From contig CAVPSB010000016.1 in the NCBI GenBank assembly GCA_963708025.1, forward strand, positions 160,001 to 224,000: a DNA stretch of 64,000 nt. The letters are read 5' to 3'. Origin of the DNA: an uncultured Candidatus Rokubacteria bacterium. GTDB lineage: Bacteria > Methylomirabilota > Methylomirabilia > Rokubacteriales > DASRDR01. The translations under genes were made by a program, and so were the position numbers. How positions within the stretch are numbered: the first letter of the stretch is position 1; every line of letters starts with the position of its first letter. The notes under the pieces were generated by a model. That model searched no databases and was not told where the DNA came from. It was given only the letters and a program-made list of their open reading frames with translations. Shown piece after piece: positions 1 to 64,000 of the stretch.

Positions 1-513
1 GGGTTCACGCCAGGCGCGCTCATGTCGAGCAGGAGAATGACTGGCTCTTCGTGCCACGGTGATCGTGGCAACAGCCCGGTACGGCCGCGTGATACGGGAT
101 GAGGTGATCTCACGAGTGGTCCAACTCGGACCAGGGCAGATCAGCCAACCCGCGAGGTCACATGATGCGCCCAGAGGCGTCCGAAGGTCACGAATGGAGT
201 GCCGGTACATTTCGTGCAGGATCTCTGGCCCCCGACTCCATGGAAGAACACACGGCAGCTGAGGCCAGCGGAACGGATTGCCCCGATCACTCGAGAATTC
301 CGCACCAGCTCGGCACTTCCTCCAGGTGGCAGTTGCGGCTCTCAGATGAGACTGCGCCGATGAGGGACGGCCGAGCGCGCGCAGTGTTTCGCCGAGCGAC
401 ACGCGTCGTTCAATCCGTGACGCGGAGGTCGGGAGGATTCACGGGACTGACGGGATCGAACGGGCCGATTCGATCGCGGCCATCCGGGATGCGGTGCGGA
501 CACTCCTCGACGA

Positions 514-690
514 TTGAGCCGGCGCCGGGCCGAGTCCGTCCGCCGCTTCATCGTGGAGAAGGGGATCGATCTCCACCGAGTCCAGACCATCGGCCTCGGC
601 GAGGCCCGCCCGGCCGCCGCCAACACCACCAAGCAGGGCCGGGACCAGAACCGGCGCGTTGCCGTCCGGCTCGTGACCCCGAGCGAGTAA
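514..690 (+). pseudogene. OmpA-like peptidoglycan-binding domain, C-terminal fragment
   Basis: Manual translation LSRRRAESVRRFIVEKGIDLHRVQTIGLGEARPAAANTTKQGRDQNRRVAVRL; in-frame TGA at 448-450 and no GHTD N-terminal half. Confidence 0.75.
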
Positions 691-1000
691 CGCGCGCCTG
701 CGGCCGGTCGGCGTCCGGGTCAGCCCGGCGCCGGCCGGACCCGCCCCGACTAGTCGGCGTGGGCCGGCGAGCCTCGGGGGTTCATACTCTGGCACCGGCT
801 GTGCTCCACATCGTTCACAGTCGTCCGGCAGCAATCCGATTTACTGACGGGGGACACGCGCCGCCCGTTACGTGGACCAAACGGCGGCTGACCATTCCGC
901 TCGCACCGGTCCGGTAGTACGGCGTACGCCAACGCTGTGGCAGTAGCAGAAGGGTTCTGGGCGCGCCACCGGCTTATGCGGGTTCCAAAAGGGGGGGATC

Positions 1001-2032
1001 GTGCTCACTATCAGGCCTCGATTTGTCCGCCTGGAGCCGTGGTTGGTGTTGCTCGCGCTTGTGGTGGCCCCCGGCCCCGCGATGGGTGCTCAGCTCACGC
1101 TCAATTGGACCGACAACGCAAGCAATGAGAGCGGCTACCGGGTGGAGCGGAAAATCGGCAGCGGCGGCAGCTACGGTGAGATCGCAGTCCTTGCCGCTAA
1201 CAGTACGGGCTACACAGATCCCAACCTTGCGGCGTCCACGACGTACTGCTACCGCGTGCGCGCCTTCAACGCGGCGGGCGTGTCCGGCTACTCCAACGAA
1301 GCGTGTGCGACGACGGCCCAGAGCATGCTCAACCTCACGGCAACCAAATCCGGTACCGGCAGCGGTACCGTCAGCAGCTCGCCAGGTGGCATCAACTGCG
1401 GGAGCGACTGTACCGAAGCCTTCCTGAGCGGTAGTGTCGTGACACTCACGGCAGCACCGAGCGCGGGCTCCCGGTTCGATGGGTGGAGCGGTGGGGGGTG
1501 CGCAGGTACGGGACCGTGCATGCTGAGCGGCAACGCGAGCCTAAAGGTCATCGCCACCTTCAACCCAACGGGGAGCACGACGTATCAGGCGCAGGCGGAC
1601 TTCTCGCTGGTGCAGGGGCAGCGCGGCTGGTCCTATCTGGCTTCCACCGGGGCCCTGCTCACCCCCGACGCCGCGGCCCAGTTGTGGCGGGGCGCCGCCC
1701 CGTATGTGATGCTCTGGAGCAGTGGGTGGCACCCGGGCAGCACGATCGATGTGGTGCGCCGCTGGACGGCGCCGCAGGGTGGCAGGGCGCGGATCACGGG
1801 GACGGCGCGGGACCTTGATGCGGGTGGAGGCAATGGGGTCGTGGTGCTCATCCGCCACGGGGCGACTGTGATCTGGCAGGCGACGATCAACAACGGCAAC
1901 ACCACTGGGGTGGCGTTCGACGTGACGGTGGCGATTCGCCAGGGGGAAAGGCTCGACTTTGTCATCAACAGCCGGGCGGACAACTCCAATGACTCCACGT
2001 TCTTCAACCCCACGATCACCCTGACCCCCTGA
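1001..2032 (+). CDS. Secreted protein with a fibronectin type III domain, an InlB B-repeat-like domain and a C-terminal beta-sandwich
   Basis: Signal peptide; LNWTDNASNESGYRVER...YCYRVRAFNAAGVSGYSNE (FN3); GTGSGTVSSSPGGINCGSDC...VTLTAAPSAGSRFDGWSGGGC. Confidence 0.8.
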   Translation: MLTIRPRFVRLEPWLVLLALVVAPGPAMGAQLTLNWTDNASNESGYRVERKIGSGGSYGEIAVLAANSTGYTDPNLAASTTYCYRVRAFNAAGVSGYSNEACATTAQSMLNLTATKSGTGSGTVSSSPGGINCGSDCTEAFLSGSVVTLTAAPSAGSRFDGWSGGGCAGTGPCMLSGNASLKVIATFNPTGSTTYQAQADFSLVQGQRGWSYLASTGALLTPDAAAQLWRGAAPYVMLWSSGWHPGSTIDVVRRWTAPQGGRARITGTARDLDAGGGNGVVVLIRHGATVIWQATINNGNTTGVAFDVTVAIRQGERLDFVINSRADNSNDSTFFNPTITLTP

Positions 2033-2749
2033 ACTCCACAGGGCCCGACACGACGTCGCTTGCGCCGCGGGACGAGACCCCGCCCGGTATGCTTCTCCAT
2101 GGCGCGTTCCTCCGGTGGCCGTCCTTGTAGGCGGCCGGTCTCGGGTTGACCCGGCCGGTGAGCCGATCGTGAGGAGATGGCCCGCGGCCGGCGTCAGCCC
2201 ACGCGACCGCCTGGCCGGGACGCCAGGCCGGCGCGCCGTCAGGCGGCGTCGTCCCCGACCCGGGGACGCGCGCGGCTAGGAGCGCTTCTCGACACAATCG
2301 TCCTCCGTGAAGACGTGATCGAGATGCATGGCGTGCTGCCCGGGCGCTGGACACCGCCAACCCAGGAGCATAATCGTCCGCGGCATCGAGATGCTCCGGC
2401 TGCTGGACGCCCTGGACGCCGCCTGGCAGGGCCGCGGCCAGGTGGTCCGTCTGCGGGCGCTACCGGAAGGGCCCGACCCCCGGCCCCTGACAGCCGGGGC
2501 TCGGGCCGGCCCGATGGTATGCTCAGGGCCGTGAAGCGCCGTCTCTCTCCATCCGAGGCGTTCCGGGCCGAGCAGGCCGCCGAGCGCCTTGCCCGCGATG
2601 AACAGGGCATCATGTTGACTACCCTCGCGACGGCGGTTCGTCGTGTGCCGAGGCCTGCTCCGGACGCTGCTCGCGGGCTACGCGGGCCTGACCCCGGAGC
2701 AGCTCGCGTTCTCGTACGGCCCCGAAGGCCGACCACACGGTAAAGGAAC

Positions 2750-4144
2750 GTGACTCGACAGCGCGTCGTGGTGCTGGGCGTGGACTCCCTGGACCTCGAG
2801 CTCACGAAGACGTGGGCCCGCGCCGGCGACATGCCGACCTTCGCGAAGCTTCTCCAAACGACCTTCCGGGGTTCGGTCAACAATCCGCTCGGGCTCGAAG
2901 CCGGTAGCGTCTGGCCGACCTTCACGACCGGCGCCATGCCCGACGAGCACGGCCAGTTCGACGGACCCTACAAGTTCGACACGGAAACCTACGAGGTCCG
3001 TCTCCTGAGTCCGGCCGAACGTGCCGGAGAGCCATTCTGGGTCGCGGCATCCAAGGCGGGCCGCCGCGTCGCAGTCGTCGATGTTCCCTATGCCATGCTG
3101 GAGGACGAGATCAATGGCGTCCAGATTGTCAACTGGCTGACCCACGTTCGGACGCAGCCCGAAGGCTTCGCCTCGCGGCCAGCCGGCGCTGCACCCCAGA
3201 TCGCCGCGAAGTACGGGGTCAACCCGTTCGCTGGCTCGAACCGGTGTCCGACCAACGACGTTGCGGTCAACACAGCCGGCGCCATCGTCGCCTTTCGCGA
3301 CCAGCTCATCGATCGGGTCGCTCGGAAGGAAGCGCTCTGCCGAGAGGTGCTGGCCCAGGAGCCGTGGGATTTCTTCATAGCCGTGTTTCACGATGCGCAC
3401 GATATGGGGCACATGTGCTGGCACGTTCACGACGCGACTCATGAGCGTCATGATCCGGCGATTGCAGCGCGGGTGGGCGATCCGCTGCGTGCCGTCTACG
3501 CGGCTATCGATGCGAGCATCGGCCGCCTACTGAACGTGATCGACGACGACGCAACGGTCATCGTCTACTCCAGCCACGGCATGGGCCCGGAGCGAACCGC
3601 GACCCGATTCCTCGACGATCTGCTCCTCAAGATCGAGGAGTCCTATGAGGGCCCGACCGCTCCGCCCGCACCACGGAGTTGGGGTGACCGTATTGTGCCC
3701 TTCTACCGGGCGTTGGTTCCCCGCCCAATTCGGCGTCAGCTCCTCAAGACTACCCCGATGGCGTGGGCCTATCGGCATCGTCATACCGAACAGCTCAAGC
3801 GGCGTCGCTTCTTCGAGCTCGCGGCGAACCACGCCACGGGCGGCGTGCGCTTCAATCTGAGAGGGCGCGAGCGCTGCGGCCGGGTTGCGCCGGGCCGCGA
3901 CTTCGAGAGACTCTCCGACCGGCTCGCCGAGGATCTCCTGCGGATCGTCAACCTCGGAACGGGCCAGCCGCTGATCGAGTCCGTGGTCAAGACATCGGAC
4001 CTGTCATGGGGCTCGAACGCCACACTTCTTCGAAACCGACGGTCCCCGAGTAGAGGACCAGGGAAATCGCCGGCGCCGCACCGCGGCGGGCCGCGAGCCA
4101 GTCGAGGAACGGAAGATCGGGGAGGAGGCCATCGGCGACGATGA
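2750..4144 (+). CDS. Alkaline phosphatase-superfamily (nucleotide pyrophosphatase/phosphodiesterase-like) protein, apparently 3'-truncated near 4010
   Basis: VVVLGVDS, SVWPTFTTG, HDMGHMCW and YSSHGM motifs; the translation looks non-coding after ESVVKTSDL. Confidence 0.75.
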   Translation: MTRQRVVVLGVDSLDLELTKTWARAGDMPTFAKLLQTTFRGSVNNPLGLEAGSVWPTFTTGAMPDEHGQFDGPYKFDTETYEVRLLSPAERAGEPFWVAASKAGRRVAVVDVPYAMLEDEINGVQIVNWLTHVRTQPEGFASRPAGAAPQIAAKYGVNPFAGSNRCPTNDVAVNTAGAIVAFRDQLIDRVARKEALCREVLAQEPWDFFIAVFHDAHDMGHMCWHVHDATHERHDPAIAARVGDPLRAVYAAIDASIGRLLNVIDDDATVIVYSSHGMGPERTATRFLDDLLLKIEESYEGPTAPPAPRSWGDRIVPFYRALVPRPIRRQLLKTTPMAWAYRHRHTEQLKRRRFFELAANHATGGVRFNLRGRERCGRVAPGRDFERLSDRLAEDLLRIVNLGTGQPLIESVVKTSDLSWGSNATLLRNRRSPSRGPGKSPAPHRGGPRASRGTEDRGGGHRRR

Positions 4145-4159
4145 CCGCCTCGCCTGGCG

Positions 4160-5434
4160 TCACCCGTCGGGCCCGAGCATGTCCCGCAGTGCATTCACCA
4201 GCTGGTTGTCGCTCCAGCGCCACAGGCGGTCGGGATGCTCCTCGACGTCGACCCGCTGGTTCCATGACAGGTCGTCCCGGAAGGCGCCGATCGCGTGAGC
4301 CGCGACCGACCAGAGGGCGAGCGCCAGGAAGGTGGCCTGCCATGCCCGGCGGCGCATCACCATGGGGGCGAGTGGAACGAGACACAACGCGAGAATCGGC
4401 GTGAGGTCGGCCAGCAGGCGCGGGCCGTAGGTCCACCCGCCCCACCACTTGGCCCACTTGCCGTACATCAGGACGGTCAGAACGACCCCGACGCTCAGCG
4501 CGCGCAGCAGCGGGTCTCCCCCGCGTCGCCAGGCGGACGCGAAGCCCACCGCCGAGAGGATAAAAACCGGCGAGTACACGAGGAGCCCCCGTCCCGGGCT
4601 CAGCAGGACCCCGGTGAGCCCCTCCCACAGAGGGGTCCGCCACAACGATGGCTCGAAGAGGGGCAGCTGCGTGTGAAGGGGACGGCCGAAGTAGACGGTG
4701 TTGTACCACAGGTGGAAGAGCACGCACGGTACTCCGCCGAGAGCGAACACCCAGGCCTGAGCGAGGTGGTACCGCAGGACGTAGACCAGGAGGGGCACCG
4801 CGAGCACGATGTCGGGCGGCCGGGCGAGCACGGCAAACGACAGCGGAAACCCGGCCACGCCCACCCAGCCGGGCTCCGTCCGCCCCCGCACGAGGCAATA
4901 CAGGGTGGTCGCCAGCGCCAGCTGGCTCGGGCCATGCTGCCAGAGCGCCTGGCTGCTGACGCTCAGACTGCTCGTGCCCAGCCCGTAGACCGCGACGATC
5001 GCGACGGCGACCCGCCGGCTCGTCAGCCTCAGGAGAACGAGATAGAGGGCGACGGCCGACAGCGCCACGATGATGGCGGCCGAGAGCTTCTCCTGCTCCG
5101 CCATGCCGGGACTCTCCGGGCTGATTCCCAGCAAGACCGCCGGCACATAGATCGGCAGCGCCACCAGCGCCACCCCCACCGGGTACCACGACACGTAGTG
5201 CCCTTTGGCCTGGACGATGTAGTACGGCAGGCCCCCGATCCGCCCGCCCGGCGCCCTCTCGTCGAAGAGGAAGGGAAACGCATCGAGATGGAAGGTGCCC
5301 CCCCGGAGGATGCTGAGAGGCAGGTAGCGGGCCGGCAGCGTGTCCCCGGTCGCGATCGTTCTCCCGTTGGCCAGGTAGACTCCCACGAGCACGAAGAAGA
5401 TGACGGCAACCTCCGCCAGGCCCCTGATCTTCAA
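4160..5434 (-). CDS. Polytopic membrane protein, probable GT-C glycosyltransferase
   Basis: Many TM segments; GDTLPA acidic first loop; SSQALWQHGP and WWGGWTYGPR motifs; TTG start overlaps the upstream stop. Confidence 0.65.
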   Translation of the reverse strand: MKIRGLAEVAVIFFVLVGVYLANGRTIATGDTLPARYLPLSILRGGTFHLDAFPFLFDERAPGGRIGGLPYYIVQAKGHYVSWYPVGVALVALPIYVPAVLLGISPESPGMAEQEKLSAAIIVALSAVALYLVLLRLTSRRVAVAIVAVYGLGTSSLSVSSQALWQHGPSQLALATTLYCLVRGRTEPGWVGVAGFPLSFAVLARPPDIVLAVPLLVYVLRYHLAQAWVFALGGVPCVLFHLWYNTVYFGRPLHTQLPLFEPSLWRTPLWEGLTGVLLSPGRGLLVYSPVFILSAVGFASAWRRGGDPLLRALSVGVVLTVLMYGKWAKWWGGWTYGPRLLADLTPILALCLVPLAPMVMRRRAWQATFLALALWSVAAHAIGAFRDDLSWNQRVDVEEHPDRLWRWSDNQLVNALRDMLGPDG

Positions 5435-5817
5435 CGCCGGAACAGGAAGCGGGCGAAGAACGGGCGGTTCCGGGCGACCAGCCGGTAGCCGGCCTCAACC
5501 GCCCAGACGAGCGGCGGGACGCGGAGGACGCGGCCCAGGCGCGGGAAGCCGATCCGCTCGAGGATGAACAGGCTGGCCCGGCCGGCCGCGAGCAGCGTGC
5601 CGTCGGGGCCGAGGACGTGGACGGCGCGCGCGCAGCGCTCGGCCAGGGCGTCGGTCATCGGCGGGCGCGGGGCCTCCTGGTAGGGCACGGCCTCGAAGAC
5701 GTCATCCCGATCCCGTCGCTTGACCCAAGCGACCGACCGCCGTCAGAACCCTCACCCGCCGTCCCAGAAGAGCCAGTAGCGGCCGGGACGCCCCGGCGCG
5801 GGGACCGCCGGGCTCAC
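5431..5817 (-). CDS. DCC-family (DUF393) thiol-disulfide oxidoreductase, probable selenoprotein with a UxxU motif
   Basis: One continuous frame YWLFWDGG*GF*RRSVAWVKRRDRDDVFEAVPYQ...YRLVARNR; TGA at 5752-5754 and 5743-5745 occupy both Cys positions of DxxCxxC; GTG start at 5817 is approximate. Confidence 0.8.
5715..5733 (-). promoter_or_regulatory. Putative bacterial SECIS hairpin
   Basis: GUCGCUUG-GGU-CAAGCGAC, a perfect 8-bp stem starting 9 nt after the second UGA. Confidence 0.65.
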
Positions 5818-6032
5818 GGGAAGACGCGCTTCCCCGCTCTCCTCAGGGCGTGAACCAATACCGGCGACTCCCATTCCCGCCATCCATGCCGGAGGCCCCC
5901 GTCCCCGCCGCCCGGCTCCCACTCCGACCGCCGATCGGCTTCTCGCAACGCTCTGCTCCCCCCAAGCGGCCGTGGCGTTCCGCTTCGAGCCGCGGCCCAA
6001 AGGCCGAAGGCCGTCCAACAGTCGCGGCCTCC

Positions 6033-6075
6033 GAGGGGGGGGGCATCGGGGGGGTCTTGGAAGACCCCCCCGAAA
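6033..6075. repeat. REP-like palindrome, family 2
   Basis: TCGGGGGGGTC-TTGGAA-GACCCCCCCGA preceded by a G-tract. Confidence 0.55.
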
Positions 6076-6080
6076 AGTCC

Positions 6081-6422
6081 TCAGGGCAGGAACTCGTTGG
6101 GCTGCTCGAAGATCCCGAGCCCGATGCACCCCTCGGGCGACCACGCGCTGTGGATCGAGCCCGGCCGGCGCCACACGAAGTTCCCCGCCGTGCAGGCGCC
6201 GTCCTCGTCCACCAGCGAGCCCTCCAGGATGAAGCTCTGCTCGAGGCCGACGTGGCGGTGGCGGGGCAGCCGCGCGCCGGGCTCCATCCGCGTGAGCACG
6301 GTGCGCCGGCCCGAGGCGTCCTGGTAGAGCACCTTGTTCCAGACCCCGGGGAACGGGGTCGGCTCCCAGTCCATCCCGGCGACGTCCACGTAGGTCGAGC
6401 GCTCGGTCTCGTTCAGGATCAT
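6081..6422 (-). CDS. ChrR-like cupin domain protein
   Basis: RMEPGARLPRHRHVGLEQSFILEG...WRRPGSIHSAWS. Confidence 0.85.
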   Translation of the reverse strand: MILNETERSTYVDVAGMDWEPTPFPGVWNKVLYQDASGRRTVLTRMEPGARLPRHRHVGLEQSFILEGSLVDEDGACTAGNFVWRRPGSIHSAWSPEGCIGLGIFEQPNEFLP

Positions 6423-6766
6423 CGACTGTCCTCCTCTTGCGCTCCGCCGATGTACTGGCCGAGGAGCATGATCCGATCGCCCTCGAGCAGCTCGGAGTCG
6501 AGGTCGTGGCTCACCCCGAGGACGGCGTTGTTCACCATGACCTCGATGTTGTCGCCGATCTCCCGGGAGCTCTTCGGATCCCAGAGCGCCCCGGCCAGCG
6601 CCGGGTTGCGCTCGCTGACCTGGCGGAGGACCGAGCGAACCGTCGCGCCGCGCGGCGCCTCCTCGGTCAGCGTCACCTCGCCGGTGCCGGGGCCGCCGAC
6701 GAACCGGTTGACCCAGGAAAGCACCTCGACCCGGACGCGGATGGTCGCGCCGGGCGGGGCCGTCAC
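6419..6766 (-). CDS. MoaD/ThiS-family sulfur carrier with a short extension after the GG motif
   Basis: Beta-grasp pattern, VMVNN...LLEGDRIMLLGQYIGG followed by AQEEDSR; an alternative ATG at 6907 reads through a repeat. Confidence 0.8.
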   Translation of the reverse strand: MTAPPGATIRVRVEVLSWVNRFVGGPGTGEVTLTEEAPRGATVRSVLRQVSERNPALAGALWDPKSSREIGDNIEVMVNNAVLGVSHDLDSELLEGDRIMLLGQYIGGAQEEDSR

Positions 6767-6784
6767 TTCCGCGCGCTGTCGTCC

Positions 6785-6895
6785 TTCAGGAGGGGGAGTC
6801 CCAACCATCAGATCGCCTGGACGCCTCGGGCCTGCGGCTCTCGGGACGTCCGGCCCCTCCGGTGGTCCCCCTCCTGGACCTCCCCCACCTGGGGG
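6785..6895. repeat. REP-like palindromic element, family 2
   Basis: CAGGAGGGGGA...TCCCCCTCCTG inverted pair; GGGGGAGGTCC(A/G)GGAGGGGG core shared with 14709-14744. Confidence 0.6.
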
Positions 6896-6919
6896 TCGAA
6901 CGGTCATGGCAGACCCTGA

Positions 6920-8860
6920 TCACCTCGGGCCCTGCGGCTTCCCATCGCCCCACACGGCCGGAATCATCCATTCGAGCCCCAGCGCCTGCAGGGTCTCCCG
7001 CTTGGGCCGGCCGGTCGGCCGGTCGTAGCCCATGCCGTCGTACCAGACGTCGAGCATGTGGTCCCAGTGCTTCTCGACCGACTGACCCTTGGCGGGTCCG
7101 TCCACCGGGATCGAGCCGTAGCGCTTGGAGGGCCGCTCCAGCTCCGGCCCGACGCCGGACCGGATGTTGAAGGCGCGGAGCATCGCGCCGATGCGCCGGC
7201 CGAACCGGAACGCCTCGTCCCGCGTGTACTCCCAGCCGGTGGCGGCCGACAGCGCGCGGCACAGGTTCTCGAACGTCGTCCGCGTCGTGAAGATGCAGGC
7301 GCCGAGCGAGTCCTCGAAGTGCCGGCGCCCGTTGAGGGCGGCCGTCTGCCGCGCCACCTGGTCGGGATCGAACGGGTTGATCCGGGCCGGGAGGCCCAGC
7401 TCGGTCGGGTGGACGGGCGGGCCGGTCTCGAGCGTCCCCGTCGAGCCGGTGCAGGTGTCCAGCATCTCGTCCCAGCGCGCGCGGTGGTCGTGGCCGCGGG
7501 GCGAGGCGTTCTTCCCGGTGTAGATCGCGCACTCGGCGGCGCCCCCGCCCAGCCGCTCGGCGGCGAGCTTGACGCCTTCGGCCAGCAGGTCGCCCAGACC
7601 CTCCCGCCGGTTGATCAGCTGGAGCAGGCGATTCGCCCCCTCGGCGTCCCCCCACGGGAGGGCGAAGCCGAGCTGCCGCTCGGTGATGTAACCCTTCTCC
7701 ACGCACTCCATCACCCAGCCGCAGAGCCAGCCGAACTCGTTGACGTCCACGCAGGCCCGGTCGAGCTGGGTGTTGAGCCAGGAGACGGCGACCGGGTCCG
7801 TGCAGCCGATCGTCCAGCCGGCGCCGGACCAGCCCTCGTACTCCGGCTCGTCGACGATGTCGCCCCGGTGCGGGCCGGTCGGGAGCACCTGCATGTGGCA
7901 GTGGTGCATGCCGCAGGAGCTGCACTGGTGGCCGCGATGGTCGAAGCCCTGCCGGAGCGCGGGCGCCTCCCACTTCTTCATGTCCACGTCGGGCGGGGCC
8001 ACGCTGGTGGTGTAGTTCTTGATCGGGAGCGCCCCGAGCCCGTGGAGGTTGACCACGCCCGGGAGCGTCCCGTACTCGTACAGCGTGCGGGCGGCCGGGT
8101 TGGTGCGGAGGTCGTAGGAGATCTCGTCCGCGGCCGCGTAGACCCCGCGGGGATCGACGGCGCGGATCGCACGGGTGCCCCGGACGATGGCGACCGCCTT
8201 CAGGCGCTTCTTCCCCATCACCGCGCCCACGCCGTTCTTGGAGGCGACGTGGCCATAGTCGCCCTGGATGGCGGCGAACCGGACCAGCGTCTCGCCGGCC
8301 GGGCCGATCGAGTAGACGGAGAGCATGTGGCCCTTCCATCCGAGCTCGGCGGAGAGCGCGTCCTGCGTCTCCCACGTGTCCTGGCCGAGGAGGTGGCTCG
8401 CGTCGCGGAGCTCGACGCGGTCGTCGTGGATCAGGAGGTAGACCCACCGCGGCGCCTGGCCCTGGAGGACGATGGCGTCGTAGCCGGAGAACTTCAGGTT
8501 GGCGCCGAAGAAGCCGTTGGCCTGGGTCGAGGTGGCTCCGTTGGTCATCGCCCCCCGGGTGATGACGGTGAGGCCGCCGGTCCCCCAGACCGGCAGGCCC
8601 GCGAACGGCCCGGTCGCCAGCACCAGCCGGTTGTCCGGGTGATCCCAGCCGACCTCGGGCGGCACCTCCTCCCACAGCACCTTCGCCCCCACCCCGACGC
8701 CGCCGAGGTAGAAGCGCATCTCGGCGGGCGTCCACGGCTGGCTCCAGATCCGCCCGGTGGTCAGGTCGACCCGCAAGAGCTTGCCCGCGTAGGCGCCGGG
8801 AAGCTCGGCCTGGGGTGCCGCTCCGCCCTCGCTGCGCGCCATCGTACCGGCCTGCGCCAT
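6920..8860 (-). CDS. Aldehyde:ferredoxin oxidoreductase family (W/Mo-bis-pterin) catalytic subunit
   Basis: GKLLRVDLT, SIGPAGE, GVGAVMGKKRLKAV, CSSCGMHHC, EPEYE and DSLGAC motifs; SD-like GGAG before ATG 8860. Confidence 0.92.
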   Translation of the reverse strand: MAQAGTMARSEGGAAPQAELPGAYAGKLLRVDLTTGRIWSQPWTPAEMRFYLGGVGVGAKVLWEEVPPEVGWDHPDNRLVLATGPFAGLPVWGTGGLTVITRGAMTNGATSTQANGFFGANLKFSGYDAIVLQGQAPRWVYLLIHDDRVELRDASHLLGQDTWETQDALSAELGWKGHMLSVYSIGPAGETLVRFAAIQGDYGHVASKNGVGAVMGKKRLKAVAIVRGTRAIRAVDPRGVYAAADEISYDLRTNPAARTLYEYGTLPGVVNLHGLGALPIKNYTTSVAPPDVDMKKWEAPALRQGFDHRGHQCSSCGMHHCHMQVLPTGPHRGDIVDEPEYEGWSGAGWTIGCTDPVAVSWLNTQLDRACVDVNEFGWLCGWVMECVEKGYITERQLGFALPWGDAEGANRLLQLINRREGLGDLLAEGVKLAAERLGGGAAECAIYTGKNASPRGHDHRARWDEMLDTCTGSTGTLETGPPVHPTELGLPARINPFDPDQVARQTAALNGRRHFEDSLGACIFTTRTTFENLCRALSAATGWEYTRDEAFRFGRRIGAMLRAFNIRSGVGPELERPSKRYGSIPVDGPAKGQSVEKHWDHMLDVWYDGMGYDRPTGRPKRETLQALGLEWMIPAVWGDGKPQGPR

Positions 8861-8869
8861 GCTCTCTCC

Positions 8870-8976
8870 TTTCGGGACCTCCCGCCTACCCGATCCTTCG
8901 CGGCCTTCGGCCTTGGCCTCCCCCACCCACCGGGGGGAGGGGGGAGCCGGAGGCACGCGGTTCCTCGACATGCTCT
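8870..8976 (-). repeat. Family 1 G/C-tract intergenic repeat
   Basis: CCCCCCTCCCCCCGGTGGGTGGGGGAGG...GGCCGAAGGCC...GGCGGGAGGTCCCGAA. Confidence 0.9.
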
Positions 8977-10310
8977 CAGCCGCGCGTCGAGGCGACGACC
9001 GCCGGCGAGGCCGACGGCCGGCCCAGCACGGTCTCGGGCAGGAGCCGCGCCGTCGTCCGCGAGGCGATGTAGGCGGTCTTGACGTCGAACGGATTCCGGC
9101 GGAGGTGCTCCTTCCATTTCCCGAGCGCGATGCCCGTCTGGACGAGCCCCTTCAGCATCCCGACGTCGTTCGTCGTCCAGACGTCCTCGGCCCGGCCGAG
9201 GATCATCGCCCCCGTGAGCCGGTCGCCGTGCCACAGGAGCTTCCGGTAGGCCGGCCGGTCGGGATGGACGGCGGCGAAGATCTCGGCCTGCCCGTCGTCC
9301 CAGCGGCCGAAGCTCGCCACGTCGAGGTGGCAGACCTCCACGATGTTCATGAGGAGGCTGCCGCGGTAGGCGACGGCGCGCCCCGCCATGTTGGCCCCGA
9401 CCACCCGGCCGTGCTCCATCGCCGTCGGCTCGATGGCGTGCACGTCGGGGTGGCCGGTCACCAGGTCGCGCCCCTCGGCGACGTCGCCCGCCGCGTAGAC
9501 GGTCGCCACGCTCGAGCGGAGGTGCTCGTCCACCAGGACGCCGCGGTTCACCGGGATCCCCGAGCCCCGCAGCCACTCGAGGTTCGGCCGGATGCCCGTC
9601 GCCATGATGACGACGTCGGCGTCGAGATCGCCCCCCGATTCCAGCGTGAGCCGCCGCTTGCCCCCCACCGGCTCGATGGCCTTGATCGTCACGCCCGTCC
9701 GGACCTCCACCCCGTGCTGGCGGAGCCACGCCTCCACGATCCCGGCGCCGTCCCGGTCGATCATCCGCGGCAGGATCTGCGGGGCGATCTCGACGATGGT
9801 GAGGCGAGCGCCGAGCGACAGGATGGCGTTGAGGATGGTGAAGGCGATGAAGCCGGCCCCCACCATGACGACGTGGCTGCCCGGCCGGATCTCGGCGACG
9901 ACACGGCGGGCCTGCTCCAGCGTCCAGAAGCTGTGGACGCCGGCGCCGTCGGCCCCCGGGATCGGCGGCCGCACCGCCGAGGAGCCGGTGGCGATCAGGA
10001 GGTCGTCGTACTCCACGACCGTGTCGTCGTCCAGCGTCAGCTTGCCGGCCCTCGGGTCGAGCCCGACGGCCCGCCGGCCCAGGTGCGGCTTGACGCCGAG
10101 CTGGGCGAGCCGCCCGGGTGTGGCCGTGAAGACGTGGGATTCGGCGATCGTGCGGCCGAGGTAGTACGGCAGGACCATCCGGGAGTACGGCCGCTCGGCC
10201 GAGACCAGCGTGATGTCGGACGGCTCGTCCCGCGGCTCGAGCTGGCGGATGGTGGTGATGGCGTTGTGCCCGGCGGTGCCGCCGCCGACGATGACGTGGC
10301 GCCGGGGCAT
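8976..10310 (-). CDS. NAD(P)/FAD-dependent oxidoreductase (AorC-like subunit)
   Basis: VIVGGGTAG, LLIATGS, VGAGFI and VYAAGDVAE motifs. Confidence 0.9.
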   Translation of the reverse strand: MPRRHVIVGGGTAGHNAITTIRQLEPRDEPSDITLVSAERPYSRMVLPYYLGRTIAESHVFTATPGRLAQLGVKPHLGRRAVGLDPRAGKLTLDDDTVVEYDDLLIATGSSAVRPPIPGADGAGVHSFWTLEQARRVVAEIRPGSHVVMVGAGFIAFTILNAILSLGARLTIVEIAPQILPRMIDRDGAGIVEAWLRQHGVEVRTGVTIKAIEPVGGKRRLTLESGGDLDADVVIMATGIRPNLEWLRGSGIPVNRGVLVDEHLRSSVATVYAAGDVAEGRDLVTGHPDVHAIEPTAMEHGRVVGANMAGRAVAYRGSLLMNIVEVCHLDVASFGRWDDGQAEIFAAVHPDRPAYRKLLWHGDRLTGAMILGRAEDVWTTNDVGMLKGLVQTGIALGKWKEHLRRNPFDVKTAYIASRTTARLLPETVLGRPSASPAVVASTRG

Positions 10311-10795
10311 CAGCGGCCTCCGTTCCCGCCGACGGCGGCCAGGAGCCGCGCGCCGCGCTCGCTCGCGAAGTCACCCAGCCAGTCGGCCGTCGGGTGCTCC
10401 TCGTAGAGGATGGCCTGGGTCGGGCACGCCGTCGCGCAGGCCGGGTCCCCGCCGCACAGGTTGCACTTGAACGCCTTCTGGGTCTCCGGGTTGTAGAAGA
10501 TGGTGCCGTAGGGACACGCGATCGTGCAGAGCTTGCAGCCCACGCACTGGTCGTCGAGGACCACCTTCGCCCCGACCGGCGAGATGACGATGGCGCCGAC
10601 CGGGCAGGCGGTCATGCACCAGCCCTCGGCGCACTGGGTGCAGGTGTACGGGGCGTAGCTGGTGTGCCCCTCGTAGGGCGACACCCGGATCACCGACCGG
10701 GCGGGCTGGAAGGTGCCGGTCTGCGTGTACGAGCAGGCGTACTCGCACCGGAGACAGCCGGTACACCGCTCCGGAACGATCTTCAGGACCCTCAT
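10310..10795 (-). CDS. 4Fe-4S polyferredoxin (AorA/DmsB-like)
   Basis: CTGCLRCEYAC, CTQCAEGWCMTACP, CVGCKLCTIACP, CNLCGGDPACATACP. Confidence 0.92.
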   Translation of the reverse strand: MRVLKIVPERCTGCLRCEYACSYTQTGTFQPARSVIRVSPYEGHTSYAPYTCTQCAEGWCMTACPVGAIVISPVGAKVVLDDQCVGCKLCTIACPYGTIFYNPETQKAFKCNLCGGDPACATACPTQAILYEEHPTADWLGDFASERGARLLAAVGGNGGR

Positions 10796-10967
10796 GCGTG
10801 TCCCTCGTGGGTTCGGGGCTCGTCGCGGGGCGCCGGGAGAGCCGGACGCGCGGAACAGGCTCGTGAATCGCGAACCGGCTCTTATGTAAACACAGTCTTC
10901 CCGGTCATTCAACCAAGCGGGCCCCGGGGGCGAACCATTCGTCGGGTGGTTCGCTCACAGGCTCCGA

Positions 10968-11053
10968 AAGCGCGTGAAGGAGTCGGGGCGTCCGGCCCCC
11001 CTCCCCCCGGTGGGTGGGGGAGGGGGGTTGGGGGGGTGGGCGGGAGGTTCGAA
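10968..11053 (+). repeat. Family 1 repeat
   Basis: Same core; its 3' end is partly duplicated (GTGGGCGGCAGGTCCCGAA) up to about 11074. Confidence 0.85.
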
Positions 11054-11078
11054 CAGTGGGCGGCAGGTCCCGAACAAG

Positions 11079-13271
11079 TCAGTCGGGCGGGGCCGCGGTC
11101 AGCCCATCGGGAAGGCTTCCGGCGGGCACCTCGAAGACGGGCGCCGGCAACGAGCCGGCGAGCGCCTCGTCGGGGTTCCAGACCGCGGTCCCGTCGCTGA
11201 CGAAGAAGCGCGCCACCTGCTCCTGGGCCGCGCGGGCCAGCCTTCCCGCCAGACCGGGCGCCCCGACCCGCAGGAGGAAGGTGTGGGGCTCGGCTAGCTC
11301 ATCCGGGAGCGTGCCGGCGATCCGGTCGTAGCGGAGGAGCGTCGTCGCGTCGGCGAGCTGGCCGGCCCGGACCAGCGCGCTCGTCGTCGGGTTGGGAACG
11401 ATCCGGTCGCCCCGGGCGAACTGGACGAGGACCGGCTTCGGCTCCTGGCCGGCGAGCGGCGCCGCGCGCAGGTAGCGGGCGTAGGCCACCGGATCGCCGC
11501 GCCGGCCCAGCCACTCGGCCCGGGCCAGGTACTCCTGGATGGCGAGCGCGCCGGGCGTCGGCGCGACCACCGGTGGCTCGGTGCGCAGCGGCAGATCCTC
11601 GTGGAACTCGTCGGCGCCGTTGAGGAGCGGCGGGCTCCGGCGGCCGAGGGCGGCGCGGAGAAGCGGCCGGAACGCCGGCGACAGCCGCGCAATCTCCGGG
11701 ATCGGCCCGCCCGGCACGTTCAGGACGCCGAGCCGGACCCGGGGATCGACGGCGAGCAGGAGCGTGCCGTAGATACCGCCGAGCGACTGGCCGACGTACG
11801 CGAGGGGCGCGCCGCGCGTGTCCACGACGCCGTCCCCGTCCACGTCGAGACCGCCGGCCAGGGCGCGGACGAACGCCATCAGGTCCACCACCTGCTGGCG
11901 GAGGCCGTCCCGCAGCCCGAGCGTCGCCAGCGGGCTCGCCGAGGGCGTGGAGAGGCCTTCGGTCGGCTCGATGGCCCCGTCGCCGTTCAGGTCTTCCCCG
12001 CGACCGGGGATGCGCACCTCCAGCGGGGCGCCGGTCGCCGGGGTAACCACCAGCCGCCCATCGGGCCCGCCGCCGTGGCCCACCACGGTGATGGCCGCCG
12101 TCGCGATGCCGTGTCGCGCCAGCGTGCCGGCGATCAGGAGCGCGCTCCCGAACATCTCCCCGCCATAGCCGTGGCCCATGATCGCCACCGGCCAGCCGCC
12201 GGCGGGCGGGGTCCCCGCCGGCACTACGATCACGAACGGCACCGGCACCGCCCGGGACGGGTCGGGCAGCCGGCGCGCGGTGGCGCGATCCACGATGCGG
12301 TGGTCCACGGTGAGGTACGAGGGCGACCAGAACCAGCCCACCCCGAGCCCGGCGACCTCGGACGGCAGGGCATCCACCGGCAGCGGCGCCTCGCGGAACG
12401 CCTCGGCGGCGTCCTTGTCCACCCGCACCTGGCGGCGGAGGACGAGCCGGCGCAGCGCGGCGCGCGGGAAGTACGCGCGGCCGCCGCCCTCGGGCGCGGT
12501 GATCAGCGCCGGCGCCGGCGGGTGCCGGTCCAGCGCCTCCCGGGCCTGCTCGAGGAAGCCGCTGACGCTGCCGGTCGTGAACGTCGCCGCGACCGCCACG
12601 TCGTCGGGCCGCAGGCCCCGGCGGGCCAGCGTGGTCATCAGCGTCGCGAGCGCCTGGCGATAGGCGCGGGCTGGCAGTGGCCCGTCCTGCCGGCGCAGGA
12701 AGCGCTGGAAGGCGGCCGCCGGCCGGATCGGACGGCCCCCGGCATCCCGGAGCTGCCGCGTCACGACCAGGCCGTAGCGGGTCTCCGGCTCGAGGAGGGC
12801 TTCGGGCCGACCGTAGAGGGTGTGGGTGAGGGGGTCGTAGACCAGGCGCTCCAGCGCGGTCGCCTCCGGGGGGCCGGCGGCGAGCCGCACGAGGAAGATG
12901 CTGCGAGGACTCACGCTCGCCGGGTCGATGGGTCCCGAGAACGGCACGGCCAGGCGCGGGCTCAGGTCGAAGCCGTCCAGCTCGTTGAGGAGGTGGACCT
13001 CGTCACAGGCCGAGGACTCTCCCAGGCAGTTCGGGAGGGGCAGCGCCACGCGGAGCCCGGTCCGCTGGCCGGGATCGGGGACCGTCAGGCGATCCGACGG
13101 GAACGGCCCCGGGCCCGCGGAATCGGCATCGAAGCGGGGCTCGACCATCGGCGCCGGAGGCGCGGCCGCGAGCGAATCCGGGGCACCCGACAGGAAGACG
13201 AGGACTGCGGCGAGCGCGGCGCCCGCCGGCCCAGCGAAGCGCCCGGGGCGGCGCCTGATCACTGCTCTCAC
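11079..13271 (-). CDS. Secreted Ig-like domain plus alpha/beta-hydrolase (lipase-like)
   Basis: Signal peptide; PFPSD and NELDGF N-terminal domain; GHGYGG; nucleophile elbow GQSLGG; GGGAGG before GTG 13271. Confidence 0.75.
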   Translation of the reverse strand: MRAVIRRRPGRFAGPAGAALAAVLVFLSGAPDSLAAAPPAPMVEPRFDADSAGPGPFPSDRLTVPDPGQRTGLRVALPLPNCLGESSACDEVHLLNELDGFDLSPRLAVPFSGPIDPASVSPRSIFLVRLAAGPPEATALERLVYDPLTHTLYGRPEALLEPETRYGLVVTRQLRDAGGRPIRPAAAFQRFLRRQDGPLPARAYRQALATLMTTLARRGLRPDDVAVAATFTTGSVSGFLEQAREALDRHPPAPALITAPEGGGRAYFPRAALRRLVLRRQVRVDKDAAEAFREAPLPVDALPSEVAGLGVGWFWSPSYLTVDHRIVDRATARRLPDPSRAVPVPFVIVVPAGTPPAGGWPVAIMGHGYGGEMFGSALLIAGTLARHGIATAAITVVGHGGGPDGRLVVTPATGAPLEVRIPGRGEDLNGDGAIEPTEGLSTPSASPLATLGLRDGLRQQVVDLMAFVRALAGGLDVDGDGVVDTRGAPLAYVGQSLGGIYGTLLLAVDPRVRLGVLNVPGGPIPEIARLSPAFRPLLRAALGRRSPPLLNGADEFHEDLPLRTEPPVVAPTPGALAIQEYLARAEWLGRRGDPVAYARYLRAAPLAGQEPKPVLVQFARGDRIVPNPTTSALVRAGQLADATTLLRYDRIAGTLPDELAEPHTFLLRVGAPGLAGRLARAAQEQVARFFVSDGTAVWNPDEALAGSLPAPVFEVPAGSLPDGLTAAPPD

Positions 13272-13308
13272 GATCGAAACCTCCCGCCTCCCCCCCACAC
13301 CGTGCTCC

Positions 13309-14475
13309 TCACCGTGGCAACTCGACCCGCCGGCCCTCCTCGGCCGAGACGTAGGCGGCATAGATCACCTCCACGGTCTCGCGGGCCAGCAGCGCGCCGG
13401 AGAGCGGCTCACGACCCTCGCGCACCGCGTCCACGAAGTCCGCCATCTCTTGCGGATAGCCGCGCATCCAGTCCTCGTCGGGACTCGGGAACTGCCAGCC
13501 GGCCGTCGTCTCCACCTTCTCCGTGATGTACTCGTCGCCCCAGACCCCCGGCGCCGGCGCGTAGACCTGGAGCGTGGTGTTCGGATTGATGTTCGCCTGG
13601 ACGACGCCGTTCGACAAGTAGGCCGTGAGGAGGTTCTTCACCCCGCCCAGGCTCACGTCGGTGGCTAGGACCGTCGCCCGGGTGCCGTCCTCGAACGTGA
13701 GGATGGCGGCCGACCAGTCCTCCACGTCCTCCCACGAATCGACCAGCCACTTCTTCGCCTCGGCCCGGAACGCCGGCGTCTTCGTGAGCTGGCCGACCTC
13801 GGCGACGACGGACCGGACCCGGATGGGCGCGCCGCCCCGACGCTGGCCTTCCCAGTGCTTGAGGTGGATCACCGCGCCGATGGGGTGGGACCCCATCCGA
13901 AGGAGCGAGCCGCCACCGGCCGTGACCCAGCGCCGGGAGTAGGCGGCGTGGGAGCCGGAGTGGCTCTCCTCGGCCCGGAGGTCGAGCACTGTCCCCCCGC
14001 TCCGCTCGAGGAGCCGCCGGAGCTTCGCCACCGGCGGGGCGTAGACGAAGTTCTCGGCGTAGCCGAGGGTGACCCGGTGCTCCCGGCAGGCATCGAGGAC
14101 GGCGTCGGCGTTGGCGAGTGCCGCCTCCAGCATCGCGCGCCGCGAGAGCGCGGACGCCTCGGCGAAGCAGCCGGTCAGGGGCTTCTCGACCACGACGTGC
14201 TTGCCAGCCCGGGCCGCGTCGATGGCGAGCGCGTGGTGGACGCTCGTCTCGACGGGGAGCGTCACCAGGTGGATGTCGCGTCGCTCGAGGAGCGCCCGGT
14301 GATCGGCGTAGACGTGGGGGATGCCGAAGCTCCGGGCGAAGGCCTCCCCGCGCTCCCGCGAGCGGGAGGAGACCGCCACCAGCTCGCAGGTGGCGCCGCG
14401 CAGCGGGGCCAGGGCGTGGGCGTGGAGGTGGGCCGCGAAGCCCGTCCCGACGAGGCCAATGCCGATGCGGTTTAT
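13309..14475 (-). CDS. Gfo/Idh/MocA oxidoreductase, probable non-canonical ATA start
   Basis: Rossmann motif IGIGLVGTGFAA lies upstream of the called GTG (14379); GKHVVVEKP; in-frame stop at 14497-14499. Confidence 0.85.
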   Translation of the reverse strand: MNRIGIGLVGTGFAAHLHAHALAPLRGATCELVAVSSRSRERGEAFARSFGIPHVYADHRALLERRDIHLVTLPVETSVHHALAIDAARAGKHVVVEKPLTGCFAEASALSRRAMLEAALANADAVLDACREHRVTLGYAENFVYAPPVAKLRRLLERSGGTVLDLRAEESHSGSHAAYSRRWVTAGGGSLLRMGSHPIGAVIHLKHWEGQRRGGAPIRVRSVVAEVGQLTKTPAFRAEAKKWLVDSWEDVEDWSAAILTFEDGTRATVLATDVSLGGVKNLLTAYLSNGVVQANINPNTTLQVYAPAPGVWGDEYITEKVETTAGWQFPSPDEDWMRGYPQEMADFVDAVREGREPLSGALLARETVEVIYAAYVSAEEGRRVELPR

Positions 14476-14583
14476 CGGAACCTCCCGCCTACCCGATCAT
14501 TCGACGGCCTTCGGCCTTTGGCCCCCCTCCCCCACCCACCGGGGGGAGGGGGGAGTCGGAGGCCACGATTGCTGCACACGCTC
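14476..14583 (-). repeat. Family 1 repeat
   Basis: Same core with the GGCCGAAGGCC insert. Confidence 0.9.
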
Positions 14584-14708
14584 TGGGAGCCGGCGACGAA
14601 ATCGGCTCACGCTCATCCTACCCGGGCTGGCTTCTCGCAGCGCACCGTTTCCAGGACTGACGGGCTGGCGTTTCACTCCTGGCGCGGGCTTCGCCCGCGC
14701 CTCCGCAC

Positions 14709-14744
14709 GGGGGAGGTCCGGGAGGGGGGCGGAGCCCCCCTCAC
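14709..14744. repeat. REP-like palindrome, family 2
   Basis: GGGGGAGGTCCGGGAGGGGGGC-GGA-GCCCCCCTC. Confidence 0.6.
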
Positions 14745-14751
14745 GTTCCGC

Positions 14752-15516
14752 TCAGCCGGCCAGCGTCCCGCCGTCCACGGCGAGGATGTGGCCGGTGACC
14801 ATGCGCGAGGCGTCGGAGAGGAGGAAGACCAGTGCCCCCACCAGCTCCTCGGGCTGACCCAGCCTCCCGGCCGGCACCCGGCGCATGGCCCGCTCCCGGT
14901 ACTCGGGCTCGCGCTCGATCAGGTTGCCCATTGGGGTGTGGAACCAGGACGGCGCGATCGCGTTCACCTGGACGTCGTGAGGCGCCCACTCGACGGCGAG
15001 CCCCCGGGTAACCATCACCACGCCCCCCTTGCTCGCGCTGTAGGCGATGGTGCCGGGCAGTCCGATGCGCCCGGCGATCGAGGCGATGTTCACGATCTTC
15101 CCCCGCCGGCGCGCCAGCATGCCCCGGCCCACCGCCTGACAGCAGAGGAAGGTGCCGGTCAGGTTGATGGCGAGGATCCGGTGCCAGTCCTCGAGCGGGA
15201 ACTCGGCGGCCGGCGCGCGGCGCGTGATCCCGGCCGCGTTGACAAGCCCGTCGATGGGCCCGAGCGCGCGGGTCACCTCGTCCACCATCCGGGCGACGCC
15301 GGTGGGATCGGTCACGTCGACTCCGACACCGAGGCCCCGGCCCCCGGCCGCCACGATCTCGGCGGCCACCGCGGCCGCTCGCTCGGCGGCCACGTCCGCC
15401 ACCGCCACCGCCGCACCCGCGCTCGCCACTCCGCGGGCCATCGCGCCGCCGAGGCCGCCGCCGCCGCCGGTCACGACCACCACGCGGCCGTCGAGGTCGA
15501 AACCCGAATAAGTTAT
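14752..15516 (-). CDS. SDR oxidoreductase (gluconate 5-dehydrogenase-like)
   Basis: TGGGGGLG, NAAG, YSASK and VDGG motifs; start uncertain (ATA 15516, or a GTG inside the repeat). Confidence 0.9.
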   Translation of the reverse strand: MTYSGFDLDGRVVVVTGGGGGLGGAMARGVASAGAAVAVADVAAERAAAVAAEIVAAGGRGLGVGVDVTDPTGVARMVDEVTRALGPIDGLVNAAGITRRAPAAEFPLEDWHRILAINLTGTFLCCQAVGRGMLARRRGKIVNIASIAGRIGLPGTIAYSASKGGVVMVTRGLAVEWAPHDVQVNAIAPSWFHTPMGNLIEREPEYRERAMRRVPAGRLGQPEELVGALVFLLSDASRMVTGHILAVDGGTLAG

Positions 15517-15607
15517 TGGGAACCTCCCTCCCACCCCCCAACCCCCCTCCCCCACCGTTGGACGGCCTTCGGCCTTTGGCGGGGGGGGGGCGGATGACTC
15601 GATTCCT

Positions 15608-15618
<11 letters not shown>
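15517..15618 (-). repeat. Family 1 repeat (variant)
   Basis: GAGCGCGTGAAGGAATCG...CCAAAGGCCGAAGGCCGTCC...GGGAGGTTCCCA; contains the stop codon of the upstream kinase. Confidence 0.85.
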
Positions 15619-18439
<2,821 letters not shown>

Positions 18440-18679
18440 CCGTCCGCTCGGCAGGGTCCGGGCGGAGTCTATGGCCTGGAGCGCGCGGCTGTCAAACTCT
18501 CCGGCTCTACGGCTCGAGCTCGGGAGCTCCCGGCGGCCGACTCGCCGCACGCCACCGCCCTTGTCCCTCCGCCACCGAGCGCGCTACACTCCGGCCACGT
18601 TGACGATGGCGCGAGCCCGTGAGCTGGGCTGCCGAGTCGGGCCGCTGGCCTGGCGGTGGCTCCAGGGAACGCGCGGGAG

Positions 18680-18770
18680 ACACGCTTTGGACCGCTCTCA
18701 CGCGGCGCTACGCGGACCACCCGATGCCCTTTCACCGATGCCACGCTCGTCCATCTCGCTCATCGGGAGC
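18680..18770 (+). pseudogene. PIN/VapC toxin remnant
   Basis: ALTRRYADHPMPF continuing in a shifted frame as TDATLVHLAHRE. Confidence 0.5.
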
Positions 18771-18925
18771 CCCCGACGACGGCATTCAGGGGCGAGCAGT
18801 GGACCGACCACAACGCCAGCCGGATGGTGGACGCCGACGCCATGGACGAAGCAGGTCGCGTCCCGCGACGGCGGCAGGCGCGTCGAGAGCACCGCTCGGG
18901 TGACTCCGGGCCGCATGGATCGGCG

Positions 18926-20632
18926 GTGAAGCGATCGCTGGACGGCGCAGTTTTCCTGGTTGCGATCGCGTTCGCTGTCTGGGCGGCCCACGAGGCGTAC
19001 GTGCGCTTCCATTCCGCCTACTACAATGGCGAAGTCTTTCCGGTGCATGCCACCGAGCGACTCGGGGGAAAGGCCGTCCTGGAATTCGAGTTCACTGCGC
19101 GGCACCGGGCGCTGGCGGGGCTCTGGCTGTTTTTCGATGCAGGCGCGGATGGCCCGCCGGACGCGCGACTGGTGCTCGCCGTGCGCCGTCCGCACGACGA
19201 CCAGCCGTTCTGGTCACAGAGCGTCGAATCCGACAAAGCGCAGAAGCGGCACGGGGCGATCCTCGGTGTACTGAGCGGCCTTTCCTTCGTCCCCGGAGAC
19301 CGTTACGTGATGACGTACGCGATGCCGGAGGTTCCGGCCGGTCGTGGATGGCGGGTCAACTATCTCAGCATCGAAGGCTCGACGTCGGTGGTGCGATGGG
19401 GCAACAAGGAACGCGCGGCGAGCGAACCGCCTGTCTTGTGGCTGGAGACACGTCCTGACTTTCCGCGCTCGCCGCTCGTCGTGGGCCTGATCCTCCTGGC
19501 CATCCTCTCGCTCTTGGCCCGAGAGAAGACGCGGCTGGCGATGTCGGCCTGGTTGATCATGGCGGCCTGTTGCCTTCTGGTCGCCTCGTACGGCTGGCAG
19601 TTCCGCCTGTGGCAGTTCTGGGGTTCGTTCTGGCCGGACGAGTACCCGGCGCTCGGTCACACCGTTGCAAGGTTCCTCCGGGGTCAGATCACGTTTCAGG
19701 GAATGGCCGATATCCTGGCCGAGAATCGTAGTGGCCAGGCGTTCTTCGTGCCGCTGGCGATCGGGATCTTCGAGTCGTGGGGCCTATCGCTGCGCGAGGC
19801 ATACACGGTGGTCAATACGGCGCTGTTCTTCCTCGCCGTTGCCGCACTGTGGCGAATCATGCGCTGCTTTCGCTTGGTGGACGACCGGGCGAAGATCGCG
19901 ATCGGCCTCCTGTTCTTCGGCCATGTCTGTGTCATTCGCGCGATCGGATCGTTGCAGACCGATCTTGGTGGGCTTGCCCTGACCGTGCTATTCGCGTGGA
20001 CGATGGTGCGGGCTCTTGCCGAGGAGGGCACCGGCCGGCGCGTCGGCTGGCTCGCTGCGAGTGGGGTCGCGGGTTTCTTCGCGGCGATTACGCGAGTGGC
20101 ATTGGTGCCGTTGTTGTTGGTGCCGGTCGGCCTGTTCTTCTGGAGCTTGTGGTTTGAACGTGGCCGGGCGTGGAGGGAGCGCGGGATGTACCTGGTTCCC
20201 ACGGCCGTGGGTGGTCTCCTGCTGGCGGGCTGCTGGACGGTCCTGGGTCTGTGGGCGTCCGTGAGAGCCGTACAGGCCTATTCGGCACTGCCGGAGTTTC
20301 GAGCGGGATTTTCGTGGACAGCCTTCGCTGGCGCCTCGCTCTGGGGATTGCAGGTCGGCCTTCCGGCCCTGGTGTACGGGTGGCGGGGCTTGTTCACCGA
20401 CCGCGTGTTCGCGGCTCTGGCCGGCGCGATCTTGGGGCTGGAAGCGCTGCTGGGCTTCGGCCGAATCGTGCCATGGCTGCGCTATTGGGCGCCTCTGGCA
20501 GTTCTCGGTATCGTCCTGTTCATCTGGATCGCAAGGGCGCGCCAGAGATCGGCCTTCGTGTTGTGGTTGGGGTGGGTGACCGCGGGCTTGAATGGGTGGC
20601 TGTTGTGGCACGATCCGTTGTTCGCGTTCTAG
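18926..20632 (+). CDS. Polytopic membrane protein, possible GT-C glycosyltransferase
   Basis: TM segment, extracytoplasmic domain, FWPDEY loop, then about 10 TM segments; different codon usage from its neighbours. Confidence 0.6.
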   Translation: MKRSLDGAVFLVAIAFAVWAAHEAYVRFHSAYYNGEVFPVHATERLGGKAVLEFEFTARHRALAGLWLFFDAGADGPPDARLVLAVRRPHDDQPFWSQSVESDKAQKRHGAILGVLSGLSFVPGDRYVMTYAMPEVPAGRGWRVNYLSIEGSTSVVRWGNKERAASEPPVLWLETRPDFPRSPLVVGLILLAILSLLAREKTRLAMSAWLIMAACCLLVASYGWQFRLWQFWGSFWPDEYPALGHTVARFLRGQITFQGMADILAENRSGQAFFVPLAIGIFESWGLSLREAYTVVNTALFFLAVAALWRIMRCFRLVDDRAKIAIGLLFFGHVCVIRAIGSLQTDLGGLALTVLFAWTMVRALAEEGTGRRVGWLAASGVAGFFAAITRVALVPLLLVPVGLFFWSLWFERGRAWRERGMYLVPTAVGGLLLAGCWTVLGLWASVRAVQAYSALPEFRAGFSWTAFAGASLWGLQVGLPALVYGWRGLFTDRVFAALAGAILGLEALLGFGRIVPWLRYWAPLAVLGIVLFIWIARARQRSAFVLWLGWVTAGLNGWLLWHDPLFAF

Positions 20633-21597
20633 GAGTCGCGCCAGGCGCTGGCGCGATCGAGGGTCGCGGTGGCCTCCTCGTCCAGGCGGAGCTCGATGCC
20701 CCCCAGGAGCTCCTGGAGCTGGGCCACCGAGGTCGCGCTGGCGATCGGCGCCGTGATGCCGGGGCGGTGGGCCAGCCACGAGAGCGCGACCTGGGCCGGC
20801 GTCGCGCCGAGCCCGGCCGCCACCTTCTCGACGGCGGCCAGCACCGCGAAGCCGCGGTCGGTCATGTAGGCCTTCTGCACGCCGGCGGCCCGGGCGGTCG
20901 CGGGCAGGCTCGCGTCGCGCCGGTACTTGCCGGAGAGGAAGCCGCTCCCGAGCGAGGAGTACGGGATGACCCCCACGCCCTGCTCGAGGCAGAGCGGCTC
21001 GAGCTCGCGCTCGTACTCGTCGCGGAACACGAGGTTGTACTTCGGCTGGAGCGACTCGTAGCGCACGTAGCCGCGCTTGTCGCTCTCCCACAGGGCGCGC
21101 GTGAGCCGCCACGCGTGGTGGTTCGAGGCGCCGATGTAGCGCACCTTGCCCTGGCGCACCAGGTCGTCGAACGCGCGCAGCGTCTCCTCGAGCGGGGTGT
21201 CGCGATCGTCCCAGTGGGCCTGGTAGAGGTCGATGTAGTCGGTCTCGAGCCGGCGCAGCGAGGCCTCGACCCCCTGCATGATGTGCTGGCGCGAGAGGCC
21301 GGTGTCGTTCGGTCCCGGCCCCATCGGTCCCATCACCTTGGTGGCGATGACCACCGCCTGGCGGTTCCGGCGCGCCTTCAGCCAGGCACCGAGCACCGCC
21401 TCCGACTCGCCGCCCTTGTTGCCGGGCGCCCAGCGGGAGTAGACGTCCGCCGTGTCGATGAAGTTGCCGCCGGCCTCGAGATAGGCGTCGAGGACGGCCT
21501 CCGACGCCTTCTGGTCGGTCGTCCACCCGAACGTGTTGCCCCCGAGACAGAGCGCCGCCACCCGGAGCCCGCTGCGACCCAGCCTGCGCATCAGCAT
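20629..21597 (-). CDS. Aldo/keto reductase
   Basis: GGNFIDTADVY, IATKV, DYIDLYQAH, GKVRYIGASN. Confidence 0.95.
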   Translation of the reverse strand: MLMRRLGRSGLRVAALCLGGNTFGWTTDQKASEAVLDAYLEAGGNFIDTADVYSRWAPGNKGGESEAVLGAWLKARRNRQAVVIATKVMGPMGPGPNDTGLSRQHIMQGVEASLRRLETDYIDLYQAHWDDRDTPLEETLRAFDDLVRQGKVRYIGASNHHAWRLTRALWESDKRGYVRYESLQPKYNLVFRDEYERELEPLCLEQGVGVIPYSSLGSGFLSGKYRRDASLPATARAAGVQKAYMTDRGFAVLAAVEKVAAGLGATPAQVALSWLAHRPGITAPIASATSVAQLQELLGGIELRLDEEATATLDRASAWRDS

Positions 21598-21721
21598 GAT
21601 GACTCTCCCCTGACGAGGTTTCCTCTGGCGGGTGCCCGCCGAGCGAGCCTACCACGATCCGCTCGGCCAGCGATCGCCGCGTAGACAGGCAGGGCGACGT
21701 CCATGAGTCGGGAACGGACTC

Positions 21722-21811
21722 AAAGCGTGTGAAGGGATCGGGGCCTCCGGCTCCCCCCTCCCCCCGGTGGGTGGGGGAGGGGGGCTGGGGGGGTGGGCGG
21801 GAGGTCCCGAA
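21722..21811 (+). repeat. Family 1 repeat
   Basis: AGCGTGTGAAGGGATCGGG...core...GGCGGGAGGTCCCGAA. Confidence 0.9.
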
Positions 21812-21815
21812 GATC

Positions 21816-21970
21816 TCAGTCAGGCACGTAGGCCGGGCCGCGCACCTCGAACCGGGTGGACTCCACGATCCGTCCCGCCGGGTCAACCAGGGAGAGGGCG
21901 TGCTGCCCGGCGACCGGCGCCCAGAGCACGGCGCCGGTCGCGGCGCCGAGGTCGGTCTCGTCCAGCGTAA
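21816..21970 (-). pseudogene. Orphan C-terminal fragment resembling the penicillin-binding protein 1C C-terminus
   Basis: LDETDLGAATGAVLWAPVAGQHALSLVDPAGRIVESTRFEVRG. Confidence 0.5.
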
Positions 21971-22061
21971 CTCCTCGCCATCCCCCGTTTTCTTCGGATC
22001 AAGGGGTTGGGGCGTCGTCGCTCGGGCGGGAATCGGGGGTACATTGAGCGTGGAGGTGGCC

Positions 22062-23108
22062 ATGTCGGGACCGTCATTTGCTTCCGGGCCGCCAGGGGTG
22101 TCGCCCCGGGCGACCATGCATCACCTGATCCGGGGGCTGTGGATCTCACGGGCCCTCTGGGTCGCCGCAACGCTCGGGATCGCGGACCTGCTCGAGGAGC
22201 CGAAGAACGCCGCTGAGCTGTCGCATGTGACGGGGACGCACGGCCCCTCGCTCCAGCGCGTTCTGCAGGCTCTGTGCAGCGTAGGAGTGCTCACCCAGGA
22301 CGACGCCGGGCGGTTCGCACTGACGCCCGTCGGTGCCACCCTGCGGAGCGACGCCCCCGGCTCCCTGCGGGCCTGGGCGAGCATGGTGCTGGGCGGTGAG
22401 ACCTACCAGGCCTGGGGGGCCCTGATGCACAGCGTGCGCAGCGGCAGGGTCGCCTTCGACCATCTCTTCGGGCAAGGTGTCTGGCAATACCGGACCGGCC
22501 ATCCGGAGTACGCGCGGCTCTTTGACGACGCGATGACAGGGCTCACGGCCGGAATCGCCCCCGCCGTGACCGAGGCTTATGACTTCGGCGCGATCGGCAC
22601 GCTCGTCAACGTGGGGGGCGGGCATGGGGAGCTACTGGCTGTCCTCCTCCAGGCCAGTCCCGGCATGCGAGGCGTCGTGTTCGACCTGCCCCACGTGGTG
22701 GCCGGCACCGGTCCGTTCTTGGCCCGAGCGGGCGTCCTAGACCGCTGCGACGTGGTCGGCGGGAGCTTCTTCGACGGCGTTCCCGGCGGGGGTGACGCCT
22801 ACATCCTCAAGAGCATCATTCACGACTGGGATGACGACTCCGCCACGGCGATCCTACGGAGCTGCCGCCGGGCGATGTCGCCGAGGAGCACCCTGCTTCT
22901 GGTCGAGCGGCTGCTGCCCACCGTGGTCGAGCCGTCCGGCGCGAGCGAGACCGTGACCTTCTCGGACCTCAACATGATGGTCATGCACGGGGGGCGCGAG
23001 CGCACGGAGGTCGCGTACCGCGCACTGCTCGAGGCGGCCGGTCTTCGACACGCGCGGACGGTCCCGACGTCGGTCGGATTCAGCGTGGTCGAGGCGGTGC
23101 CCGCCTGA
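22062..23108 (+). CDS. SAM-dependent O-methyltransferase (dimerisation domain plus Methyltransf_2)
   Basis: GGAGG SD; VNVGGGHG, FDLPHV, LKSIIHDWDD, GGRERT. Confidence 0.9.
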   Translation: MSGPSFASGPPGVSPRATMHHLIRGLWISRALWVAATLGIADLLEEPKNAAELSHVTGTHGPSLQRVLQALCSVGVLTQDDAGRFALTPVGATLRSDAPGSLRAWASMVLGGETYQAWGALMHSVRSGRVAFDHLFGQGVWQYRTGHPEYARLFDDAMTGLTAGIAPAVTEAYDFGAIGTLVNVGGGHGELLAVLLQASPGMRGVVFDLPHVVAGTGPFLARAGVLDRCDVVGGSFFDGVPGGGDAYILKSIIHDWDDDSATAILRSCRRAMSPRSTLLLVERLLPTVVEPSGASETVTFSDLNMMVMHGGRERTEVAYRALLEAAGLRHARTVPTSVGFSVVEAVPA

Positions 23109-23255
23109 TCCGCGGAGTCGCCGAGTCGCCGGGTCGGCTGCTCACTGGCGGGCAGCGACGCGCTCGCCGTCCTCCGCTCCCCGGGCCGAGGATGTCCGAC
23201 GGGAGCTACGACAGGGCCGTCGCTCCCTCCCCGACGTCGAGCATCGCGCTCCCGT

Positions 23256-24293
23256 CTAGGACAGCCGGTAGATCGCGACGCCCGCGGGGCCGGCGGGTAC
23301 CTGAGACGCCGGGACCGCTCGGAGCCGCGCGGCCCACGGAGTCCCTTGGAGCTCCTGCCTCACCGGCTCCGTGACGAAGATCCCCGCCTCACTACCGAGC
23401 GCGTGGGTCGCGGCCTCGACACGGTGCACGACGTCGACGCTCTTGCCGTACAGGTAGGTCCGGTACGCGCGGAACGTGCCCTTGTGCACGGCGATGTTGA
23501 TCGGGCACTCGAGCGCCTCCCGCCGGTCGAACTCCGCCCAGGCTTCGCTCAGCCGCTCGATGGCGGTCATGACGCCGGCAGGCTCGGCGAAGGTGAAGCA
23601 GTAGGCGTCGCCGACGCCGAAGCGGTTCGTGCCGCCGAACTCCTTGCAGACCCCGTCGACCGCCTCGAGGAGCTGGTCGAGGGCCTTCTCGACGACCGGC
23701 ACCGGGCGCGCCTCGACGAGGGCCCTGAAGCGTCGCAGATCCGCGACGACGATGTACTGGTTCTCGATGACGCGCGTCCGGTGAGTCGGGTCCACCCGGT
23801 GGACCGGCACCGGCTCGTCGAACCCCTTCAGCAGGAACGCACCCACGGGGGACGTCCGGACCTCCGCCTTGTTCACCGCGAGCCACGCGCTCAAAGACAG
23901 GTAAATCTCTTCCGGTGGCGTCACCGATTCGATCCGAGCCGCCAGGACCACCGCGTCACCCACCAGGGCCTCCTCCTCCCGCAGCACGTCGCCCAGCGTG
24001 ATGACGATGCGCATGGCCAGCCGATCCTCGCCCTTGCCGGGCTGGGAGAACCCCAGCTCTTCCAGCATGGAGATCGCCGCCAAGGACGCCGCGGTGACGC
24101 TGGGAAAGACGAGCCAGAACGAGTCGCCCTCGGGCTTGACGATCTGGCCCTCGTGCGTCGCGGCGACGCGGGTCACGAGCTGGCGGTGGGCGGCCAGCAC
24201 GGCGCTCAGGTCCGACTCCGGCAGGGCTCGAAACCGGGCCGTGGAGCCGCCGATGTCGGTCTTCATGAGGACCGTCGCCCGCAGGGTGACCAT
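23256..24293 (-). CDS. Soluble protein with tandem class III nucleotidyl cyclase domains
   Basis: KTDIGGST / KPEGDSF / GDAVVLAARIE, then VADLRRF / GVGDAY / GKSVDVVHRVE. Confidence 0.8.
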   Translation of the reverse strand: MVTLRATVLMKTDIGGSTARFRALPESDLSAVLAAHRQLVTRVAATHEGQIVKPEGDSFWLVFPSVTAASLAAISMLEELGFSQPGKGEDRLAMRIVITLGDVLREEEALVGDAVVLAARIESVTPPEEIYLSLSAWLAVNKAEVRTSPVGAFLLKGFDEPVPVHRVDPTHRTRVIENQYIVVADLRRFRALVEARPVPVVEKALDQLLEAVDGVCKEFGGTNRFGVGDAYCFTFAEPAGVMTAIERLSEAWAEFDRREALECPINIAVHKGTFRAYRTYLYGKSVDVVHRVEAATHALGSEAGIFVTEPVRQELQGTPWAARLRAVPASQVPAGPAGVAIYRLS

Positions 24294-24311
24294 GGTCGGC
24301 AAGCCGCAGGG

Positions 24312-25274
24312 CTATCCTGGCGGGCCTACTTGGGCTCCCGGCCGTCGGACGGCGGGACCGGCGGCCGCTTCGGCGCGGCGGCGGATGACGTCGAGGATGT
24401 ACGCCTGGGTCTCCCGCAGGATGGCGTCGGTCCAGAGCCCCGAGTAGAGGTTGAAGTGGGTCGAGAGGCGGTGGCGGCTCGCGAGGTGGAGCCGCACGCG
24501 CCCCGGCGCGATCGGCTCGATCCGGTAGCGCCCCTCCAGCACGTCGAAGTAGGGACCGCCGACGGTGACGTGCTCGTCGAGCGTCCCGGGAGGGACGTGA
24601 TCGTCTCGATGAACAGCACGCCGCGCTCGAAGGTGGCGTGGCGCACCGCGCGATCAGGCTGCGGCGGCGATCGGGCGCGGGAAGCCGATCGCGTGGGTCC
24701 AGGCGCGCCGGTGCTCCTCGGCGCGGATCGGCGGCACGTCCACGATCTCGCGCCAGACCGTGCCCGGGTCGGCCGCGACCTCGATCGCCGTCTCCACGAT
24801 CCGCACCTCGAGCGGCGTGGGTGCCAGCCGCTCGAGCGGCGCCGCCACCAGCGGCAGCAGGAGCGCCGCCGCGATCGTTGATGCCCCCAGGCGCCGGCGC
24901 TGGAGCCGGCGCCAGATCCCGGCCACGAGCCCGCCCAGCGTCAACAGGACCAGGAAGAGCGGGATCCAGAGGAAGATGCAGATCAGCCCCTCCCACCCCA
25001 GCGTGAGCGCCGCGCCGAGGCTCAGGAGGGCCGGCGGCCAGGGCAGCACGAGCCAGAGCGTCCACGGTATCGGCCGGCGCCGCTCGGCGATGGCCACGAC
25101 CAGGAAGCCGACCACGAAGGGCACCCCGAACAGGAACGCCAGCGACATGACCTGGAAGATGGCCTTCCCAGCGTTGAAGCCGAAGAACGCGCGGACGACG
25201 AGGCCGTAGAGGAGGCCGGCGCCGGCGGCCGCCGCGAGCAGCGACCGGTCGAAGTAGCGATGCGGCTCGGTCAT
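24312..25274 (-). pseudogene. Membrane-anchored SRPBCC-domain protein, disrupted
   Basis: TM N-terminus, IGFPRP, RHATFERGVLFIETIT and TLDEHVTVGGPYFDV fall in three frames with residues apparently missing. Confidence 0.7.
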
Positions 25275-25399
25275 GGCCGGAGCCTCCCGGGGCGCAGAAG
25301 ATTGCCAATGATGAGCCGGGCGATTCGGACGATCGCGCGCTCGCCCTTGGGCTTCGAAGCCACGACTTCGGCCAAGGAAGCGGTGGCCGGCACGAACAG

Positions 25400-25606
25400 C
25401 TAACCGGCTTGGATCTCGAATTCCACGCGGGCTACGCCACTCTGGCGAATTATTTCGAGGTGATCCGGAACAGGGACGGTCACCGTCCCCGACTGGGTCC
25501 GGCGCTGCATGACGATATGACTTCCTCGCCTCCGCACCTCGACAAAGCCGTGCCGCTCGAGAATTCCGCAGACATCGCGCCCAGACAGGACGCGGAGTCT
25601 ACCCAT
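25400..25606 (-). CDS. hicA: HicA-family toxin, possibly with an internal deletion
   Basis: LERHGFVEVRRRGSHIVMQ...TVPVPDH. Confidence 0.85.
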   Translation of the reverse strand: MGRLRVLSGRDVCGILERHGFVEVRRRGSHIVMQRRTQSGTVTVPVPDHLEIIRQSGVARVEFEIQAG

Positions 25607-25823
25607 GCACTGCTTCGAATCTCGTCACGAAGATCTCACTGTGCAGTCGGTCCTTGATTTCCCGTAGGTCCGCGCACTCCAGGAACAACTCGACCGCCTC
25701 CTTCAGGTTGGCCGTGGCCTCTTCCACGGTCGCGCCCTGGCTGGCCACGTCCAGTTCGGGACACAGGGCAACGTAGAGGTTTCCCTCTTTCTCGAGGATG
25801 GCGGTGTAGCTGCTCTTGGGCAT
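25599..25823 (-). CDS. hicB: Short HicB-family antitoxin
   Basis: YVALCPELDVASQGATVEEATANLKEAVELFLE; overlaps the hicA start. Confidence 0.88.
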   Translation of the reverse strand: MPKSSYTAILEKEGNLYVALCPELDVASQGATVEEATANLKEAVELFLECADLREIKDRLHSEIFVTRFEAVHG

Positions 25824-26069
25824 GCTCAGGTTCCTCCCCACTTCAGACTGAACGGCGCGAGCACCAGCGGCAACAACCGCCCCGTTTCACGCTCGCGCCT
25901 CGACAAGTCGTCCGGTGGATGCCGCTGATAGGCGCAGCATAGATGAGGATGACTCCCGCAGCAACTTCTGCGGCGGCCGGATGGGGGGCGGGCGGGCGGG
26001 CGGGCGCGAGCTCCGGGCCAGCCACGCGGCGCTGGTCTACCTGGGCCGAGGATCGCGGGATCTCGGCCG

Positions 26070-27149
26070 TCAGACGACGATCGAATGCTGGCCCGGCGCG
26101 AGGACCTGCAGCGAGTAGCTGAACTCGCTCGCCGGGTACTCCTCCAGCAGCTTCTCGACCGAGGGCGTCCGGTTGGTCACCACGATCGCCGCCGGACGCT
26201 GCTGCTCCTTGGCGGCCTCCACCAGCCAGATCAGGGTGGCCAGATCCGGGTTGTCGTCCTTCCCGTTGGCCGAGGCGACGTAGGTGTCCGCCGTGATCTT
26301 CCGGAAGAAACTCTTGGTGATGTTCCGGTTGCTGCCGTGGTGCGGGAGCTTCAGCACGTCCACGTGCATCCGGCCGCTGGCGTCGAGCAGCCCCTTCTGC
26401 CCGAGCGCGTCCAGCAGGTGATCGCTCCGCCCGTCGCCGGTCAGCAGCATGGTCCGGCCGTCGGCCCGGGCCAGGAGCATGATGCTCGACAGGTTGGGCA
26501 CGCTGGCATCCGAGTTCGCCATCACGAACGGATCGTCGGACAGGATGCCGTTCTCGTGGGCGTCGAGCCAGTCGATCCATTTCTGCTCGAGCGCGTCCAG
26601 GTTGGCCTGCGTCGGACCCACGACGGTGAGCGTGAGGTTGTCGAACACCCGGGGGTCGGGCGCGTTGTCGACGGTGATCAGATCGCCCGGGAACCCGCCG
26701 TTGATCGGGATCTGGAGGGCGAGCGCCTGCGTGCGCAGGCCGGCCCCCTCCTGGATGCCCTGGACCGCCAGCCCCGACCCCGACATCACGGTCGCCCGCG
26801 TCTGGGTGATCAGCGCCGCCAGGCGGGGCTGGACGAGGCCGTGCGGATCCACCGTCCGGGTGAACGAGTTGTGCCAGAGGCCGGGCGGGACCGGCAGCCC
26901 GCTGTTCGCCAGGCGGAGCTCGGCGAAGTAGTCCAGCAGGCCCACGACGTGGTCGTTGTCCACGTGACTCAGCACCACCAGGTCGAGCGGCGCTCCGGCC
27001 TGGACGATCTGCTCCAGCGCCGGCCGGAGATGAAACCGGAAGGTGTCCGGCGGCCCGCCGTCGATCAGGATGAAGCGCGACGAGCTCGTCCCGTACTCGA
27101 GGAGCAGGCAATCGCCGAACGCGGCCTGGACGGCATGAAGCCGGAACAT
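26070..27149 (-). CDS. MBL-fold metallohydrolase (ComEC/Rec2-like, HxDxDH)
   Basis: GDCLLL, LIDGGP, SHVDNDH, NLSSI, LTGDG, LKLPHHGS; no signal peptide. Confidence 0.88.
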   Translation of the reverse strand: MFRLHAVQAAFGDCLLLEYGTSSSRFILIDGGPPDTFRFHLRPALEQIVQAGAPLDLVVLSHVDNDHVVGLLDYFAELRLANSGLPVPPGLWHNSFTRTVDPHGLVQPRLAALITQTRATVMSGSGLAVQGIQEGAGLRTQALALQIPINGGFPGDLITVDNAPDPRVFDNLTLTVVGPTQANLDALEQKWIDWLDAHENGILSDDPFVMANSDASVPNLSSIMLLARADGRTMLLTGDGRSDHLLDALGQKGLLDASGRMHVDVLKLPHHGSNRNITKSFFRKITADTYVASANGKDDNPDLATLIWLVEAAKEQQRPAAIVVTNRTPSVEKLLEEYPASEFSYSLQVLAPGQHSIVV

Positions 27150-27152
27150 CGC

Positions 27153-29390
27153 TCACACCTCCGTCATCGGCGTCGACAGGCTGCCCGTGACGACCAGCGC
27201 GAAATCCTGCGGCTCGAGGAGATTGCTCGCCACCACCTGGATCAGGTAGCTGCCGGCCGGGGCGGGGTCCAGCCGGATGACCTCGACGTTGTTGGTGGCG
27301 TCGGGGCGGTTCATCCCCTGGGGCACCCCCGCGTTGCCGAACCGCTTGGTTCCGTCCGGGAGCTGGAGGAACAGGTTGAGGTTGTTCTGGAGCGACCGCC
27401 CGGGGGGATCGGTGTAGGCGAGCGTGATCCGGAGCTCGCCCCCGGGGTCGAGAGTGAACGAAAACCGGCGCCGCTGTCCCGTCACGGTGAAGTGAGCGGC
27501 CGGTGACCCCCAGTTGTCGTGGAACTCCAGCCCGAAGCCGCCGACCAGCGCGTTCGGCACGGCCCTCGGCAGGTACACGCAGCCGAAGCCCTGATGGTAG
27601 TTCGGCTGCGTGGGGAAGTCCGCGGTCGAGCTGGCGCCGCCGAGGAGCCGCGTCGAGTTGATCAGGGTCGCCTTCAGCAGCGCGGCGCTCGGCTGGTGGC
27701 TCCGCTGCTGCGTGTAGTACTGCCGCACCACCGCCGCGCAGCCGGACACCAGCGGCGCCGCCATCGACGTCCCGCCCAGGTACGCATACCGGGGGTTCAC
27801 CGGGTCCGGCCCCCAGAAGCGGTGCAGCGGGGCCGCCGACGACCGGCAGGACAGGATGTCGGTGCCCGGCGCCACCAGGTCGGGCTTGATCCGGTAGTCG
27901 TCGCAGGGGCCACGGCTCGAGAAGCCGGCGATCGATTCGGCGTCCCCGGAGATCGGCTCCGTCGCCGCCGGCGGCGCCGGGAACTTCGGCGGCCACACCG
28001 CGCCGTAGGTCAGCGCCGACAGGCCGCCGACCGACCGGTCGCTGCGCGACGCCCCGACCGTGAGGGCGTTCTTCGCGGTCGCCGGCGCGCTCACGCTCAG
28101 CCAGTCCACGAACCCCGGCGCCGAGTTGCGCGCCCCCAGCAGCGGATCGGCGGCCGTCCCGTCGTTGCCCGCGGAGATGACGATCAGCATGTCCTTCTGG
28201 CCGTGGACGTACTCGTCCACCTCCCGCGAGTTCAGCCGGTAGGCCGCCGCCGCCGCCGACCCCCAGCTGTTGTTGTGGATCCGCGCGCCCGCCGCGTACG
28301 CGTCCGCGAACAGACTGCCGAGCCGGAACGGCAAGCCTCCCAGGCCCCCGTTCTTGTCGAGCAGCGACTGGAAGACCAGCCGCGCCCGCGGGGCCGCGCC
28401 CCTGAGACCGCCGCTGGAGGCGCTGCCGTCGCCCAGCACCGACCCCGCCACGTGCGTCCCGTGGCCGTGCGGATCCGACGCGTCGCCGGGCCGACCCAGC
28501 GGGACCAGCTTCACGATCCGGCCGGCGAAGTCGGGATGCGCGTCGTCCAGGCCCGTATCGGCCACGCCGACGATCTCCGTGTCGCCCTCCAGCGGGAAGC
28601 GGAACGGCGGGTTCGCCGACGGGGGACCGTCGAGGCCCAGCAGCACCCGGGCGTGGTCGTTGTGCAGCTCCGGCGGCACGTACGGCTGGATGTCGATGAC
28701 CCAGTCGGTGAGCTCGGAGATCTCGGTCAGCCGCGCGTCGTCCTCGAGCAGGTGGACCCGCACCTTGTTCGCCTCGGCGGCCGCCACCTGGATGTTGCGC
28801 TGCTGCAGCCACCCGAGGAACTCCGGGAGCGGCGCGTCCCGGTCCAGCAGCACGTCGTAGGGCACCATCTCGCGCACCGCGGTGGGCGACCCGAACCCGG
28901 CCAGCTCCCGCCGGGTCGGCAGGTTCCGGTCCGATTCCCGCATCTCGAGGCCCGTGACGAACGGCAGCGCCCGCACCGCGGCCAGCTGGGGTGGCGCGAT
29001 CCGGGTCACCCAGCGATATCCCGCCAGCGCCTCCCGGAACGCGACCCCGAGGCCCTCGAGCTGCGTCCGCCACTCGGCGATCAACGGGCCGGACAGCGTC
29101 AGGTAGAAGGTGTTGCTCGGCGCCGGCGGCGCGCCCGGCGGGGGGGCCGCGGCGGTGTCGGCGGCGGCCATCGCCACGCGCTCGCGCGCCGCCGGCGCTC
29201 CCAGCCGCGGTCGCGGCGCCTCCTCGACCTCCTGGAAGACGATGCCGCGCCGCTCGAGCTCGGCCATGTCGGCCTCGTCGATCTCCCCCACCGCGAAGCC
29301 CGCGGTGACGACGCGGTCGCTGAGCCGCGGAACCACCTGGGCCGCTTCGCTCTCGTGCATGAAGTGCGCGATCACGCGTTTTCGTGCCAT
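27153..29390 (-). CDS. S8 subtilase (KP-43-like) without a signal peptide
   Basis: ADTGLD, HGHGTHVAG, SAGNDG, GTSMAAP; long N-terminal region; C-terminal beta domain NNVEVI. Confidence 0.92.
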   Translation of the reverse strand: MARKRVIAHFMHESEAAQVVPRLSDRVVTAGFAVGEIDEADMAELERRGIVFQEVEEAPRPRLGAPAARERVAMAAADTAAAPPPGAPPAPSNTFYLTLSGPLIAEWRTQLEGLGVAFREALAGYRWVTRIAPPQLAAVRALPFVTGLEMRESDRNLPTRRELAGFGSPTAVREMVPYDVLLDRDAPLPEFLGWLQQRNIQVAAAEANKVRVHLLEDDARLTEISELTDWVIDIQPYVPPELHNDHARVLLGLDGPPSANPPFRFPLEGDTEIVGVADTGLDDAHPDFAGRIVKLVPLGRPGDASDPHGHGTHVAGSVLGDGSASSGGLRGAAPRARLVFQSLLDKNGGLGGLPFRLGSLFADAYAAGARIHNNSWGSAAAAAYRLNSREVDEYVHGQKDMLIVISAGNDGTAADPLLGARNSAPGFVDWLSVSAPATAKNALTVGASRSDRSVGGLSALTYGAVWPPKFPAPPAATEPISGDAESIAGFSSRGPCDDYRIKPDLVAPGTDILSCRSSAAPLHRFWGPDPVNPRYAYLGGTSMAAPLVSGCAAVVRQYYTQQRSHQPSAALLKATLINSTRLLGGASSTADFPTQPNYHQGFGCVYLPRAVPNALVGGFGLEFHDNWGSPAAHFTVTGQRRRFSFTLDPGGELRITLAYTDPPGRSLQNNLNLFLQLPDGTKRFGNAGVPQGMNRPDATNNVEVIRLDPAPAGSYLIQVVASNLLEPQDFALVVTGSLSTPMTEV

Positions 29391-29539
29391 GGATCCTCCC
29401 GACGTGATCGGTAACCTGACGAGACCATCCGGATCACACCCCCGTCACTCGAACCATGCCGCGACAGCCGCAGCCGCAGCATAGACGAGGGGCACTCCAC
29501 CGGCAAGGCGCGCGGCGGCGCGCGCGGCGATCGAGGCGA

Positions 29540-30193
29540 TCAGGCGGTCGCGCGGGCGAGGACGAGCCACTCCCGGCCCTGGCGGCCGTCGGCCGAGGTC
29601 GCCGGGACGTAGGTTTCCTCGAAGGCGAAGCGCGGCTCGAAGAGGCGGCGGACCTCGGTCTCGGTCGTGGCGAACGGCGGCCCGATCTTCGGGTCGCCGG
29701 GACGCCGCGGTCCGTCCCGTCCCTCCGGTGGGCGCTCCCCGATAGGGAAGAAGCAGGCCAGCAGCCAGCCGCCGGGCTTCAGGAGCGCGTGCACCAGGGC
29801 GACGTACTCCGGTCGCCGGGCGGGATCGATGGCGCAGAAGCACGTGTACTCCCAGAGCCCGTCGAAGGCCCCCCGGTAGTCGGCGGCCAGGCCGAAGACG
29901 TCGCGCTGCTCGAAGGCCACCTCGACCCGCGCCTCGGCGGCCAGTGCGCGGGCCTCGCGGATCGCCGGCTCGGCGAAGTCGAAGGCCCGGACCCGGTAGC
30001 CCCGCCGGGCCAGGAGCCGGGCGTCGTGGCCGCGGCCACAGCCGGGCACCGCGATGTGCTGACCGGGGAGCCGCGGATGCGTCGCGAGGTAGTGGACCAG
30101 CGGCGGCGCCGGGCCGCCCAGCTCCCAGCGGTCCCCCTGGCGCTCGTAGAGACCCTGCCAGAACGCCGCCTCGTTGACGGTCGGCTCGGTCAT
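29540..30193 (-). CDS. Thiopurine S-methyltransferase-like (TPMT) methyltransferase
   Basis: FWQGLY...WELGGPAPPL, VPGCGRGHD, WEYTCFCAI, GPPF. Confidence 0.88.
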   Translation of the reverse strand: MTEPTVNEAAFWQGLYERQGDRWELGGPAPPLVHYLATHPRLPGQHIAVPGCGRGHDARLLARRGYRVRAFDFAEPAIREARALAAEARVEVAFEQRDVFGLAADYRGAFDGLWEYTCFCAIDPARRPEYVALVHALLKPGGWLLACFFPIGERPPEGRDGPRRPGDPKIGPPFATTETEVRRLFEPRFAFEETYVPATSADGRQGREWLVLARATA

Positions 30194-30279
30194 TCGGGAC
30201 CTCCCGCCTACCCCCCCAGCCCCCCTCCCCCACCCACCGGGGGGAGGGGGGGCCGGAAGCCCGATCGCTTCGCGCGCTC
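30194..30279 (-). repeat. Family 1 repeat
   Basis: Fills the whole gap from the tesA TGA to GGGAGGTCCCGA-ATG. Confidence 0.9.
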
Positions 30280-30900
30280 TCACTTCTTCAGGAGCGGGAG
30301 GAGGTAGGGCCAGACGCGCTCGGCGACGAGCCGGTGCCCCTCCGCGTTCGGGTGGATGCCGTCGGCCTGGTTGAGGCGGGGGTCGGCGGCGACGCCGTCG
30401 AGCAGGAACGGCATCAGCGGCACCTTCGCCCGCTGCGCCACTTCTCCGAAGGCCCGGCGGAAGTCGTCGGTGTACTCGGGGCCGTAGTTCGGCGGGGCCC
30501 GCATGCCGGCCAGCAGCACGCGCGCCCCCGCCGCCTGCAGACGGCCCACGATCGCGGTGAGGTTCGCCTGCATCGCGGCGACCGGCTGGTGGCGGAGGCC
30601 GTCGTTGGCGCCGAGGGCGACCACGACGACCTCGGGCTGGGCGCGCAGCACCCAGTCGACCCGGCGGAGCCCGCCGGCCGTCGTGTCGCCGCTCACCCCG
30701 GCGTTGACGACGCGGTAGGGATAGCCCTCGCGGGCGAGCCGCTCCTGGAGAAACGCCGGCCACGCCAGCTCCGGATCGACGCCGAAGCCGGCGGTCAGGC
30801 TGTCGCCGAAGGCGACGATGACCCGCTCCTCGGCGGCCGGCGCCACGGCGGGCACCGCGAGGCCGAGCGCGAGGAGGGCGAGCGAGCGGAGCAGGCGCAC
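30280..30900 (-). CDS. tesA: SGNH arylesterase/acyl-CoA thioesterase
   Basis: FGDSLTAG, NAGVSGDTT, LGANDGLR, DGIHPN; divergent from an ABC pair. Confidence 0.93.
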   Translation of the reverse strand: MRLLRSLALLALGLAVPAVAPAAEERVIVAFGDSLTAGFGVDPELAWPAFLQERLAREGYPYRVVNAGVSGDTTAGGLRRVDWVLRAQPEVVVVALGANDGLRHQPVAAMQANLTAIVGRLQAAGARVLLAGMRAPPNYGPEYTDDFRRAFGEVAQRAKVPLMPFLLDGVAADPRLNQADGIHPNAEGHRLVAERVWPYLLPLLKK

Positions 30901-30914
30901 ACGCCAAGTGTAAT

Positions 30915-31613
30915 ATGAGCAGTGTGATGATTCAGGTCGTGGACCTGGTGATGCGGCTCCCGAGCGGGAGCGGTCCCGTCACCATCCTCGACGGCGTGAC
31001 GCTGGCCGTCCCGGCCGGGCAGTTCGTCGCGGTGACGGGGCCGTCGGGCAGCGGCAAGTCCACGCTTCTCGGCCTCATCGCCGGGCTCGATCGCCCGACG
31101 GCCGGCTCGATCCGCGTGGACGGCCGCGATCTCGGCGATCTCGACGAGGACGCCCTCGCGCGGCTCCGGCGCGACCGGATCGGTTACGTGTTCCAGTCCT
31201 TCCACCTGATCCCCACGCTGACCGCGCTGGAGAACGTCGCGGTGCCCCTCGAGCTGGCGGGCGCCGCCGACCCCGCCGGCCAGGCCGCCGCCCGCCTCGG
31301 CGAGATGGGCCTCGGCGACCGCGCCCACCACTACCCCGCCCAGCTCTCGGGCGGGGAGCAGCAGCGGATCGCCCTCGCCCGCGCCGTCGCCAACCGGCCC
31401 GCCCTCCTCCTCGCCGACGAGCCGACCGGCAACCTCGACTCGGCCACCGGCGCCCGGATCATCGACCTCCTGGTGGCCTGGAACCGCCGCCACGGCGGCA
31501 CCCTCGTCCTGGTCACCCACGACCCGGCGCTCGCCCAGCACGCCGACCGCGTCGTCGAGCTGCGCGACGGGCGGATCGCCTCGGATCGCCTGAACGGCTC
31601 GGGACGCCATTGA
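30915..31613 (+). CDS. ybbA: ABC ATP-binding protein (YbbA-like)
   Basis: GPSGSGKST, LSGGEQQR, ADEPTGNLD; synteny with tesA. Confidence 0.9.
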   Translation: MSSVMIQVVDLVMRLPSGSGPVTILDGVTLAVPAGQFVAVTGPSGSGKSTLLGLIAGLDRPTAGSIRVDGRDLGDLDEDALARLRRDRIGYVFQSFHLIPTLTALENVAVPLELAGAADPAGQAAARLGEMGLGDRAHHYPAQLSGGEQQRIALARAVANRPALLLADEPTGNLDSATGARIIDLLVAWNRRHGGTLVLVTHDPALAQHADRVVELRDGRIASDRLNGSGRH

Positions 31614-34129
31614 ACGCCTTCCCGCTGCGCATGGCGTGGCGCGAGACCCGCGCCGCCTGGCGGCACGTCGCCGTCCTGGTCGCGTGCATCGGCGTCGGCG
31701 TGGCCGCGCTGGTCGCGGTCGGCAGCTTCGCCGCCAGCCTCGACCGCACGCTCGGCCGCGAGGCGCGGGCGCTGCTGGGAGGCGACCTCGAGCTGCGCTC
31801 TGCCCGCCCGCTGGACGCCGAGGCCGAGGCGCTGCTGGAGCCGTGGCGCGGGCGGGGCGCCATGGTCAGCCACGTGCGCGAGCTGGCCGGCATGGCGCGC
31901 GACCCCGGGCGCGGGACCACGCTCCTGGTGGAGCTGAAGGCCGTCGAGGCCGTCTATCCCCTGTACGGCCGGCTCGAGACGGTGCCGGCGCGGCCCCTGG
32001 CGGAGCTCCTCGGCGAGGACGGCGCCGTCGTCCAGGAGGCGCTCCTGGCCCGGCTCGGGCTTCGCGTGGGCGACCCGCTGCAGATCGGAACCGGTCGGTT
32101 CCGGATCACGGGGGTGCTGACGAGGGAGCCGGACCGGGCGGCGACGCTCTTCACCCTGGGCCCCCGTGTCCTCATCGGGTCCCCCGCGCTCGAGCGGACC
32201 GGGCTCATCCAGCTCGGCAGCCGCGTGCGCTACCGGACCCTGCTGCGGCTCCCGGCGGCCCTCGACGCCCGCGCGGTGCGCGTGGCGCTCATCCGGGCGC
32301 TCCCCGACCCGGCGATCCGGATCACCACGTTCGACGAGGCGCAGCCCGGGCTCCGCCGCTTCTTCTCCCAGCTCACGACCTACCTCGGGCTGGTCGGCCT
32401 CGTGAGCCTGCTCGTCGGCGGCATCGGTGTCGCGGCCAGCGTCCGGAGCTTCGTCGAGCGGAAGCGCTTCACGATCGCCATCCTGAAGACCCTCGGGGCC
32501 GACTCGCGCCGGCTCACCCTGACCTATCTGACCCAGGCGCTCGCGCTCGGCGGCCTGGGCAGCCTCGCCGGTGCCGCGGTCGGGCTCGGCGTGCAGACGC
32601 TGCTGGTCCCGATGCTGGCCGGCTTCTTCCCCTTCGAGCTGTCGCTCGGCGTCGAGCCGTGGGCGACCGCCCGGGGCCTGGCCATGGGCCTCGGCGCGAC
32701 GGGCCTCTGCGTGCTGTGGCCGCTGCGCCGGATCCGCGCGATCCCGCCGAACCTGATCCTCCGCGCCCCCGTCGATCCCACGCCCGTCCGGGGGCCCCGG
32801 CCGTGGCTCGCCGCGCTCCCCATCGCCGCCGGCCTGGTGGGCCTCGCGGTCTGGCAGGCGGGCAGCCCGAAGGTCGCCGCGATCTTCGTGGTGGCCGCCG
32901 TGGCGGCGCTCGGGCTGCTGGCCGGCCTCGCCCGTGGCGTGATGGTGCTCGCCCGCCGGCTGCCCCGGCTCCCGTCCCTGGCCTGGCGCCACGGGCTCGC
33001 GAGCCTCCATCGCCCCGGCGGGCAGACCGCCGGGATCGTCGTCTCGCTCGGCGTCGGCGTGATGCTCGTCGTCGCCGTGGCCCTCCTCGAGCGGGCCCTG
33101 AGCGCCCAGATCGACGTGGAGCGGCGGCGCGAGACGCCCACCTTCTTCTTCGTGGACATCCAGCCGGATCAGGCCGACGTCTTCGCCCGGATCGTCCGCG
33201 AGGCCACCGGCGGCGGGCCGGCTCCGGAGCTGACGCCGATCGTCCGCTCCCGCCTGGCCGCGATCAACGGCCAGCCCGTCCGGCGCGAGCGGTCCGAGGG
33301 GCGCGAGGACGCCTGGCGCTACACGCGCGAGTACGTGCTGACCTTCGCCGCCGAGCCGCCCCCGGCCAACGTGGTCACGAAGGGCCGCTGGTGGACGGCG
33401 GCCGAGGCCGCCGCGCGGCCCCGGGTCTCCGTGGAAGACGAGGCGGCCCGGAGCTTCGGCGTCAACGTCGGCGGGACGCTGACCTTCGACATCCAGGGCG
33501 TCCGCGTCGAGGCGGAGGTGATGAGCCTCCGCAAGGTCGACTGGCAGAGCCTCTCGACCAATTTCTTCGTGATCTTCTCGCCCGGCGCCCTCGATGGGGC
33601 ACCGCTGACCTACGTCGCGACCGCCCGGGTGCCACCCGCGGCCGAGACCGCCGTGCAGGACGCCGTCGTCCGCGCCCTCCCCAACGTCACCGCGATCCCC
33701 GTGCGGGACGTGCTGGAGCGCATCGGGCGCGTGATGGAACAGGTCGGGGTCGCGGTCCGAGCCGTCGCCGCGTTCGTGATCGGGGCCGGCCTGGTCGTGA
33801 TGGCGAGCGCGCTGGCCACCAGCCGCTACCAGCGGCTCTACGAGTCGGCGCTCTTGCGGACGCTCGGCGCCACCCGCGTCCTCGTCGCCCGCACCTTCGC
33901 GGTGGAGTACGCCTGCCTCGGCGCCGTCGCCGGCCTCGGGGGCAGCGCGCTGGCGGTGCTCTTGGCGTGGATCGTGCTCCGGTGGGTGCTCGACGTGCCG
34001 TGGACCTTCGAGCCGGGCCCCCTCGCCCTCGGCGTCACGCTGCCGGTGCTGCTCGCCCTCGCCGTCGGCTTCCTGGGCACCTTCCGCCTGCTCGGCCAGC
34101 GGCCGCTCCCGCTCCTCCGGCGGGAGTAG
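31610..34129 (+). CDS. ybbP: FtsX-like ABC permease (YbbP-like)
   Basis: LLGGDL, YPLYG, FFFVDIQPDQ, NFFVIFSPG. Confidence 0.9.
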   Translation: MNAFPLRMAWRETRAAWRHVAVLVACIGVGVAALVAVGSFAASLDRTLGREARALLGGDLELRSARPLDAEAEALLEPWRGRGAMVSHVRELAGMARDPGRGTTLLVELKAVEAVYPLYGRLETVPARPLAELLGEDGAVVQEALLARLGLRVGDPLQIGTGRFRITGVLTREPDRAATLFTLGPRVLIGSPALERTGLIQLGSRVRYRTLLRLPAALDARAVRVALIRALPDPAIRITTFDEAQPGLRRFFSQLTTYLGLVGLVSLLVGGIGVAASVRSFVERKRFTIAILKTLGADSRRLTLTYLTQALALGGLGSLAGAAVGLGVQTLLVPMLAGFFPFELSLGVEPWATARGLAMGLGATGLCVLWPLRRIRAIPPNLILRAPVDPTPVRGPRPWLAALPIAAGLVGLAVWQAGSPKVAAIFVVAAVAALGLLAGLARGVMVLARRLPRLPSLAWRHGLASLHRPGGQTAGIVVSLGVGVMLVVAVALLERALSAQIDVERRRETPTFFFVDIQPDQADVFARIVREATGGGPAPELTPIVRSRLAAINGQPVRRERSEGREDAWRYTREYVLTFAAEPPPANVVTKGRWWTAAEAAARPRVSVEDEAARSFGVNVGGTLTFDIQGVRVEAEVMSLRKVDWQSLSTNFFVIFSPGALDGAPLTYVATARVPPAAETAVQDAVVRALPNVTAIPVRDVLERIGRVMEQVGVAVRAVAAFVIGAGLVVMASALATSRYQRLYESALLRTLGATRVLVARTFAVEYACLGAVAGLGGSALAVLLAWIVLRWVLDVPWTFEPGPLALGVTLPVLLALAVGFLGTFRLLGQRPLPLLRRE

Positions 34130-34232
34130 CCGCCTTCGACCGCGCCGCGTCCAGGTTCCTGGCCGAGGTGATACCCGCGCGATCGCTGGATCGGCGGCGC
34201 CGGTCGGCGCGCGTCGGTCGGCCCGCCCGCGA

Positions 34233-34260
34233 TTGACAACCCGCCTGCCGTTGCTAGAGT
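34233..34260 (+). promoter_or_regulatory. Putative sigma70 promoter
   Basis: TTGACA-N16-TAGAGT with an extended -10 TG. Confidence 0.55.
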
Positions 34261-34312
34261 GAGGCCGATCGCCGGTCGGTTCCCGGCCGGGCGCCGCGGA
34301 GGGAGGCCAGCG

Positions 34313-35023
34313 ATGCGCTCCTCTTCCCCCATCGTCACCGCGGCGCTTCCTCGTCCACGCCGCCCCGTCACCGGCCCGGCAGCAGGAACCGGCCGGACCC
34401 CGTCCCCGGCGAGCCGGGGTCTCGCCGCCCTCCTCGTGCTGACCCTCGCGGTCGGGCTCGCCGGCTGCGCGACGAAGACCCAGACCGGCGCGCTGGTCGG
34501 CGGTGCCGCGGGCGCCGGGGTGGGGGCCCTCGTCGGGGCGCTCATCGGGGGCCCCCGCGGAGCCGCCATCGGGGCCGGAGCCGGGGCACTCGTCGGGGCC
34601 GGGGCCGGCGCGCTCGTCGGGCGGTACCTCGACCGGCGGGTCGGGGACCGCGCCACGGCGGCGCGTCAGGTCGGGTACGTTCCCATGAGCGGCAACCTGG
34701 TCGAGGTCCAGAAGTCGGAAGTCGAGCCGCTCCCCGCCAGGCCCGGTCAGAGCGTCGTGCTCCGGGTGGAGTACAGCGTCCTCGCCCCGAACCCGGACCA
34801 GCGCGTGGACCTGAAGGAGTGGCGGGCGATCCGGAAGTCCGGGGAGACGGTCATGGGGCCGGTCGAGCGTGACGCGCGGCGAGAGCAGGGCGTCTTCACG
34901 TCGGCCTACCAGTTCCAGGTCCCGAGCAACATGGCGCCGGGGGAGTACACGGTGCTCACGGTTCTCGAGACCGGCGACGGCCAGAAGCGAGCGGCGAGCG
35001 AGGCCCGACTGGTCGTGCAGTGA
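34313..35023 (+). CDS. Glycine-zipper lipoprotein
   Basis: Lipobox LAGC followed by GALVGGAAGAGVGALVG repeats. Confidence 0.8.
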   Translation: MRSSSPIVTAALPRPRRPVTGPAAGTGRTPSPASRGLAALLVLTLAVGLAGCATKTQTGALVGGAAGAGVGALVGALIGGPRGAAIGAGAGALVGAGAGALVGRYLDRRVGDRATAARQVGYVPMSGNLVEVQKSEVEPLPARPGQSVVLRVEYSVLAPNPDQRVDLKEWRAIRKSGETVMGPVERDARREQGVFTSAYQFQVPSNMAPGEYTVLTVLETGDGQKRAASEARLVVQ

Positions 35024-35053
35024 GGCCGCTCGGCGCCGCGCGGCGCCCGGGAC

Positions 35054-35461
35054 CTACGGAGCCGGCTGGCTCTCCACGCGTTCGCTCCACCGGAAGACGA
35101 CGGGCCGCTCGGTCCGCTCGATCCGCGCCACGGCGGTCGGGTAGCTGAGCACCTGGGTGACCGGGGAGCCCGGCCGCGGGCTGCTGAGCGTCACCGTGGC
35201 GACGATGCCGTCGTTCGTGAGGGCCACCTCCGTGAAGCGGAGGCGATATCCTCCGCTCCTGCGCTCGCCCGCGGACGCCACCAGGTAGGTCGAGGCGCCG
35301 TCGTGCACGACGCCCGTCGCCGCGCCCGAACGGTTGGCCCGGAGCCAGTCCACGACGGCGGGCGGCCGCTCCTCGACGGACGGCTCGCTGAAGGCGATCG
35401 GGGTCGATGCGGTGGCCACGAGAATCACGGCCGCGCCCAGGCGGCCCGCCGCCGTCAGCAC
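35054..35461 (-). CDS. Secreted PrcB C-terminal-like protein
   Basis: Signal peptide; GERRSGGY...PGSPVTQVLSYP. Confidence 0.7.
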   Translation of the reverse strand: MLTAAGRLGAAVILVATASTPIAFSEPSVEERPPAVVDWLRANRSGAATGVVHDGASTYLVASAGERRSGGYRLRFTEVALTNDGIVATVTLSSPRPGSPVTQVLSYPTAVARIERTERPVVFRWSERVESQPAP

Positions 35462-35519
35462 GACACCCGGGTCGGCATCGACGCTTCGTCACCAGGCCGT
35501 CGCCTCGAGCGAGGCATCG

Positions 35520-36498
35520 TCAGCTTCGGGTCGGGCCGGCGGCGAGGTCCGCCGCTCGCGGCGCCTCGAGGTTGACCACCGGGTAGCCGCGGTCGCGCCA
35601 GCCCTGGAAGCCGCCGGCCAGCGGGCGGACGCGCTCGATGCCCCGCCGTCGCAAGATCAGCGCCACCCGGGCGCTGGAGGCCTCGTTGGGTCAGGTGCAG
35701 TAGAGCACGATCTCCCGGTCGCGCGGGATCTCGGAGGTGACGCGCCTCCAGCTCCTCCGTCGTCAGGTGGAGCGCGCCGGGAATGATCGACGGCTCGCTC
35801 TCGAAGTCCACCGGGTGGCGGACGTCGACGACGACCAGGTCCTCGCCGGCATCGAGCCGGGTCTTCAGGTCCTCCGGCGTGATCCGCGCGATGCGGATCC
35901 GGCGCAGGAAGCGCTGGCGCGCGACGTACTTCCAGGCGATGTAGCCGACGAGGGCCGCCGCCAGCAACGCCACCAGCCCGGTGCCCAGGCGCGAAACGTA
36001 GGCCGCGACCCGCTCGAGCTGATCGCTGAACACGTAGCCGAGCCCGACGAAGACCCCGACCCAGATCAGCCCGCCGAGGCAGGTGAACGCCACGAAGCGC
36101 AGGCAGGGCATCCGGACGATCCCCGCCAGCGGGGGCGCGGCGGTGCTCAGGCCCGGCACGAACTTGGCCACCAGGAGCGTGCGCGCCCCCTGCCCGCTGA
36201 AGGCCTCCTGCGTCCGCCGCACGCAGGAGTCGGGCTCGAGCGAGATCCGGCACAGCAGGCTCAAGACGCTGGCGCCCCGGATGCGGCCGATCCAGTACCA
36301 GACCACGTCGCTGGCCACCGAGGCGACCAGGGCCAGCGCCACGACCAGCCCCAGGCTCAGCCGGCCGCTGCCGGCCAGGGCGCCGGCCGCGAGCAGGACC
36401 GGCACCGCGGGGATCGGGAGCCCGAGCTGCTCAGCCAGGACCCAGCCGAAGACGACCGCGTAGCCGTGGCGGACCAGGAAGTCGAGGGAGTCACCCAT
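35520..36498 (-). CDS. DedA/VTT-rhodanese fusion, probable selenoprotein (CxU), with a +1 frameshift near 35733
   Basis: EQLGLPIPAVP, LLVAKFVPG, VDVR...IPGA; after correcting the frame EIPRDREIVLYCT*PNEASSARVA...PLAGGFQGW; TGA at 35691-35693. Confidence 0.8.
35658..35676 (-). promoter_or_regulatory. Putative SECIS hairpin
   Basis: CAGCGCC-CGGGU-GGCGCUG starting 14 nt after the UGA. Confidence 0.6.
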
Positions 36499-36506
36499 CG
36501 CCTCTT

Positions 36507-36617
36507 TTCGGGACCTCCCGCCCACCCGATCCTTCGACGGCCTTCGGCCTTTGGCCCCCCTCCCCCACCCACCGGGGGGAGGGGGGAGTCGGACGCCCCC
36601 GATTGCTTCACAAAGTC
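36507..36617 (-). repeat. Family 1 repeat
   Basis: Same core with the GGCCGAAGGCC insert. Confidence 0.9.
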
Positions 36618-36701
36618 GCTCAGTCATTCGATGCGCCCCCGGCGTCAACCGGTGCGCCGCTCGCCATCCGGCGAGTCTCGCCCCCCCGGTCGGAGCGGAG
36701 T

Positions 36702-37250
36702 ATGATGAGCGGCGTGATCGCCGTCCACGTCGTCGCCACGGGCGCCCCGGACTACTTCACCCGTCGCGAAGCCCATCGCCAGGCCCACATCGAGCGACTC
36801 GTCGAGCTGCGCGGGCGCGGCGCCCTCGTCGGCGGGGGCCCGGCGCCCGACGGTCGAACCGCCGAGATCTTCTACCGCCTGAGGCGCCCGGCCGAGCTGG
36901 CGCCCGTGGTCGAGGAGGACCCCTACTACCGGGGCGGGGTGTGGACCGCATACGCCTCGCGGAGCTTCTCCCAGTTCGTCGAGCCGTGGGAGGTGCCGCC
37001 GGTCGTCCTCGACGGCTCGCGGCGCGCCACCGTCGTCGAGGGCCCGACCACGGACCCCGACATGGCCCAGCTCGCGCTGGTCGAGCTGCGGGGCGGCGGT
37101 CGCCTGCTCTTCGGCGGCCTCCTCGACGGTCCGCTGACGCTCGCGGTCATGCGCTCGGCCGATGCGGCCGAGGCGACGGGCTGGCTGGCCGAGACCGGCT
37201 TCTGGGCGTCCGACCGCCTGGCGGCCCGACCCTGGCTCTACGTGCTCTGA
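36702..37250 (+). CDS. YciI-like tandem domain protein
   Basis: RREAHRQAHIERL...GGGP...EEDPYYRGGVW. Confidence 0.7.
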   Translation: MMSGVIAVHVVATGAPDYFTRREAHRQAHIERLVELRGRGALVGGGPAPDGRTAEIFYRLRRPAELAPVVEEDPYYRGGVWTAYASRSFSQFVEPWEVPPVVLDGSRRATVVEGPTTDPDMAQLALVELRGGGRLLFGGLLDGPLTLAVMRSADAAEATGWLAETGFWASDRLAARPWLYVL

Positions 37251-37260
37251 GCCGGAGCGC

Positions 37261-38187
37261 ATGACTCCGATCGAGCGGGTGCGGGCGGCGCTCCAGGGCC
37301 GGCCCGTGGACCGCCCGCCGTTCAGCATCTGGTACCACTTCGGCCTCCAGCACGCCCCGGCCGAGCGGGTGGCCCAGGCCCACCTCGAGTTCTTCGACGC
37401 CTACCACCTCGACTGGCTGAAGGTGATGAACGACTACTCCTACCCGATGCCGGACGGGCTGGAGACGCTGAGCGATCCGCGCGACCTCGCGCGGCTCCGG
37501 CCGCTCGAGGTCACCCGCGGCTCGATCGGCGAGCAGCTCCGGGTGGTGCAGATCCTGACCCCGGCCCTCCGGGGTCGGGGACTCTTCGTCAACACCGTCT
37601 TCAACGCCTGGAACACGCTCAAGCGCAACGTCGTGAAGGACGCGATGGAGCCGCTGATGCGCGACCACCCCCGGGAGCTGGAGGCCGCCCTCGGCGTGGT
37701 CAACGACACCCTGACCCGCTACGCGCTGGCGAGCCTCGAGCGCGGCGCGGCCGGCATCTTCCTCTCGGCGCCGGCCACCGCGGAGTCGCTGACCCCGGAG
37801 CAGTACGAGCGCTTCATGCGGCCGTTCGACCTGGCCCTGCTGGAGGCGATCCGCGACCGCGGCGAGTGCCACGTCCTGCACGCCCACGGGTCGCAGCTCT
37901 ACTTCGACCGGCTGCTCGACTATCCGGTTCACGCCATCTCCTGGGCCGACCGGGCCGGCGGGCCCACGCTCGCCGAGGCGCGCCGGCGAACCTCGCGCGT
38001 GCTGGTGGGCGGCATCGACCACACGACCTTCCCGTACGTGTCGGCCGCCGCCATCCGGGCCCAGGTGGGGAGCGCCGCCGCCGAGGCCGGACGCGACCGG
38101 CTCCTGCTCGCCCCGGGCTGCGCCGTTCCCACCTACAGCTTCCCCGAGCTGATCCGCGCCGCTCGCGACGCCGCGACCCGGGCGTAG
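37261..38187 (+). CDS. Uroporphyrinogen decarboxylase-family protein
   Basis: VDRPPFSIWYHF, VLHAHG, LLLAPGCAV. Confidence 0.85.
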   Translation: MTPIERVRAALQGRPVDRPPFSIWYHFGLQHAPAERVAQAHLEFFDAYHLDWLKVMNDYSYPMPDGLETLSDPRDLARLRPLEVTRGSIGEQLRVVQILTPALRGRGLFVNTVFNAWNTLKRNVVKDAMEPLMRDHPRELEAALGVVNDTLTRYALASLERGAAGIFLSAPATAESLTPEQYERFMRPFDLALLEAIRDRGECHVLHAHGSQLYFDRLLDYPVHAISWADRAGGPTLAEARRRTSRVLVGGIDHTTFPYVSAAAIRAQVGSAAAEAGRDRLLLAPGCAVPTYSFPELIRAARDAATRA

Positions 38188-38210
38188 CCCCCGGATTCCC
38201 GGGCCCCACC

Positions 38211-39104
38211 GTGGCCGAGCTGGCCGGGCCGACGTTCGGCGCCACGTGCGCGCTCCTGTCGGCGTTGATCTGGACCCTCATCGGGGTCATGGCCCGCGCG
38301 CTCGGTCCGTACTTCAACGCGCTGTCGATCAACATGCTGCGCTCGGCGATCGGCGGCCTCCTGCTCACCCTGGTCGCGCTGGCAGGAGGCGGGCTCGGGT
38401 CGCTGCGGGACGTCTCGGCCCCGGCGTGGATCTACCTGGGGATCTCGCTCCTGACCGCCTTCGCGATCGGGGACACCGCCTTCTTCGAGAGCACGAAGAG
38501 CCTCGGCCTCGCCCGGGCGATGACCATCTCGATGATCAATCCGCTGATCGCGAGCGGGCTGGCCATCTGGCTGACCGGCGAGCGGATCACGCCCACGGTG
38601 GCGGCGGGGGCCGTCGTCACGCTGGCGGGGCTCGCCCTCATCGTGAGCGAGCGCGCCCCGGCCACGCCCGAGGCCGAGGACCGGCCCGGACGCGGGCTCG
38701 GCCTCGCGCTCCTCGCCGCCACCGCCTGGGGCGTGAGCCCGGTGCTGATGAAGCCGGCGATCATGGACGTCGATCCGGTGAGCGTGCAGGCGGTCCGCCT
38801 GCCCTTCGCGGCGCTGGTCCTCTGGGTCACGCCATGGGCCCGGGGAGCCGGCGGCCGCGTCCGCCGTCATCTCCGGACGGCCGGCCCCCTCCTGCTGGCG
38901 ATCGGTGTGTTCACGGCCCTGAGCGCCGTCACCTGGGTCGCGGGGCTGAAGTATGCCGGCATCACGGTCACCAGCGTCCTCTCGTCCACCTCCCCGCTCT
39001 TCGCCATCCCGATCGGCCTCGTCGTCTTCGGCGAGCGGGTCAGCCGGCGCGCCGTGGCGGGGACGGTGCTCTGCCTCGGCGGCATCGTCCTTCTGAGTCT
39101 CTGA
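38211..39104 (+). CDS. DMT/EamA transporter
   Basis: About 10 TM segments in a duplicated EamA pattern (GERIT / GERVS). Confidence 0.88.
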   Translation: MAELAGPTFGATCALLSALIWTLIGVMARALGPYFNALSINMLRSAIGGLLLTLVALAGGGLGSLRDVSAPAWIYLGISLLTAFAIGDTAFFESTKSLGLARAMTISMINPLIASGLAIWLTGERITPTVAAGAVVTLAGLALIVSERAPATPEAEDRPGRGLGLALLAATAWGVSPVLMKPAIMDVDPVSVQAVRLPFAALVLWVTPWARGAGGRVRRHLRTAGPLLLAIGVFTALSAVTWVAGLKYAGITVTSVLSSTSPLFAIPIGLVVFGERVSRRAVAGTVLCLGGIVLLSL

Positions 39105-39120
39105 GATCGTCGAGCCAGCC

Positions 39121-39558
39121 TCACGGGTCCCGGCGGAAGGCGACGGCCTGGCAGGACGCGACCAGCGTGCCGCGGTCGTCCGTCACGGTCATCGCGTAGA
39201 AGCCGGCGCGGCGACCCTGGCGCTCCGCGCGGGCCTCGCCCGTGAGCCGGGCGCCGGGCTCGGCGGCGGCGAGGAACTGGATGGTGACGCTGAGGGCCAC
39301 CGCCGCCTGTCCCTCGGCATTGCAGGCCCCGCTGAAGACGTAGTCGGCCAGCGAGAAGATGGCGCCCCCGTGGGGCAGACCGTGGAAGTTCACCATCTGC
39401 GGGGTGAGCCGCATGGCCGCCTTGCAGTGGCCGGGAGCCAGCTCCAGCAGCTCGATCCCGAGCCAGGCGGCGTATGGATCGTCGCGGATGCGCGCCTGGA
39501 TCGCCGCGGGGCCCGGCTCACCCGGGTCATCAGCGGCGCGGACGCGGTGAAGGGTCAA
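39121..39558 (-). CDS. PaaI-like hotdog thioesterase
   Basis: DPYAAWLGIEL, NFHGLPHGGAIFSLAD; start uncertain. Confidence 0.88.
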   Translation of the reverse strand: MTLHRVRAADDPGEPGPAAIQARIRDDPYAAWLGIELLELAPGHCKAAMRLTPQMVNFHGLPHGGAIFSLADYVFSGACNAEGQAAVALSVTIQFLAAAEPGARLTGEARAERQGRRAGFYAMTVTDDRGTLVASCQAVAFRRDP

Positions 39559-39905
39559 CGCGATCGGTAGCGAGGGCCGCGCTCCAGGTAGCCGTCGAGG
39601 GCACGCGCGGTATTCTGGCACATCGGTAGAGGAAGCAGAAGCCCGCGATAGATCGCTGTCGGCGGGTTGCAGATCGCGGCAGAACGCGGCACGATCCGCA
39701 ACCCCGGCGCAACCGGCCGCCGGATGCGTAACCGCTCCCGGCCCTTCGGCCGTCGCCAGCGGAGAAGGAGAAGAGAGGCCCCCTGGCCCACGAAGTCCCG
39801 TCTCCGAGCCCTGCAGGCCCGTACACGGGCTGCTACGGCGCTCTCGGCGGGGTGACCTTGCCGGGGCGCCGCCCGGCCGCCCGTGACAGATCCCCTTAGC
39901 CTCGG

Positions 39906-40118
39906 ACGCTCGACCGGATCGCGGAGGTCGGCAGCGTCACGGCGGACTGGCTGCTCCGGGGGGACCGGCCGGTGGCCATCACGCAGGCGCGGGATCCGGC
40001 CTGGGGCGAGGCGGTCGCCTGGCTCCGGCAGGCGTGGCGCGACCCCGGCCGCCGCGAGACCGTCGTCGGTGTGCTCAAGGCACTGGCGACGCCGTCTCGA
40101 TCCGCCGGGCCCCGCTGA
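39906..40118 (+). pseudogene. C-terminal half of an XRE-family regulator
   Basis: TLDRIAEVGSVTADWLLRG...RDPGRRETVVGVLKALA; a diverged copy of the tail lies at 46407-46487. Confidence 0.6.
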
Positions 40119-40528
40119 CGCGCGATCGGGCGGGCCCCTGGCACCCGCCGCGCACTCCACCCAGTCGTCCCGTTCTCATAGTTTCGTCAAGATGAAGGTC
40201 TGCACCCACGGTTCCCCATCCGGCGCGCCCTGGACTGGAGCACGGCCGGGGCCGCCGGGCCCCCTCTCCACCAGCCGGCCATCCGATTCGGTGCGACCCT
40301 CCCTGCTCACCACCCACGGACTGACAGCGCGGCTAACCTGCGAACTATTCGGCTAGGCCCATGTGCGGGTGGCCCGACGGTTGCGCCGTCTGGTGCGACG
40401 AGGCACTCTGACACTCGGTTAGGAGGGGCAGGGACCGTGGACCGGCGAACGCTCGGCGATGTCCTGTGGATCCCCGTTGGATGTGTTGTCCTCGGGCTGC
40501 TCATCAGCCTCTCGGGCGCCTCTCTGTA

Positions 40529-40732
40529 ATGCAGGCCCCCACACGGTCGCCTCTGCTCATTACGATGGCGGACGCCGCCGGGCGACTGGGCGTTCACCTC
40601 ACCACCCTCCGGGCGATGATTCGGCGCGGCGATGTCCCGGCCGTGCGCTTCGGTCGCAGCGTCCGCGTCTTCGTGCCGGCCCTTGCCACGGCGGCACCCC
40701 GGCGTCGCCACCGGAAGCGCCGCTCGGCCTGA
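40529..40732 (+). CDS. Excisionase-like HTH protein
   Basis: LLITMADAAGRLGVHLTTLRAMIRRGDVPAVRFGRSVRV. Confidence 0.8.
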   Translation: MQAPTRSPLLITMADAAGRLGVHLTTLRAMIRRGDVPAVRFGRSVRVFVPALATAAPRRRHRKRRSA

Positions 40733-40875
40733 CGAACCGTCCAGTGGGCGGCCTGCGCGATGTCACGTGATTCTGACGGAGGCCGGATGCTCGATCCCCG
40801 GCCCCCCTTGACGGTCTCTCTCGTACCGGCGTAGGGTTTCCGCACCAACCGTCCGGATCGCTTTCGCTGACCGCG

Positions 40876-41205
40876 ATGAAGAAGCGCCGCGCCCTCGCCA
40901 CGCAGCCTGACGGGCTGGCCCACCGCATCGCCTCCGTGCGGCGCGGGCTCGGGCTGTCCCAAGGGGCCTTCGCCGAGGCGATGGGGGTCTCCCGGAACAC
41001 CGTAGTGACCTACGAACACGGCCAGACTCCGTGCACCGCGGTGCTCGACCGGATCGCGCGGGCGGAGGAGGCGCGGGGGCTGGGGCGGCCGGTGCGCCTG
41101 CGCGTGCTGAAGGTCAACCCGCGGGCGCGGGCATTCTACGAGCGCCTGGGGTTCCGCCGCACCGGGGAGACCGATACCCACGACCTGATGGAATGGGGCG
41201 CATGA
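40876..41205 (+). pseudogene. Chimera of an XRE HTH N-terminus and a GNAT C-terminus
   Basis: LGLSQGAFAEAMGVSRNTVVTYEHG followed by LRVLKVNPRARAFYERLGF. Confidence 0.7.
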
Positions 41206-41220
41206 GAGGAGAAGCGGTCC

Positions 41221-42225
41221 ATGCCGGTCATGTCCGAAGGCGACTATAGCTACAACAAGCTGATCGCCGCGTTTCCCTCGCTGCCGGAGCCGGCCTTCGA
41301 GAGCGCCGAGATGCAGGAGCTCGTCTGGGGGCGCCGCTGGGGCTGCACCAGCGACGTCGGGCGGCTCCGGGCGGTGCTCGTGCACCGCCCCGGCGTCGAG
41401 ATCCAGGTCGTCGACCCGCGCCGGTACATCGAGGAGATCGGCGCCTTCGGCGACTTCGAGAAGGGGTGGTACTGGCGGGGCCCCGAGCCACCCGACCTCC
41501 CCCGGATGCAGGACCAGCACGATGCCCTCGTGAAGGTCCTCCGGGAGGAGGGAGTGGAGGTGATCCACCTCGAGCCTCCGGCGGAGGGCCGGACGAAGTC
41601 CTGTTCGCCGCGGGACGCGGTGATCGCGGTGGAGGGCGGCGCGATCGTCTGCCGGCTGGGCGCCCGCATCCGGCGGGGCGAGGAGCTCCCGGCGACGCGG
41701 ACGCTCGCCCGGGCCGGCATGCCGATCCTCCGGACCGTGCACGGCACGGGCATCCTTGAAGGCGGAAGCTTCGCGTGGCTGAACCGGCGCACGGCGGTCG
41801 TGGGGCTCGGGACCCGCGCCAACGCGGAGGGCGCCCGTCAGGTGGAGGAGGTGCTGCGGACACGGGGCGTCGAGCTGCTGCGGGTCCAGCTTCCCGGCTA
41901 CCGGCAGCACCTGGACGGCGTGTTCGTGATGGTCGACGTGGACGCCGCGCTCGTCAACCCGACGCTGGCGCCCTACGCGCTGCTCGAGAAGCTGGCGGAG
42001 CTGAGGATCCGCACCATCGATCTCCACCCGCAGGACCACCCGTTCACGATCAACTGCCTGGCGGTCCGGCCGAGCCGCGTGATCATGAGCGAGACCTCGC
42101 CGCACACCCTCGATCGCCTGGCGAAGGAGGGCATCGAGGTGCTGAGCCTCGACTTCGACGCCGTCTATCGCGGGGGCGGCGGCATCCACTGCTCTACCGC
42201 GCCATTGATCCGCGACCCGGTGTGA
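41221..42225 (+). CDS. Amidinotransferase/DDAH/arginine deiminase-family protein
   Basis: VLVHRPG, PRD, RRGEE, LEGG, HLD, GGGIHCST. Confidence 0.9.
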   Translation: MPVMSEGDYSYNKLIAAFPSLPEPAFESAEMQELVWGRRWGCTSDVGRLRAVLVHRPGVEIQVVDPRRYIEEIGAFGDFEKGWYWRGPEPPDLPRMQDQHDALVKVLREEGVEVIHLEPPAEGRTKSCSPRDAVIAVEGGAIVCRLGARIRRGEELPATRTLARAGMPILRTVHGTGILEGGSFAWLNRRTAVVGLGTRANAEGARQVEEVLRTRGVELLRVQLPGYRQHLDGVFVMVDVDAALVNPTLAPYALLEKLAELRIRTIDLHPQDHPFTINCLAVRPSRVIMSETSPHTLDRLAKEGIEVLSLDFDAVYRGGGGIHCSTAPLIRDPV

Positions 42226-42339
42226 CGGGGCCCGCCGGGGCCCGCGGTCAGGACTCCTTCGGCTGGAGCGCCGCCCGGACCGCGGCCCGCCCCCGGAGGG
42301 GGCGGCCCGCCTCCCGGGGGCGAGAACGGGCATTATGTT

Positions 42340-42674
42340 GCCTAGCCGCCGCCGACATCCGCGGCGACTTCGCCGAGCTCTACGGCTATGTGAACCGCGC
42401 GTTGCCGGACGCCGAGCTCGATGCCTTCGTCAACGCGCTGGCGTTGCGGATTTCCTCGTTCGACAAGCAGGCCATCGCCGACACCAAACGCCTGGTGAAT
42501 GTCGCGAGCCTGCCGTCCGACGCCGAGATCGCGCCGGAATGGGACGCCTTCATGGCCTCGCTCGGCCGTCCGGCGAGCCAGAACCAGATCAAGACCTTGA
42601 TGAGCCGCGGCTTGCATAAGGCCGGAGATGTCGAAACGCGATTGGGCTATCATGTCGGTCAGCTCGGCGGCTGA
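42340..42674 (+). pseudogene. Enoyl-CoA hydratase C-terminal fragment
   Basis: DIRGDFAELYGYVNRALPDAELDAFV...AIADTKRLVN; no N-terminus. Confidence 0.7.
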
Positions 42675-42737
42675 GGAGCAGAGGCACCTACCGAATCCGT
42701 GGCGGCGGCGCTGATCCGCCACAAAAGGGAGTCTCCC

Positions 42738-43184
42738 ATGTCAACGATTTCGACCCGCCTTGTCCTCGGCTTTATCGCCGGGTTCCTCTCGCACCTGATC
42801 TTCCAGGGCGGGTTCGGTGCCATTCTCTACGCCGCGCACCTGCTGCCGTCCTTGATCTGGAGTCTCATGCCGGTGCCGCCTTTCGGCGTGCCCATGAGCA
42901 TCAACCTGGGGTTCTGGGCCGGGCTTTGGGGAGTGCTCTACGCCGTGCTCGAGCCGCGACTCACCGCGCGCCTCACATGGTGGCTGGGTGGGCTCGTCTT
43001 CGGCCTTGCTCCGCTGGCCGCGTACTGGTTCGTCGTGCTGCCGCTGAAGGGGGCCGGCATTGGCGGCGGCTTCCACCCGGCGATGGTGCCGATCGAGATC
43101 GGCTTTCACGTGGTCTTCGGCATCGGCGTGGCGATCATTTTCCGGCTGGGCGTCGCCCTGGCCGGACAAAAAGGGGCCCGCTGA
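42738..43184 (+). CDS. Hypothetical membrane protein
   Basis: AAGGGAG SD; four hydrophobic segments. Confidence 0.75.
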   Translation: MSTISTRLVLGFIAGFLSHLIFQGGFGAILYAAHLLPSLIWSLMPVPPFGVPMSINLGFWAGLWGVLYAVLEPRLTARLTWWLGGLVFGLAPLAAYWFVVLPLKGAGIGGGFHPAMVPIEIGFHVVFGIGVAIIFRLGVALAGQKGAR

Positions 43185-43273
43185 ACGCTCTTCCCCGCGA
43201 CGATAGGTAGAGCCATGAGCGCGCGCCGGATCTTGCTCGCCGCGCATCACCGCGGTCTGACCGCGTTAGACGC

Positions 43274-44353
43274 TTGACTCCTCGCGACCTGGGAGAGCGC
43301 GGCGCTCAGGGACCCTTCCTGGAAACTGGTGGGACCTCGCGCGTCCTGTTCAATCGTCGGCTAGACGCGAAGTCAGAACTTCGGTACAGCGCGACGGACA
43401 GTTGGGGATGGGTTAGCTACGCAGGCACCCAGTTCGGCGGCACGGCGGCGCTTGGGAGCCTCACTGTCGAGCGCCGGTTCATTGGCAGGGACGCCAGTGG
43501 GCAGGCGATTGTCGTCCCCGTCCGAGTCGAACTGCATCGGGGGTTCGGGCAACGATCGCGGCAGCCGGCATCACCGGAGGTGCCGCTCCCACCGGCCCGG
43601 TCGCTCCTGGCCGCCGACTTGGCTGGCCTAGCTGGTCGCTGGGAGGGCTATTACCAGTCCGGCGGGTTCCAGATGCCCGTGGAGGCAGCCATCCGCGAGG
43701 ATGGTACCGTCGAGGTCGGCGAGAACGACCCGGTGACGAATCGAATTCGTGGGTCGCTCACTATCCGGGATGGGCGCGTCTGGTATGCCGGCCGAGACTC
43801 CGGAGAGCTGGTCCTGCACCAAGAGGGCGCGACGCGGCTGCTGGTCGGCCGTCTCACTCTCGCCGCCTCCGGGAGCGCCCCGCCGGAGATCCTCCCCCTC
43901 CGCCTCGAATGGAAGGGAAGCTCCGGCGGGGCGGCCCCGGCGGCCGCCTCGCCAGCCCCACCGCCCGCGTCGCCCTCGCCGAGTGTCTCGACGGCTCGGT
44001 CTCCGATGGAATCGGCGGCGATCTCCCCCGTGAACGGCACGTATCACGGAACCGTGTCTGGCGACCAGCAAGGACGCCCCTACTCCGCGCGGATCACCAT
44101 CACGCTGGCTCAGCAGGGCGATCAAGTCACAGGGACGTGGCTGACTACGGCCGGCGGCTCGGGCACGGTGACGGGCCGGCTCCTATCCCCGACGCGGGCG
44201 GAGCTCCGTATCGAGCAGCTCCATCCCTGCTCCGCCAGGTTCACGGGCATGGCAACAATCGGCGAGGGCGGCTCGAGCTTGGGCGGGTCGTATTCCGGGA
44301 CTGGGTGCGCCGGTCCCGTCTCCACGTCGTTCACGGTCGTGCGGCAGCCCTAG
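43274..44353 (+). CDS. Hypothetical beta-rich protein, probably 5'-truncated
   Basis: Two small beta domains (LAGRWEG, VNGTYHG) joined by a P/A/S linker; no clear start. Confidence 0.55.
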   Translation: MTPRDLGERGAQGPFLETGGTSRVLFNRRLDAKSELRYSATDSWGWVSYAGTQFGGTAALGSLTVERRFIGRDASGQAIVVPVRVELHRGFGQRSRQPASPEVPLPPARSLLAADLAGLAGRWEGYYQSGGFQMPVEAAIREDGTVEVGENDPVTNRIRGSLTIRDGRVWYAGRDSGELVLHQEGATRLLVGRLTLAASGSAPPEILPLRLEWKGSSGGAAPAAASPAPPPASPSPSVSTARSPMESAAISPVNGTYHGTVSGDQQGRPYSARITITLAQQGDQVTGTWLTTAGGSGTVTGRLLSPTRAELRIEQLHPCSARFTGMATIGEGGSSLGGSYSGTGCAGPVSTSFTVVRQP

Positions 44354-44375
44354 CGCCGCTCCGGGAGGGCCCCGC

Positions 44376-44705
44376 ATGCCCGCCCCCCACCCCCTGACCC
44401 CCGCCGACCGCGCCACCCTCGGCGCGATCGTCACCCGCTACCCCGGCCTGGCGGCCGCGGTCCACGCCCAGGTCACCCGGCTGCTCGCCGCCGTCCTCCC
44501 CGCCGGCGATGGCGCGATCGCCACCGAGGGCCAGCTCGACGAGCTGCTCGAGTCCGTCGTGGAGCGCGTCGTGGCGGGGAGCGGCAAGCTGCGGGATGAC
44601 CCACCAACGGCGCTGGACGACCTGGTGGACGCGATGGTGCTGGTGCTCGCGCGGCACTCGGTGGCGCAGGCGCGGCCGGGGCTGGTGGAGCCGTATCCTA
44701 CCTAG
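44376..44705 (+). CDS. Hypothetical protein
   Basis: GGGAGG SD; high-GC3 codon usage. Confidence 0.55.
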   Translation: MPAPHPLTPADRATLGAIVTRYPGLAAAVHAQVTRLLAAVLPAGDGAIATEGQLDELLESVVERVVAGSGKLRDDPPTALDDLVDAMVLVLARHSVAQARPGLVEPYPT

Positions 44706-44818
44706 GTATTCGTTTGGTCCGGAGGAATGTAACCGGTAGCGTTAGCTGTGATGTCCGCGAGCTTCTCTTGATACTTGATCAACTCGGGCTCGATGAACAC
44801 TGGCTTCCGCTCGTCCAT
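44702..44818 (-). CDS. 38-aa putative RiPP precursor peptide
   Basis: AAGAGGAGG SD then MDERKPVFIEPELIKYQEKLADITANATGYIPPDQTNT; TTGACA upstream at 44893-44898. Confidence 0.65.
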   Translation of the reverse strand: MDERKPVFIEPELIKYQEKLADITANATGYIPPDQTNT

Positions 44819-45209
44819 GAGTCCTCCTCTTGCGGCATGCCTTCCAATGGCGTCGCGTGGGCGAAAGCAGTGTGCGCGTCGGCCGAGACGACTGTCAAGA
44901 TGCAAGAGTTTGCACCGTACCGAACCGTACCGAACCTCAGGTGTCGCAAACCTCCGCTTCGGGGTGCCCCTACAAGTTAGCCTGGAGATTGAGGTGCCTG
45001 GAAGCCCCAGGCCCTGACGCAAACCACATGCTTTGCGACAGAGGCCGGGCTCCAGTCGCAGGACCGAATCGCGGGCTGGATCCGAACTGCTCGCAGGCCC
45101 ACCGCGGTGGGCGCTTCGCGTGGTGCTGAGTCCGCTCTGAAGCGCCCCGAGGAGCCGTTACCCGGGACCCAAGCTCCGGGCAGGCGCCCGGGGGCCGCAG
45201 AAGGAGCTC

Positions 45210-45330
45210 CGGGGCATTACACCCGTCGGCCTCCCGGTCGACCCTCCGCCTGTACTCGAGGGTGAAGGGCCGACGCAACGCCTTTGCCACGACCTCGATC
45301 TCCGGCCCACCGAGAGCCCGCTCCAGGATG
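45210..45330 (-). mobile_element. IS3-family transposase OrfA remnant
   Basis: PEIEVVAKALRRPFTLEYRRRVDREADGC. Confidence 0.6.
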
Positions 45331-45448
45331 CTCATCGACCTTCGATCCTTGCTCGCCCTCGACAGTAAACTTCCGGGTGGCCACTGTCTCACTGAGAGGG
45401 GCCCTCCAAGACTGGCCTGATCGTCGGCAGATCGCGTAAAGTACGGTG

Positions 45449-46426
45449 ATGGCCTCTTGCGCACTCTGCCAGCGGGACCGGCCTTTAAGGCAGAGTCACA
45501 TCATCCCGAAGTTTGTAGTCAGGTGGCTGAAGGACACTGGTGCCACTCAATATCTCCGGCAGGCGATTCACCCCAATATTCGGCGACAGGACTTTGGTAC
45601 GCAGCCGCTCCTCTGCGATGACTGTGAACAGCGGTTCGCGGCATGGGAGAATCGATTCGCCGAGCGCGTATTCTTCCCGTTCCAGCAAGAGCGCCGGCAA
45701 TCCTTCGATTACGGGGAATGGTTGCTCTCATTTGCTACATCGCTTGCTTGGCGGACAGTGATCGGATTCCATCGCGCACCGTACCACATGTTTCCCGAGC
45801 GGACAAAGCTAGCTCCTGCGCTCGAGCGACGACTTGAACAGGCGCAAGAACGGTGGCGAGTCTTCCTTCTCGGTGAGTCACATGATCCCGGTCCTTACGA
45901 ACACCACCTGTTCTTTTGGGATGTAGCGGCGCAGGTAGAGGGTGGGGTGCTGCCTCGCGGCTTCCACATGTACATCCTTCGCGCAGCGGACGGAACTGTA
46001 GCCCACTCGTCCAGAGCCGCATTCGTCTACTCAAAGTTGCCTGGAATGATGTTCTGGGCTGGGGTCGAGCCTCCGCTCGTCGAGGGATGGGAGCGTACGT
46101 TGATCGCGAGGCAGGGAACTATAAGCTCACCCCAACGAATTAGCCAGTCGGGTTTCGGTGACTTTCTACTAGACCGTGTCCAGATAGTCGGCAAGCTAAT
46201 GAGTGCGATGTCGGATAGGCAACGGGAGAAGATTGACCGGGCCTACCGTGAGAACCCGGAGCGCGTTCTCGAGTCAGACACCTTGCGAGCGCACCTGGCA
46301 AGTCTGGTCTGGGAGGAGACCCAGGGCAAGCGAGACGTAAAGGGTGGCCCGCGTCGGCCACCAACCGGGGGGCGTGGCCGATCACCTGAAGCCCCAGGGG
46401 ACGTGCCGCGACCCGAACCGTCGTGA
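45449..46426 (+). CDS. HNH/His-Me-finger-like zinc-binding protein
   Basis: CALC...SHIIPK...LLCDDCEQRF; visibly lower GC than flanks. Confidence 0.65.
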   Translation: MASCALCQRDRPLRQSHIIPKFVVRWLKDTGATQYLRQAIHPNIRRQDFGTQPLLCDDCEQRFAAWENRFAERVFFPFQQERRQSFDYGEWLLSFATSLAWRTVIGFHRAPYHMFPERTKLAPALERRLEQAQERWRVFLLGESHDPGPYEHHLFFWDVAAQVEGGVLPRGFHMYILRAADGTVAHSSRAAFVYSKLPGMMFWAGVEPPLVEGWERTLIARQGTISSPQRISQSGFGDFLLDRVQIVGKLMSAMSDRQREKIDRAYRENPERVLESDTLRAHLASLVWEETQGKRDVKGGPRRPPTGGRGRSPEAPGDVPRPEPS

Positions 46427-46698
46427 GACGGTCGTCGGGGTGCTCAAAGCCCTGGCGGCGCCGCCGCGAGCCGCCGGGCCACGGTGACGTCAGCGGGCCG
46501 GGCCGACGTCCAGTTCCGCGTCTATCCTGACGCCCGCAACGGTTCCAACCTAGCCCATCTCCCTCAGACACCCCCGACCGGCCAGCCGAACTGGACTCCT
46601 GCCTATCACCGGCCGCGCAGCCCTCCGGCCTTCGCGCCGTACTGTTCCCGCTCCAGGGCGCGCGCGGACGTCACCCTGTTCTGACGGGAGGTGCTGAG

Positions 46699-47871
46699 AT
46701 GGCCGTCAAGGTACGCGAGTGGAAGGGTGCCTGGTGGGTCTTCACGGACTACAAGGGCCGACGGAAGGCTCGGCGCGTCGGCGTCGGCACGACCGGCAAG
46801 CGGGCGGCCCAGGCGGCCGCGGAGAAGATCGCCGCCAAGCTGGCCCTCGGCGACCACACGCCCCTGGAGACCGTCACCCCCGCGGCGCCGCCCGTCACGT
46901 TCCGCGCGTACGCCGAGCGCTGGCTGGCGGGCCACGTGCGCCTGCAGTGCAAGCCCTCCACCCTCACCACCTACACCCGCGTGATGCGGACCCACTGGAT
47001 TCCCGCGCCGGGGCCTTACCCCTGGCCGGCCCTCACCCGGGACCGGATCAAGGGGGTCCTGGCGGGCCTGGCGGGCGGGCTGCGGGCGAGCACGATCAGC
47101 GCCTCGACCCTGCCCCCCTTGCAGGGCTGCCTGAGCGCGGCCGTCGAGGACGGGCTCCTGGTGGCGAATCCGGCGAGCCGGCTCGGTCGGTTCATGCGGT
47201 CGGATGTGCTGCCCCAGGAGCGCCAGGATCCCCTCACGCGCGAGGAGCTGAGTGGCCTGCTCGCCACCACTGAGACCGACATGCCCGAGTGGTACCCGGC
47301 GCTCCTGGCGTTCGCCCGGACGGGGGTGCGCTTCGGCGAGTTGGCGGCCCTGAAGCCGAAGGATCTCGACTTCCGGGACCTTGCAGTGCTGGTCCGGCGC
47401 CGCGCGTACAAGGGGGAGCTGAGCACGCCGAAGAACCGGAAGGGGCGCCGGGTGGACATGAGCCGGCAGCTGGCGCGCGTGCTCCAGGGGTACCTGAGCC
47501 TCCGGGAGGCCGAGGCCGTAGTCCGCGGCCAGGCGCCGTCCCCCTACCTGTTCCCCGACCCGGACGGCGATCTGCTCGACCGGGAGTGGTTCAACCGCAA
47601 CGTCTGGCGGCCCCTGCTCCGCCGCGCCGGGCTCCGGTTCCGCACCCCCCACCAGATGTGCCACGCCTTCGCCAGCATCCTGATCCAGAACGGGGAGAGC
47701 CTGGCCTACGTGCGGGACCAGCTCGGCCACGCCTCGATCAAGCTCACCGTGGACACCTACGGCCACCTGATCCCGGGGGCGAACCGGCAGGCGGTTGACA
47801 AGCTCGACGACGCCACCGGCCGCAACCTCTACGCAACCGCCGGCGAGCCGGCGGCGCTCACCGCCCAGTAA
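46699..47871 (+). CDS. Tyrosine recombinase/integrase, likely catalytically impaired
   Basis: TGVRFGEL, TPKN, HQMCH (HxxR altered), LGHASIKLTVDTYGH. Confidence 0.92.
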   Translation: MAVKVREWKGAWWVFTDYKGRRKARRVGVGTTGKRAAQAAAEKIAAKLALGDHTPLETVTPAAPPVTFRAYAERWLAGHVRLQCKPSTLTTYTRVMRTHWIPAPGPYPWPALTRDRIKGVLAGLAGGLRASTISASTLPPLQGCLSAAVEDGLLVANPASRLGRFMRSDVLPQERQDPLTREELSGLLATTETDMPEWYPALLAFARTGVRFGELAALKPKDLDFRDLAVLVRRRAYKGELSTPKNRKGRRVDMSRQLARVLQGYLSLREAEAVVRGQAPSPYLFPDPDGDLLDREWFNRNVWRPLLRRAGLRFRTPHQMCHAFASILIQNGESLAYVRDQLGHASIKLTVDTYGHLIPGANRQAVDKLDDATGRNLYATAGEPAALTAQ

Positions 47872-47987
47872 ATCGCCGGGTTACCGGCTACGCGCGGTAT
47901 TCTGGCACATCCCCGGGGAGGCGAAAACCCCGGTGTGGTCCGACACGGCGTTGCGCCCCACCATCGAGGATGCTACGGTGGGCGGCC

Positions 47988-49427
47988 GTGAGCACCAGCC
48001 CGACGAGCCTTCCGCCGCCCGAGGAGACCCGGAAGTTCCTCCACCGCCGATGGGAGAAGGAAGTCCTGCCGGCGCTGGCCCGCTACATCGCGATCCCGGC
48101 GAAGTCGCCGGCCTTCGACCCGGAGTGGTCGGCCCACGGCCACATCGACAGGGCCATCGCGCTCGTCGAGGACTGGAGCCGCCGCCGGCCGATCGAGGGC
48201 CTGGCCGTCGAGACCTTCCGGCTGCCGGGCCGGACGCCCGTCCTCCTCGCCGAGACCCCCGGCGCGGCTCCGGAGACCATCCTGCTCTACGGCCACTGCG
48301 ACAAGCAGCCTGAGATGACGGGCTGGGCCGAGGGCCTCGGCCCGTGGACCGCGGTCCGCCGGGGGGATCGCCTCTACGGCCGCGGGGCCCAGGACGACGG
48401 TTACGCGGCCTTCTGCGCGCTCACGGCCATCGAGGCCGTCCAGCGCGCCGGCGTCCCGCACGCCCGCTGCATCCTGCTCGTCGAGGCGAGCGAGGAGAGC
48501 GGGAGCCCCGACCTGCCGGCGTACATGGAGGCCCTCGCCGCGCGCATCGGGACGCCCGATCTCGTGATCTGCCTCGACTCCGGGTGCGGGAACTACGAGC
48601 AGCTCTGGGGCACCACGTCGCTCCGCGGACTGATCAACGGCGTGCTCACGGTCGAGGTGCTGACCGAGGGCATGCACTCGGGCGCGGCCGGCGGCATCGT
48701 CCCCTCGAGCTTCCGCATCGCACGCCAGATCCTGTCGCGCCTCGAGGACGAGCGGACCGGCGAGATCCTGCCGCCCGACTTCCGGGTCGAGGTGCCGCCG
48801 GCCCGGGTGGCCGAGACGCGGGCGGTGGCCGAGGCGCTGGGCGGAGAGATCGCGGGGCGGTATCCCGTCGTCGAGGGGATGCGCTACGCCCACCCGGACC
48901 CCGCCACCCTGCTGCTGGCCAACACCTGGGCAGCGACGCTGGGCATCACCGGCGCCGCTGGCTTGCCCGCGCTGGCCGACGGCGGCAACGTGCTCCGGCC
49001 TTTCACGTCGCTCAAGCTCTCACTCCGGGTCCCTCCGACCCTCGACGTCCCGCGGGCCGCGCGGCGCCTCCAGCAGATCCTCGAGGCCGACCCGCCATAC
49101 GGGGCGCGCGTGCGCTTCACGGCCGACAGCCTTTCGCCCGGCTGGGACGCCCCGGCCACCGAGTCGTGGCTTCTCGATGCCGTGCACGCCGCGTCCCGGC
49201 GCCACTTCGATCGGCCCGCGATGTTCACGGGACTCGGCGGGTCCATTCCCTTCATGGCCATGCTCGGGGAACGCTTCCCGCGCGCGCAGTTCTTCATCAC
49301 CGGGACCGGCGGTCCCGGCTCCAACGCTCACGGCCCGAACGAGTTCCTGCACCTGCCCTTCGCCGAGCGCCTCACCGCCTGCGTGGCGGACCTGATCGTG
49401 GCGCACCATCGCGCGCGCCGGCCCTAG
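47988..49427 (+). CDS. M20 family metallopeptidase
   Basis: LYGHCDKQP, GRGAQDDG, EESGS, AHGPNE. Confidence 0.93.
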   Translation: MSTSPTSLPPPEETRKFLHRRWEKEVLPALARYIAIPAKSPAFDPEWSAHGHIDRAIALVEDWSRRRPIEGLAVETFRLPGRTPVLLAETPGAAPETILLYGHCDKQPEMTGWAEGLGPWTAVRRGDRLYGRGAQDDGYAAFCALTAIEAVQRAGVPHARCILLVEASEESGSPDLPAYMEALAARIGTPDLVICLDSGCGNYEQLWGTTSLRGLINGVLTVEVLTEGMHSGAAGGIVPSSFRIARQILSRLEDERTGEILPPDFRVEVPPARVAETRAVAEALGGEIAGRYPVVEGMRYAHPDPATLLLANTWAATLGITGAAGLPALADGGNVLRPFTSLKLSLRVPPTLDVPRAARRLQQILEADPPYGARVRFTADSLSPGWDAPATESWLLDAVHAASRRHFDRPAMFTGLGGSIPFMAMLGERFPRAQFFITGTGGPGSNAHGPNEFLHLPFAERLTACVADLIVAHHRARRP

Positions 49428-49512
49428 TCCTCGCGTCTGGTCGCCGGGGCTGTCGGGAGAGTCCGGCCGGGAGTCAGGCCGCGTCGAAGCTGCGACGTCG
49501 GCCCGGGAGAAG

Positions 49513-51459
49513 CTACGGCGGGGACGGGTGGCGCGGCGGGTGATGTGCGGTCGGGGCTCGCCGGGCGACCTGCGCCACCGCCTCGCCCAGCAGCTGCGGC
49601 TCGACCGGCTTGCTCAGGTGGAGCTGGTAGCCGGCCGTGAGCGCCCGCTCCCGGTCCTCGGCGTGCGCGTAAGCGGAGAGCGCGACGGCCGGGATCCCGC
49701 TCCACTCCGCGCCCAGTCCCCTCACGGCCCGGATCAGATCGTACCCGCTTTCACCGGGCAGTCCGATGTCGCTCACCAGGACGTCCGGGGTCACCCGCTT
49801 CAGGGTCTCGACCGCCTCGCGGACCGAGGCCACCGTGCAGACCTCGGCGCCGCACTCCTCGAGGACCGTCGTGAGGAGCTCGCGCGCGTCGCCGTCGTCG
49901 TTGACGACGAGAACCCGCACCCCGTCCAGCACCGGGCGCCGGAGCGTGCGCCCGTCTCGCGATCCCGGTGCCGCCGGCTGGAGGCATCGCCGCTCCATGT
50001 CGGCGGCCGGGACCGGCAGATCCACCGTGAACGTCGTCCCCTGCCCCTCGCCCGGGCTCTCGGCGTGAACCTTGCCCCCGTGGAGCTCCACCAGGTGACG
50101 CACGATGGCCAGACCCAGGCCGAGCCCGGAGTCGGATCGGGCCGGGCCATGCTCGGCCTGGGTGAACCGCTCGAAGACGTGGGGCAAGAAGTCGGACCCG
50201 ATGCCGATGCCCGTGTCCTTCACCGTGATCCGCGTCTTCGCGTCCGCCCGCTCGAGCCTGACCTCGACGCGACCCCCGGCGGGCGTGTACTTGACCCCGT
50301 TGGACAGCAGGTTCCCCACGATCTGCTGCAGGCGATCGGGATCCCCCGTCATCGGTCCCACCGACGGATCGAATGCCGATTCCAGGCGAACGCCCTTGGC
50401 CTCGGCCGCCGGGCGAACGGCCTCCAGCGCGGCCCGGATGACGGTCGAGGGCTCGACCTGACGAAGGTCCAGCTGCAGCTTGCCCGTGATGATCCGCGAG
50501 ACGTCGAGGAGGTCCCCGATGAGGCGCGCCTGCGCCTTCGTGTTGCGCTCGACGACTTCGAGCGCGTGGGCGGTCTTGGCGGCGTCGAGCCGCCCGCTCC
50601 GCAGCAGCCGGACCCAGCCCAGCATCGCGGAGAGCGGAGTGCGCAGCTCGTGCGAGAGCGTCGCCAGGAACTCGTCCTTGCTCCGGCTCGCCATCTCGGC
50701 CTCGGCCCGCGCCACCCGTTCCCGAACCAGCAGATCGGCGCGTTCCCGCTCCCGCAGCCGAAGCGCCCTCTCGATCTCCTTGCGTTCCGCGATCTCGGCT
50801 TCGAGAGCCGTCGCTTTCTGCTGGAGCTGGGCGATGAGGCGAAGGCCGTCGGCCGTGGTCGGTGCCGCCGCATAGCTCTCGGCGGGGATCACCCGGGAGT
50901 GTTGGCCACAAACGTCCCGGAACGCCTGCTCGTGCTCCGCCCGGCCGAAGCCGCGCATCGGGTACGCGCACAGGAGGGAGAACGGCTGGCGCCGCCCCAG
51001 ATCGTTCCACTGCTCTTCCAGGCTGACCGCGGCCTTCTGGTTCCCCTCCGCCCAGAGCAGCGCCACCATCTCCCCGAACACCCGGACGGGCCGGCCCCCC
51101 CGGGCCGCTCCCGCGAGGAGAGCGCCGACCAGCTCGGCGAAGCGCCCGGGGTCAGGCCCGCCGTCGTCCATGAGCTCCGACAGCGTCTCGGCCGCGTCCA
51201 CCGCGACGTACTGCCCACGGTCGAGAGCGGTGGCGACGTCCGGGCCCCACGCTCTCAGCCGAGCCGCCAGACCGTCCAGGTGGCGCTTCGTGGCGATGAC
51301 GACGCCCCCACCCCCCGCCCGGAGTCCGGCGCCGATGAACCGGCTCACCGAGTCGAGCAGGAATGTGTCGTCCTCGTAGAACTGGACGCAGTGGCCGGTC
51401 GCGTCGCTGTCGCCGTGGAGCGCGCCGGACGCGACTGGTGGCGCCTCTTCGATACTCAT
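49513..51459 (-). CDS. MEDS-domain hybrid histidine kinase
   Basis: HCVQFYE...VFGEMV...LLCAYP (MEDS), LSHELRTP, NLLSNGVKYT, one receiver domain. Confidence 0.92.
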   Translation of the reverse strand: MSIEEAPPVASGALHGDSDATGHCVQFYEDDTFLLDSVSRFIGAGLRAGGGGVVIATKRHLDGLAARLRAWGPDVATALDRGQYVAVDAAETLSELMDDGGPDPGRFAELVGALLAGAARGGRPVRVFGEMVALLWAEGNQKAAVSLEEQWNDLGRRQPFSLLCAYPMRGFGRAEHEQAFRDVCGQHSRVIPAESYAAAPTTADGLRLIAQLQQKATALEAEIAERKEIERALRLRERERADLLVRERVARAEAEMASRSKDEFLATLSHELRTPLSAMLGWVRLLRSGRLDAAKTAHALEVVERNTKAQARLIGDLLDVSRIITGKLQLDLRQVEPSTVIRAALEAVRPAAEAKGVRLESAFDPSVGPMTGDPDRLQQIVGNLLSNGVKYTPAGGRVEVRLERADAKTRITVKDTGIGIGSDFLPHVFERFTQAEHGPARSDSGLGLGLAIVRHLVELHGGKVHAESPGEGQGTTFTVDLPVPAADMERRCLQPAAPGSRDGRTLRRPVLDGVRVLVVNDDGDARELLTTVLEECGAEVCTVASVREAVETLKRVTPDVLVSDIGLPGESGYDLIRAVRGLGAEWSGIPAVALSAYAHAEDRERALTAGYQLHLSKPVEPQLLGEAVAQVARRAPTAHHPPRHPSPP

Positions 51460-51647
51460 CTCGGCGTCTCCTGTTTCAGACCGAGCCCGGGCCCCGTGCT
51501 CCACGCCGGCAGCTGATGTCCGGAGTCGAGGCACCACTGCGGTGGCCGACGGACAGGTTGGCGTCCACCACTGCCTCCGGATCGGGAACAGACCCCTCCA
51601 GAGCGGTCCGTGCAACTTCCATTCCGGCCAGCGCGCCCTGCCGGTGC

Positions 51648-51950
51648 TCAGTCGGTCAGCGCCCGGTACAGGTCGATCTCGGTCGGCTTCGCCACTAGCT
51701 CCCGCATCCGGCCGCGGAAGCCCGCCAGGTGGGGCGCCGTCTTGTGGAACTCGAAGGCGGCCTCGGAGCGGTACTGCTCGTAGAAGAGGAAGACCGCCGG
51801 CTCCTTCTCCAGCCGATGCGGGCGGTAGACGATGCATTCCGGCTCCGCCTTCCTCACCGCCTCGGCCATCTGAACCAGGATGGCCTCGACCTCGTCTTCC
51901 TTGCCGGCCTTCGGGTAGATCTTCGCCACCACGGTCAGCGCTCCCGCCAT
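51648..51950 (-). CDS. ABM-domain (putative quinol monooxygenase) protein
   Basis: EPECIVY...FLFYEQY...FHKTAPH. Confidence 0.88.
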   Translation of the reverse strand: MAGALTVVAKIYPKAGKEDEVEAILVQMAEAVRKAEPECIVYRPHRLEKEPAVFLFYEQYRSEAAFEFHKTAPHLAGFRGRMRELVAKPTEIDLYRALTD

Positions 51951-52039
51951 TTCAGCCCCTTTCACGTCAGAGCAGTACGACGCGATGCGACGCTCATCGG
52001 CTCCTGTTTGAATCCTCGAAGGGCAACAGTTGCAAGCTC

Positions 52040-52228
52040 CCGGGGGCGGGGCCGAGGAGCGAGCAGCGCTAGGACGCAGGGAGGAGCCGACCGCAGGCGT
52101 ACTCCGAGTACGCCGAGGATCGGCTCCGACCGAGGACGACCATAGGTCGGGACGGACGCCCCCACGCCGAAGGCCGTCCGATCGACGTAGGCCGAGCGCG
52201 TCCCGACCGAGATCGACGTTGCGAAGCT
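52040..52228. repeat. Structured intergenic element (MITE-like or ncRNA)
   Basis: Nested stems GGAGCCGA/TCGGCTCC, GGCGTACT/AGTACGCC and GGTCGGGACG/CGTCCCGACC. Confidence 0.55.
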
Positions 52229-52244
52229 CATCGGCCCCGCCCCC

Positions 52245-52986
52245 TTAGTAGGTGGCGCGGCCGCCGGAGAGGTCGTACACCGCGCCCGTCGAGAACGAGC
52301 ACTCGTCGGAGGCCAGCCAGGCGACCAGCGCGGCCACCTCCTCGGGACGGCCGACGCGCCCCATGGGGATCTTGGAAACGAGCAGGTCCACCGTGCTCTT
52401 CTCCATCTGCTGGAGGATCTCGGTCTCGATCACGGCCGGCGCCACCGCGTTGACCAGGATGCCGCGGGTGGCGACCTCCTTGGCGAGCGCCTTGGTGAGG
52501 CCGATGACGCCGGCCTTGGCGCTCGAGTACGGCACCAGGGTCGGGTTCCCCTCCTTGCCGGCGATCGAGGCGATGTTCACGATCCGCCCGCCGCCCTGCC
52601 CCAGCATCACCCTGATCGCCGCCCGGCAGCAGCGGAAGACGCTGGTGAGGTCCACCGCGATCACGCGGTCCCAGTCCTCGTCGGCCAGCTCCCAGATCGG
52701 GAAAGAGCGGCCGGTGATCCCGGCGTTGTTGACGAGGACGTCGAGGCGGCCCCACCGCTCGACCACCGACCGCACGGCGCCGTCGACCTCGGCGGTTTGG
52801 GTCACGTCGGCGGTCAGGGCGACGGCCTCGCCACCGACCCGCCGGGCCGCCGCCTCGACCCCGGCCTCGTCGACGTCCAGCAGCGCGACCCGGGCGCCGC
52901 CGGCGGCCAGGCGCGTGGCGATGGCGAGCCCGATGCCGCGGGCGGCCCCAGTCACCAGCGCCGTCCTCGGGCCCGGCGACCCCCCG

Positions 52987-52994
<8 letters not shown>
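52245..52994 (-). CDS. SDR oxidoreductase
   Basis: TGAARGIG, NNAGI, YSSAK, DLSGGRATY. Confidence 0.93.
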
Positions 52995-53748
<754 letters not shown>

Positions 53749-53988
53749 AACGCATCCGCGTACCCCGAGCGACACGGAGCGGCGCCCCCGAGGACTCTGG
53801 CGGTCCACAGCCGCGTCGGGGACCGGATCGAGTGCGGACCCGCCGAGTGTCGGAGCCGGCCCGGGCGACTCAGCGGCCCTCGCCGGGAGTCTGCTTGCCG
53901 GCACCAACCGCGATCCCGAGGCCTGCACGGTACAGGAGGGTCCGGCGGTTTGCCTTCCCGCGCGCGGCGCTGCTACAATGCCGCGGCC

Positions 53989-54564
53989 ATGGCTCCAGCC
54001 ACCGATCCGGCGCCGCTCACCCCCGGGGACCTGGTCGAGGACGCGGCCCGCGACCTCGCGCGTCAGTCCTACGCCCCCCGGCCGCCCATCGCCGGCGTCA
54101 CTCTGGGGGAGGTGCCCGTCTTCCGGAGCCCCGACGGGCTCTTCGCCGAGGTCGTGCGCCTGGATCCCGAGCGCCAGGTCGAGGGAGTGGCGGGGTTTCG
54201 CCCCGTCCAGTGGAACTGGAGCCTGCTCGAGCCCGGCGCCGTGAAGGCCTGGCACCTCCACCTCGACCAGGAGGACCTCTGGATCGTCCCGCCCGACTCG
54301 GCGCTGCTCGTGGGCCTCGTGGACCTCCGGCGCCGCTCCCCGACGGCCTCGACGGTTCAGCGCCTCGCGCTGGGCGGGGGGCGCTGTCACCGGCTGCTGA
54401 TCCCCCGCGGCGTCGCCCACGGGGTGGCCAACCTGGGAACGCGGCCCCAGGCGATGCTCTACGCGGTGAACCGGTTCTTCTCGGCGGATCCCGAGCAGAC
54501 CGACGAGTGGCGGCTCCCCTGGGACCGGTTCGGGGCGAGCTTCTGGGAGATGGGGCGAGGATAG
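53989..54564 (+). CDS. RmlC-like (dTDP-4-dehydrorhamnose 3,5-epimerase family) cupin
   Basis: PGAVKAWHLH, DLRRRSPT, LLIPRGVAHG; TGCTACAAT -10 element at 53971-53979. Confidence 0.85.
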   Translation: MAPATDPAPLTPGDLVEDAARDLARQSYAPRPPIAGVTLGEVPVFRSPDGLFAEVVRLDPERQVEGVAGFRPVQWNWSLLEPGAVKAWHLHLDQEDLWIVPPDSALLVGLVDLRRRSPTASTVQRLALGGGRCHRLLIPRGVAHGVANLGTRPQAMLYAVNRFFSADPEQTDEWRLPWDRFGASFWEMGRG

Positions 54565-57000
54565 CTATCGCGCCGCCACCGGCGACCCGAGGAGCGGCCG
54601 GGGGGCGGCGAGGCGGAAGACCCGGACCGGCTGCTCGACGTTCCGGAGCGCCTGCTCCCCCAGGTCCTCGCAGGCGAACTCGTTGCCCAGCCGGCTTCGG
54701 GTCTCGGGACCGAGCATGATCGTGTCCGGCTCCCCGAGGGCGGCCAGTCGCGCCGCCACGTTCGTCACCGATCCCGACGCCGTGTAGACCCAGCGCGTTC
54801 CGGCCATGCCCTCGATCTTCGTCGCCCCGACCGTGGCCACCCCGGAGTTGACGCCGATGTGGAGCGCGATGGGCTCGGGGAGGTCCCTGAGCTTGGCGTT
54901 GATCTCGTGCGTTCGCCGGACGATCCCCAGCGCCGCCTTCACCGCGGCCCGGGCGTGGCGGCGAGGGTCGACGTCCTGGAAGATCACCATGAGGCCGTCC
55001 CCGGCCGTCTCGTTCACGTCGCCCCCCCGCTTGAGCACCTCGTCCAGGAACGAGCCGAAGTAACGCTCCACCAGGCGGTTGACCTGGTCTCCGTCCAGGC
55101 GCTCGCTGAGCCGCGTGTAGCCCACGATGTCCACGAACAGGACCGAGACGTCCGTCTCGCGCTTGGCCAGCTCCGGGGCCTCCGGCGCCTGCTCGATCAG
55201 CGTCTGGACGGTCCGGGGCACGAACTTGGAGAGGTTCGACCGGATGCTCTCCAGGAGCTCCACCCGCCGCAGCGCCACCTTCAGCTCGGTGTTGACCGCC
55301 TCCAGCGTCGTGTAGGCCCGGGCGTTCTCCAAGGCGACGGCGCTCTGGTTCACCAGCACGCGGAGAAGCCGGAGGTCTTCCGTCGAGTAGGCCGCCCCCG
55401 ACCGCTTCGGGCCCAGGGCCAGGAAGCCGGTCACCCGGTCGTGGAAGACGACGGGCGCGACCAGCTCCGCACCCAGGGCCCCCATCTCGGGCAGACAGGC
55501 GTCCCGGAACTCCCGCAGCCGCGGATCCTCCTCCAGCTGCTCGCGCGTCACCGGCGCCCGGACGCGGGCGAGGCACCGCGGGAGCGGCCCCTCGGCCGGC
55601 ATCGGCGCCCCGGCCTCGACGTCGTCCTGCCCGGTCAGCACGTAGCCTCCACTCGCGTCGTGGTACAGAGCCAGGGCCTGGCGGGTCGGGTGGAGCAGGC
55701 GCTCGATCGTCTCGTGGATCAGGGCCACGATGCGCTGGAGGTCGAGTAGGCTCGTCATGGTCTCGGCGACCTGCTCCAGCGACTGCTGGATGTCGAAGCG
55801 CTCGCGGAAGAACAGACGGTCGATCACCTTCTGCGTCCGCACGTAGACGGGGTTCAGCAAGGCGACGACGGCCACGGCGACCACCCCGGCCGCCAGGAGC
55901 GGCGAGGAGGCGACGTCCAGCGTCGCGAAGGTCAGGTCGAGCAGGACGATGGCGCCGGCGTAGGCCGCCACCACCAGACCGGTGACGACCGAGTAGATGG
56001 TGCCGAGGCGGATGGCCGCCCGCACGTCGAAGAGGTTGTAGCGAACCATCGCGTAGGCGACCGCCACCGGGAACACGAAGTTGAGCTTCCACAGCTCGTT
56101 GAGGAACGGGACCGGAACCCGGAACACCGCCTCGATCGCGGTGCCGAGCACCCCCGGCAGATCCCCCACCGCGAAGCCGGCGCCGAGGACCCGCGCCCGC
56201 TGGCGAACCAGCGGGGTGGCACCCGCCACGGCGGTCCGCGCCAGCCCCGCGAGGACCAGCATCAGCGCCAGCCCCCAGTAGGCGGCGCCCACACCGGGCA
56301 GCACCACGTACTGGATCGGATGCAGGCGGACCTGCAGCAGAACCGCGAGCAGGGCGGAGATGAGGTAGGGCAGCCAGACGAGGCGGGGGTAGCGGCGAAC
56401 GATGGTGCGCCGCTGGGGGAACGTGAGCGCCAGGTGGGCGTAGATCGCGGGGGAGAACGCCCAGGCGGTCATGAACAGCGCCGTGAACCGGTAGGTCGTG
56501 TGGGCGTCGGCGTAGGTGACGTCGATGAGGAACCAGCCGAGGCAGAACGCGAGGAAGAGCCAGCTCCGCCAGACGCCCGGCTGCAAGTAGAAGACGAGCG
56601 CGCCCAGGGCGACGTAGAGCAGCCCGGCGAGCAGCCCCTCGACCAGGAAGCGCTTGAAGTCGCGGTGGGAGTACGCGCGGCTCGCGACGTCGGCCTCGAC
56701 CAGCGTGCCGCGGCGGTTGAGGAGGTAGTGGAACTTCGTCCCCACCGGGTGCCGCGCGACCTCGGCCTGGAGCTCCCGGCCGGAGGTGAGGAACTGCCCG
56801 TTGACCGCCCGGACCCAGTCGAACGGCTCGAGCCCGCCCCGCTCGGCGCCGCCGACGGCGACCAGGAGGTTCTCCATCACCATGAAGCCGGTGAAGGGCC
56901 GCCCCAGGCTCTGGTAGCGGTCGAGCGTCACCTGGCCGCCCACGAGGAGGACCAGGCTGATCAGGGCCCCGGCCAGGATCTTCCCGCGCATGGTCACCAT
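54565..57000 (-). CDS. Membrane adenylate/guanylate cyclase (PDZ-like, multi-TM, GAF, cyclase)
   Basis: VLFVDIVGYT, ETAGDGLM, VTNVAARL; GAF motif LGPKRSG. Confidence 0.88.
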   Translation of the reverse strand: MVTMRGKILAGALISLVLLVGGQVTLDRYQSLGRPFTGFMVMENLLVAVGGAERGGLEPFDWVRAVNGQFLTSGRELQAEVARHPVGTKFHYLLNRRGTLVEADVASRAYSHRDFKRFLVEGLLAGLLYVALGALVFYLQPGVWRSWLFLAFCLGWFLIDVTYADAHTTYRFTALFMTAWAFSPAIYAHLALTFPQRRTIVRRYPRLVWLPYLISALLAVLLQVRLHPIQYVVLPGVGAAYWGLALMLVLAGLARTAVAGATPLVRQRARVLGAGFAVGDLPGVLGTAIEAVFRVPVPFLNELWKLNFVFPVAVAYAMVRYNLFDVRAAIRLGTIYSVVTGLVVAAYAGAIVLLDLTFATLDVASSPLLAAGVVAVAVVALLNPVYVRTQKVIDRLFFRERFDIQQSLEQVAETMTSLLDLQRIVALIHETIERLLHPTRQALALYHDASGGYVLTGQDDVEAGAPMPAEGPLPRCLARVRAPVTREQLEEDPRLREFRDACLPEMGALGAELVAPVVFHDRVTGFLALGPKRSGAAYSTEDLRLLRVLVNQSAVALENARAYTTLEAVNTELKVALRRVELLESIRSNLSKFVPRTVQTLIEQAPEAPELAKRETDVSVLFVDIVGYTRLSERLDGDQVNRLVERYFGSFLDEVLKRGGDVNETAGDGLMVIFQDVDPRRHARAAVKAALGIVRRTHEINAKLRDLPEPIALHIGVNSGVATVGATKIEGMAGTRWVYTASGSVTNVAARLAALGEPDTIMLGPETRSRLGNEFACEDLGEQALRNVEQPVRVFRLAAPRPLLGSPVAAR

Positions 57001-57080
57001 TCTAAGGCCTCGTTCCGGACGTTTCCTGCTATCGTCTTCCCGGGCTCCGGTCCGACCACGCACGCGGAGGGGCGACACTC

Positions 57081-58013
57081 ATGACGATGGAGGGCGCGGT
57101 GAAGTTCGCAGTGGCCATCCCCCAGGCGTTCAGCCGGCCGCACGTGGACGTCCTCGGCCTCCAGACCTTCCTGGGGCGGGCCGAGGCGCTCGGGTACGAC
57201 TCGGTCTGGACTCAGGAGCAGATCCTCGGCATCGCCGGGACGCTGGAGCCGGTCACGCTGCTGGCGTACGCCGCCGCGCTGACGCGACGGGTCCGGCTGG
57301 GGGTCGCGGTGCTCATCACGCCGCTCCGGAGCCCGGTCCAGCTCGCCAAGAGCCTCGGCAGCGTGGACCAGCTCAGCGGCGGCCGCCTGATCGTCGGCGT
57401 GGGCCTCGGTGGCCGGACGAACGTCTACCCGGCCTTCGGCATCTCGGCGGAGCGCCGCGTCCGGCGGTTCGCCGAGGGCATCGAGGTGATGAAGCGGCTC
57501 TGGACCGAGGAGCGGGTGACCTTCAAGGGCGACTTCTGGACGCTGGACGACGCTCCCATGGCGCCGAAGCCGGTCCAGAAGCCCCATCCCCCGATCTGGT
57601 TCGGCGCCCGGCACCCCGACGCCCTCCGCCGGGCGGTGGCGCTCGGCAACGGCTTCATCGGGGCGGGGTCGTCGTCCACCGCTGACTTCACACAGCAGGT
57701 CGCGCTGATCCGGCAGTACCTGGCCGAGGGAAAGCGCGACCCGGCCAGCTTCGCCCTGGCGAAGCGCGTCTACCTGGCCGTCGACCCCGACAAGGCCCGC
57801 GCGATGGCGCGCCTCCGTGACTGGTTCGGCTGGTTCTACAGGAACGAGGAAATGGCGCACGAGGTCGCGATCGCGGGGAGCGCCGAGGAGTGCGCCGCCG
57901 GGCTCCGCGAGATCCGGGCGGCCGGCGCCGAGCTGCTCCTGCTGAACTTCACCTCCGACGACCTCGCGAACGCGGAGCTGGCCATGCGCGAGATCGTCCC
58001 CAGGATCGTGTAA
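57081..58013 (+). CDS. LLM-class flavin-dependent oxidoreductase
   Basis: AEALGYDSVW, DQLSGGRLIVGVG, PKPVQKPHPPIW. Confidence 0.92.
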   Translation: MTMEGAVKFAVAIPQAFSRPHVDVLGLQTFLGRAEALGYDSVWTQEQILGIAGTLEPVTLLAYAAALTRRVRLGVAVLITPLRSPVQLAKSLGSVDQLSGGRLIVGVGLGGRTNVYPAFGISAERRVRRFAEGIEVMKRLWTEERVTFKGDFWTLDDAPMAPKPVQKPHPPIWFGARHPDALRRAVALGNGFIGAGSSSTADFTQQVALIRQYLAEGKRDPASFALAKRVYLAVDPDKARAMARLRDWFGWFYRNEEMAHEVAIAGSAEECAAGLREIRAAGAELLLLNFTSDDLANAELAMREIVPRIV

Positions 58014-58102
58014 GACCGGCTGTAGCAATCGGCCCCTCCGGCACCCCCCTCCCCCCAGTGGGTGGGGGAGGGGGGCTGGGGGGGTGGGCGGGAGGTCCCG
58101 AA
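58014..58102 (+). repeat. Family 1 repeat
   Basis: Runs from the upstream TAA to GGGAGGTCCCGAATAA-ATG. Confidence 0.9.
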
Positions 58103-58105
58103 TAA

Positions 58106-58486
58106 ATGAAGGCGTACGGGCTGACCATCCTACGAATCGTCGTCGGCGCGCTCTACCTGGTCCACGGCTACCGGCTCCTGGTCGTGACGACACCGGCCGG
58201 CGCCGGACGGTTCGCCGCGGCCACCTTCGGGCTTTCCCACCCCGGCTTGATGGGCTGGGTCCTGATCGCCGTCTACGGGCTGGGGGGCCTGATGCTGCTG
58301 GTGGGCGTGCTGACCCGGGGCGCCGCCGCCGTCACCGCGCTGGTCTCGGCGGTCACGCTCGTCCGGGTCCAGCTCCCCCAGGGTGTCCTCTCGTCGAGCT
58401 TCGAGCACGCCCTCCTGCTCACGGTGGCGACGGTCACCCTCCTGATGCTCGGCTCCGGCCCCCTGGCCCTGCGTCCCTCGAAATAG
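58106..58486 (+). CDS. DoxX-family membrane protein
   Basis: ILRIVVGALYLVHG...GVLTRGAA...GSGPLAL. Confidence 0.8.
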   Translation: MKAYGLTILRIVVGALYLVHGYRLLVVTTPAGAGRFAAATFGLSHPGLMGWVLIAVYGLGGLMLLVGVLTRGAAAVTALVSAVTLVRVQLPQGVLSSSFEHALLLTVATVTLLMLGSGPLALRPSK

Positions 58487-58487
58487 G

Positions 58488-59480
58488 TCAGCGGAACGCG
58501 GGGAAGACCTCGCGGCTCAGCAGCTCCAGCTCTCGCAGGATGTGGGCGTGGGGCATCCCCGGGAAGTAGAGCCGGAAGATCAGGTGGTCGGTGCCGTAGG
58601 CCTCGACGAAGCGGCGGATCTGGGCGACGCAGCGCTCGGGGCCCCCGACCACGAAGCGGTCGGCCCCGATGGCGTCCAGCCGGTCGACCGGCGTCCGGTC
58701 CTCGGCGCCGATGAGCGGGTGCTTCCACTTCCCGCCCCCGTACTCGTCCCGGTAGTTGACCAGCAGGTGCCGCTCCGCTAGCTCGATGGCGCGGGCATCC
58801 GTGTCGGCGATGACCGTGTCCCGGGTGAGGGGCCAGGTCACCGGAGCGGGGCGCCCCGCCGCCGCCAGCTCGCGCTGGTAGGCCTGCTTGGCGTCCAGCA
58901 GCTTCGCGAGGTTCGCGGTCGGCCCGGGCACCCACGCATCGCCCAGCCGGGCCGCCCGGCGCAGCGACAGCTCGCCCCAGCCGCCGATCCAGATCGGCGG
59001 GTGAGGCTTCTGGACCGGCTTGGGCTCGATGCGCGCGTTCTCGAGCGGGTAGTGGGGCCCGGGGTGACTGACGCCATCGCGGGTCCACAGCGCGCGGATC
59101 ACCTCCAGCGCCTCCGCGAAGCGCTTCCCGCGGCCCTCGAGGGCCGTCCGGTAGAGGGCGAACTCGTCCGGCTTGTAGCCGATGGCGACGCCGAAGACGA
59201 CCCGGCCGCCGGACATGACGTCGAGGACCGCCGTGTCCTCGGCCGCCCGGACCGGGTCGTAGAAGGGCAGCACGGCGATGTCCGTGCCGAGCTGGACCCG
59301 CGAGGTCCGGGTCGCAAAGCCGGCGAGCACGACGAGCGGCGAGGGCCAGTAGTGGTCGCGGACGCCGTGGTGCTCCTCCATCCAGACCGAGTCGAAGCCG
59401 AGGGCCTCGCCGCGCTCCACCTCGGCCAGCGCCTCGCGGTAGAAGCCGCCCCCTTCGGTAGGGATGAACCCGAACCTCGC
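58488..59480 (-). CDS. LLM-class oxidoreductase; native start codon apparently missing
   Basis: RFGFIPTEGGGFY...GFDSVWMEEHHG; no canonical start directly before RFGF. Confidence 0.85.
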   Translation of the reverse strand, partial: ARFGFIPTEGGGFYREALAEVERGEALGFDSVWMEEHHGVRDHYWPSPLVVLAGFATRTSRVQLGTDIAVLPFYDPVRAAEDTAVLDVMSGGRVVFGVAIGYKPDEFALYRTALEGRGKRFAEALEVIRALWTRDGVSHPGPHYPLENARIEPKPVQKPHPPIWIGGWGELSLRRAARLGDAWVPGPTANLAKLLDAKQAYQRELAAAGRPAPVTWPLTRDTVIADTDARAIELAERHLLVNYRDEYGGGKWKHPLIGAEDRTPVDRLDAIGADRFVVGGPERCVAQIRRFVEAYGTDHLIFRLYFPGMPHAHILRELELLSREVFPAFR

Positions 59481-59481
59481 G

Positions 59482-59990
59482 CAGGCGGTCGGGTTCCGGG
59501 AGGCAGCGGCGGCGACGGCCGGGTGGGTCAGCCTCGCGCTGGCCTTCGACGTCGCGCTCTACTTCTACGCGCGGTGGACCTTCGCCCGCGATCCGCGGCT
59601 GGCCGGGGTCCCGGGATTCGACCCGGACGCCGCGGCCTGGCAGATGGCGCTCGAGTTCCTCACCGGCTACGTGGTCGAGTACTCCCTGTCCGTGGACAAC
59701 ATCTTCGTGTTCGTCCTCGTCCTCGGGTACTTCGCGGTGCCGGCGCGGCATCAGCGCCGCGTGCTCTTCTTCGGGATCCTCGGCGCGCTCGTGTTCCGGG
59801 CGGCGTTCGTCGCGCTGGGATCGGTCCTCATGCAGTTCCACTGGGTCATCCTGGATCTTCGGGGCGTTCCTAATCCTGACCGGCGTGAAGCTCGCGTTCT
59901 CCGAGAGCACCATCGAGCCCGAGCGCAACCTGCTCCTGCGGCTGCTGCGGCGCGTGATGCCGATGACGGCGGGCTTTCGCGGATGCCCGG
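59482..59990 (+). pseudogene. Alx/TerC-family internal fragment
   Basis: EFLTGYVVEYSLSVDNIFVF, QRRVLFFGILGAL; frameshift near 59850; both ends missing. Confidence 0.8.
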
Positions 59991-60026
59991 CCCCCCTTTC
60001 CCTCCCTCTCTCCCAAGGGGAGGAGG

Positions 60027-60236
60027 GAACAGAAGTTCCACACGGCGACCCGTGGCCACCGACAATCGGGCCGGCGAGTGGAGGTGTGCTTCGTCGATGG
60101 TGAGCGGCTGATCGGCTACGCGCTGGGGTACGACTCCCGGCGCCCGGGCTTCTTCCTCTTCCCGGCCGATCCGCGGAGCAACAACCTCAGGATCTTCGTC
60201 GTCTCGGGCGCCGTCGCCGCCGTGCGGTATCTGTAG
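60027..60236 (+). pseudogene. Orphan C-terminal fragment of a conserved hypothetical protein (DUF6982-like)
   Basis: GRRVEVCFVDGERLIGYALGYDSRRPGFFLFPADPRSNNLRIFVV. Confidence 0.55.
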
Positions 60237-60274
60237 CTCGTCAGGACCGGACCGCTCCGCTCCTTCGTCCTGCC

Positions 60275-61522
60275 TCACGGGCGCGGCCAGACCACCTGGC
60301 CCGCCTTCACCACGGTCTGGACGTGGTTCACGCCGTAGAGGTACGGGAGGTGGTAGTAGTTCGGGATGTCGAGCACGGTCAGGTCGCACCAGCGCTCCGG
60401 CGTCAGCTGGCCGATCTGGCCCTGGAGGCCGAGGGCGCAGGCGCCGCCGACGGTCGCGGCCCGGATCGCCTCCTCCACCGTCATCCGCATCTGGGTGCAG
60501 GCCAGCGTGATCATGAGCTGCATGTTCGGCGTGTAGGACGACCCCGGGTTGAAGTCGGTGGCGAGCGCCACCCGGACGCCGGCCTCGAGAAAGGCGCGGG
60601 CCGGGGCGTAGGGCAGCCCGAGGAAGAAGGCGGTGCCGGGCAGGAGCGTGGCGGTGACGTCCGCCGCCTTCATGGCGCGGGCGTCCTCCGGGGTCGCGTG
60701 GAGCAGGTGGTCGGCCGACAAGGCGTGGAGCTCCGCCGCCAGGGCGGCGCCGCCGGAGCGGGAGAACTCGTCGGCGTGGAGCTTCGCCCGGAGGCCGTGC
60801 TCGGCGCCGGCCGTCAGGATGCGCCGCGACTGCTCGACCGAGAACACGCCGGCCTCGCAGAAGACGTCGCAGTACTCGGCCAGCCGCTTGTCCGCCACCA
60901 TCGGGAGCATCTCGTTCACGACGAGGTCCACGTAGCCCTCGGTGTTCCCCCGGAACTCGGGCGGCACCTCGTGGGCGCCGCAGAAGGTCGCGTGGACCTC
61001 GACCGGGTGGGGATCGGCCAGGAGCCGGATCGCGTTGAGGATCTTGACCTCGTCGGCCGTGGTGAGGCCGTAGCCGGACTTGGCCTCCAGCGTCGTGGTG
61101 CCGTGCTGGAGCACGAGGTCGAGCCGCCGCATCGCCACCGCCACCAGCTCGTCGGTCGCGGCCTCGCGGGTGGCCTCGACGGTGGAGAGGATGCCGCCGC
61201 CGGCGGCCGCGATCTCCTGGTAGCTGGCGCCGGCGATCCGGCGGGCGAACTCCTCCTCCCGGGATCCGGCGAAGATCAGGTGGGTGTGGGAGTCGACGAA
61301 GCCGGGCATCACCACCCGGCCGTGGGCATCGAGCTCCCGTCCGTCCTTCAGGAGCCAGACGTTCTTGTGGATCTTGGAGGTCTTGCCGACCCAGATGATC
61401 TTGCCGGCGTTGGCGGCCAGTGCGCCGCCCCGGATGACGCCGAGCGGACCCCGGTCCAGGTCGGGGTCGAGCGTGAGCAGCTCGCCCGCCCCGGTGAGGA
61501 TGAAGTCGGCGGGCTGGGTTAT
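60275..61522 (-). CDS. hutI: Imidazolonepropionase
   Basis: PGFVDSHTHLIFAG, EAKSGYGL, DVFCE, KLHADE, ATDFNPG; start is ATA 61522 or a TTG/GTG inside the repeat. Confidence 0.95.
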   Translation of the reverse strand: MTQPADFILTGAGELLTLDPDLDRGPLGVIRGGALAANAGKIIWVGKTSKIHKNVWLLKDGRELDAHGRVVMPGFVDSHTHLIFAGSREEEFARRIAGASYQEIAAAGGGILSTVEATREAATDELVAVAMRRLDLVLQHGTTTLEAKSGYGLTTADEVKILNAIRLLADPHPVEVHATFCGAHEVPPEFRGNTEGYVDLVVNEMLPMVADKRLAEYCDVFCEAGVFSVEQSRRILTAGAEHGLRAKLHADEFSRSGGAALAAELHALSADHLLHATPEDARAMKAADVTATLLPGTAFFLGLPYAPARAFLEAGVRVALATDFNPGSSYTPNMQLMITLACTQMRMTVEEAIRAATVGGACALGLQGQIGQLTPERWCDLTVLDIPNYYHLPYLYGVNHVQTVVKAGQVVWPRP

Positions 61523-61600
61523 TCGGGACCCCCCCCACCCCCGACCCCTCCCCACCAATGGGACGGCCTTCGGCCTTTGGCGGGGGGAGGGGGGCTGGCC
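61523..61600 (-). repeat. Family 1 repeat (variant)
   Basis: CCCCCCTCCCCCC...CCAAAGGCCGAAGGCCGTCC...GGGGTCCCGAATA. Confidence 0.8.
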
Positions 61601-61663
61601 CCTGCGACGTCGGCGCTGCCCGTCGCGCAGACCGATCGCGACTGTGGTTCGCTCAGGGCGGGC

Positions 61664-63327
61664 TCACTCGCCGGTCAGGCCGGGGATGTGGAGCCCGTGG
61701 CGGCGGGCGGCGGCCAGCGCCTCGGGATAGCCGGCGTCGGCGTGGCGGACGACGCCGGTGCCGGGATCCGTGGTCAGGACGCGCTCGAGCCGGGCCGCGG
61801 TCGCGGGGGTCCCGTCGGCCACCACGACCATCCCGGCGTGGAGCGAGTAGCCGATGCCGACCCCGCCCCCGTGGTGCACCGAGACCCAGTGGGCGCCGGC
61901 GACGGCGTTGAGCAGCGCGTTGAGGATGGGCCAGTCGGCGATGGCGTCCGAGCCGTCCCGCATCGCCTCGGTCTCGCGGTACGGGCGAGGCGACCGACCC
62001 GGCGTCGAGGTGGTCGCGCCCGATCACGATCGGGGCCTTCACGCGCCCCGAGGCCACCAGCTCGTTGAAGATCGCGCCGGCACGGGCCCGCTCCCCGTAC
62101 CCGAGCCAGCAGATCCGCGCCGGCAGCCCCTGGAAGGCCACCCGCTCGCGGGCCATGCGGAGCCAGCGCACGAGGTGCGGGTCGTCGGCGAACTCGGCCA
62201 GGAGCGCCGCGTCGGTGGCGGCGATGTCGGCCGGGTCCCCCGACAGGGCCACCCAGCGGAACGGCCCCTTGCCCTCGCAGAAGAGCGGGCGGATGAACGC
62301 GGGGACGAAGCCCGGGAAGCCGAAGGCGTCGCGGACGCCGGCCTGGTCGGCCTCGGTGCGGATGTTGTTCCCGTAGTCGAAGGCGACGGCGCCGGCCGCC
62401 TGCAGGTCGAGCATCGCCTGGACGTGGACCGCGACCGACTCCCGCGCCCGACGCAGGTACTCCTCGGGATCACCGGCGCGGAGGACGCGCGCCTCCGCCA
62501 CCGAGAGGCCGCGCGGGACGTACCCGGTGAGGAGGTCGTGGGCGGCCGTCTGGTCGGTCACGACGTCGGGGACGGTCCGCCGGCGCGCCAGCTCGGGATA
62601 GACGTCGGCCGCGTTGCCGAGGAGGCCGATCGAGCGCGCCTCGCCCTTCCGGCACGCCGCCTCCACCTCAGGCGAGCGCCTCGTCGAGGGTCTCGACCGC
62701 GGTGTCGAGGTAGCGGGTCTTGAGCCGCCGCTCGATCCGCTCGGGATCGACCTCCACGCACAGGGCCACGCCGTCGTTCAGCGTCACGGCCAGCGGCTGG
62801 GCCCCGCCCATCCCGCCGAGCCCGGCCGTCAGCACCCAGCGCCCGCGGAGCGAGCCGCCGAAGCGCTGCCGGGCGCAGGCGCCGAACGTCTCGTAGGTGC
62901 CCTGGAGGATGCCCTGGGTCCCGATGTAGATCCAGGAGCCGGCCGTCATCTGGCCGTACATCGTGAGCCCGAGCGCCTCGAGCCGCCGGAACTCCTCCCA
63001 CGTGGCCCAGGCGGGGACGAGGAGCGAGTTGGCGATGAGCACCCGGGGCGCCTCGGGGGTGGTGCGGAAGACGCCGACCGGCTTGCCCGACTGGACGAGC
63101 AGGGTCTCGTCGTCGCCGAGGGTCGTGAGACAGGCGACCAGGCGGTGGTAGGCCTCCCAGCTCCGGGCGGCCTTCCCCGAGCCGCCGTAGACGACGAGGT
63201 CCTCCGGCCGCTCGGCGACCTCCGGGTCGAGGTTGTTCATCAGCATCCGGAGGGCGGCCTCCTGGGGCCAGCTCCGACAAGTCAGGCGGGAGCCCCGGGG
63301 GGCCCGGATCGGCTCGCGCGTCGTCAT
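61664..63327 (-). CDS. hutU: Urocanate hydratase with two +1 frameshifts (about 62670 and 61984; likely read errors)
   Basis: [56 protein letters not shown] spread over three frames. Confidence 0.93.
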
Positions 63328-63400
63328 GTCAGGACTCCTCACCCCGCTGCGCGCGACAGCGGCGTCGGACTGGTACGGCCGGGCGGCCGGCCAGTCACGG

Positions 63401-63727
63401 TCAGCGCTTGCGGCGCAGCCCCCCCCGGCCGTTCGTCGGGCGGGACGCGAGGCGCGAGATGAAGGTGTCCACCGGGATGGCCGCCATCGTCATCATCTGG
63501 ACCGAGCCGCGAGCGCCCAGCTCCATGGAGACCTTGGCCACCGTCTCGTTGTCCGGGGCTTCGAGGACCGTGACGAAGTCGTACGGGCCGAGGACGGCGT
63601 ACTGGGCGATGACCTTGACGCCCATCCGGCCGACCTCCGCGTTGACCTTGCGAATCGTGCCCGGGAGCTTCCGGATGACCTTCCGGCCGGTCTCGGAGAG
63701 CGTCGAGAGCATGATGTACGTCGCCAT
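63401..63727 (-). CDS. GYD-domain protein
   Basis: [17 protein letters not shown]. Confidence 0.88.
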
Positions 63728-64000
63728 CACCCACCCCCCTCTGTTCGACGGCGCTCATTATAGCACCGGGCGCCGCCGGCGCGGCGCCCGGTCGCGGCCC
63801 GGCGGCGTATACTGCGGGCGTGGGACCCCGTCGCGCCGGGCTCTTCTGCCTGCTGGTCGCTCTCCTGCTGGCCACCGGCTGGGTGCTCGCCCCCGACGAC
63901 AACAGCGTGACGCCCGGGCTCTACGACGGGACCGACGATCCGGCGGCGGGAGCGCCGCCGCTCGAGCCCGCCCTGCTGCCCGCGCCGGCCCGGCTCATCG

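Follow-up and report, generated by a model that had tools for sequence, protein, structure and literature searches.

The closest described relatives of the gene reported here are the DCC1-like (DUF393/YuxK) proteins, of which Arabidopsis DCC1 is an example. They have the same Pfam domain over its full length and the same D-x-x-[C/U]-x-x-[C/U] motif; the present gene differs from the known members in that UGA stands for both motif cysteines and that a putative SECIS hairpin lies within the ORF. The UxxU arrangement is rare in bacteria, with precedents among Prx-like PF00578, metal-binding NF041115 and FmdB TIGR02605 proteins (PMC13188914, Table 1), and a further study reports 16 UXXU group 4 [NiFe] hydrogenases (PMC13582414). 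The Prx-like PF00578 selenoproteins are likewise bacterial redox proteins of the thioredoxin-fold superfamily in which Sec takes the place of one or both cysteines of CxxC, and UxxC and UxxU forms coexist among them as they do here (PMC13188914, Table 1, and PMC2398784). A Sec form of the DCC1-like family is absent from the main table of the 119-family prokaryotic catalogue of 2026 (PMC13188914, Table 1), and none was reported in the papers that our literature search brought up.

The window analysed is the whole stretch of 64,000 nucleotides. On its minus strand, 5434-5817 reads ...YWLFWDGG-TGA-GF-TGA-RRSVAWVKRRD, and translation of the minus-strand frame of 5431-5838 with TGA as U gives SGEARLPVSPAVPAPGRPGRYWLFWDGG-U-GF-U-RRSVAWVKRRD...FLFRR-stop. 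Numbered from the GTG at 5815-5817, the active-site motif is D19-G-G-U22-G-F-U25, and the first bases of TGA1 and TGA2 lie 9 nt apart. The features of the locus are given below, with the evidence for each in brackets.

5434..5817, minus strand: predicted CDS of a DCC1-like (PF04134) selenoprotein, 128 residues from GTG 5815-5817, start provisional (translation, Pfam, alignments A1 and A4, dN/dS, AF2)
5752..5754, minus strand: UGA1, putative Sec22 codon, at the first Cys of the family CxxC (TGA in 60 of 128 parsed loci, TGC/TGT in the other 68)
5743..5745, minus strand: UGA2, putative Sec25 codon, at the second Cys of the family CxxC (TGA in 44 of 128 parsed loci, 43 UxxU and 1 CxxU)
5715..5733, minus strand: SECIS-like hairpin with an 8-bp stem and a GGU apical loop, over codons V-A-W-V-K-R (fold, RNAalifold, covariation, codon use)
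5431..5433, minus strand: true stop TGA, overlapping in TTGA with the TTG (5432-5434) at which the following minus-strand gene starts (translation, ORF list)
5431..5688, minus strand: 85-aa table-11 ORF from GTG, the C-terminal two thirds without the active site (ORF list; P0013)

The GTG at 5815-5817 is a provisional start which agrees with the short N-termini of orthologues; reading the sequence by eye shows ATGs of the same frame upstream of it, near 5873-5884, and these may serve as alternatives. The read-through product matched PF04134 (DCC1-like) with an E-value of 8.9e-15 and 56.4 bits against a cut-off of 27.8, residues 23-127 of that product aligning to profile positions 1-109 of 113. 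Both TGAs fall inside this match, which covers most of the profile, and a genome-wide profile search found the same match again, with '2 TGA' within. The original prediction had joined this frame across the two TGAs to a DCC-like ORF listed only from 5688, and had assigned the product to the DCC/DUF393 proteins; the frame was read correctly, and the PF04134 match bears out the assignment. At E<=0.1 no Pfam family other than PF04134 was matched, so the search gave no homology to the SelL/Prx-like family, and no NCBIfam family matched the read-through protein at the same threshold. With U written as C, the Asp and both C/U columns of DxxCxxC were invariant in 62 aligned sequences. W15, L16, W18, D19, G20, R27, A30, W31 and V32 were invariant in the A1 orthologue alignment, and a third Cys, C62, was nearly invariant in alignment A4. 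A paralogue on contig C12 holds the C-terminal half of the domain only and has no UxxU.

The ORF at 5431-5688 is the sole table-11 ORF at the locus and is what gene callers report. Close relatives appear in public protein sets as pieces of 85-102 aa without the active site; examples from Rokubacteria, under the names 'hypothetical protein' and 'DUF393 domain-containing protein', start with MVAWVKRRD just after UGA2.

To describe the two codons across the family we surveyed 130 orthologous loci, 128 of which could be parsed. These comprised 43 UxxU, 17 UxxC, 1 CxxU and 67 CxxC loci, the CxxU form being a single contig (L159). Cys homologues aligned at exactly the two TGA positions, and the direct CxxC orthologues were 47-70% identical. 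In a phylum sample of 201 genomes searched at E<=1e-25 we found 10 orthologues, six with two TGAs, four with one and none without TGA, while 61 related genomes gave seven orthologues at >=59% identity (two TGAs in 6/7, one in 1/7). UxxU forms were found in MAGs titled Methylomirabilota or Rokubacteria and in MAGs titled Binatia. Independent contigs covering both codons, assembled from runs of three studies (two DNA studies and one RNA-library run), showed neither TGC/TGT nor any other variant letter at 5743-5745 or 5752-5754. Run X13 contributed a single 252-nt contig spanning 5651-5900, which is to be taken as presence in an RNA library, not as transcription.

Over codons 19-78 the median dN/dS was 0.30 and the maximum 0.61 (88 usable of 105 pairs); of the 14 relatives in the comparison, the three nearest gave values of about 0.14. 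By this measure the region 3' of the hairpin is evolving under purifying selection, as the original prediction would have it. In the alignments the sequence is conserved on both sides of the UGAs, which alternate with Cys codons among orthologues. It should be noted that 26 of the 45 inner branches are left open in a tree of the short protein (48 rows), which gives neither the number nor the direction of Cys/Sec switches and is compatible with a single origin as well as with several.

The stem of the hairpin starts 18 nt past UGA1 and 9 nt past UGA2, and its loop lies 26 nt past UGA1 and 17 nt past UGA2. Folded alone it has an MFE of -10.1 kcal/mol (z -4.94), and a lower stem extends it in the window sequence. 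For longer segments in the GC-rich context the fold energy was unremarkable, with z of -0.82 (55 nt) and +0.27 (71 nt); fold energy is uninformative in this context and was dropped as evidence. Within 60 nt from UGA1, RNAalifold gave this hairpin as the sole consensus structure. Paired cells made up 96.7% of the aligned stem, against at most 42% for slid controls, compensatory changes from U-A to C-G were seen at two stem pairs in four sequences each, and the covariation score was reached by none of 500 shuffles.

The hairpin was present at 57 of the 61 Sec-type loci (UxxU 42/43, UxxC 14/17, CxxU 1/1) against 4 of the 67 CxxC loci (L126, L130, L160 and L162). The Sec-type loci that failed the hairpin criterion were L133, with 6/8 pairs, L124, with 6/8 pairs and an extra TAG, and L061 and L119, with a shifted alternative hairpin. 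Codon use within the hairpin followed the same division: Sec forms had GTC in 14/14, GCT in 13/15, AAG in 14/14 and CGA in 13/14, and for the same residues Cys forms had GTT or GTG, GCC in 24/27 (GCT in none) and AAA in 19/23. The Arg and Asp codons flanking the hairpin varied freely in both groups. In this comparison of sequences, it is rare synonymous codons, together with the two compensatory base-pair changes, that keep the hairpin intact.

UGA-to-SECIS spacing is reported to be strict in E. coli, hence it is not self-evident that one hairpin should act at two spacings 9 nt apart. One and the same hairpin, in a fixed register, accompanies the UxxC, CxxU and UxxU forms, and therefore a single SECIS probably serves both UGA1 and UGA2. 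The occurrence of UxxC (17 loci) and CxxU (1 locus), of which 15 of 18 have the same hairpin in the same register, further suggests that each spacing would be workable alone. Published criteria for bacterial SECIS elements are a loop of 3-9 nt, a stem of 4-16 bp, a G within the first two loop positions, a UGA-to-loop distance of 16-37 nt and an MFE of at most -7.5 (PMC13188914, section 5). With its GGU loop, 8 bp, distances of 26 and 17 nt and -10.1 kcal/mol, the hairpin lies within these limits as seen from either UGA.

The machinery for Sec is encoded in the genome of the window, which is assembled in 49 contigs with 99.67% completeness and 8.18% estimated contamination; the sel genes are on contigs other than that of the window. 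On contig C32 a tRNA-Sec gene (76.2 bits) adjoins selA (597.8 bits) and selB (371.9 bits), while selD (398.4 bits) has an in-frame TGA of its own and is Sec-containing. All four, selC, selA, selB and selD, scored above curated cut-offs. In the seven other Sec-form genomes tested, tRNA-Sec was found at >=67 bits in every one. Rfam gave one tRNA-Sec-like gene (RF01852) above cut-off in the window genome, and ARAGORN run on the whole genome gave one tRNA-SeC and one ordinary 76-nt tRNA-Cys, along with two long odd calls elsewhere which had no Rfam match at E<=1. Among relatives there were weaker secondary RF01852 matches, and the three retrieved, of 94 nt, were tRNA-Ser. A tRNA-ReC (selC*)-like gene, that is, a second tRNA-Sec-like gene with Cys identity, was not found by Rfam or ARAGORN in the 49-contig, 99.67%-complete assembly.

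An AF2 model of the protein (pLDDT 85.5) places a strand at 14-18 and then U22, with helix 23-35 holding U25 in its opening turn. The two residues are thus found in the loop that follows strand 1 and at the beginning of helix 1, the classical CxxC site of thioredoxin-fold proteins. The structural neighbours listed were mostly of the thioredoxin fold (GST N-domains, glutaredoxins, thioredoxins and NrdH) and weak, with VIA Z at most 6.0, and Foldseek with the model returned nothing at E<=0.001. The model suggests a thioredoxin-like fold; since the structural matches are weak, this assignment leans mainly on Pfam membership and on the order of secondary-structure elements.

The surroundings of the gene were also compared. 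The downstream membrane gene at 4160-5434 matched PMT_2 weakly, at 25.8 bits and below the cut-off of 26.1. When 54 orthologous loci were searched by tblastn at 1e-5, neither this gene nor the phosphodiesterase and cupin neighbours were matched, and the AOR and ThiS-like neighbour genes recurred in the two closest genomes only. At Binatia loci the neighbours were the housekeeping genes Mut7-C, SpoU, Dtd and Lgt. Conserved partner genes were considered and set aside, as there were none among the loci compared. Nothing promoter-like came up in a scan of 5300-6200; the scan did pick out two terminator-like sites, which overlap each other at 5401-5418 within the gene that follows.

From these comparisons it is very probable that 5434-5817 is a real DCC1-like (DUF393/YuxK) selenoprotein gene in which both cysteines of DxxCxxC are replaced by Sec, with the decoding as Sec and the diselenide chemistry inferred. 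The original prediction had argued that two independent Cys-to-stop errors at exactly these positions were unlikely and that both residues are Sec, possibly by way of one SECIS. Retention of the TGAs in relatives and in independent contigs speaks for the former, the tRNA-Sec, selA, selB and selD genes are in place, and the single hairpin and register shared by UxxC, CxxU and UxxU loci lend support to the latter. We propose that SelB.GTP.Sec-tRNASec bound to the GGU loop of the single hairpin would deliver Sec at UGA1, 26 nt upstream, and that three codons later the hairpin, now carrying another ternary complex, would do so at UGA2, 17 nt upstream. Sec22 and Sec25 could then be oxidised to an intramolecular diselenide and reduced back to the diselenol, with Sec22 as the attacking nucleophile and Sec25 as the resolving residue in thiol/selenol-disulfide exchange with some substrate. 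As the two residues are spaced i, i+3 on the first helical turn of the model, a Se-Se bond would be possible, and we infer a diselenide redox centre on this basis.

Other explanations have to be weighed against this. In favour of a pseudogene, an assembly error or a shorter gene from GTG 5688 with a non-coding upstream part, it may be said that the C-terminal 85-102-aa piece is all that gene callers and public databases give. Such a reading is hardly to be entertained, as the upstream part is conserved as protein and supplies the Pfam domain with its first strand and the helix of the active site, and both TGAs recur in 43 loci of many assemblies, with Cys codons elsewhere and no variants in independent contigs. 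The UGAs might instead be recoded without both being Sec: a tRNA-ReC (selC*-type) that depends on the SECIS might insert Cys at one or both, or near-cognate read-through might insert Trp or Cys, and the product would then be CxxC, UxxC or CxxU. Reloading of SelB on one hairpin within three codons would be kinetically demanding, and the hydrogenase study raises this possibility, as about 56% of the genomes that encode UXXU hydrogenases have tRNA-ReC-like genes (PMC13582414). For the present gene we consider it clearly unlikely: a single tRNA-Sec-like gene passes the Rfam cut-off, ARAGORN gives one tRNA-SeC and one ordinary tRNA-Cys, the odd calls lack an Rfam match, and TGC or TGT would give Cys, as in many orthologues. 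That TGA is kept twice in 43 loci even though Cys codons are available argues for a residue other than Cys.

In E. coli fdhF the UGA-to-SECIS spacing is roughly 18 nt. The 26 nt of UGA1 exceed this and a lower stem extends the hairpin in the window, so one might think of two signals, with the hairpin acting on UGA2 only, at the canonical 17 nt, and UGA1 decoded via another element or mechanism. Such a division is very unlikely in view of the UxxC loci, which have UGA1 only and share hairpin and register in 14 of 17 cases; further, there is no second conserved structure in the 60 nt after UGA1, and 26 nt is inside the published range of 16-37 nt (PMC13188914). A different kind of alternative accepts both Sec residues and sees the main task of UxxU in binding a metal or metalloid (Hg, Cu, As, Ni or Fe), not in acting as a diselenide/diselenol redox couple. 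Two known prokaryotic UxxU families are metal-related, namely NF041115 (PMC13188914, Table 1) and the group 4 hydrogenases with their Ni motif (PMC13582414), and the nearly invariant C62 could supply an extra ligand. This is rather unlikely, however, since the PF04134 family is annotated as thiol-disulfide oxidoreductase, Arabidopsis DCC1, its single characterised member, reduces a protein substrate (PMC7598583), the model puts the motif at the classical redox site of CxxC, and metal-handling genes are not conserved among the neighbours.

Returning to the selenoprotein with two Sec residues, DCC1-like proteins likely make up a family of prokaryotic selenoproteins that has so far gone unrecognised and that occurs in metagenomes of soil and sediment as well as in Methylomirabilota- and Binatia-titled MAGs. 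In this family one in-ORF SECIS would programme two Sec three codons apart, the full CxxC/UxxC/CxxU/UxxU series would be built on one fixed hairpin, a bacterial SECIS would be able to act over two UGA-to-loop distances or more (17 and 26 nt), and the diselenide site would have a very low redox potential. This would add to the prokaryotic selenoproteome a family that the 2026 catalogue lacks and whose gene is truncated by annotation, with two Sec in one CxxC-type motif, which is rare among natural proteins. The shared hairpin and register provide a natural experiment on how strict SECIS-UGA spacing is and on the reloading of SelB within three codons. The same SelB/SECIS question is raised and left open for the hydrogenases (PMC13582414). 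The small, soluble-looking protein is further a scaffold on which the chemistry of disulfide, selenylsulfide and diselenide can be compared.

Compared with the bacterial SECIS consensus (the bSECISearch model; E. coli fdhF), the hairpin is alike in being an in-ORF stem-loop directly 3' of UGA, with a small apical loop starting GG/GU, an 8-bp upper stem and a distance within 16-37 nt. It differs in that one hairpin stands at two UGA distances (26 and 17 nt), and the strict spacing of E. coli would not predict function at both. Eukaryotic selenoprotein L also has UxxU in a thioredoxin-fold protein, where a diselenide has reportedly been found; the resemblance is in motif, not in family, as selenoprotein L has a eukaryotic 3'-UTR SECIS, belongs to a Prx-like fold family and has no sequence relationship to the DCC1-like protein. 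From the Prx-like PF00578 selenoproteins the present protein is set apart by its unrelated Pfam family, its much smaller size and a helical C-terminal extension. The UXXU group 4 [NiFe] hydrogenases likewise have two UGAs two codons apart, and their authors likewise propose that a single SECIS lying downstream, its apical loop rich in G, serves both; Cys and Sec types form a mosaic in the hydrogenase tree, with SECIS-like relics in Cys types (PMC13582414). In that study CXXU dominates and tRNA-ReC is frequent, whereas here UxxC is the commoner intermediate (17 vs 1) and the window genome yielded no tRNA-ReC-like gene. The hydrogenase motif, as described there, binds Ni, whereas here the motif is situated in a small, probably thioredoxin-fold protein.

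Read with TGA as selenocysteine (Sec, U), the minus-strand frame 5431-5838 gives ...GRPGRYWLFWDGG-U-GF-U-RRSVAWVKRRDRDDVFEAVPYQEAPRPPM...FLFRR-stop. This read-through product matches the Pfam DCC1-like family (PF04134) at E 8.9e-15 over profile positions 1-109 of 113, so that the match spans both TGAs, while no NCBIfam model matches it. The features of the frame are as follows.

5752-5754, minus strand: in-frame TGA (UGA1)
5743-5745, minus strand: in-frame TGA (UGA2)
5431-5433, minus strand: final stop at the frame end, TGA too
5431-5688, minus strand: 85-aa ORF with GTG start

As the last line bears out, the original prediction of a truncated DCC-like ORF from 5688 was right: under table 11 this is the sole ORF left. 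We place the putative gene start at GTG 5815-5817, so that the product has 128 residues and its two Sec are Sec22 and Sec25; orthologue N-termini are similarly short, and in-frame ATGs slightly upstream may be an alternative start. The next gene (4160-5434, minus) begins with a TTG that overlaps the TGA stop of the DCC gene as TTGA, which suggests translational coupling. Its product is a membrane protein of 424 aa with a PMT_2 match below threshold (25.8 vs 26.1 bits), and the gene was not found beside DCC orthologues. In the ~260-nt spacer preceding the DCC gene, directly downstream of the cupin gene stop, lies a G/C-rich inverted repeat (about 6035-6075) of G runs, then TCTTGGAAGA, then C runs; it lacks a T-run, and the terminator scan did not pick it out. 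The window's own genome, G000, holds a second DCC1-like match (G000:C12:31356-31571; L027 1513-1782), and since this covers profile positions 41-112 only and the frame upstream has neither CxxC nor UxxU, it is evidently a truncated paralogue or remnant.

Among 61 related genomes, the window's own included, seven carry an orthologue at 59-99% identity, six reading TGA at both motif columns and one TGA plus TGC; the weaker DCC paralogues in these genomes (at most 44% identity) are all without TGA. None of our conclusions depends on the unpublished genome G055. A scan of species-representative genomes gave 49 loci, and from a metagenome scan the best 80 of 202 loci were used, the peptide patterns being taken solely from the region downstream of the motif to avoid favouring Cys. 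The resulting set of 130 loci (the window's own, one from genome G006, 48 from the genome scan and 80 from the metagenome scan; L107, a spurious 14-residue match, was excluded beforehand) contains 128 that are readable, and in these the same two columns hold TGA or Cys codons, as expected of homologues under the original prediction.

Sec (U, TGA) and Cys (C) states at the two motif columns in the 128 readable loci. Loci are counted here rather than independent lineages, and in both scans the ranking followed likeness to a UxxU query.
UxxU: 43 loci, 33 distinct 60-nt sequences
UxxC: 17 loci, 14 distinct 60-nt sequences
CxxU: 1 locus, 1 distinct 60-nt sequence
CxxC: 67 loci, 60 distinct 60-nt sequences

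The sole CxxU form seen (TGT..TGA) is on a metagenome contig, L159, where the first Cys codon lies near 598. Of 201 genomes sampled evenly from the window's phylum, 10 have an orthologue at E<=1e-25, every one with TGA (two in six, one in four). By record title, UxxU forms come from MAGs named Methylomirabilota/Rokuibacteriota and MAGs named Binatia, and Cys forms from Binatia, Gemmatimonadota, Latescibacterota, Zixibacteria, Holophagaceae and Fimbriimonadales.

Numbered from the U of UGA1, nt 22-40 of the Sec forms (window 5733-5715) fold into an 8-bp stem capped by a GGU loop, a hairpin encoded in the codons Val-Ala-Trp-Val-Lys-Arg. Its loop, stem length, distances of 26 nt (UGA1) and 17 nt (UGA2) and MFE of -10.1 kcal/mol lie within the published bacterial SECIS limits for both codons (PMC13188914). 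Those limits allow a loop of 3-9 nt with G in its first two positions, a stem of 4-16 bp, 16-37 nt between UGA and loop, and an MFE of at most -7.5. The fold energy is unremarkable in the wider GC-rich context (z -0.82) and was set aside as evidence. Four lines of sequence evidence (synonymous codons, distribution among Sec forms, compensatory changes and RNAalifold) indicate that protein conservation alone does not account for the hairpin. The Sec forms use GTC (14/14), GCT (13/15), AAG (14/14) and CGA (13/14), whereas Cys-type orthologues encode the same residues by different synonymous codons (GTT 17, GTG 6, GTC 4, GTA 2; GCC 24/27, GCT none; AAA 19/23) and the helix is lost; codon choice at the flanking Arg and Asp residues is free in Sec and Cys forms alike. 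The criterion of seven or more of the 8 pairs in register, plus a loop beginning with G, selects 42/43 UxxU, 14/17 UxxC, 1/1 CxxU and 4/67 CxxC loci. At two stem pairs U-A is replaced by C-G, in four sequences each, one of these double changes costing a Lys-to-Arg and the other a Val-to-Ala replacement. For 38 distinct Sec-form sequences, an alignment that omits ten further distinct forms found later, 96.7% of cells are paired against at most 42% with the partner slid, and the covariation score was reached by 0 of 500 shuffles. RNAalifold, run without a given structure, predicted this helix alone in the 60 nt from UGA1.

A few loci depart from this pattern. The hairpin is different and shifted in the UxxC loci L061 and L119, and the stem is shortened in L133; L124, a UxxC metagenome contig, has an extra in-frame TAG within the hairpin, where the conserved Trp codon should stand, and may be either a broken gene or an error of the contig. 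Four CxxC metagenome contigs (L126, L130, L160 and L162) keep the hairpin in SECIS register, in L162 with a GGU loop and a compensatory pair of its own. Such hairpins may be left over from reversion of Sec to Cys, or they may be pre-adapted structures; the like is described for Cys forms of hydrogenases in PMC13582414.

The identical hairpin in identical register accompanies UGA1-only (UxxC), UGA2-only (L159) and double (UxxU) forms. It is the strongest indication at hand that either spacing would function alone and that UxxU genes would need no second element, and it favours the idea, already put forward, of one SECIS for both codons. In L159 the hairpin lies 9 nt after the single UGA, with one stem pair in its C-G variant. 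SelB bound to the loop would bring Sec-tRNASec to UGA1; by the time UGA2, three codons on, is in the A site, that loop would have to carry a new ternary complex. In E. coli fdhF the loop lies ~18 nt after the UGA and spacing is reportedly strict, so the UGA2 geometry appears canonical and that of UGA1 stretched. Thioredoxin-fold motifs usually favour Sec at their N-terminal residue, the attacking one, which fits the 17:1 excess of UxxC over CxxU forms; as the tree is unresolved, we claim no order of Sec/Cys events.

The genome is equipped for Sec, as the original prediction required: on contig C32 of G000 tRNA-Sec (76.2 bits) adjoins selA (597.8 bits) and selB (371.9 bits), and the best selD match (398.4 bits; G000:C7:91381-92304, L019 1501-2424) has one in-frame TGA (SHGAG-U-ACKLG), so that SelD would itself be a selenoprotein. 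A second selD-like match, on contig C23, has no stop inside. All seven other Sec-form genomes tested have tRNA-Sec at 67 bits or more; it is present in two Cys-form Binatia genomes too, and a Cys-form Holophagaceae genome gave just 47.1 bits.

UXXU motifs have also been linked, in PMC13582414, to tRNA-ReC, which decodes UGA as Cys, and the UGAs of a UxxU gene might be read in this way. However, the Rfam RF01852 profile and ARAGORN found no tRNA-ReC gene in G000: a single RF01852 match is above cut-off, ARAGORN calls one tRNA-SeC and one normal tRNA-Cys, and for its two long odd calls Rfam gave nothing at E<=1. Among the weaker secondary RF01852 matches of relatives, the three 94-nt ones fetched are tRNA-Ser. 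An ARAGORN call with a four-base anticodon (ggcg) at 17363-17447 (minus, 85 nt) is probably a false positive of GC-rich sequence, since no Rfam family reaches gathering score anywhere in the window. Sequencing error, a pseudogene and a short gene are excluded, as TGAs recur in orthologues, independent contigs agree, and selection and conserved flanks are evident. Contigs from runs of three different studies, one an RNA library, span both TGAs with no alternative letter listed at either codon; downstream of the hairpin the median dN/dS is 0.30 over the 88 pairs, out of 105, that were usable, and ~0.14 with the three nearest of 14 relatives compared, which indicates purifying selection; residues preceding UGA1, and those from UGA2 to the annotated start, are conserved at protein level. 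The suspicion that these were not two Cys-to-stop errors thus held. With conserved TGAs, hairpin and Sec machinery all in support of Sec at both Cys positions, we regard reading of both UGAs as Sec through one hairpin as quite probable.

The AlphaFold2 model on 62 orthologues (pLDDT 85.5, pTM 0.79) has a strand at 14-18, Sec22 just ahead of helix 23-35 and Sec25 in its first turn, followed by two more strand regions and a helical C-terminal part. Such placement is the classical thioredoxin-fold CxxC position. Structural neighbours are weak (GST N-terminal domains, glutaredoxins, thioredoxins, NrdH; best VIA Z 6.0), and Foldseek with the model gave no match at E<=0.001. Arabidopsis DCC1, the one characterised family member found, reduces a protein substrate according to PMC7598583. 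From the model position, the thioredoxin-fold neighbours and this activity we propose that the protein would act as a diselenol/diselenide oxidoreductase in which Sec22 would attack as the nucleophile and Sec25 would resolve, the diselenide chemistry being what we infer. Metal or metalloid binding by the UxxU pair, the main functional rival, seems improbable. No conserved neighbour gene hinting at a substrate was found among DCC orthologue loci. C62 (codon 5632-5634, minus; a column of A4, the alignment of the 62 orthologues), in the motif L-A-x-R-C-x-R-A-V-H-V, is nearly invariant in Sec and Cys forms and may be a further redox residue or ligand.

Table 1 of a 2026 review lists 119 prokaryotic selenoprotein families and subfamilies, with UxxU for Prx-like PF00578, metal-binding NF041115 and FmdB TIGR02605, and PF04134, DUF393 and DCC are absent from its entries (PMC13188914); 16 UXXU hydrogenases are reported in PMC13582414. 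In full-text searches that covered main texts, we found no report of DUF393, PF04134 or YuxK as a selenoprotein, no title on DCC-family selenoproteins among the matches listed in a literature search, and neither 'DCC' nor 'PF04134' in the main text of the BSepDB paper. Close relatives in the protein collection (77-99% identity) appear as fragments of 85-102 aa starting at MVAWVKRRD or later, named 'hypothetical protein' or 'DUF393 domain-containing protein' where the source gives a name. The absence from the table, the literature negatives and the fragment-only records thus point to a selenoprotein family that is new but of a known type, with a probable thioredoxin fold, Sec for Cys and an in-ORF SECIS; not categorically new, it is yet worth cataloguing for specialists. 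It shows the rarer double-Sec motif together with an unusually clean natural allelic series, and it turns one SECIS for two UGAs into a directly testable question.

Follow-up and report, generated by a model that had tools for sequence, protein, structure and literature searches.

Probable initiation at AUA and other near-cognate codons behind the Shine-Dalgarno sequence of a lineage-specific repeat in a Rokubacteria genome

Introduction

A few bacterial genes do not start at AUG, GUG or UUG. In Escherichia coli infC and pcnB start at AUU, and the AUU codon of infC is involved in autoregulation of this gene. The codons AUA, AUC, AUU and CUG initiate in E. coli at 1-2% (0.02-3%) of the level of AUG (10.1101/063800). 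In Staphylococcus aureus, AUA starts behind extended Shine-Dalgarno (SD) sequences were mapped by Ribo-RET for infC, ccpN and citZ, with about 10-30% of the AUG level (PMC13009471).

Start signals can also be brought in by repeats. According to the review PMC3184786, Neisseria REP2 and Borrelia IR are interspersed elements with internal stem-loops, located directly upstream of genes, with their ribosome binding site (RBS) and start codon fused to the ORF; they also carry a promoter and the start codon ATG. BOX elements of pneumococci, too, can provide ORFs with start codons (PMC3049150).

Here we describe a repeat in an uncultured Candidatus Rokubacteria soil bacterium, analysed from a window of 64,000 nucleotides (contig CAVPSB010000016.1, all coordinates below refer to this window) and from the rest of the assembly. 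Like REP2 and Borrelia IR it adjoins ORFs upstream and is fused to them through its RBS and start triplet. Unlike in these elements, the start triplet is often near-cognate, and the left end serves as a source of stop codons for the gene before it, which makes the repeat an operon spacer. Sequence relatedness to Neisseria REP2 is unlikely, judging from the composition of the G/C runs. With REP/BIME, MITE, Correia-type and BOX repeats it shares the high copy number, G/C-rich hairpin-forming sequence, intergenic location and length of about 100 nt, but it has direct CTGAG ends, and no terminal inverted repeats by eye and no covarying target-site duplications were found, which sets it apart from those families (PMC3184786).

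The S. aureus AUA/AUU starts (infC, ccpN, citZ, cvfC1) share with the genes described here a near-cognate AUA at the N-terminus, a strong and well-spaced SD, an expected reduction in output and the fact that gene callers miss them. However, S. aureus has a small number of such starts, which Ribo-RET has mapped and which are conserved between species (PMC13009471), whereas those reported here are many, derived in one lineage, placed where a mobile repeat meets the gene in a genome of 71% GC, and predicted from sequence. E. coli shares the measurable codon set AUA, AUC, AUU and CUG (10.1101/063800) and a non-canonical start of infC (AUC in the present genome), but is known to use near-cognate starts in very few genes, in contrast to about 40 genes here, all beside one repeat family. 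Both AUA starts (S. aureus) and repeats that carry an RBS and start (Neisseria REP2) are thus known already, and the present case is a variant of these.

Results

The repeat is intergenic, present in high copy number and roughly 85-130 nt long. Read toward the downstream gene, it consists of a left end CTGAGAGCGTGTGAAGGAAT, a long G/C hairpin, optional GGCCAAAGGCCGAAGGCCGTC modules, a right end GGGAGGTCCCGAA and a variable triplet; the information content extends to GGGAGGTCCCGAA. Many copies lie between co-oriented genes directly behind a stop codon, and the left end often provides the TGA stop of the upstream gene. The repeat is specific to the lineage: this genome has 207 copies, the 30 relatives have 0-2 copies apiece, and the species collection gave no match to it. 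Classification as a MITE was considered and rejected, as the ends are direct CTGAG motifs and the left and right flanks of 152 full copies did not covary, so there is no covarying target-site duplication. No terminal inverted repeats were evident by eye.

The triplet that follows each copy was tabulated as the earlier note had proposed. A coding ORF open from the SD followed 194 of 339 repeat right ends, and 171 coding ORFs had a start-like codon 4-10 nt behind the repeat SD. In these 171 ORFs the triplet was canonical 117 times (ATG 92, the rest GTG and TTG), followed by CTG (25), ATA (16), ATC (9) and ATT (4). ATG is found in most gene-adjacent copies, and the consensus of the repeat itself at this position is CTG. 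The spacing between the SD hexamer and ATA was 5-7 nt in 13 of the 16 cases. Where ATA stood 3-10 nt from the SD, it matched the frame of the gene in 17 copies and missed it in 5, and a further 14 copies with ATA were non-coding. The presence of ATA is therefore by itself no sign of selection for start function. One out-of-frame case lies on the plus strand of the window, where the repeat end GGGAGGTCCCGAATAAATGAAGG (58088..58112) carries the junction ATA and the gene starts at an ATG 4 nt farther.

ATA was also confirmed to be rare as an ordinary codon. In a count that took the final 250 codons from each of 3,483 confident ORFs, it accounted for 122 of 870,750 codons (0.14 per 1000) and was the second-rarest sense codon; at this frequency an in-frame ATA is expected far less than once at the junction positions. 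In elongation ATC is used about 285 times as often as ATA (40 vs 0.14 per 1000), and an excess of ATA over ATC at the junctions (16 vs 9) is unexpected if ATA were an internal isoleucine codon behind an upstream GTG.

In the window, three genes on the minus strand have ATA at the junction. The earlier note had read GGGAGG or GGGGGG and a spacer of 5-6 nt before ATA at 14475, 15516 and 61522, and this arrangement was seen at all three positions. The first gene encodes a Gfo/Idh/MocA-family oxidoreductase (13309..14475; 388 aa when read from ATA), assigned from its ORF, Pfam family GFO_IDH_MocA and alignment of orthologues. The candidate start codon ATA (14473..14475), which is ATG in a related strain without the repeat, is preceded at 5 nt by the repeat-borne SD GGGAGG (14481..14486). 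This SD ends a repeat copy at 14476..14587, composed of left end CCCAGAGCGTGTGCAGCAAT, G/C hairpin, a GGCCAAAGGCCGAAGGCCGTC module and the SD end, all on the minus strand. A TGA in the gene frame (14497..14499, minus strand), 8 codons upstream of ATA, rules out starts farther upstream, and the first ATG, GTG or TTG is a GTG 32 codons downstream, past the GxGxxA Rossmann motif. The gene, if functional, thus needs a non-canonical start, as had been argued. Profile positions 2-109 of GFO_IDH_MocA match residues 5-114, and the codon aligned with ATA is an ATG or GTG start in all four genome relatives and in 23 of 25 metagenome loci, which were picked out of the 80 loci listed for having at least 52% identity and a covered N-terminus.

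The second gene encodes a short-chain dehydrogenase (SDR; 14752..15516, minus strand, 254 aa from ATA), based on its ORF, Pfam adh_short and an orthologue. Its candidate start ATA (15514..15516) stands 6 nt behind the repeat-borne SD GGGAGG (15523..15528), and the left end of the repeat copy (15517..15621, minus strand as are both signals) includes the TGA stop (15610..15608) of the preceding sensor-kinase ORF. Residues 11-200 match adh_short profile positions 1-190. The closest orthologue (73% identity) has its ATG start one codon upstream of the ATA position.

The third gene, hutI, is single-copy and encodes an imidazolonepropionase-like amidohydrolase (60275..61522, minus strand, 415 aa from ATA), assigned from the ORF, Pfam Amidohydro_1 and orthologues. 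The candidate start ATA (61520..61522) follows at 6 nt the SD-like GGGGGG (61529..61534), which is the 3' part of a run of eight G. The repeat copy (61523..61655), on the same strand as these elements, belongs to the GGGGAGGGGTCGGGGGTGG subfamily, and the hutU-like ORF upstream takes its TGA stop from the left terminal CTGAG of this copy. In the hutI/LarC subfamily 25 of 34 copies read ATGA at the junction. The hutI ATA aligns exactly with the start of three of four orthologues (TTG, GTG, TTG), and the fourth has GTG one codon upstream. At a comparison site the same junction context is followed by a canonical start: upstream of a TPMT-like gene (30191..30205, minus strand) GGGAGG is followed after 6 nt by ATG (30193..30191).

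Alignment of N-termini with orthologues bore out the claim that ATA stands where the protein is expected to begin. In all seven genes compared ATA fell on the orthologous ATG, GTG or TTG start, exactly in five and one codon off in two; the exact cases included a PLP enzyme (4/4 orthologues), LarC (5/5) and an SMP-30-like gene (1/1), and in an enoyl-CoA hydratase gene ATA was one codon downstream of the orthologous start. Pfam domains of the 13 ATA-started proteins agreed with this: in eight the match to the N-terminal domain began within the first 4-21 residues and at positions 1-5 of the profile, in four the first domain began later and one had no family. Near-cognate junction genes were intact, and single-copy housekeeping genes were among them, such as ruvC and queA (both CTG) and serA (ATT).

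Starts at canonical codons on either side of ATA were weighed against these alignments. The earlier note had named GTG and TTG codons inside the repeat as alternatives for SDR and hutI, and such in-frame codons are present there. Initiation at them would give a G/R/W-rich N-terminal extension with ATA as an internal isoleucine codon. Open codons of this kind lie upstream of SDR (GTG 6 and 13 codons before ATA, within the repeat), hutI (GTG 11 and TTG 12 codons, both within the repeat), LarC (GTG 11 codons, again within the repeat) and several other genes, a permease (GTG 26 codons) among them, and the G-runs before them could serve as weak SDs. However, this is impossible in Gfo/Idh, the PLP enzyme and the SMP-30-like gene, where an in-frame stop occurs 6-8 codons upstream (6 in the PLP enzyme), and in the enoyl-CoA hydratase, with 32 open codons upstream of ATA and no canonical start codon in them. 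It leaves unexplained why it is the second-rarest codon that coincides exactly with the start of the orthologues; copies with ATG at the junction share the same upstream GTG/TTG but retain ATG, and the best SD is downstream of those codons. We consider upstream initiation unlikely.

Initiation at the next canonical codon downstream, with proteins that function without their first residues, would cost little of the first domain where a GTG follows 6-14 codons on, as in the SMP-30-like gene (+6), SDR (+11), a hydrolase (+12) and the enoyl-CoA hydratase (+14), and the SDR GTG corresponds to adh_short profile position 2. In the sequences inspected there was no SD before those codons, though, and conserved N-terminal elements would be removed from LarC (+15), the permease (+27), Gfo/Idh (+32), hutI (+69) and the PLP enzyme (+119, the next canonical start of this gene), whereas orthologues retain the full N-terminus. 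Downstream starts are very improbable on these grounds.

Orthologues in five other genera and in related metagenome contigs start with ATG, GTG or TTG, so ATA is not conserved outside the lineage. Soil-metagenome contigs of close relatives have ATG at both sites compared (Gfo/Idh and SDR), which indicates that ATA is derived and tied to the repeat junction. At the Gfo/Idh start this genome has ATA AAC CGC where the repeat-free related strain has ATG GAT CGC, and related contigs are without a 278-nt stretch containing the repeat copy, their joint connecting 14469 to 14748. At the SDR start the related contig has an SD, 8 nt and ATG CCC GAG TAT. Four metagenome runs gave no contig spanning the repeat-gene junction of this genome itself, and the single RNA run listed contained a fraction of 0.06 of the words.

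The same comparison bears on whether the genes are alive. Repeat insertions could have destroyed the starts, leaving the ATA, CTG, ATC and ATT genes as young untranslated pseudogenes that are still undecayed; the ATG of relatives at both sites would fit, and so would the confinement of the repeat to one lineage, since the events may be recent. Against this, about 40 genes would be dead simultaneously, yet in every one the frame is open over its full length and the N-terminal domain is intact, with single-copy ruvC, queA, serA, hutI and larC among them. The substituted triplet is no random codon but in nearly all cases a near-cognate of AUG, 5-7 nt behind the SD, and 33 of 35 listed differences from related strains were at third codon positions (21/22 in Gfo/Idh, 12/13 in SDR; tally taken from 40 listed of 216 differences). 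That these genes are pseudogenes appears improbable.

An assembly or base-calling error for ATG was given some thought because the ATA sites lie beside extreme G/C hairpins and a repeat of high copy number, and because the bin consists of multiple contigs with an estimated contamination of 8.18%. The context TCCCGAAT followed by G or A and then ACC, however, reads ATG at 30193 and in many copies (92 ATG vs 16 ATA junctions), and neighbouring bases also differ from orthologues (AAG to AAA in LarC, GAT to AAC in Gfo/Idh). Mis-polishing would yield the majority CTGAG or ATGA and not the minority ATAA. At the ATA sites an error of this kind is extremely improbable. For the CTG cases, and much less for ATA, consensus polishing beside the repeat could have imposed the majority base of its copies.

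The initiation machinery was ordinary. The 16S 3' end reads GGATCACCTCCTTTCT (also ..CACCTCCTTTCT) and faces the repeat SD GGGAGG(T); both this anti-SD and the initiator tRNA are canonical. In an alignment of 13 sequences, IF3 of this genome had no substitution of its own. The infC gene has a conserved non-canonical AUC start behind GGAGGG, which is forced by an in-frame stop two codons upstream in two relatives. The suggestion of relaxed IF3 discrimination was not supported by this inspection of infC, where IF3 was without peculiarities and the AUC start was kept, nor was that of systematic AUA initiation as an organism-wide trait: ATA is only one of several near-cognate codons at the repeat junctions, and no convincing ATA starts were found away from repeat junctions in this genome.

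Discussion

Based on the sequence comparisons, about 40 intact repeat-adjacent genes most likely start at ATA, CTG, ATC or ATT where relatives have a normal start. The probable explanation is initiation driven by a strong SD at near-cognate codons placed by a portable repeat with stop, hairpin, SD and start. Where a repeat has ended up directly next to a gene, this gene would have had its own start and the first one or two codons replaced or altered. The near-perfect SD (GGAGGT with ACCUCC of the 16S tail) would then hold the 30S subunit at 5-7 nt, and ordinary fMet-tRNA may initiate at the near-cognate AUA, CUG, AUC or AUU with lower efficiency, giving a protein with a normal N-terminus at a lower level. 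ATA itself could stem from a variant element end ATAA(C/A), from gene conversion between repeat copies, or from point mutation and selection for lower output.

Tuned low expression of the ATA genes, as the earlier note had also suggested, is possible. Efficiencies like those of E. coli (1-2%) would imply very low output from these genes, and given the ATG of close relatives the alleles with ATA may have arisen recently and be mildly deleterious, or may even inactivate the genes.

In its widest form the proposal is more tentative, and we hold it as somewhat doubtful: a mobile, lineage-specific cassette of stop, hairpin, SD and start would have overwritten the start regions of dozens of genes, with about 40 of them, including ruvC, queA, serA, hutI and larC, now dependent on initiation at AUA, CUG, AUC or AUU. 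If this is true, the spread of the repeat would reset translation rates across the genome, and these rates might become conditional, since the left arm of the repeat (CCUCC) can pair with its own SD.

ATA codons behind the repeat-borne SD

Three minus-strand genes in the window carry ATA directly behind the SD at the right end of the repeat, a lineage-specific intergenic element of about 85-130 nt. These are Gfo/Idh (GGGAGG-ttccg-ATA-AAC, ATA at 14475..14473), the short-chain dehydrogenase SDR (GGGAGG-ttccca-ATA-ACT, ATA at 15516..15514) and hutI (GGGGGG-tcccga-ATA-ACC, ATA at 61522..61520). The TPMT-like gene on the same strand has ATG in this place (GGGAGG-tcccga-ATG-ACC, ATG at 30193..30191). 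The arrangement described in the earlier note, a repeat-borne SD followed by ATA at the expected N-terminus, was confirmed in the sequence for all three ATA genes. Gfo/Idh has a TGA in frame at 14499..14497, and its earliest ATG, GTG or TTG is a GTG 32 codons downstream, beyond the Rossmann GxGxxA motif. The in-frame GTG/TTG alternatives within the repeat that had been pointed out for SDR and hutI were present. Logan contigs from four soil-metagenome runs represented related strains, and the repeat-gene junction of this genome was absent among the contigs listed, so the reads neither confirm nor contradict ATA.

Codons at the repeat junctions

The junction triplet, the codon just 3' of the right end of the repeat, was counted in two ways. 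The first census covered 339 repeat right ends, 194 of them with a coding-type ORF running open from the SD, and considered spacings of 3-10. ATG was found 54 times in the coding frame versus 7 times out of frame, and ATA 17 versus 5 times, with 14 further ATA copies being non-coding. The second census took in 171 coding ORFs, each having a start-like codon at 4-10 nt from the repeat SD. Canonical starts were ATG (92), GTG (13) and TTG (12), and where this interval held no canonical codon, CTG (25), ATA (16), ATC (9) or ATT (4) was found. Removal of the cases with a canonical start at most 4 codons downstream left 43 near-cognate candidates (21 CTG, 13 ATA, 7 ATC and 2 ATT).

In the genome (8.17 Mb, 49 contigs, 71.2% GC; the window is C16:160001-224000) ATA is the second-rarest sense codon, with 122 of 870,750 codons (0.14 per 1000), and the 16 in-frame junction ATAs are therefore not ordinary codons. 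In elongation, ATC outnumbers ATA about 285-fold, yet at the junction ATA is the more frequent of the two. Scans of GGAGG-type sites outside the repeats gave no convincing ATA start. Systematic AUA initiation as a general habit, as the earlier note had proposed, was not supported, as ATA starts were found only at repeat junctions and were one of several near-cognates. AUA initiation is likely, but it is limited to these junctions and belongs to a wider near-cognate set.

Orthologous starts and protein N-termini

Exactly at the position of the Gfo/Idh ATA, a start codon (ATG or GTG) is present in four genera of this family (80-83% identity), with the N-termini M-E-P-L-GIGFIG and V-D-R-I-GIGFIG in relatives versus I-N-R-I-GIGLVG here. 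One scan of a metagenome-contig collection returned 80 loci (best 82% identity, no close relative), which were used for N-terminus alignment only. From these, 25 orthologues with at least 52% identity and a covered N-terminus were picked; 18 had ATG and 5 had GTG at the ATA position, and the other two begin two codons later. Three hutI orthologues have TTG, GTG and TTG, respectively, in alignment with ATA; a fourth has GTG one codon upstream, and the closest SDR orthologue starts one codon upstream of ATA.

ATA genes elsewhere in the genome gave a similar result. The ATA of a PLP-dependent enzyme aligned with ATG in 4/4 orthologues (ATG ACC CCG CCG in a 90%-identical orthologue versus ATA ACG CCG CCG here), and a start codon aligned with ATA in 5/5 orthologues of LarC and in the single orthologue (1/1) of an SMP-30-like lactonase. 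For an enoyl-CoA hydratase, ATG was one codon upstream in 2/2 orthologues. In total, ATA was on the orthologous start or at most one codon off in 7/7 ATA genes tested, in agreement with the N-terminus expected there. Of the 43 filtered candidates, 40 were compared with Pfam; the other three were CTG candidates on contigs C49, C6 and C7. Among the ATA genes, the matches began at residue 5 for GFO_IDH_MocA and BPD_transp_1_N (profile positions 2 and 4, respectively) and at residue 4 for Ni_insertion (position 1), in agreement with ATA as the putative start position.

The wider near-cognate class

The consensus of the repeat itself has CTG as its junction triplet, 7 nt past the SD. For 12 of the 21 CTG cases, an in-frame TAG belonging to the element stands 6 codons upstream, and the conserved N-terminus is not preceded by any canonical start. 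The N-termini of CTG genes were correctly placed by Pfam, with matches beginning at residue 2 for BPD_transp_1_N, 4 for Hydant_A_N, 5 for RuvC (profile position 3) and 6 for Queuosine_synth. The ruvC orthologues have TTG, GTG, CTG and TTG at the aligned codon. No paralogues of ruvC, queA, hutI or larC were found in the genome, and the sole paralogues of serA, whose putative start is ATT, are 31% identical; serA orthologues start 1-3 codons upstream of this ATT. Mis-polishing of a single base toward the repeat's majority could enlarge the CTG class, but ATA would not arise in this way.

At C25:159813-165679 (loci L140, L141 and L142), three genes each lie behind a copy of the repeat, with CTG 7 nt past GGGAGG: ruvC, a tRNA-binding-domain gene and queA. 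None of them has a usable canonical start. The next GTG in ruvC is 16 codons downstream, and a start there would lose the catalytic Asp. Four other junctions (C14:473877, C28:69940, C18:400396 and C22:42802) have ATC 5-9 nt past the repeat SD, where the N-termini of two ABC ATPases, a CoxL-like molybdoenzyme and a CoxS-like 2Fe-2S protein would be expected.

Origin of the junction triplet

Related strains were compared through the Logan contigs from the four soil-metagenome runs, aligned at no less than 90% similarity. In one contig type 14469 was joined to 14748, with 278 nt skipped and 11 other letters between. On the gene strand this contig reads ...GGGCC ATG GAT, then CGC ATC GGC; the strain lacks the repeat at this site, and its Gfo/Idh has a normal ATG where this genome has ATA AAC. 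The missing stretch (window 14470-14747) lies between the SDR and Gfo/Idh genes, and the repeat makes up only its gene-proximal 112 nt, the remainder being about 165 nt (14588-14751). In a second contig, with the repeat present before SDR, the junction reads GGGAGGTCCCGAACA ATG CCC GAG, then TAT TCG, and here it reads GGGAGGTTCCCA ATA ACT, then TAT TCG. Since homology ends one codon past ATA, ATA and the next codon arrived with, or after, the repeat event. By these alignments ATA is derived, not conserved.

The repeat subfamily before hutI and LarC gave 41 regex matches, 7 of which were judged non-repeat by reading. ATGA occupies the same position in 25 of the remaining 34 copies, and hutI and LarC have ATAA, which is also a common junction variant among non-coding copies. 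At window 58088-58112 the junction ATA does not share the frame of the gene, which starts at an ATG 4 nt further. A target-site-duplication model, under which insertion occurs at TGA within an ATGA start and the element's last base makes ATG into CTG, was dropped because the left flanks of CTG and ATA genes are mostly CTGAGA, not ATGAGA, and no covarying left and right flanks were found in the repeat copies. Terminal inverted repeats were not found either.

Structure of the repeat

The 21-nt module GGCCAAAGGCCGAAGGCCGTC was present in 482 copies in the genome at up to 2 mismatches, versus 0 for the reversed control. The right end GGGAGGTCCCGAA had 207 copies here versus 0-2 in each of 30 family or order relatives, and neither an exact pattern for the hairpin core nor one for a degenerate right end had a match in species-representative genomes. 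By information content, the element comprises a left end CTGAGAGCGTGTGAAGGAAT, a hairpin made of a C-run and a G-run, optional modules, and a right end in which conservation extends through GGGAGGTCCCGAA; past this point there was only a weak CTGAG. The left end often supplies the stop of the upstream gene. The stop of the sensor kinase ORF (TGA 15610..15608) lies inside the left end of a repeat copy (window 15608-15621), so the kinase's final few codons are encoded by the repeat. The stop of the hutU-like ORF is the TGA of the repeat's terminal CTGAG (window 61653-61655).

At C2:216028-216640 and C32:131837-132286 entire repeat units are arrayed in tandem, one about every 100-110 nt, and every unit has its own SD and ATGA. 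ARAGORN called a 95-nt, 81% GC 'tRNA-Ile(AAT)' at C11:26228-26322. Two tRNAs with four-base anticodons were called as well, and all three are probably spurious, arising from G/C-rich repeats. The left arm has a conserved CCTCCG, complementary to the repeat's own CGGGAGG (for example 14555-14565 with 14481-14487), and the predicted RNA fold of the Gfo/Idh copy pairs the left arm with the SD. In RNA folds of the four junctions the SD can pair with the left arm, but the z-score was -2.15 for the ATG copy and between -0.2 and -0.4 for the three copies with ATA, giving no support for a specific structure beyond base composition. A short ORF in the repeat ending at the junction TGA/TAA, as in termination-reinitiation, was also considered, with frames read by eye; no consistent ORF was found, because the G-run lengths differ between copies.

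Translation machinery

The initiator tRNA was canonical (C1xA72 mismatch, three G-C pairs, anticodon CAU), no tRNA with a UAU anticodon was found among the genome's tRNAs, and the 16S 3' end was GGATCACCTCCTTTCT. IF3 had no residue unique to this genome among 13 aligned sequences. With this IF3 and the canonical initiator tRNA there was no sign of the relaxed IF3 discrimination suggested previously. The infC gene itself (C31:378329, locus L103) is without a canonical start and has GGAGGG, 8 nt, then ATC ACG ACA CTG. The opening ATC-ACS/TCS-ACA-CTG is common to all 9 family genomes, and infC throughout the family (also at loci L168-L176) starts at ATC behind GGAGGG. Two genomes have a stop in frame two codons upstream of ATC, and in another an ATG lies two codons upstream. 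Starting at AUC behind a strong SD is already ancestral in this family's infC.

Precedents and implications

AUA starts of infC, ccpN and citZ were mapped by Ribo-RET in S. aureus, each with an extended SD and an output of about 10-30% of AUG (PMC13009471). Neisseria REP2 and Borrelia IR are repeats bearing an RBS and start codon fused to ORFs (PMC3184786), and BOX elements are described as able to donate start codons (PMC3049150). In contrast to the S. aureus AUA starts and to REP2 and Borrelia IR, the present case joins both features, RBS-donating small repeats and weak near-cognate starts behind strong SDs, which were separately known. Our literature search found no account of these two features combined, which is not proof of absence.

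A single expanding repeat family likely provides about 40 genes with their SD and spacer and has left them with near-cognate starts. Standard gene callers are expected to truncate, over-extend or drop these genes, including DNA-repair and biosynthetic genes. The identical SD and spacer before ATG, GTG, TTG, CTG, ATA, ATC and ATT form a natural test set, which could gauge how strong each start codon is in an uncultured high-GC soil phylotype. These results suggest that, within one lineage, the spread of a single repeat family can alter start codons throughout a genome and thereby change translation levels.
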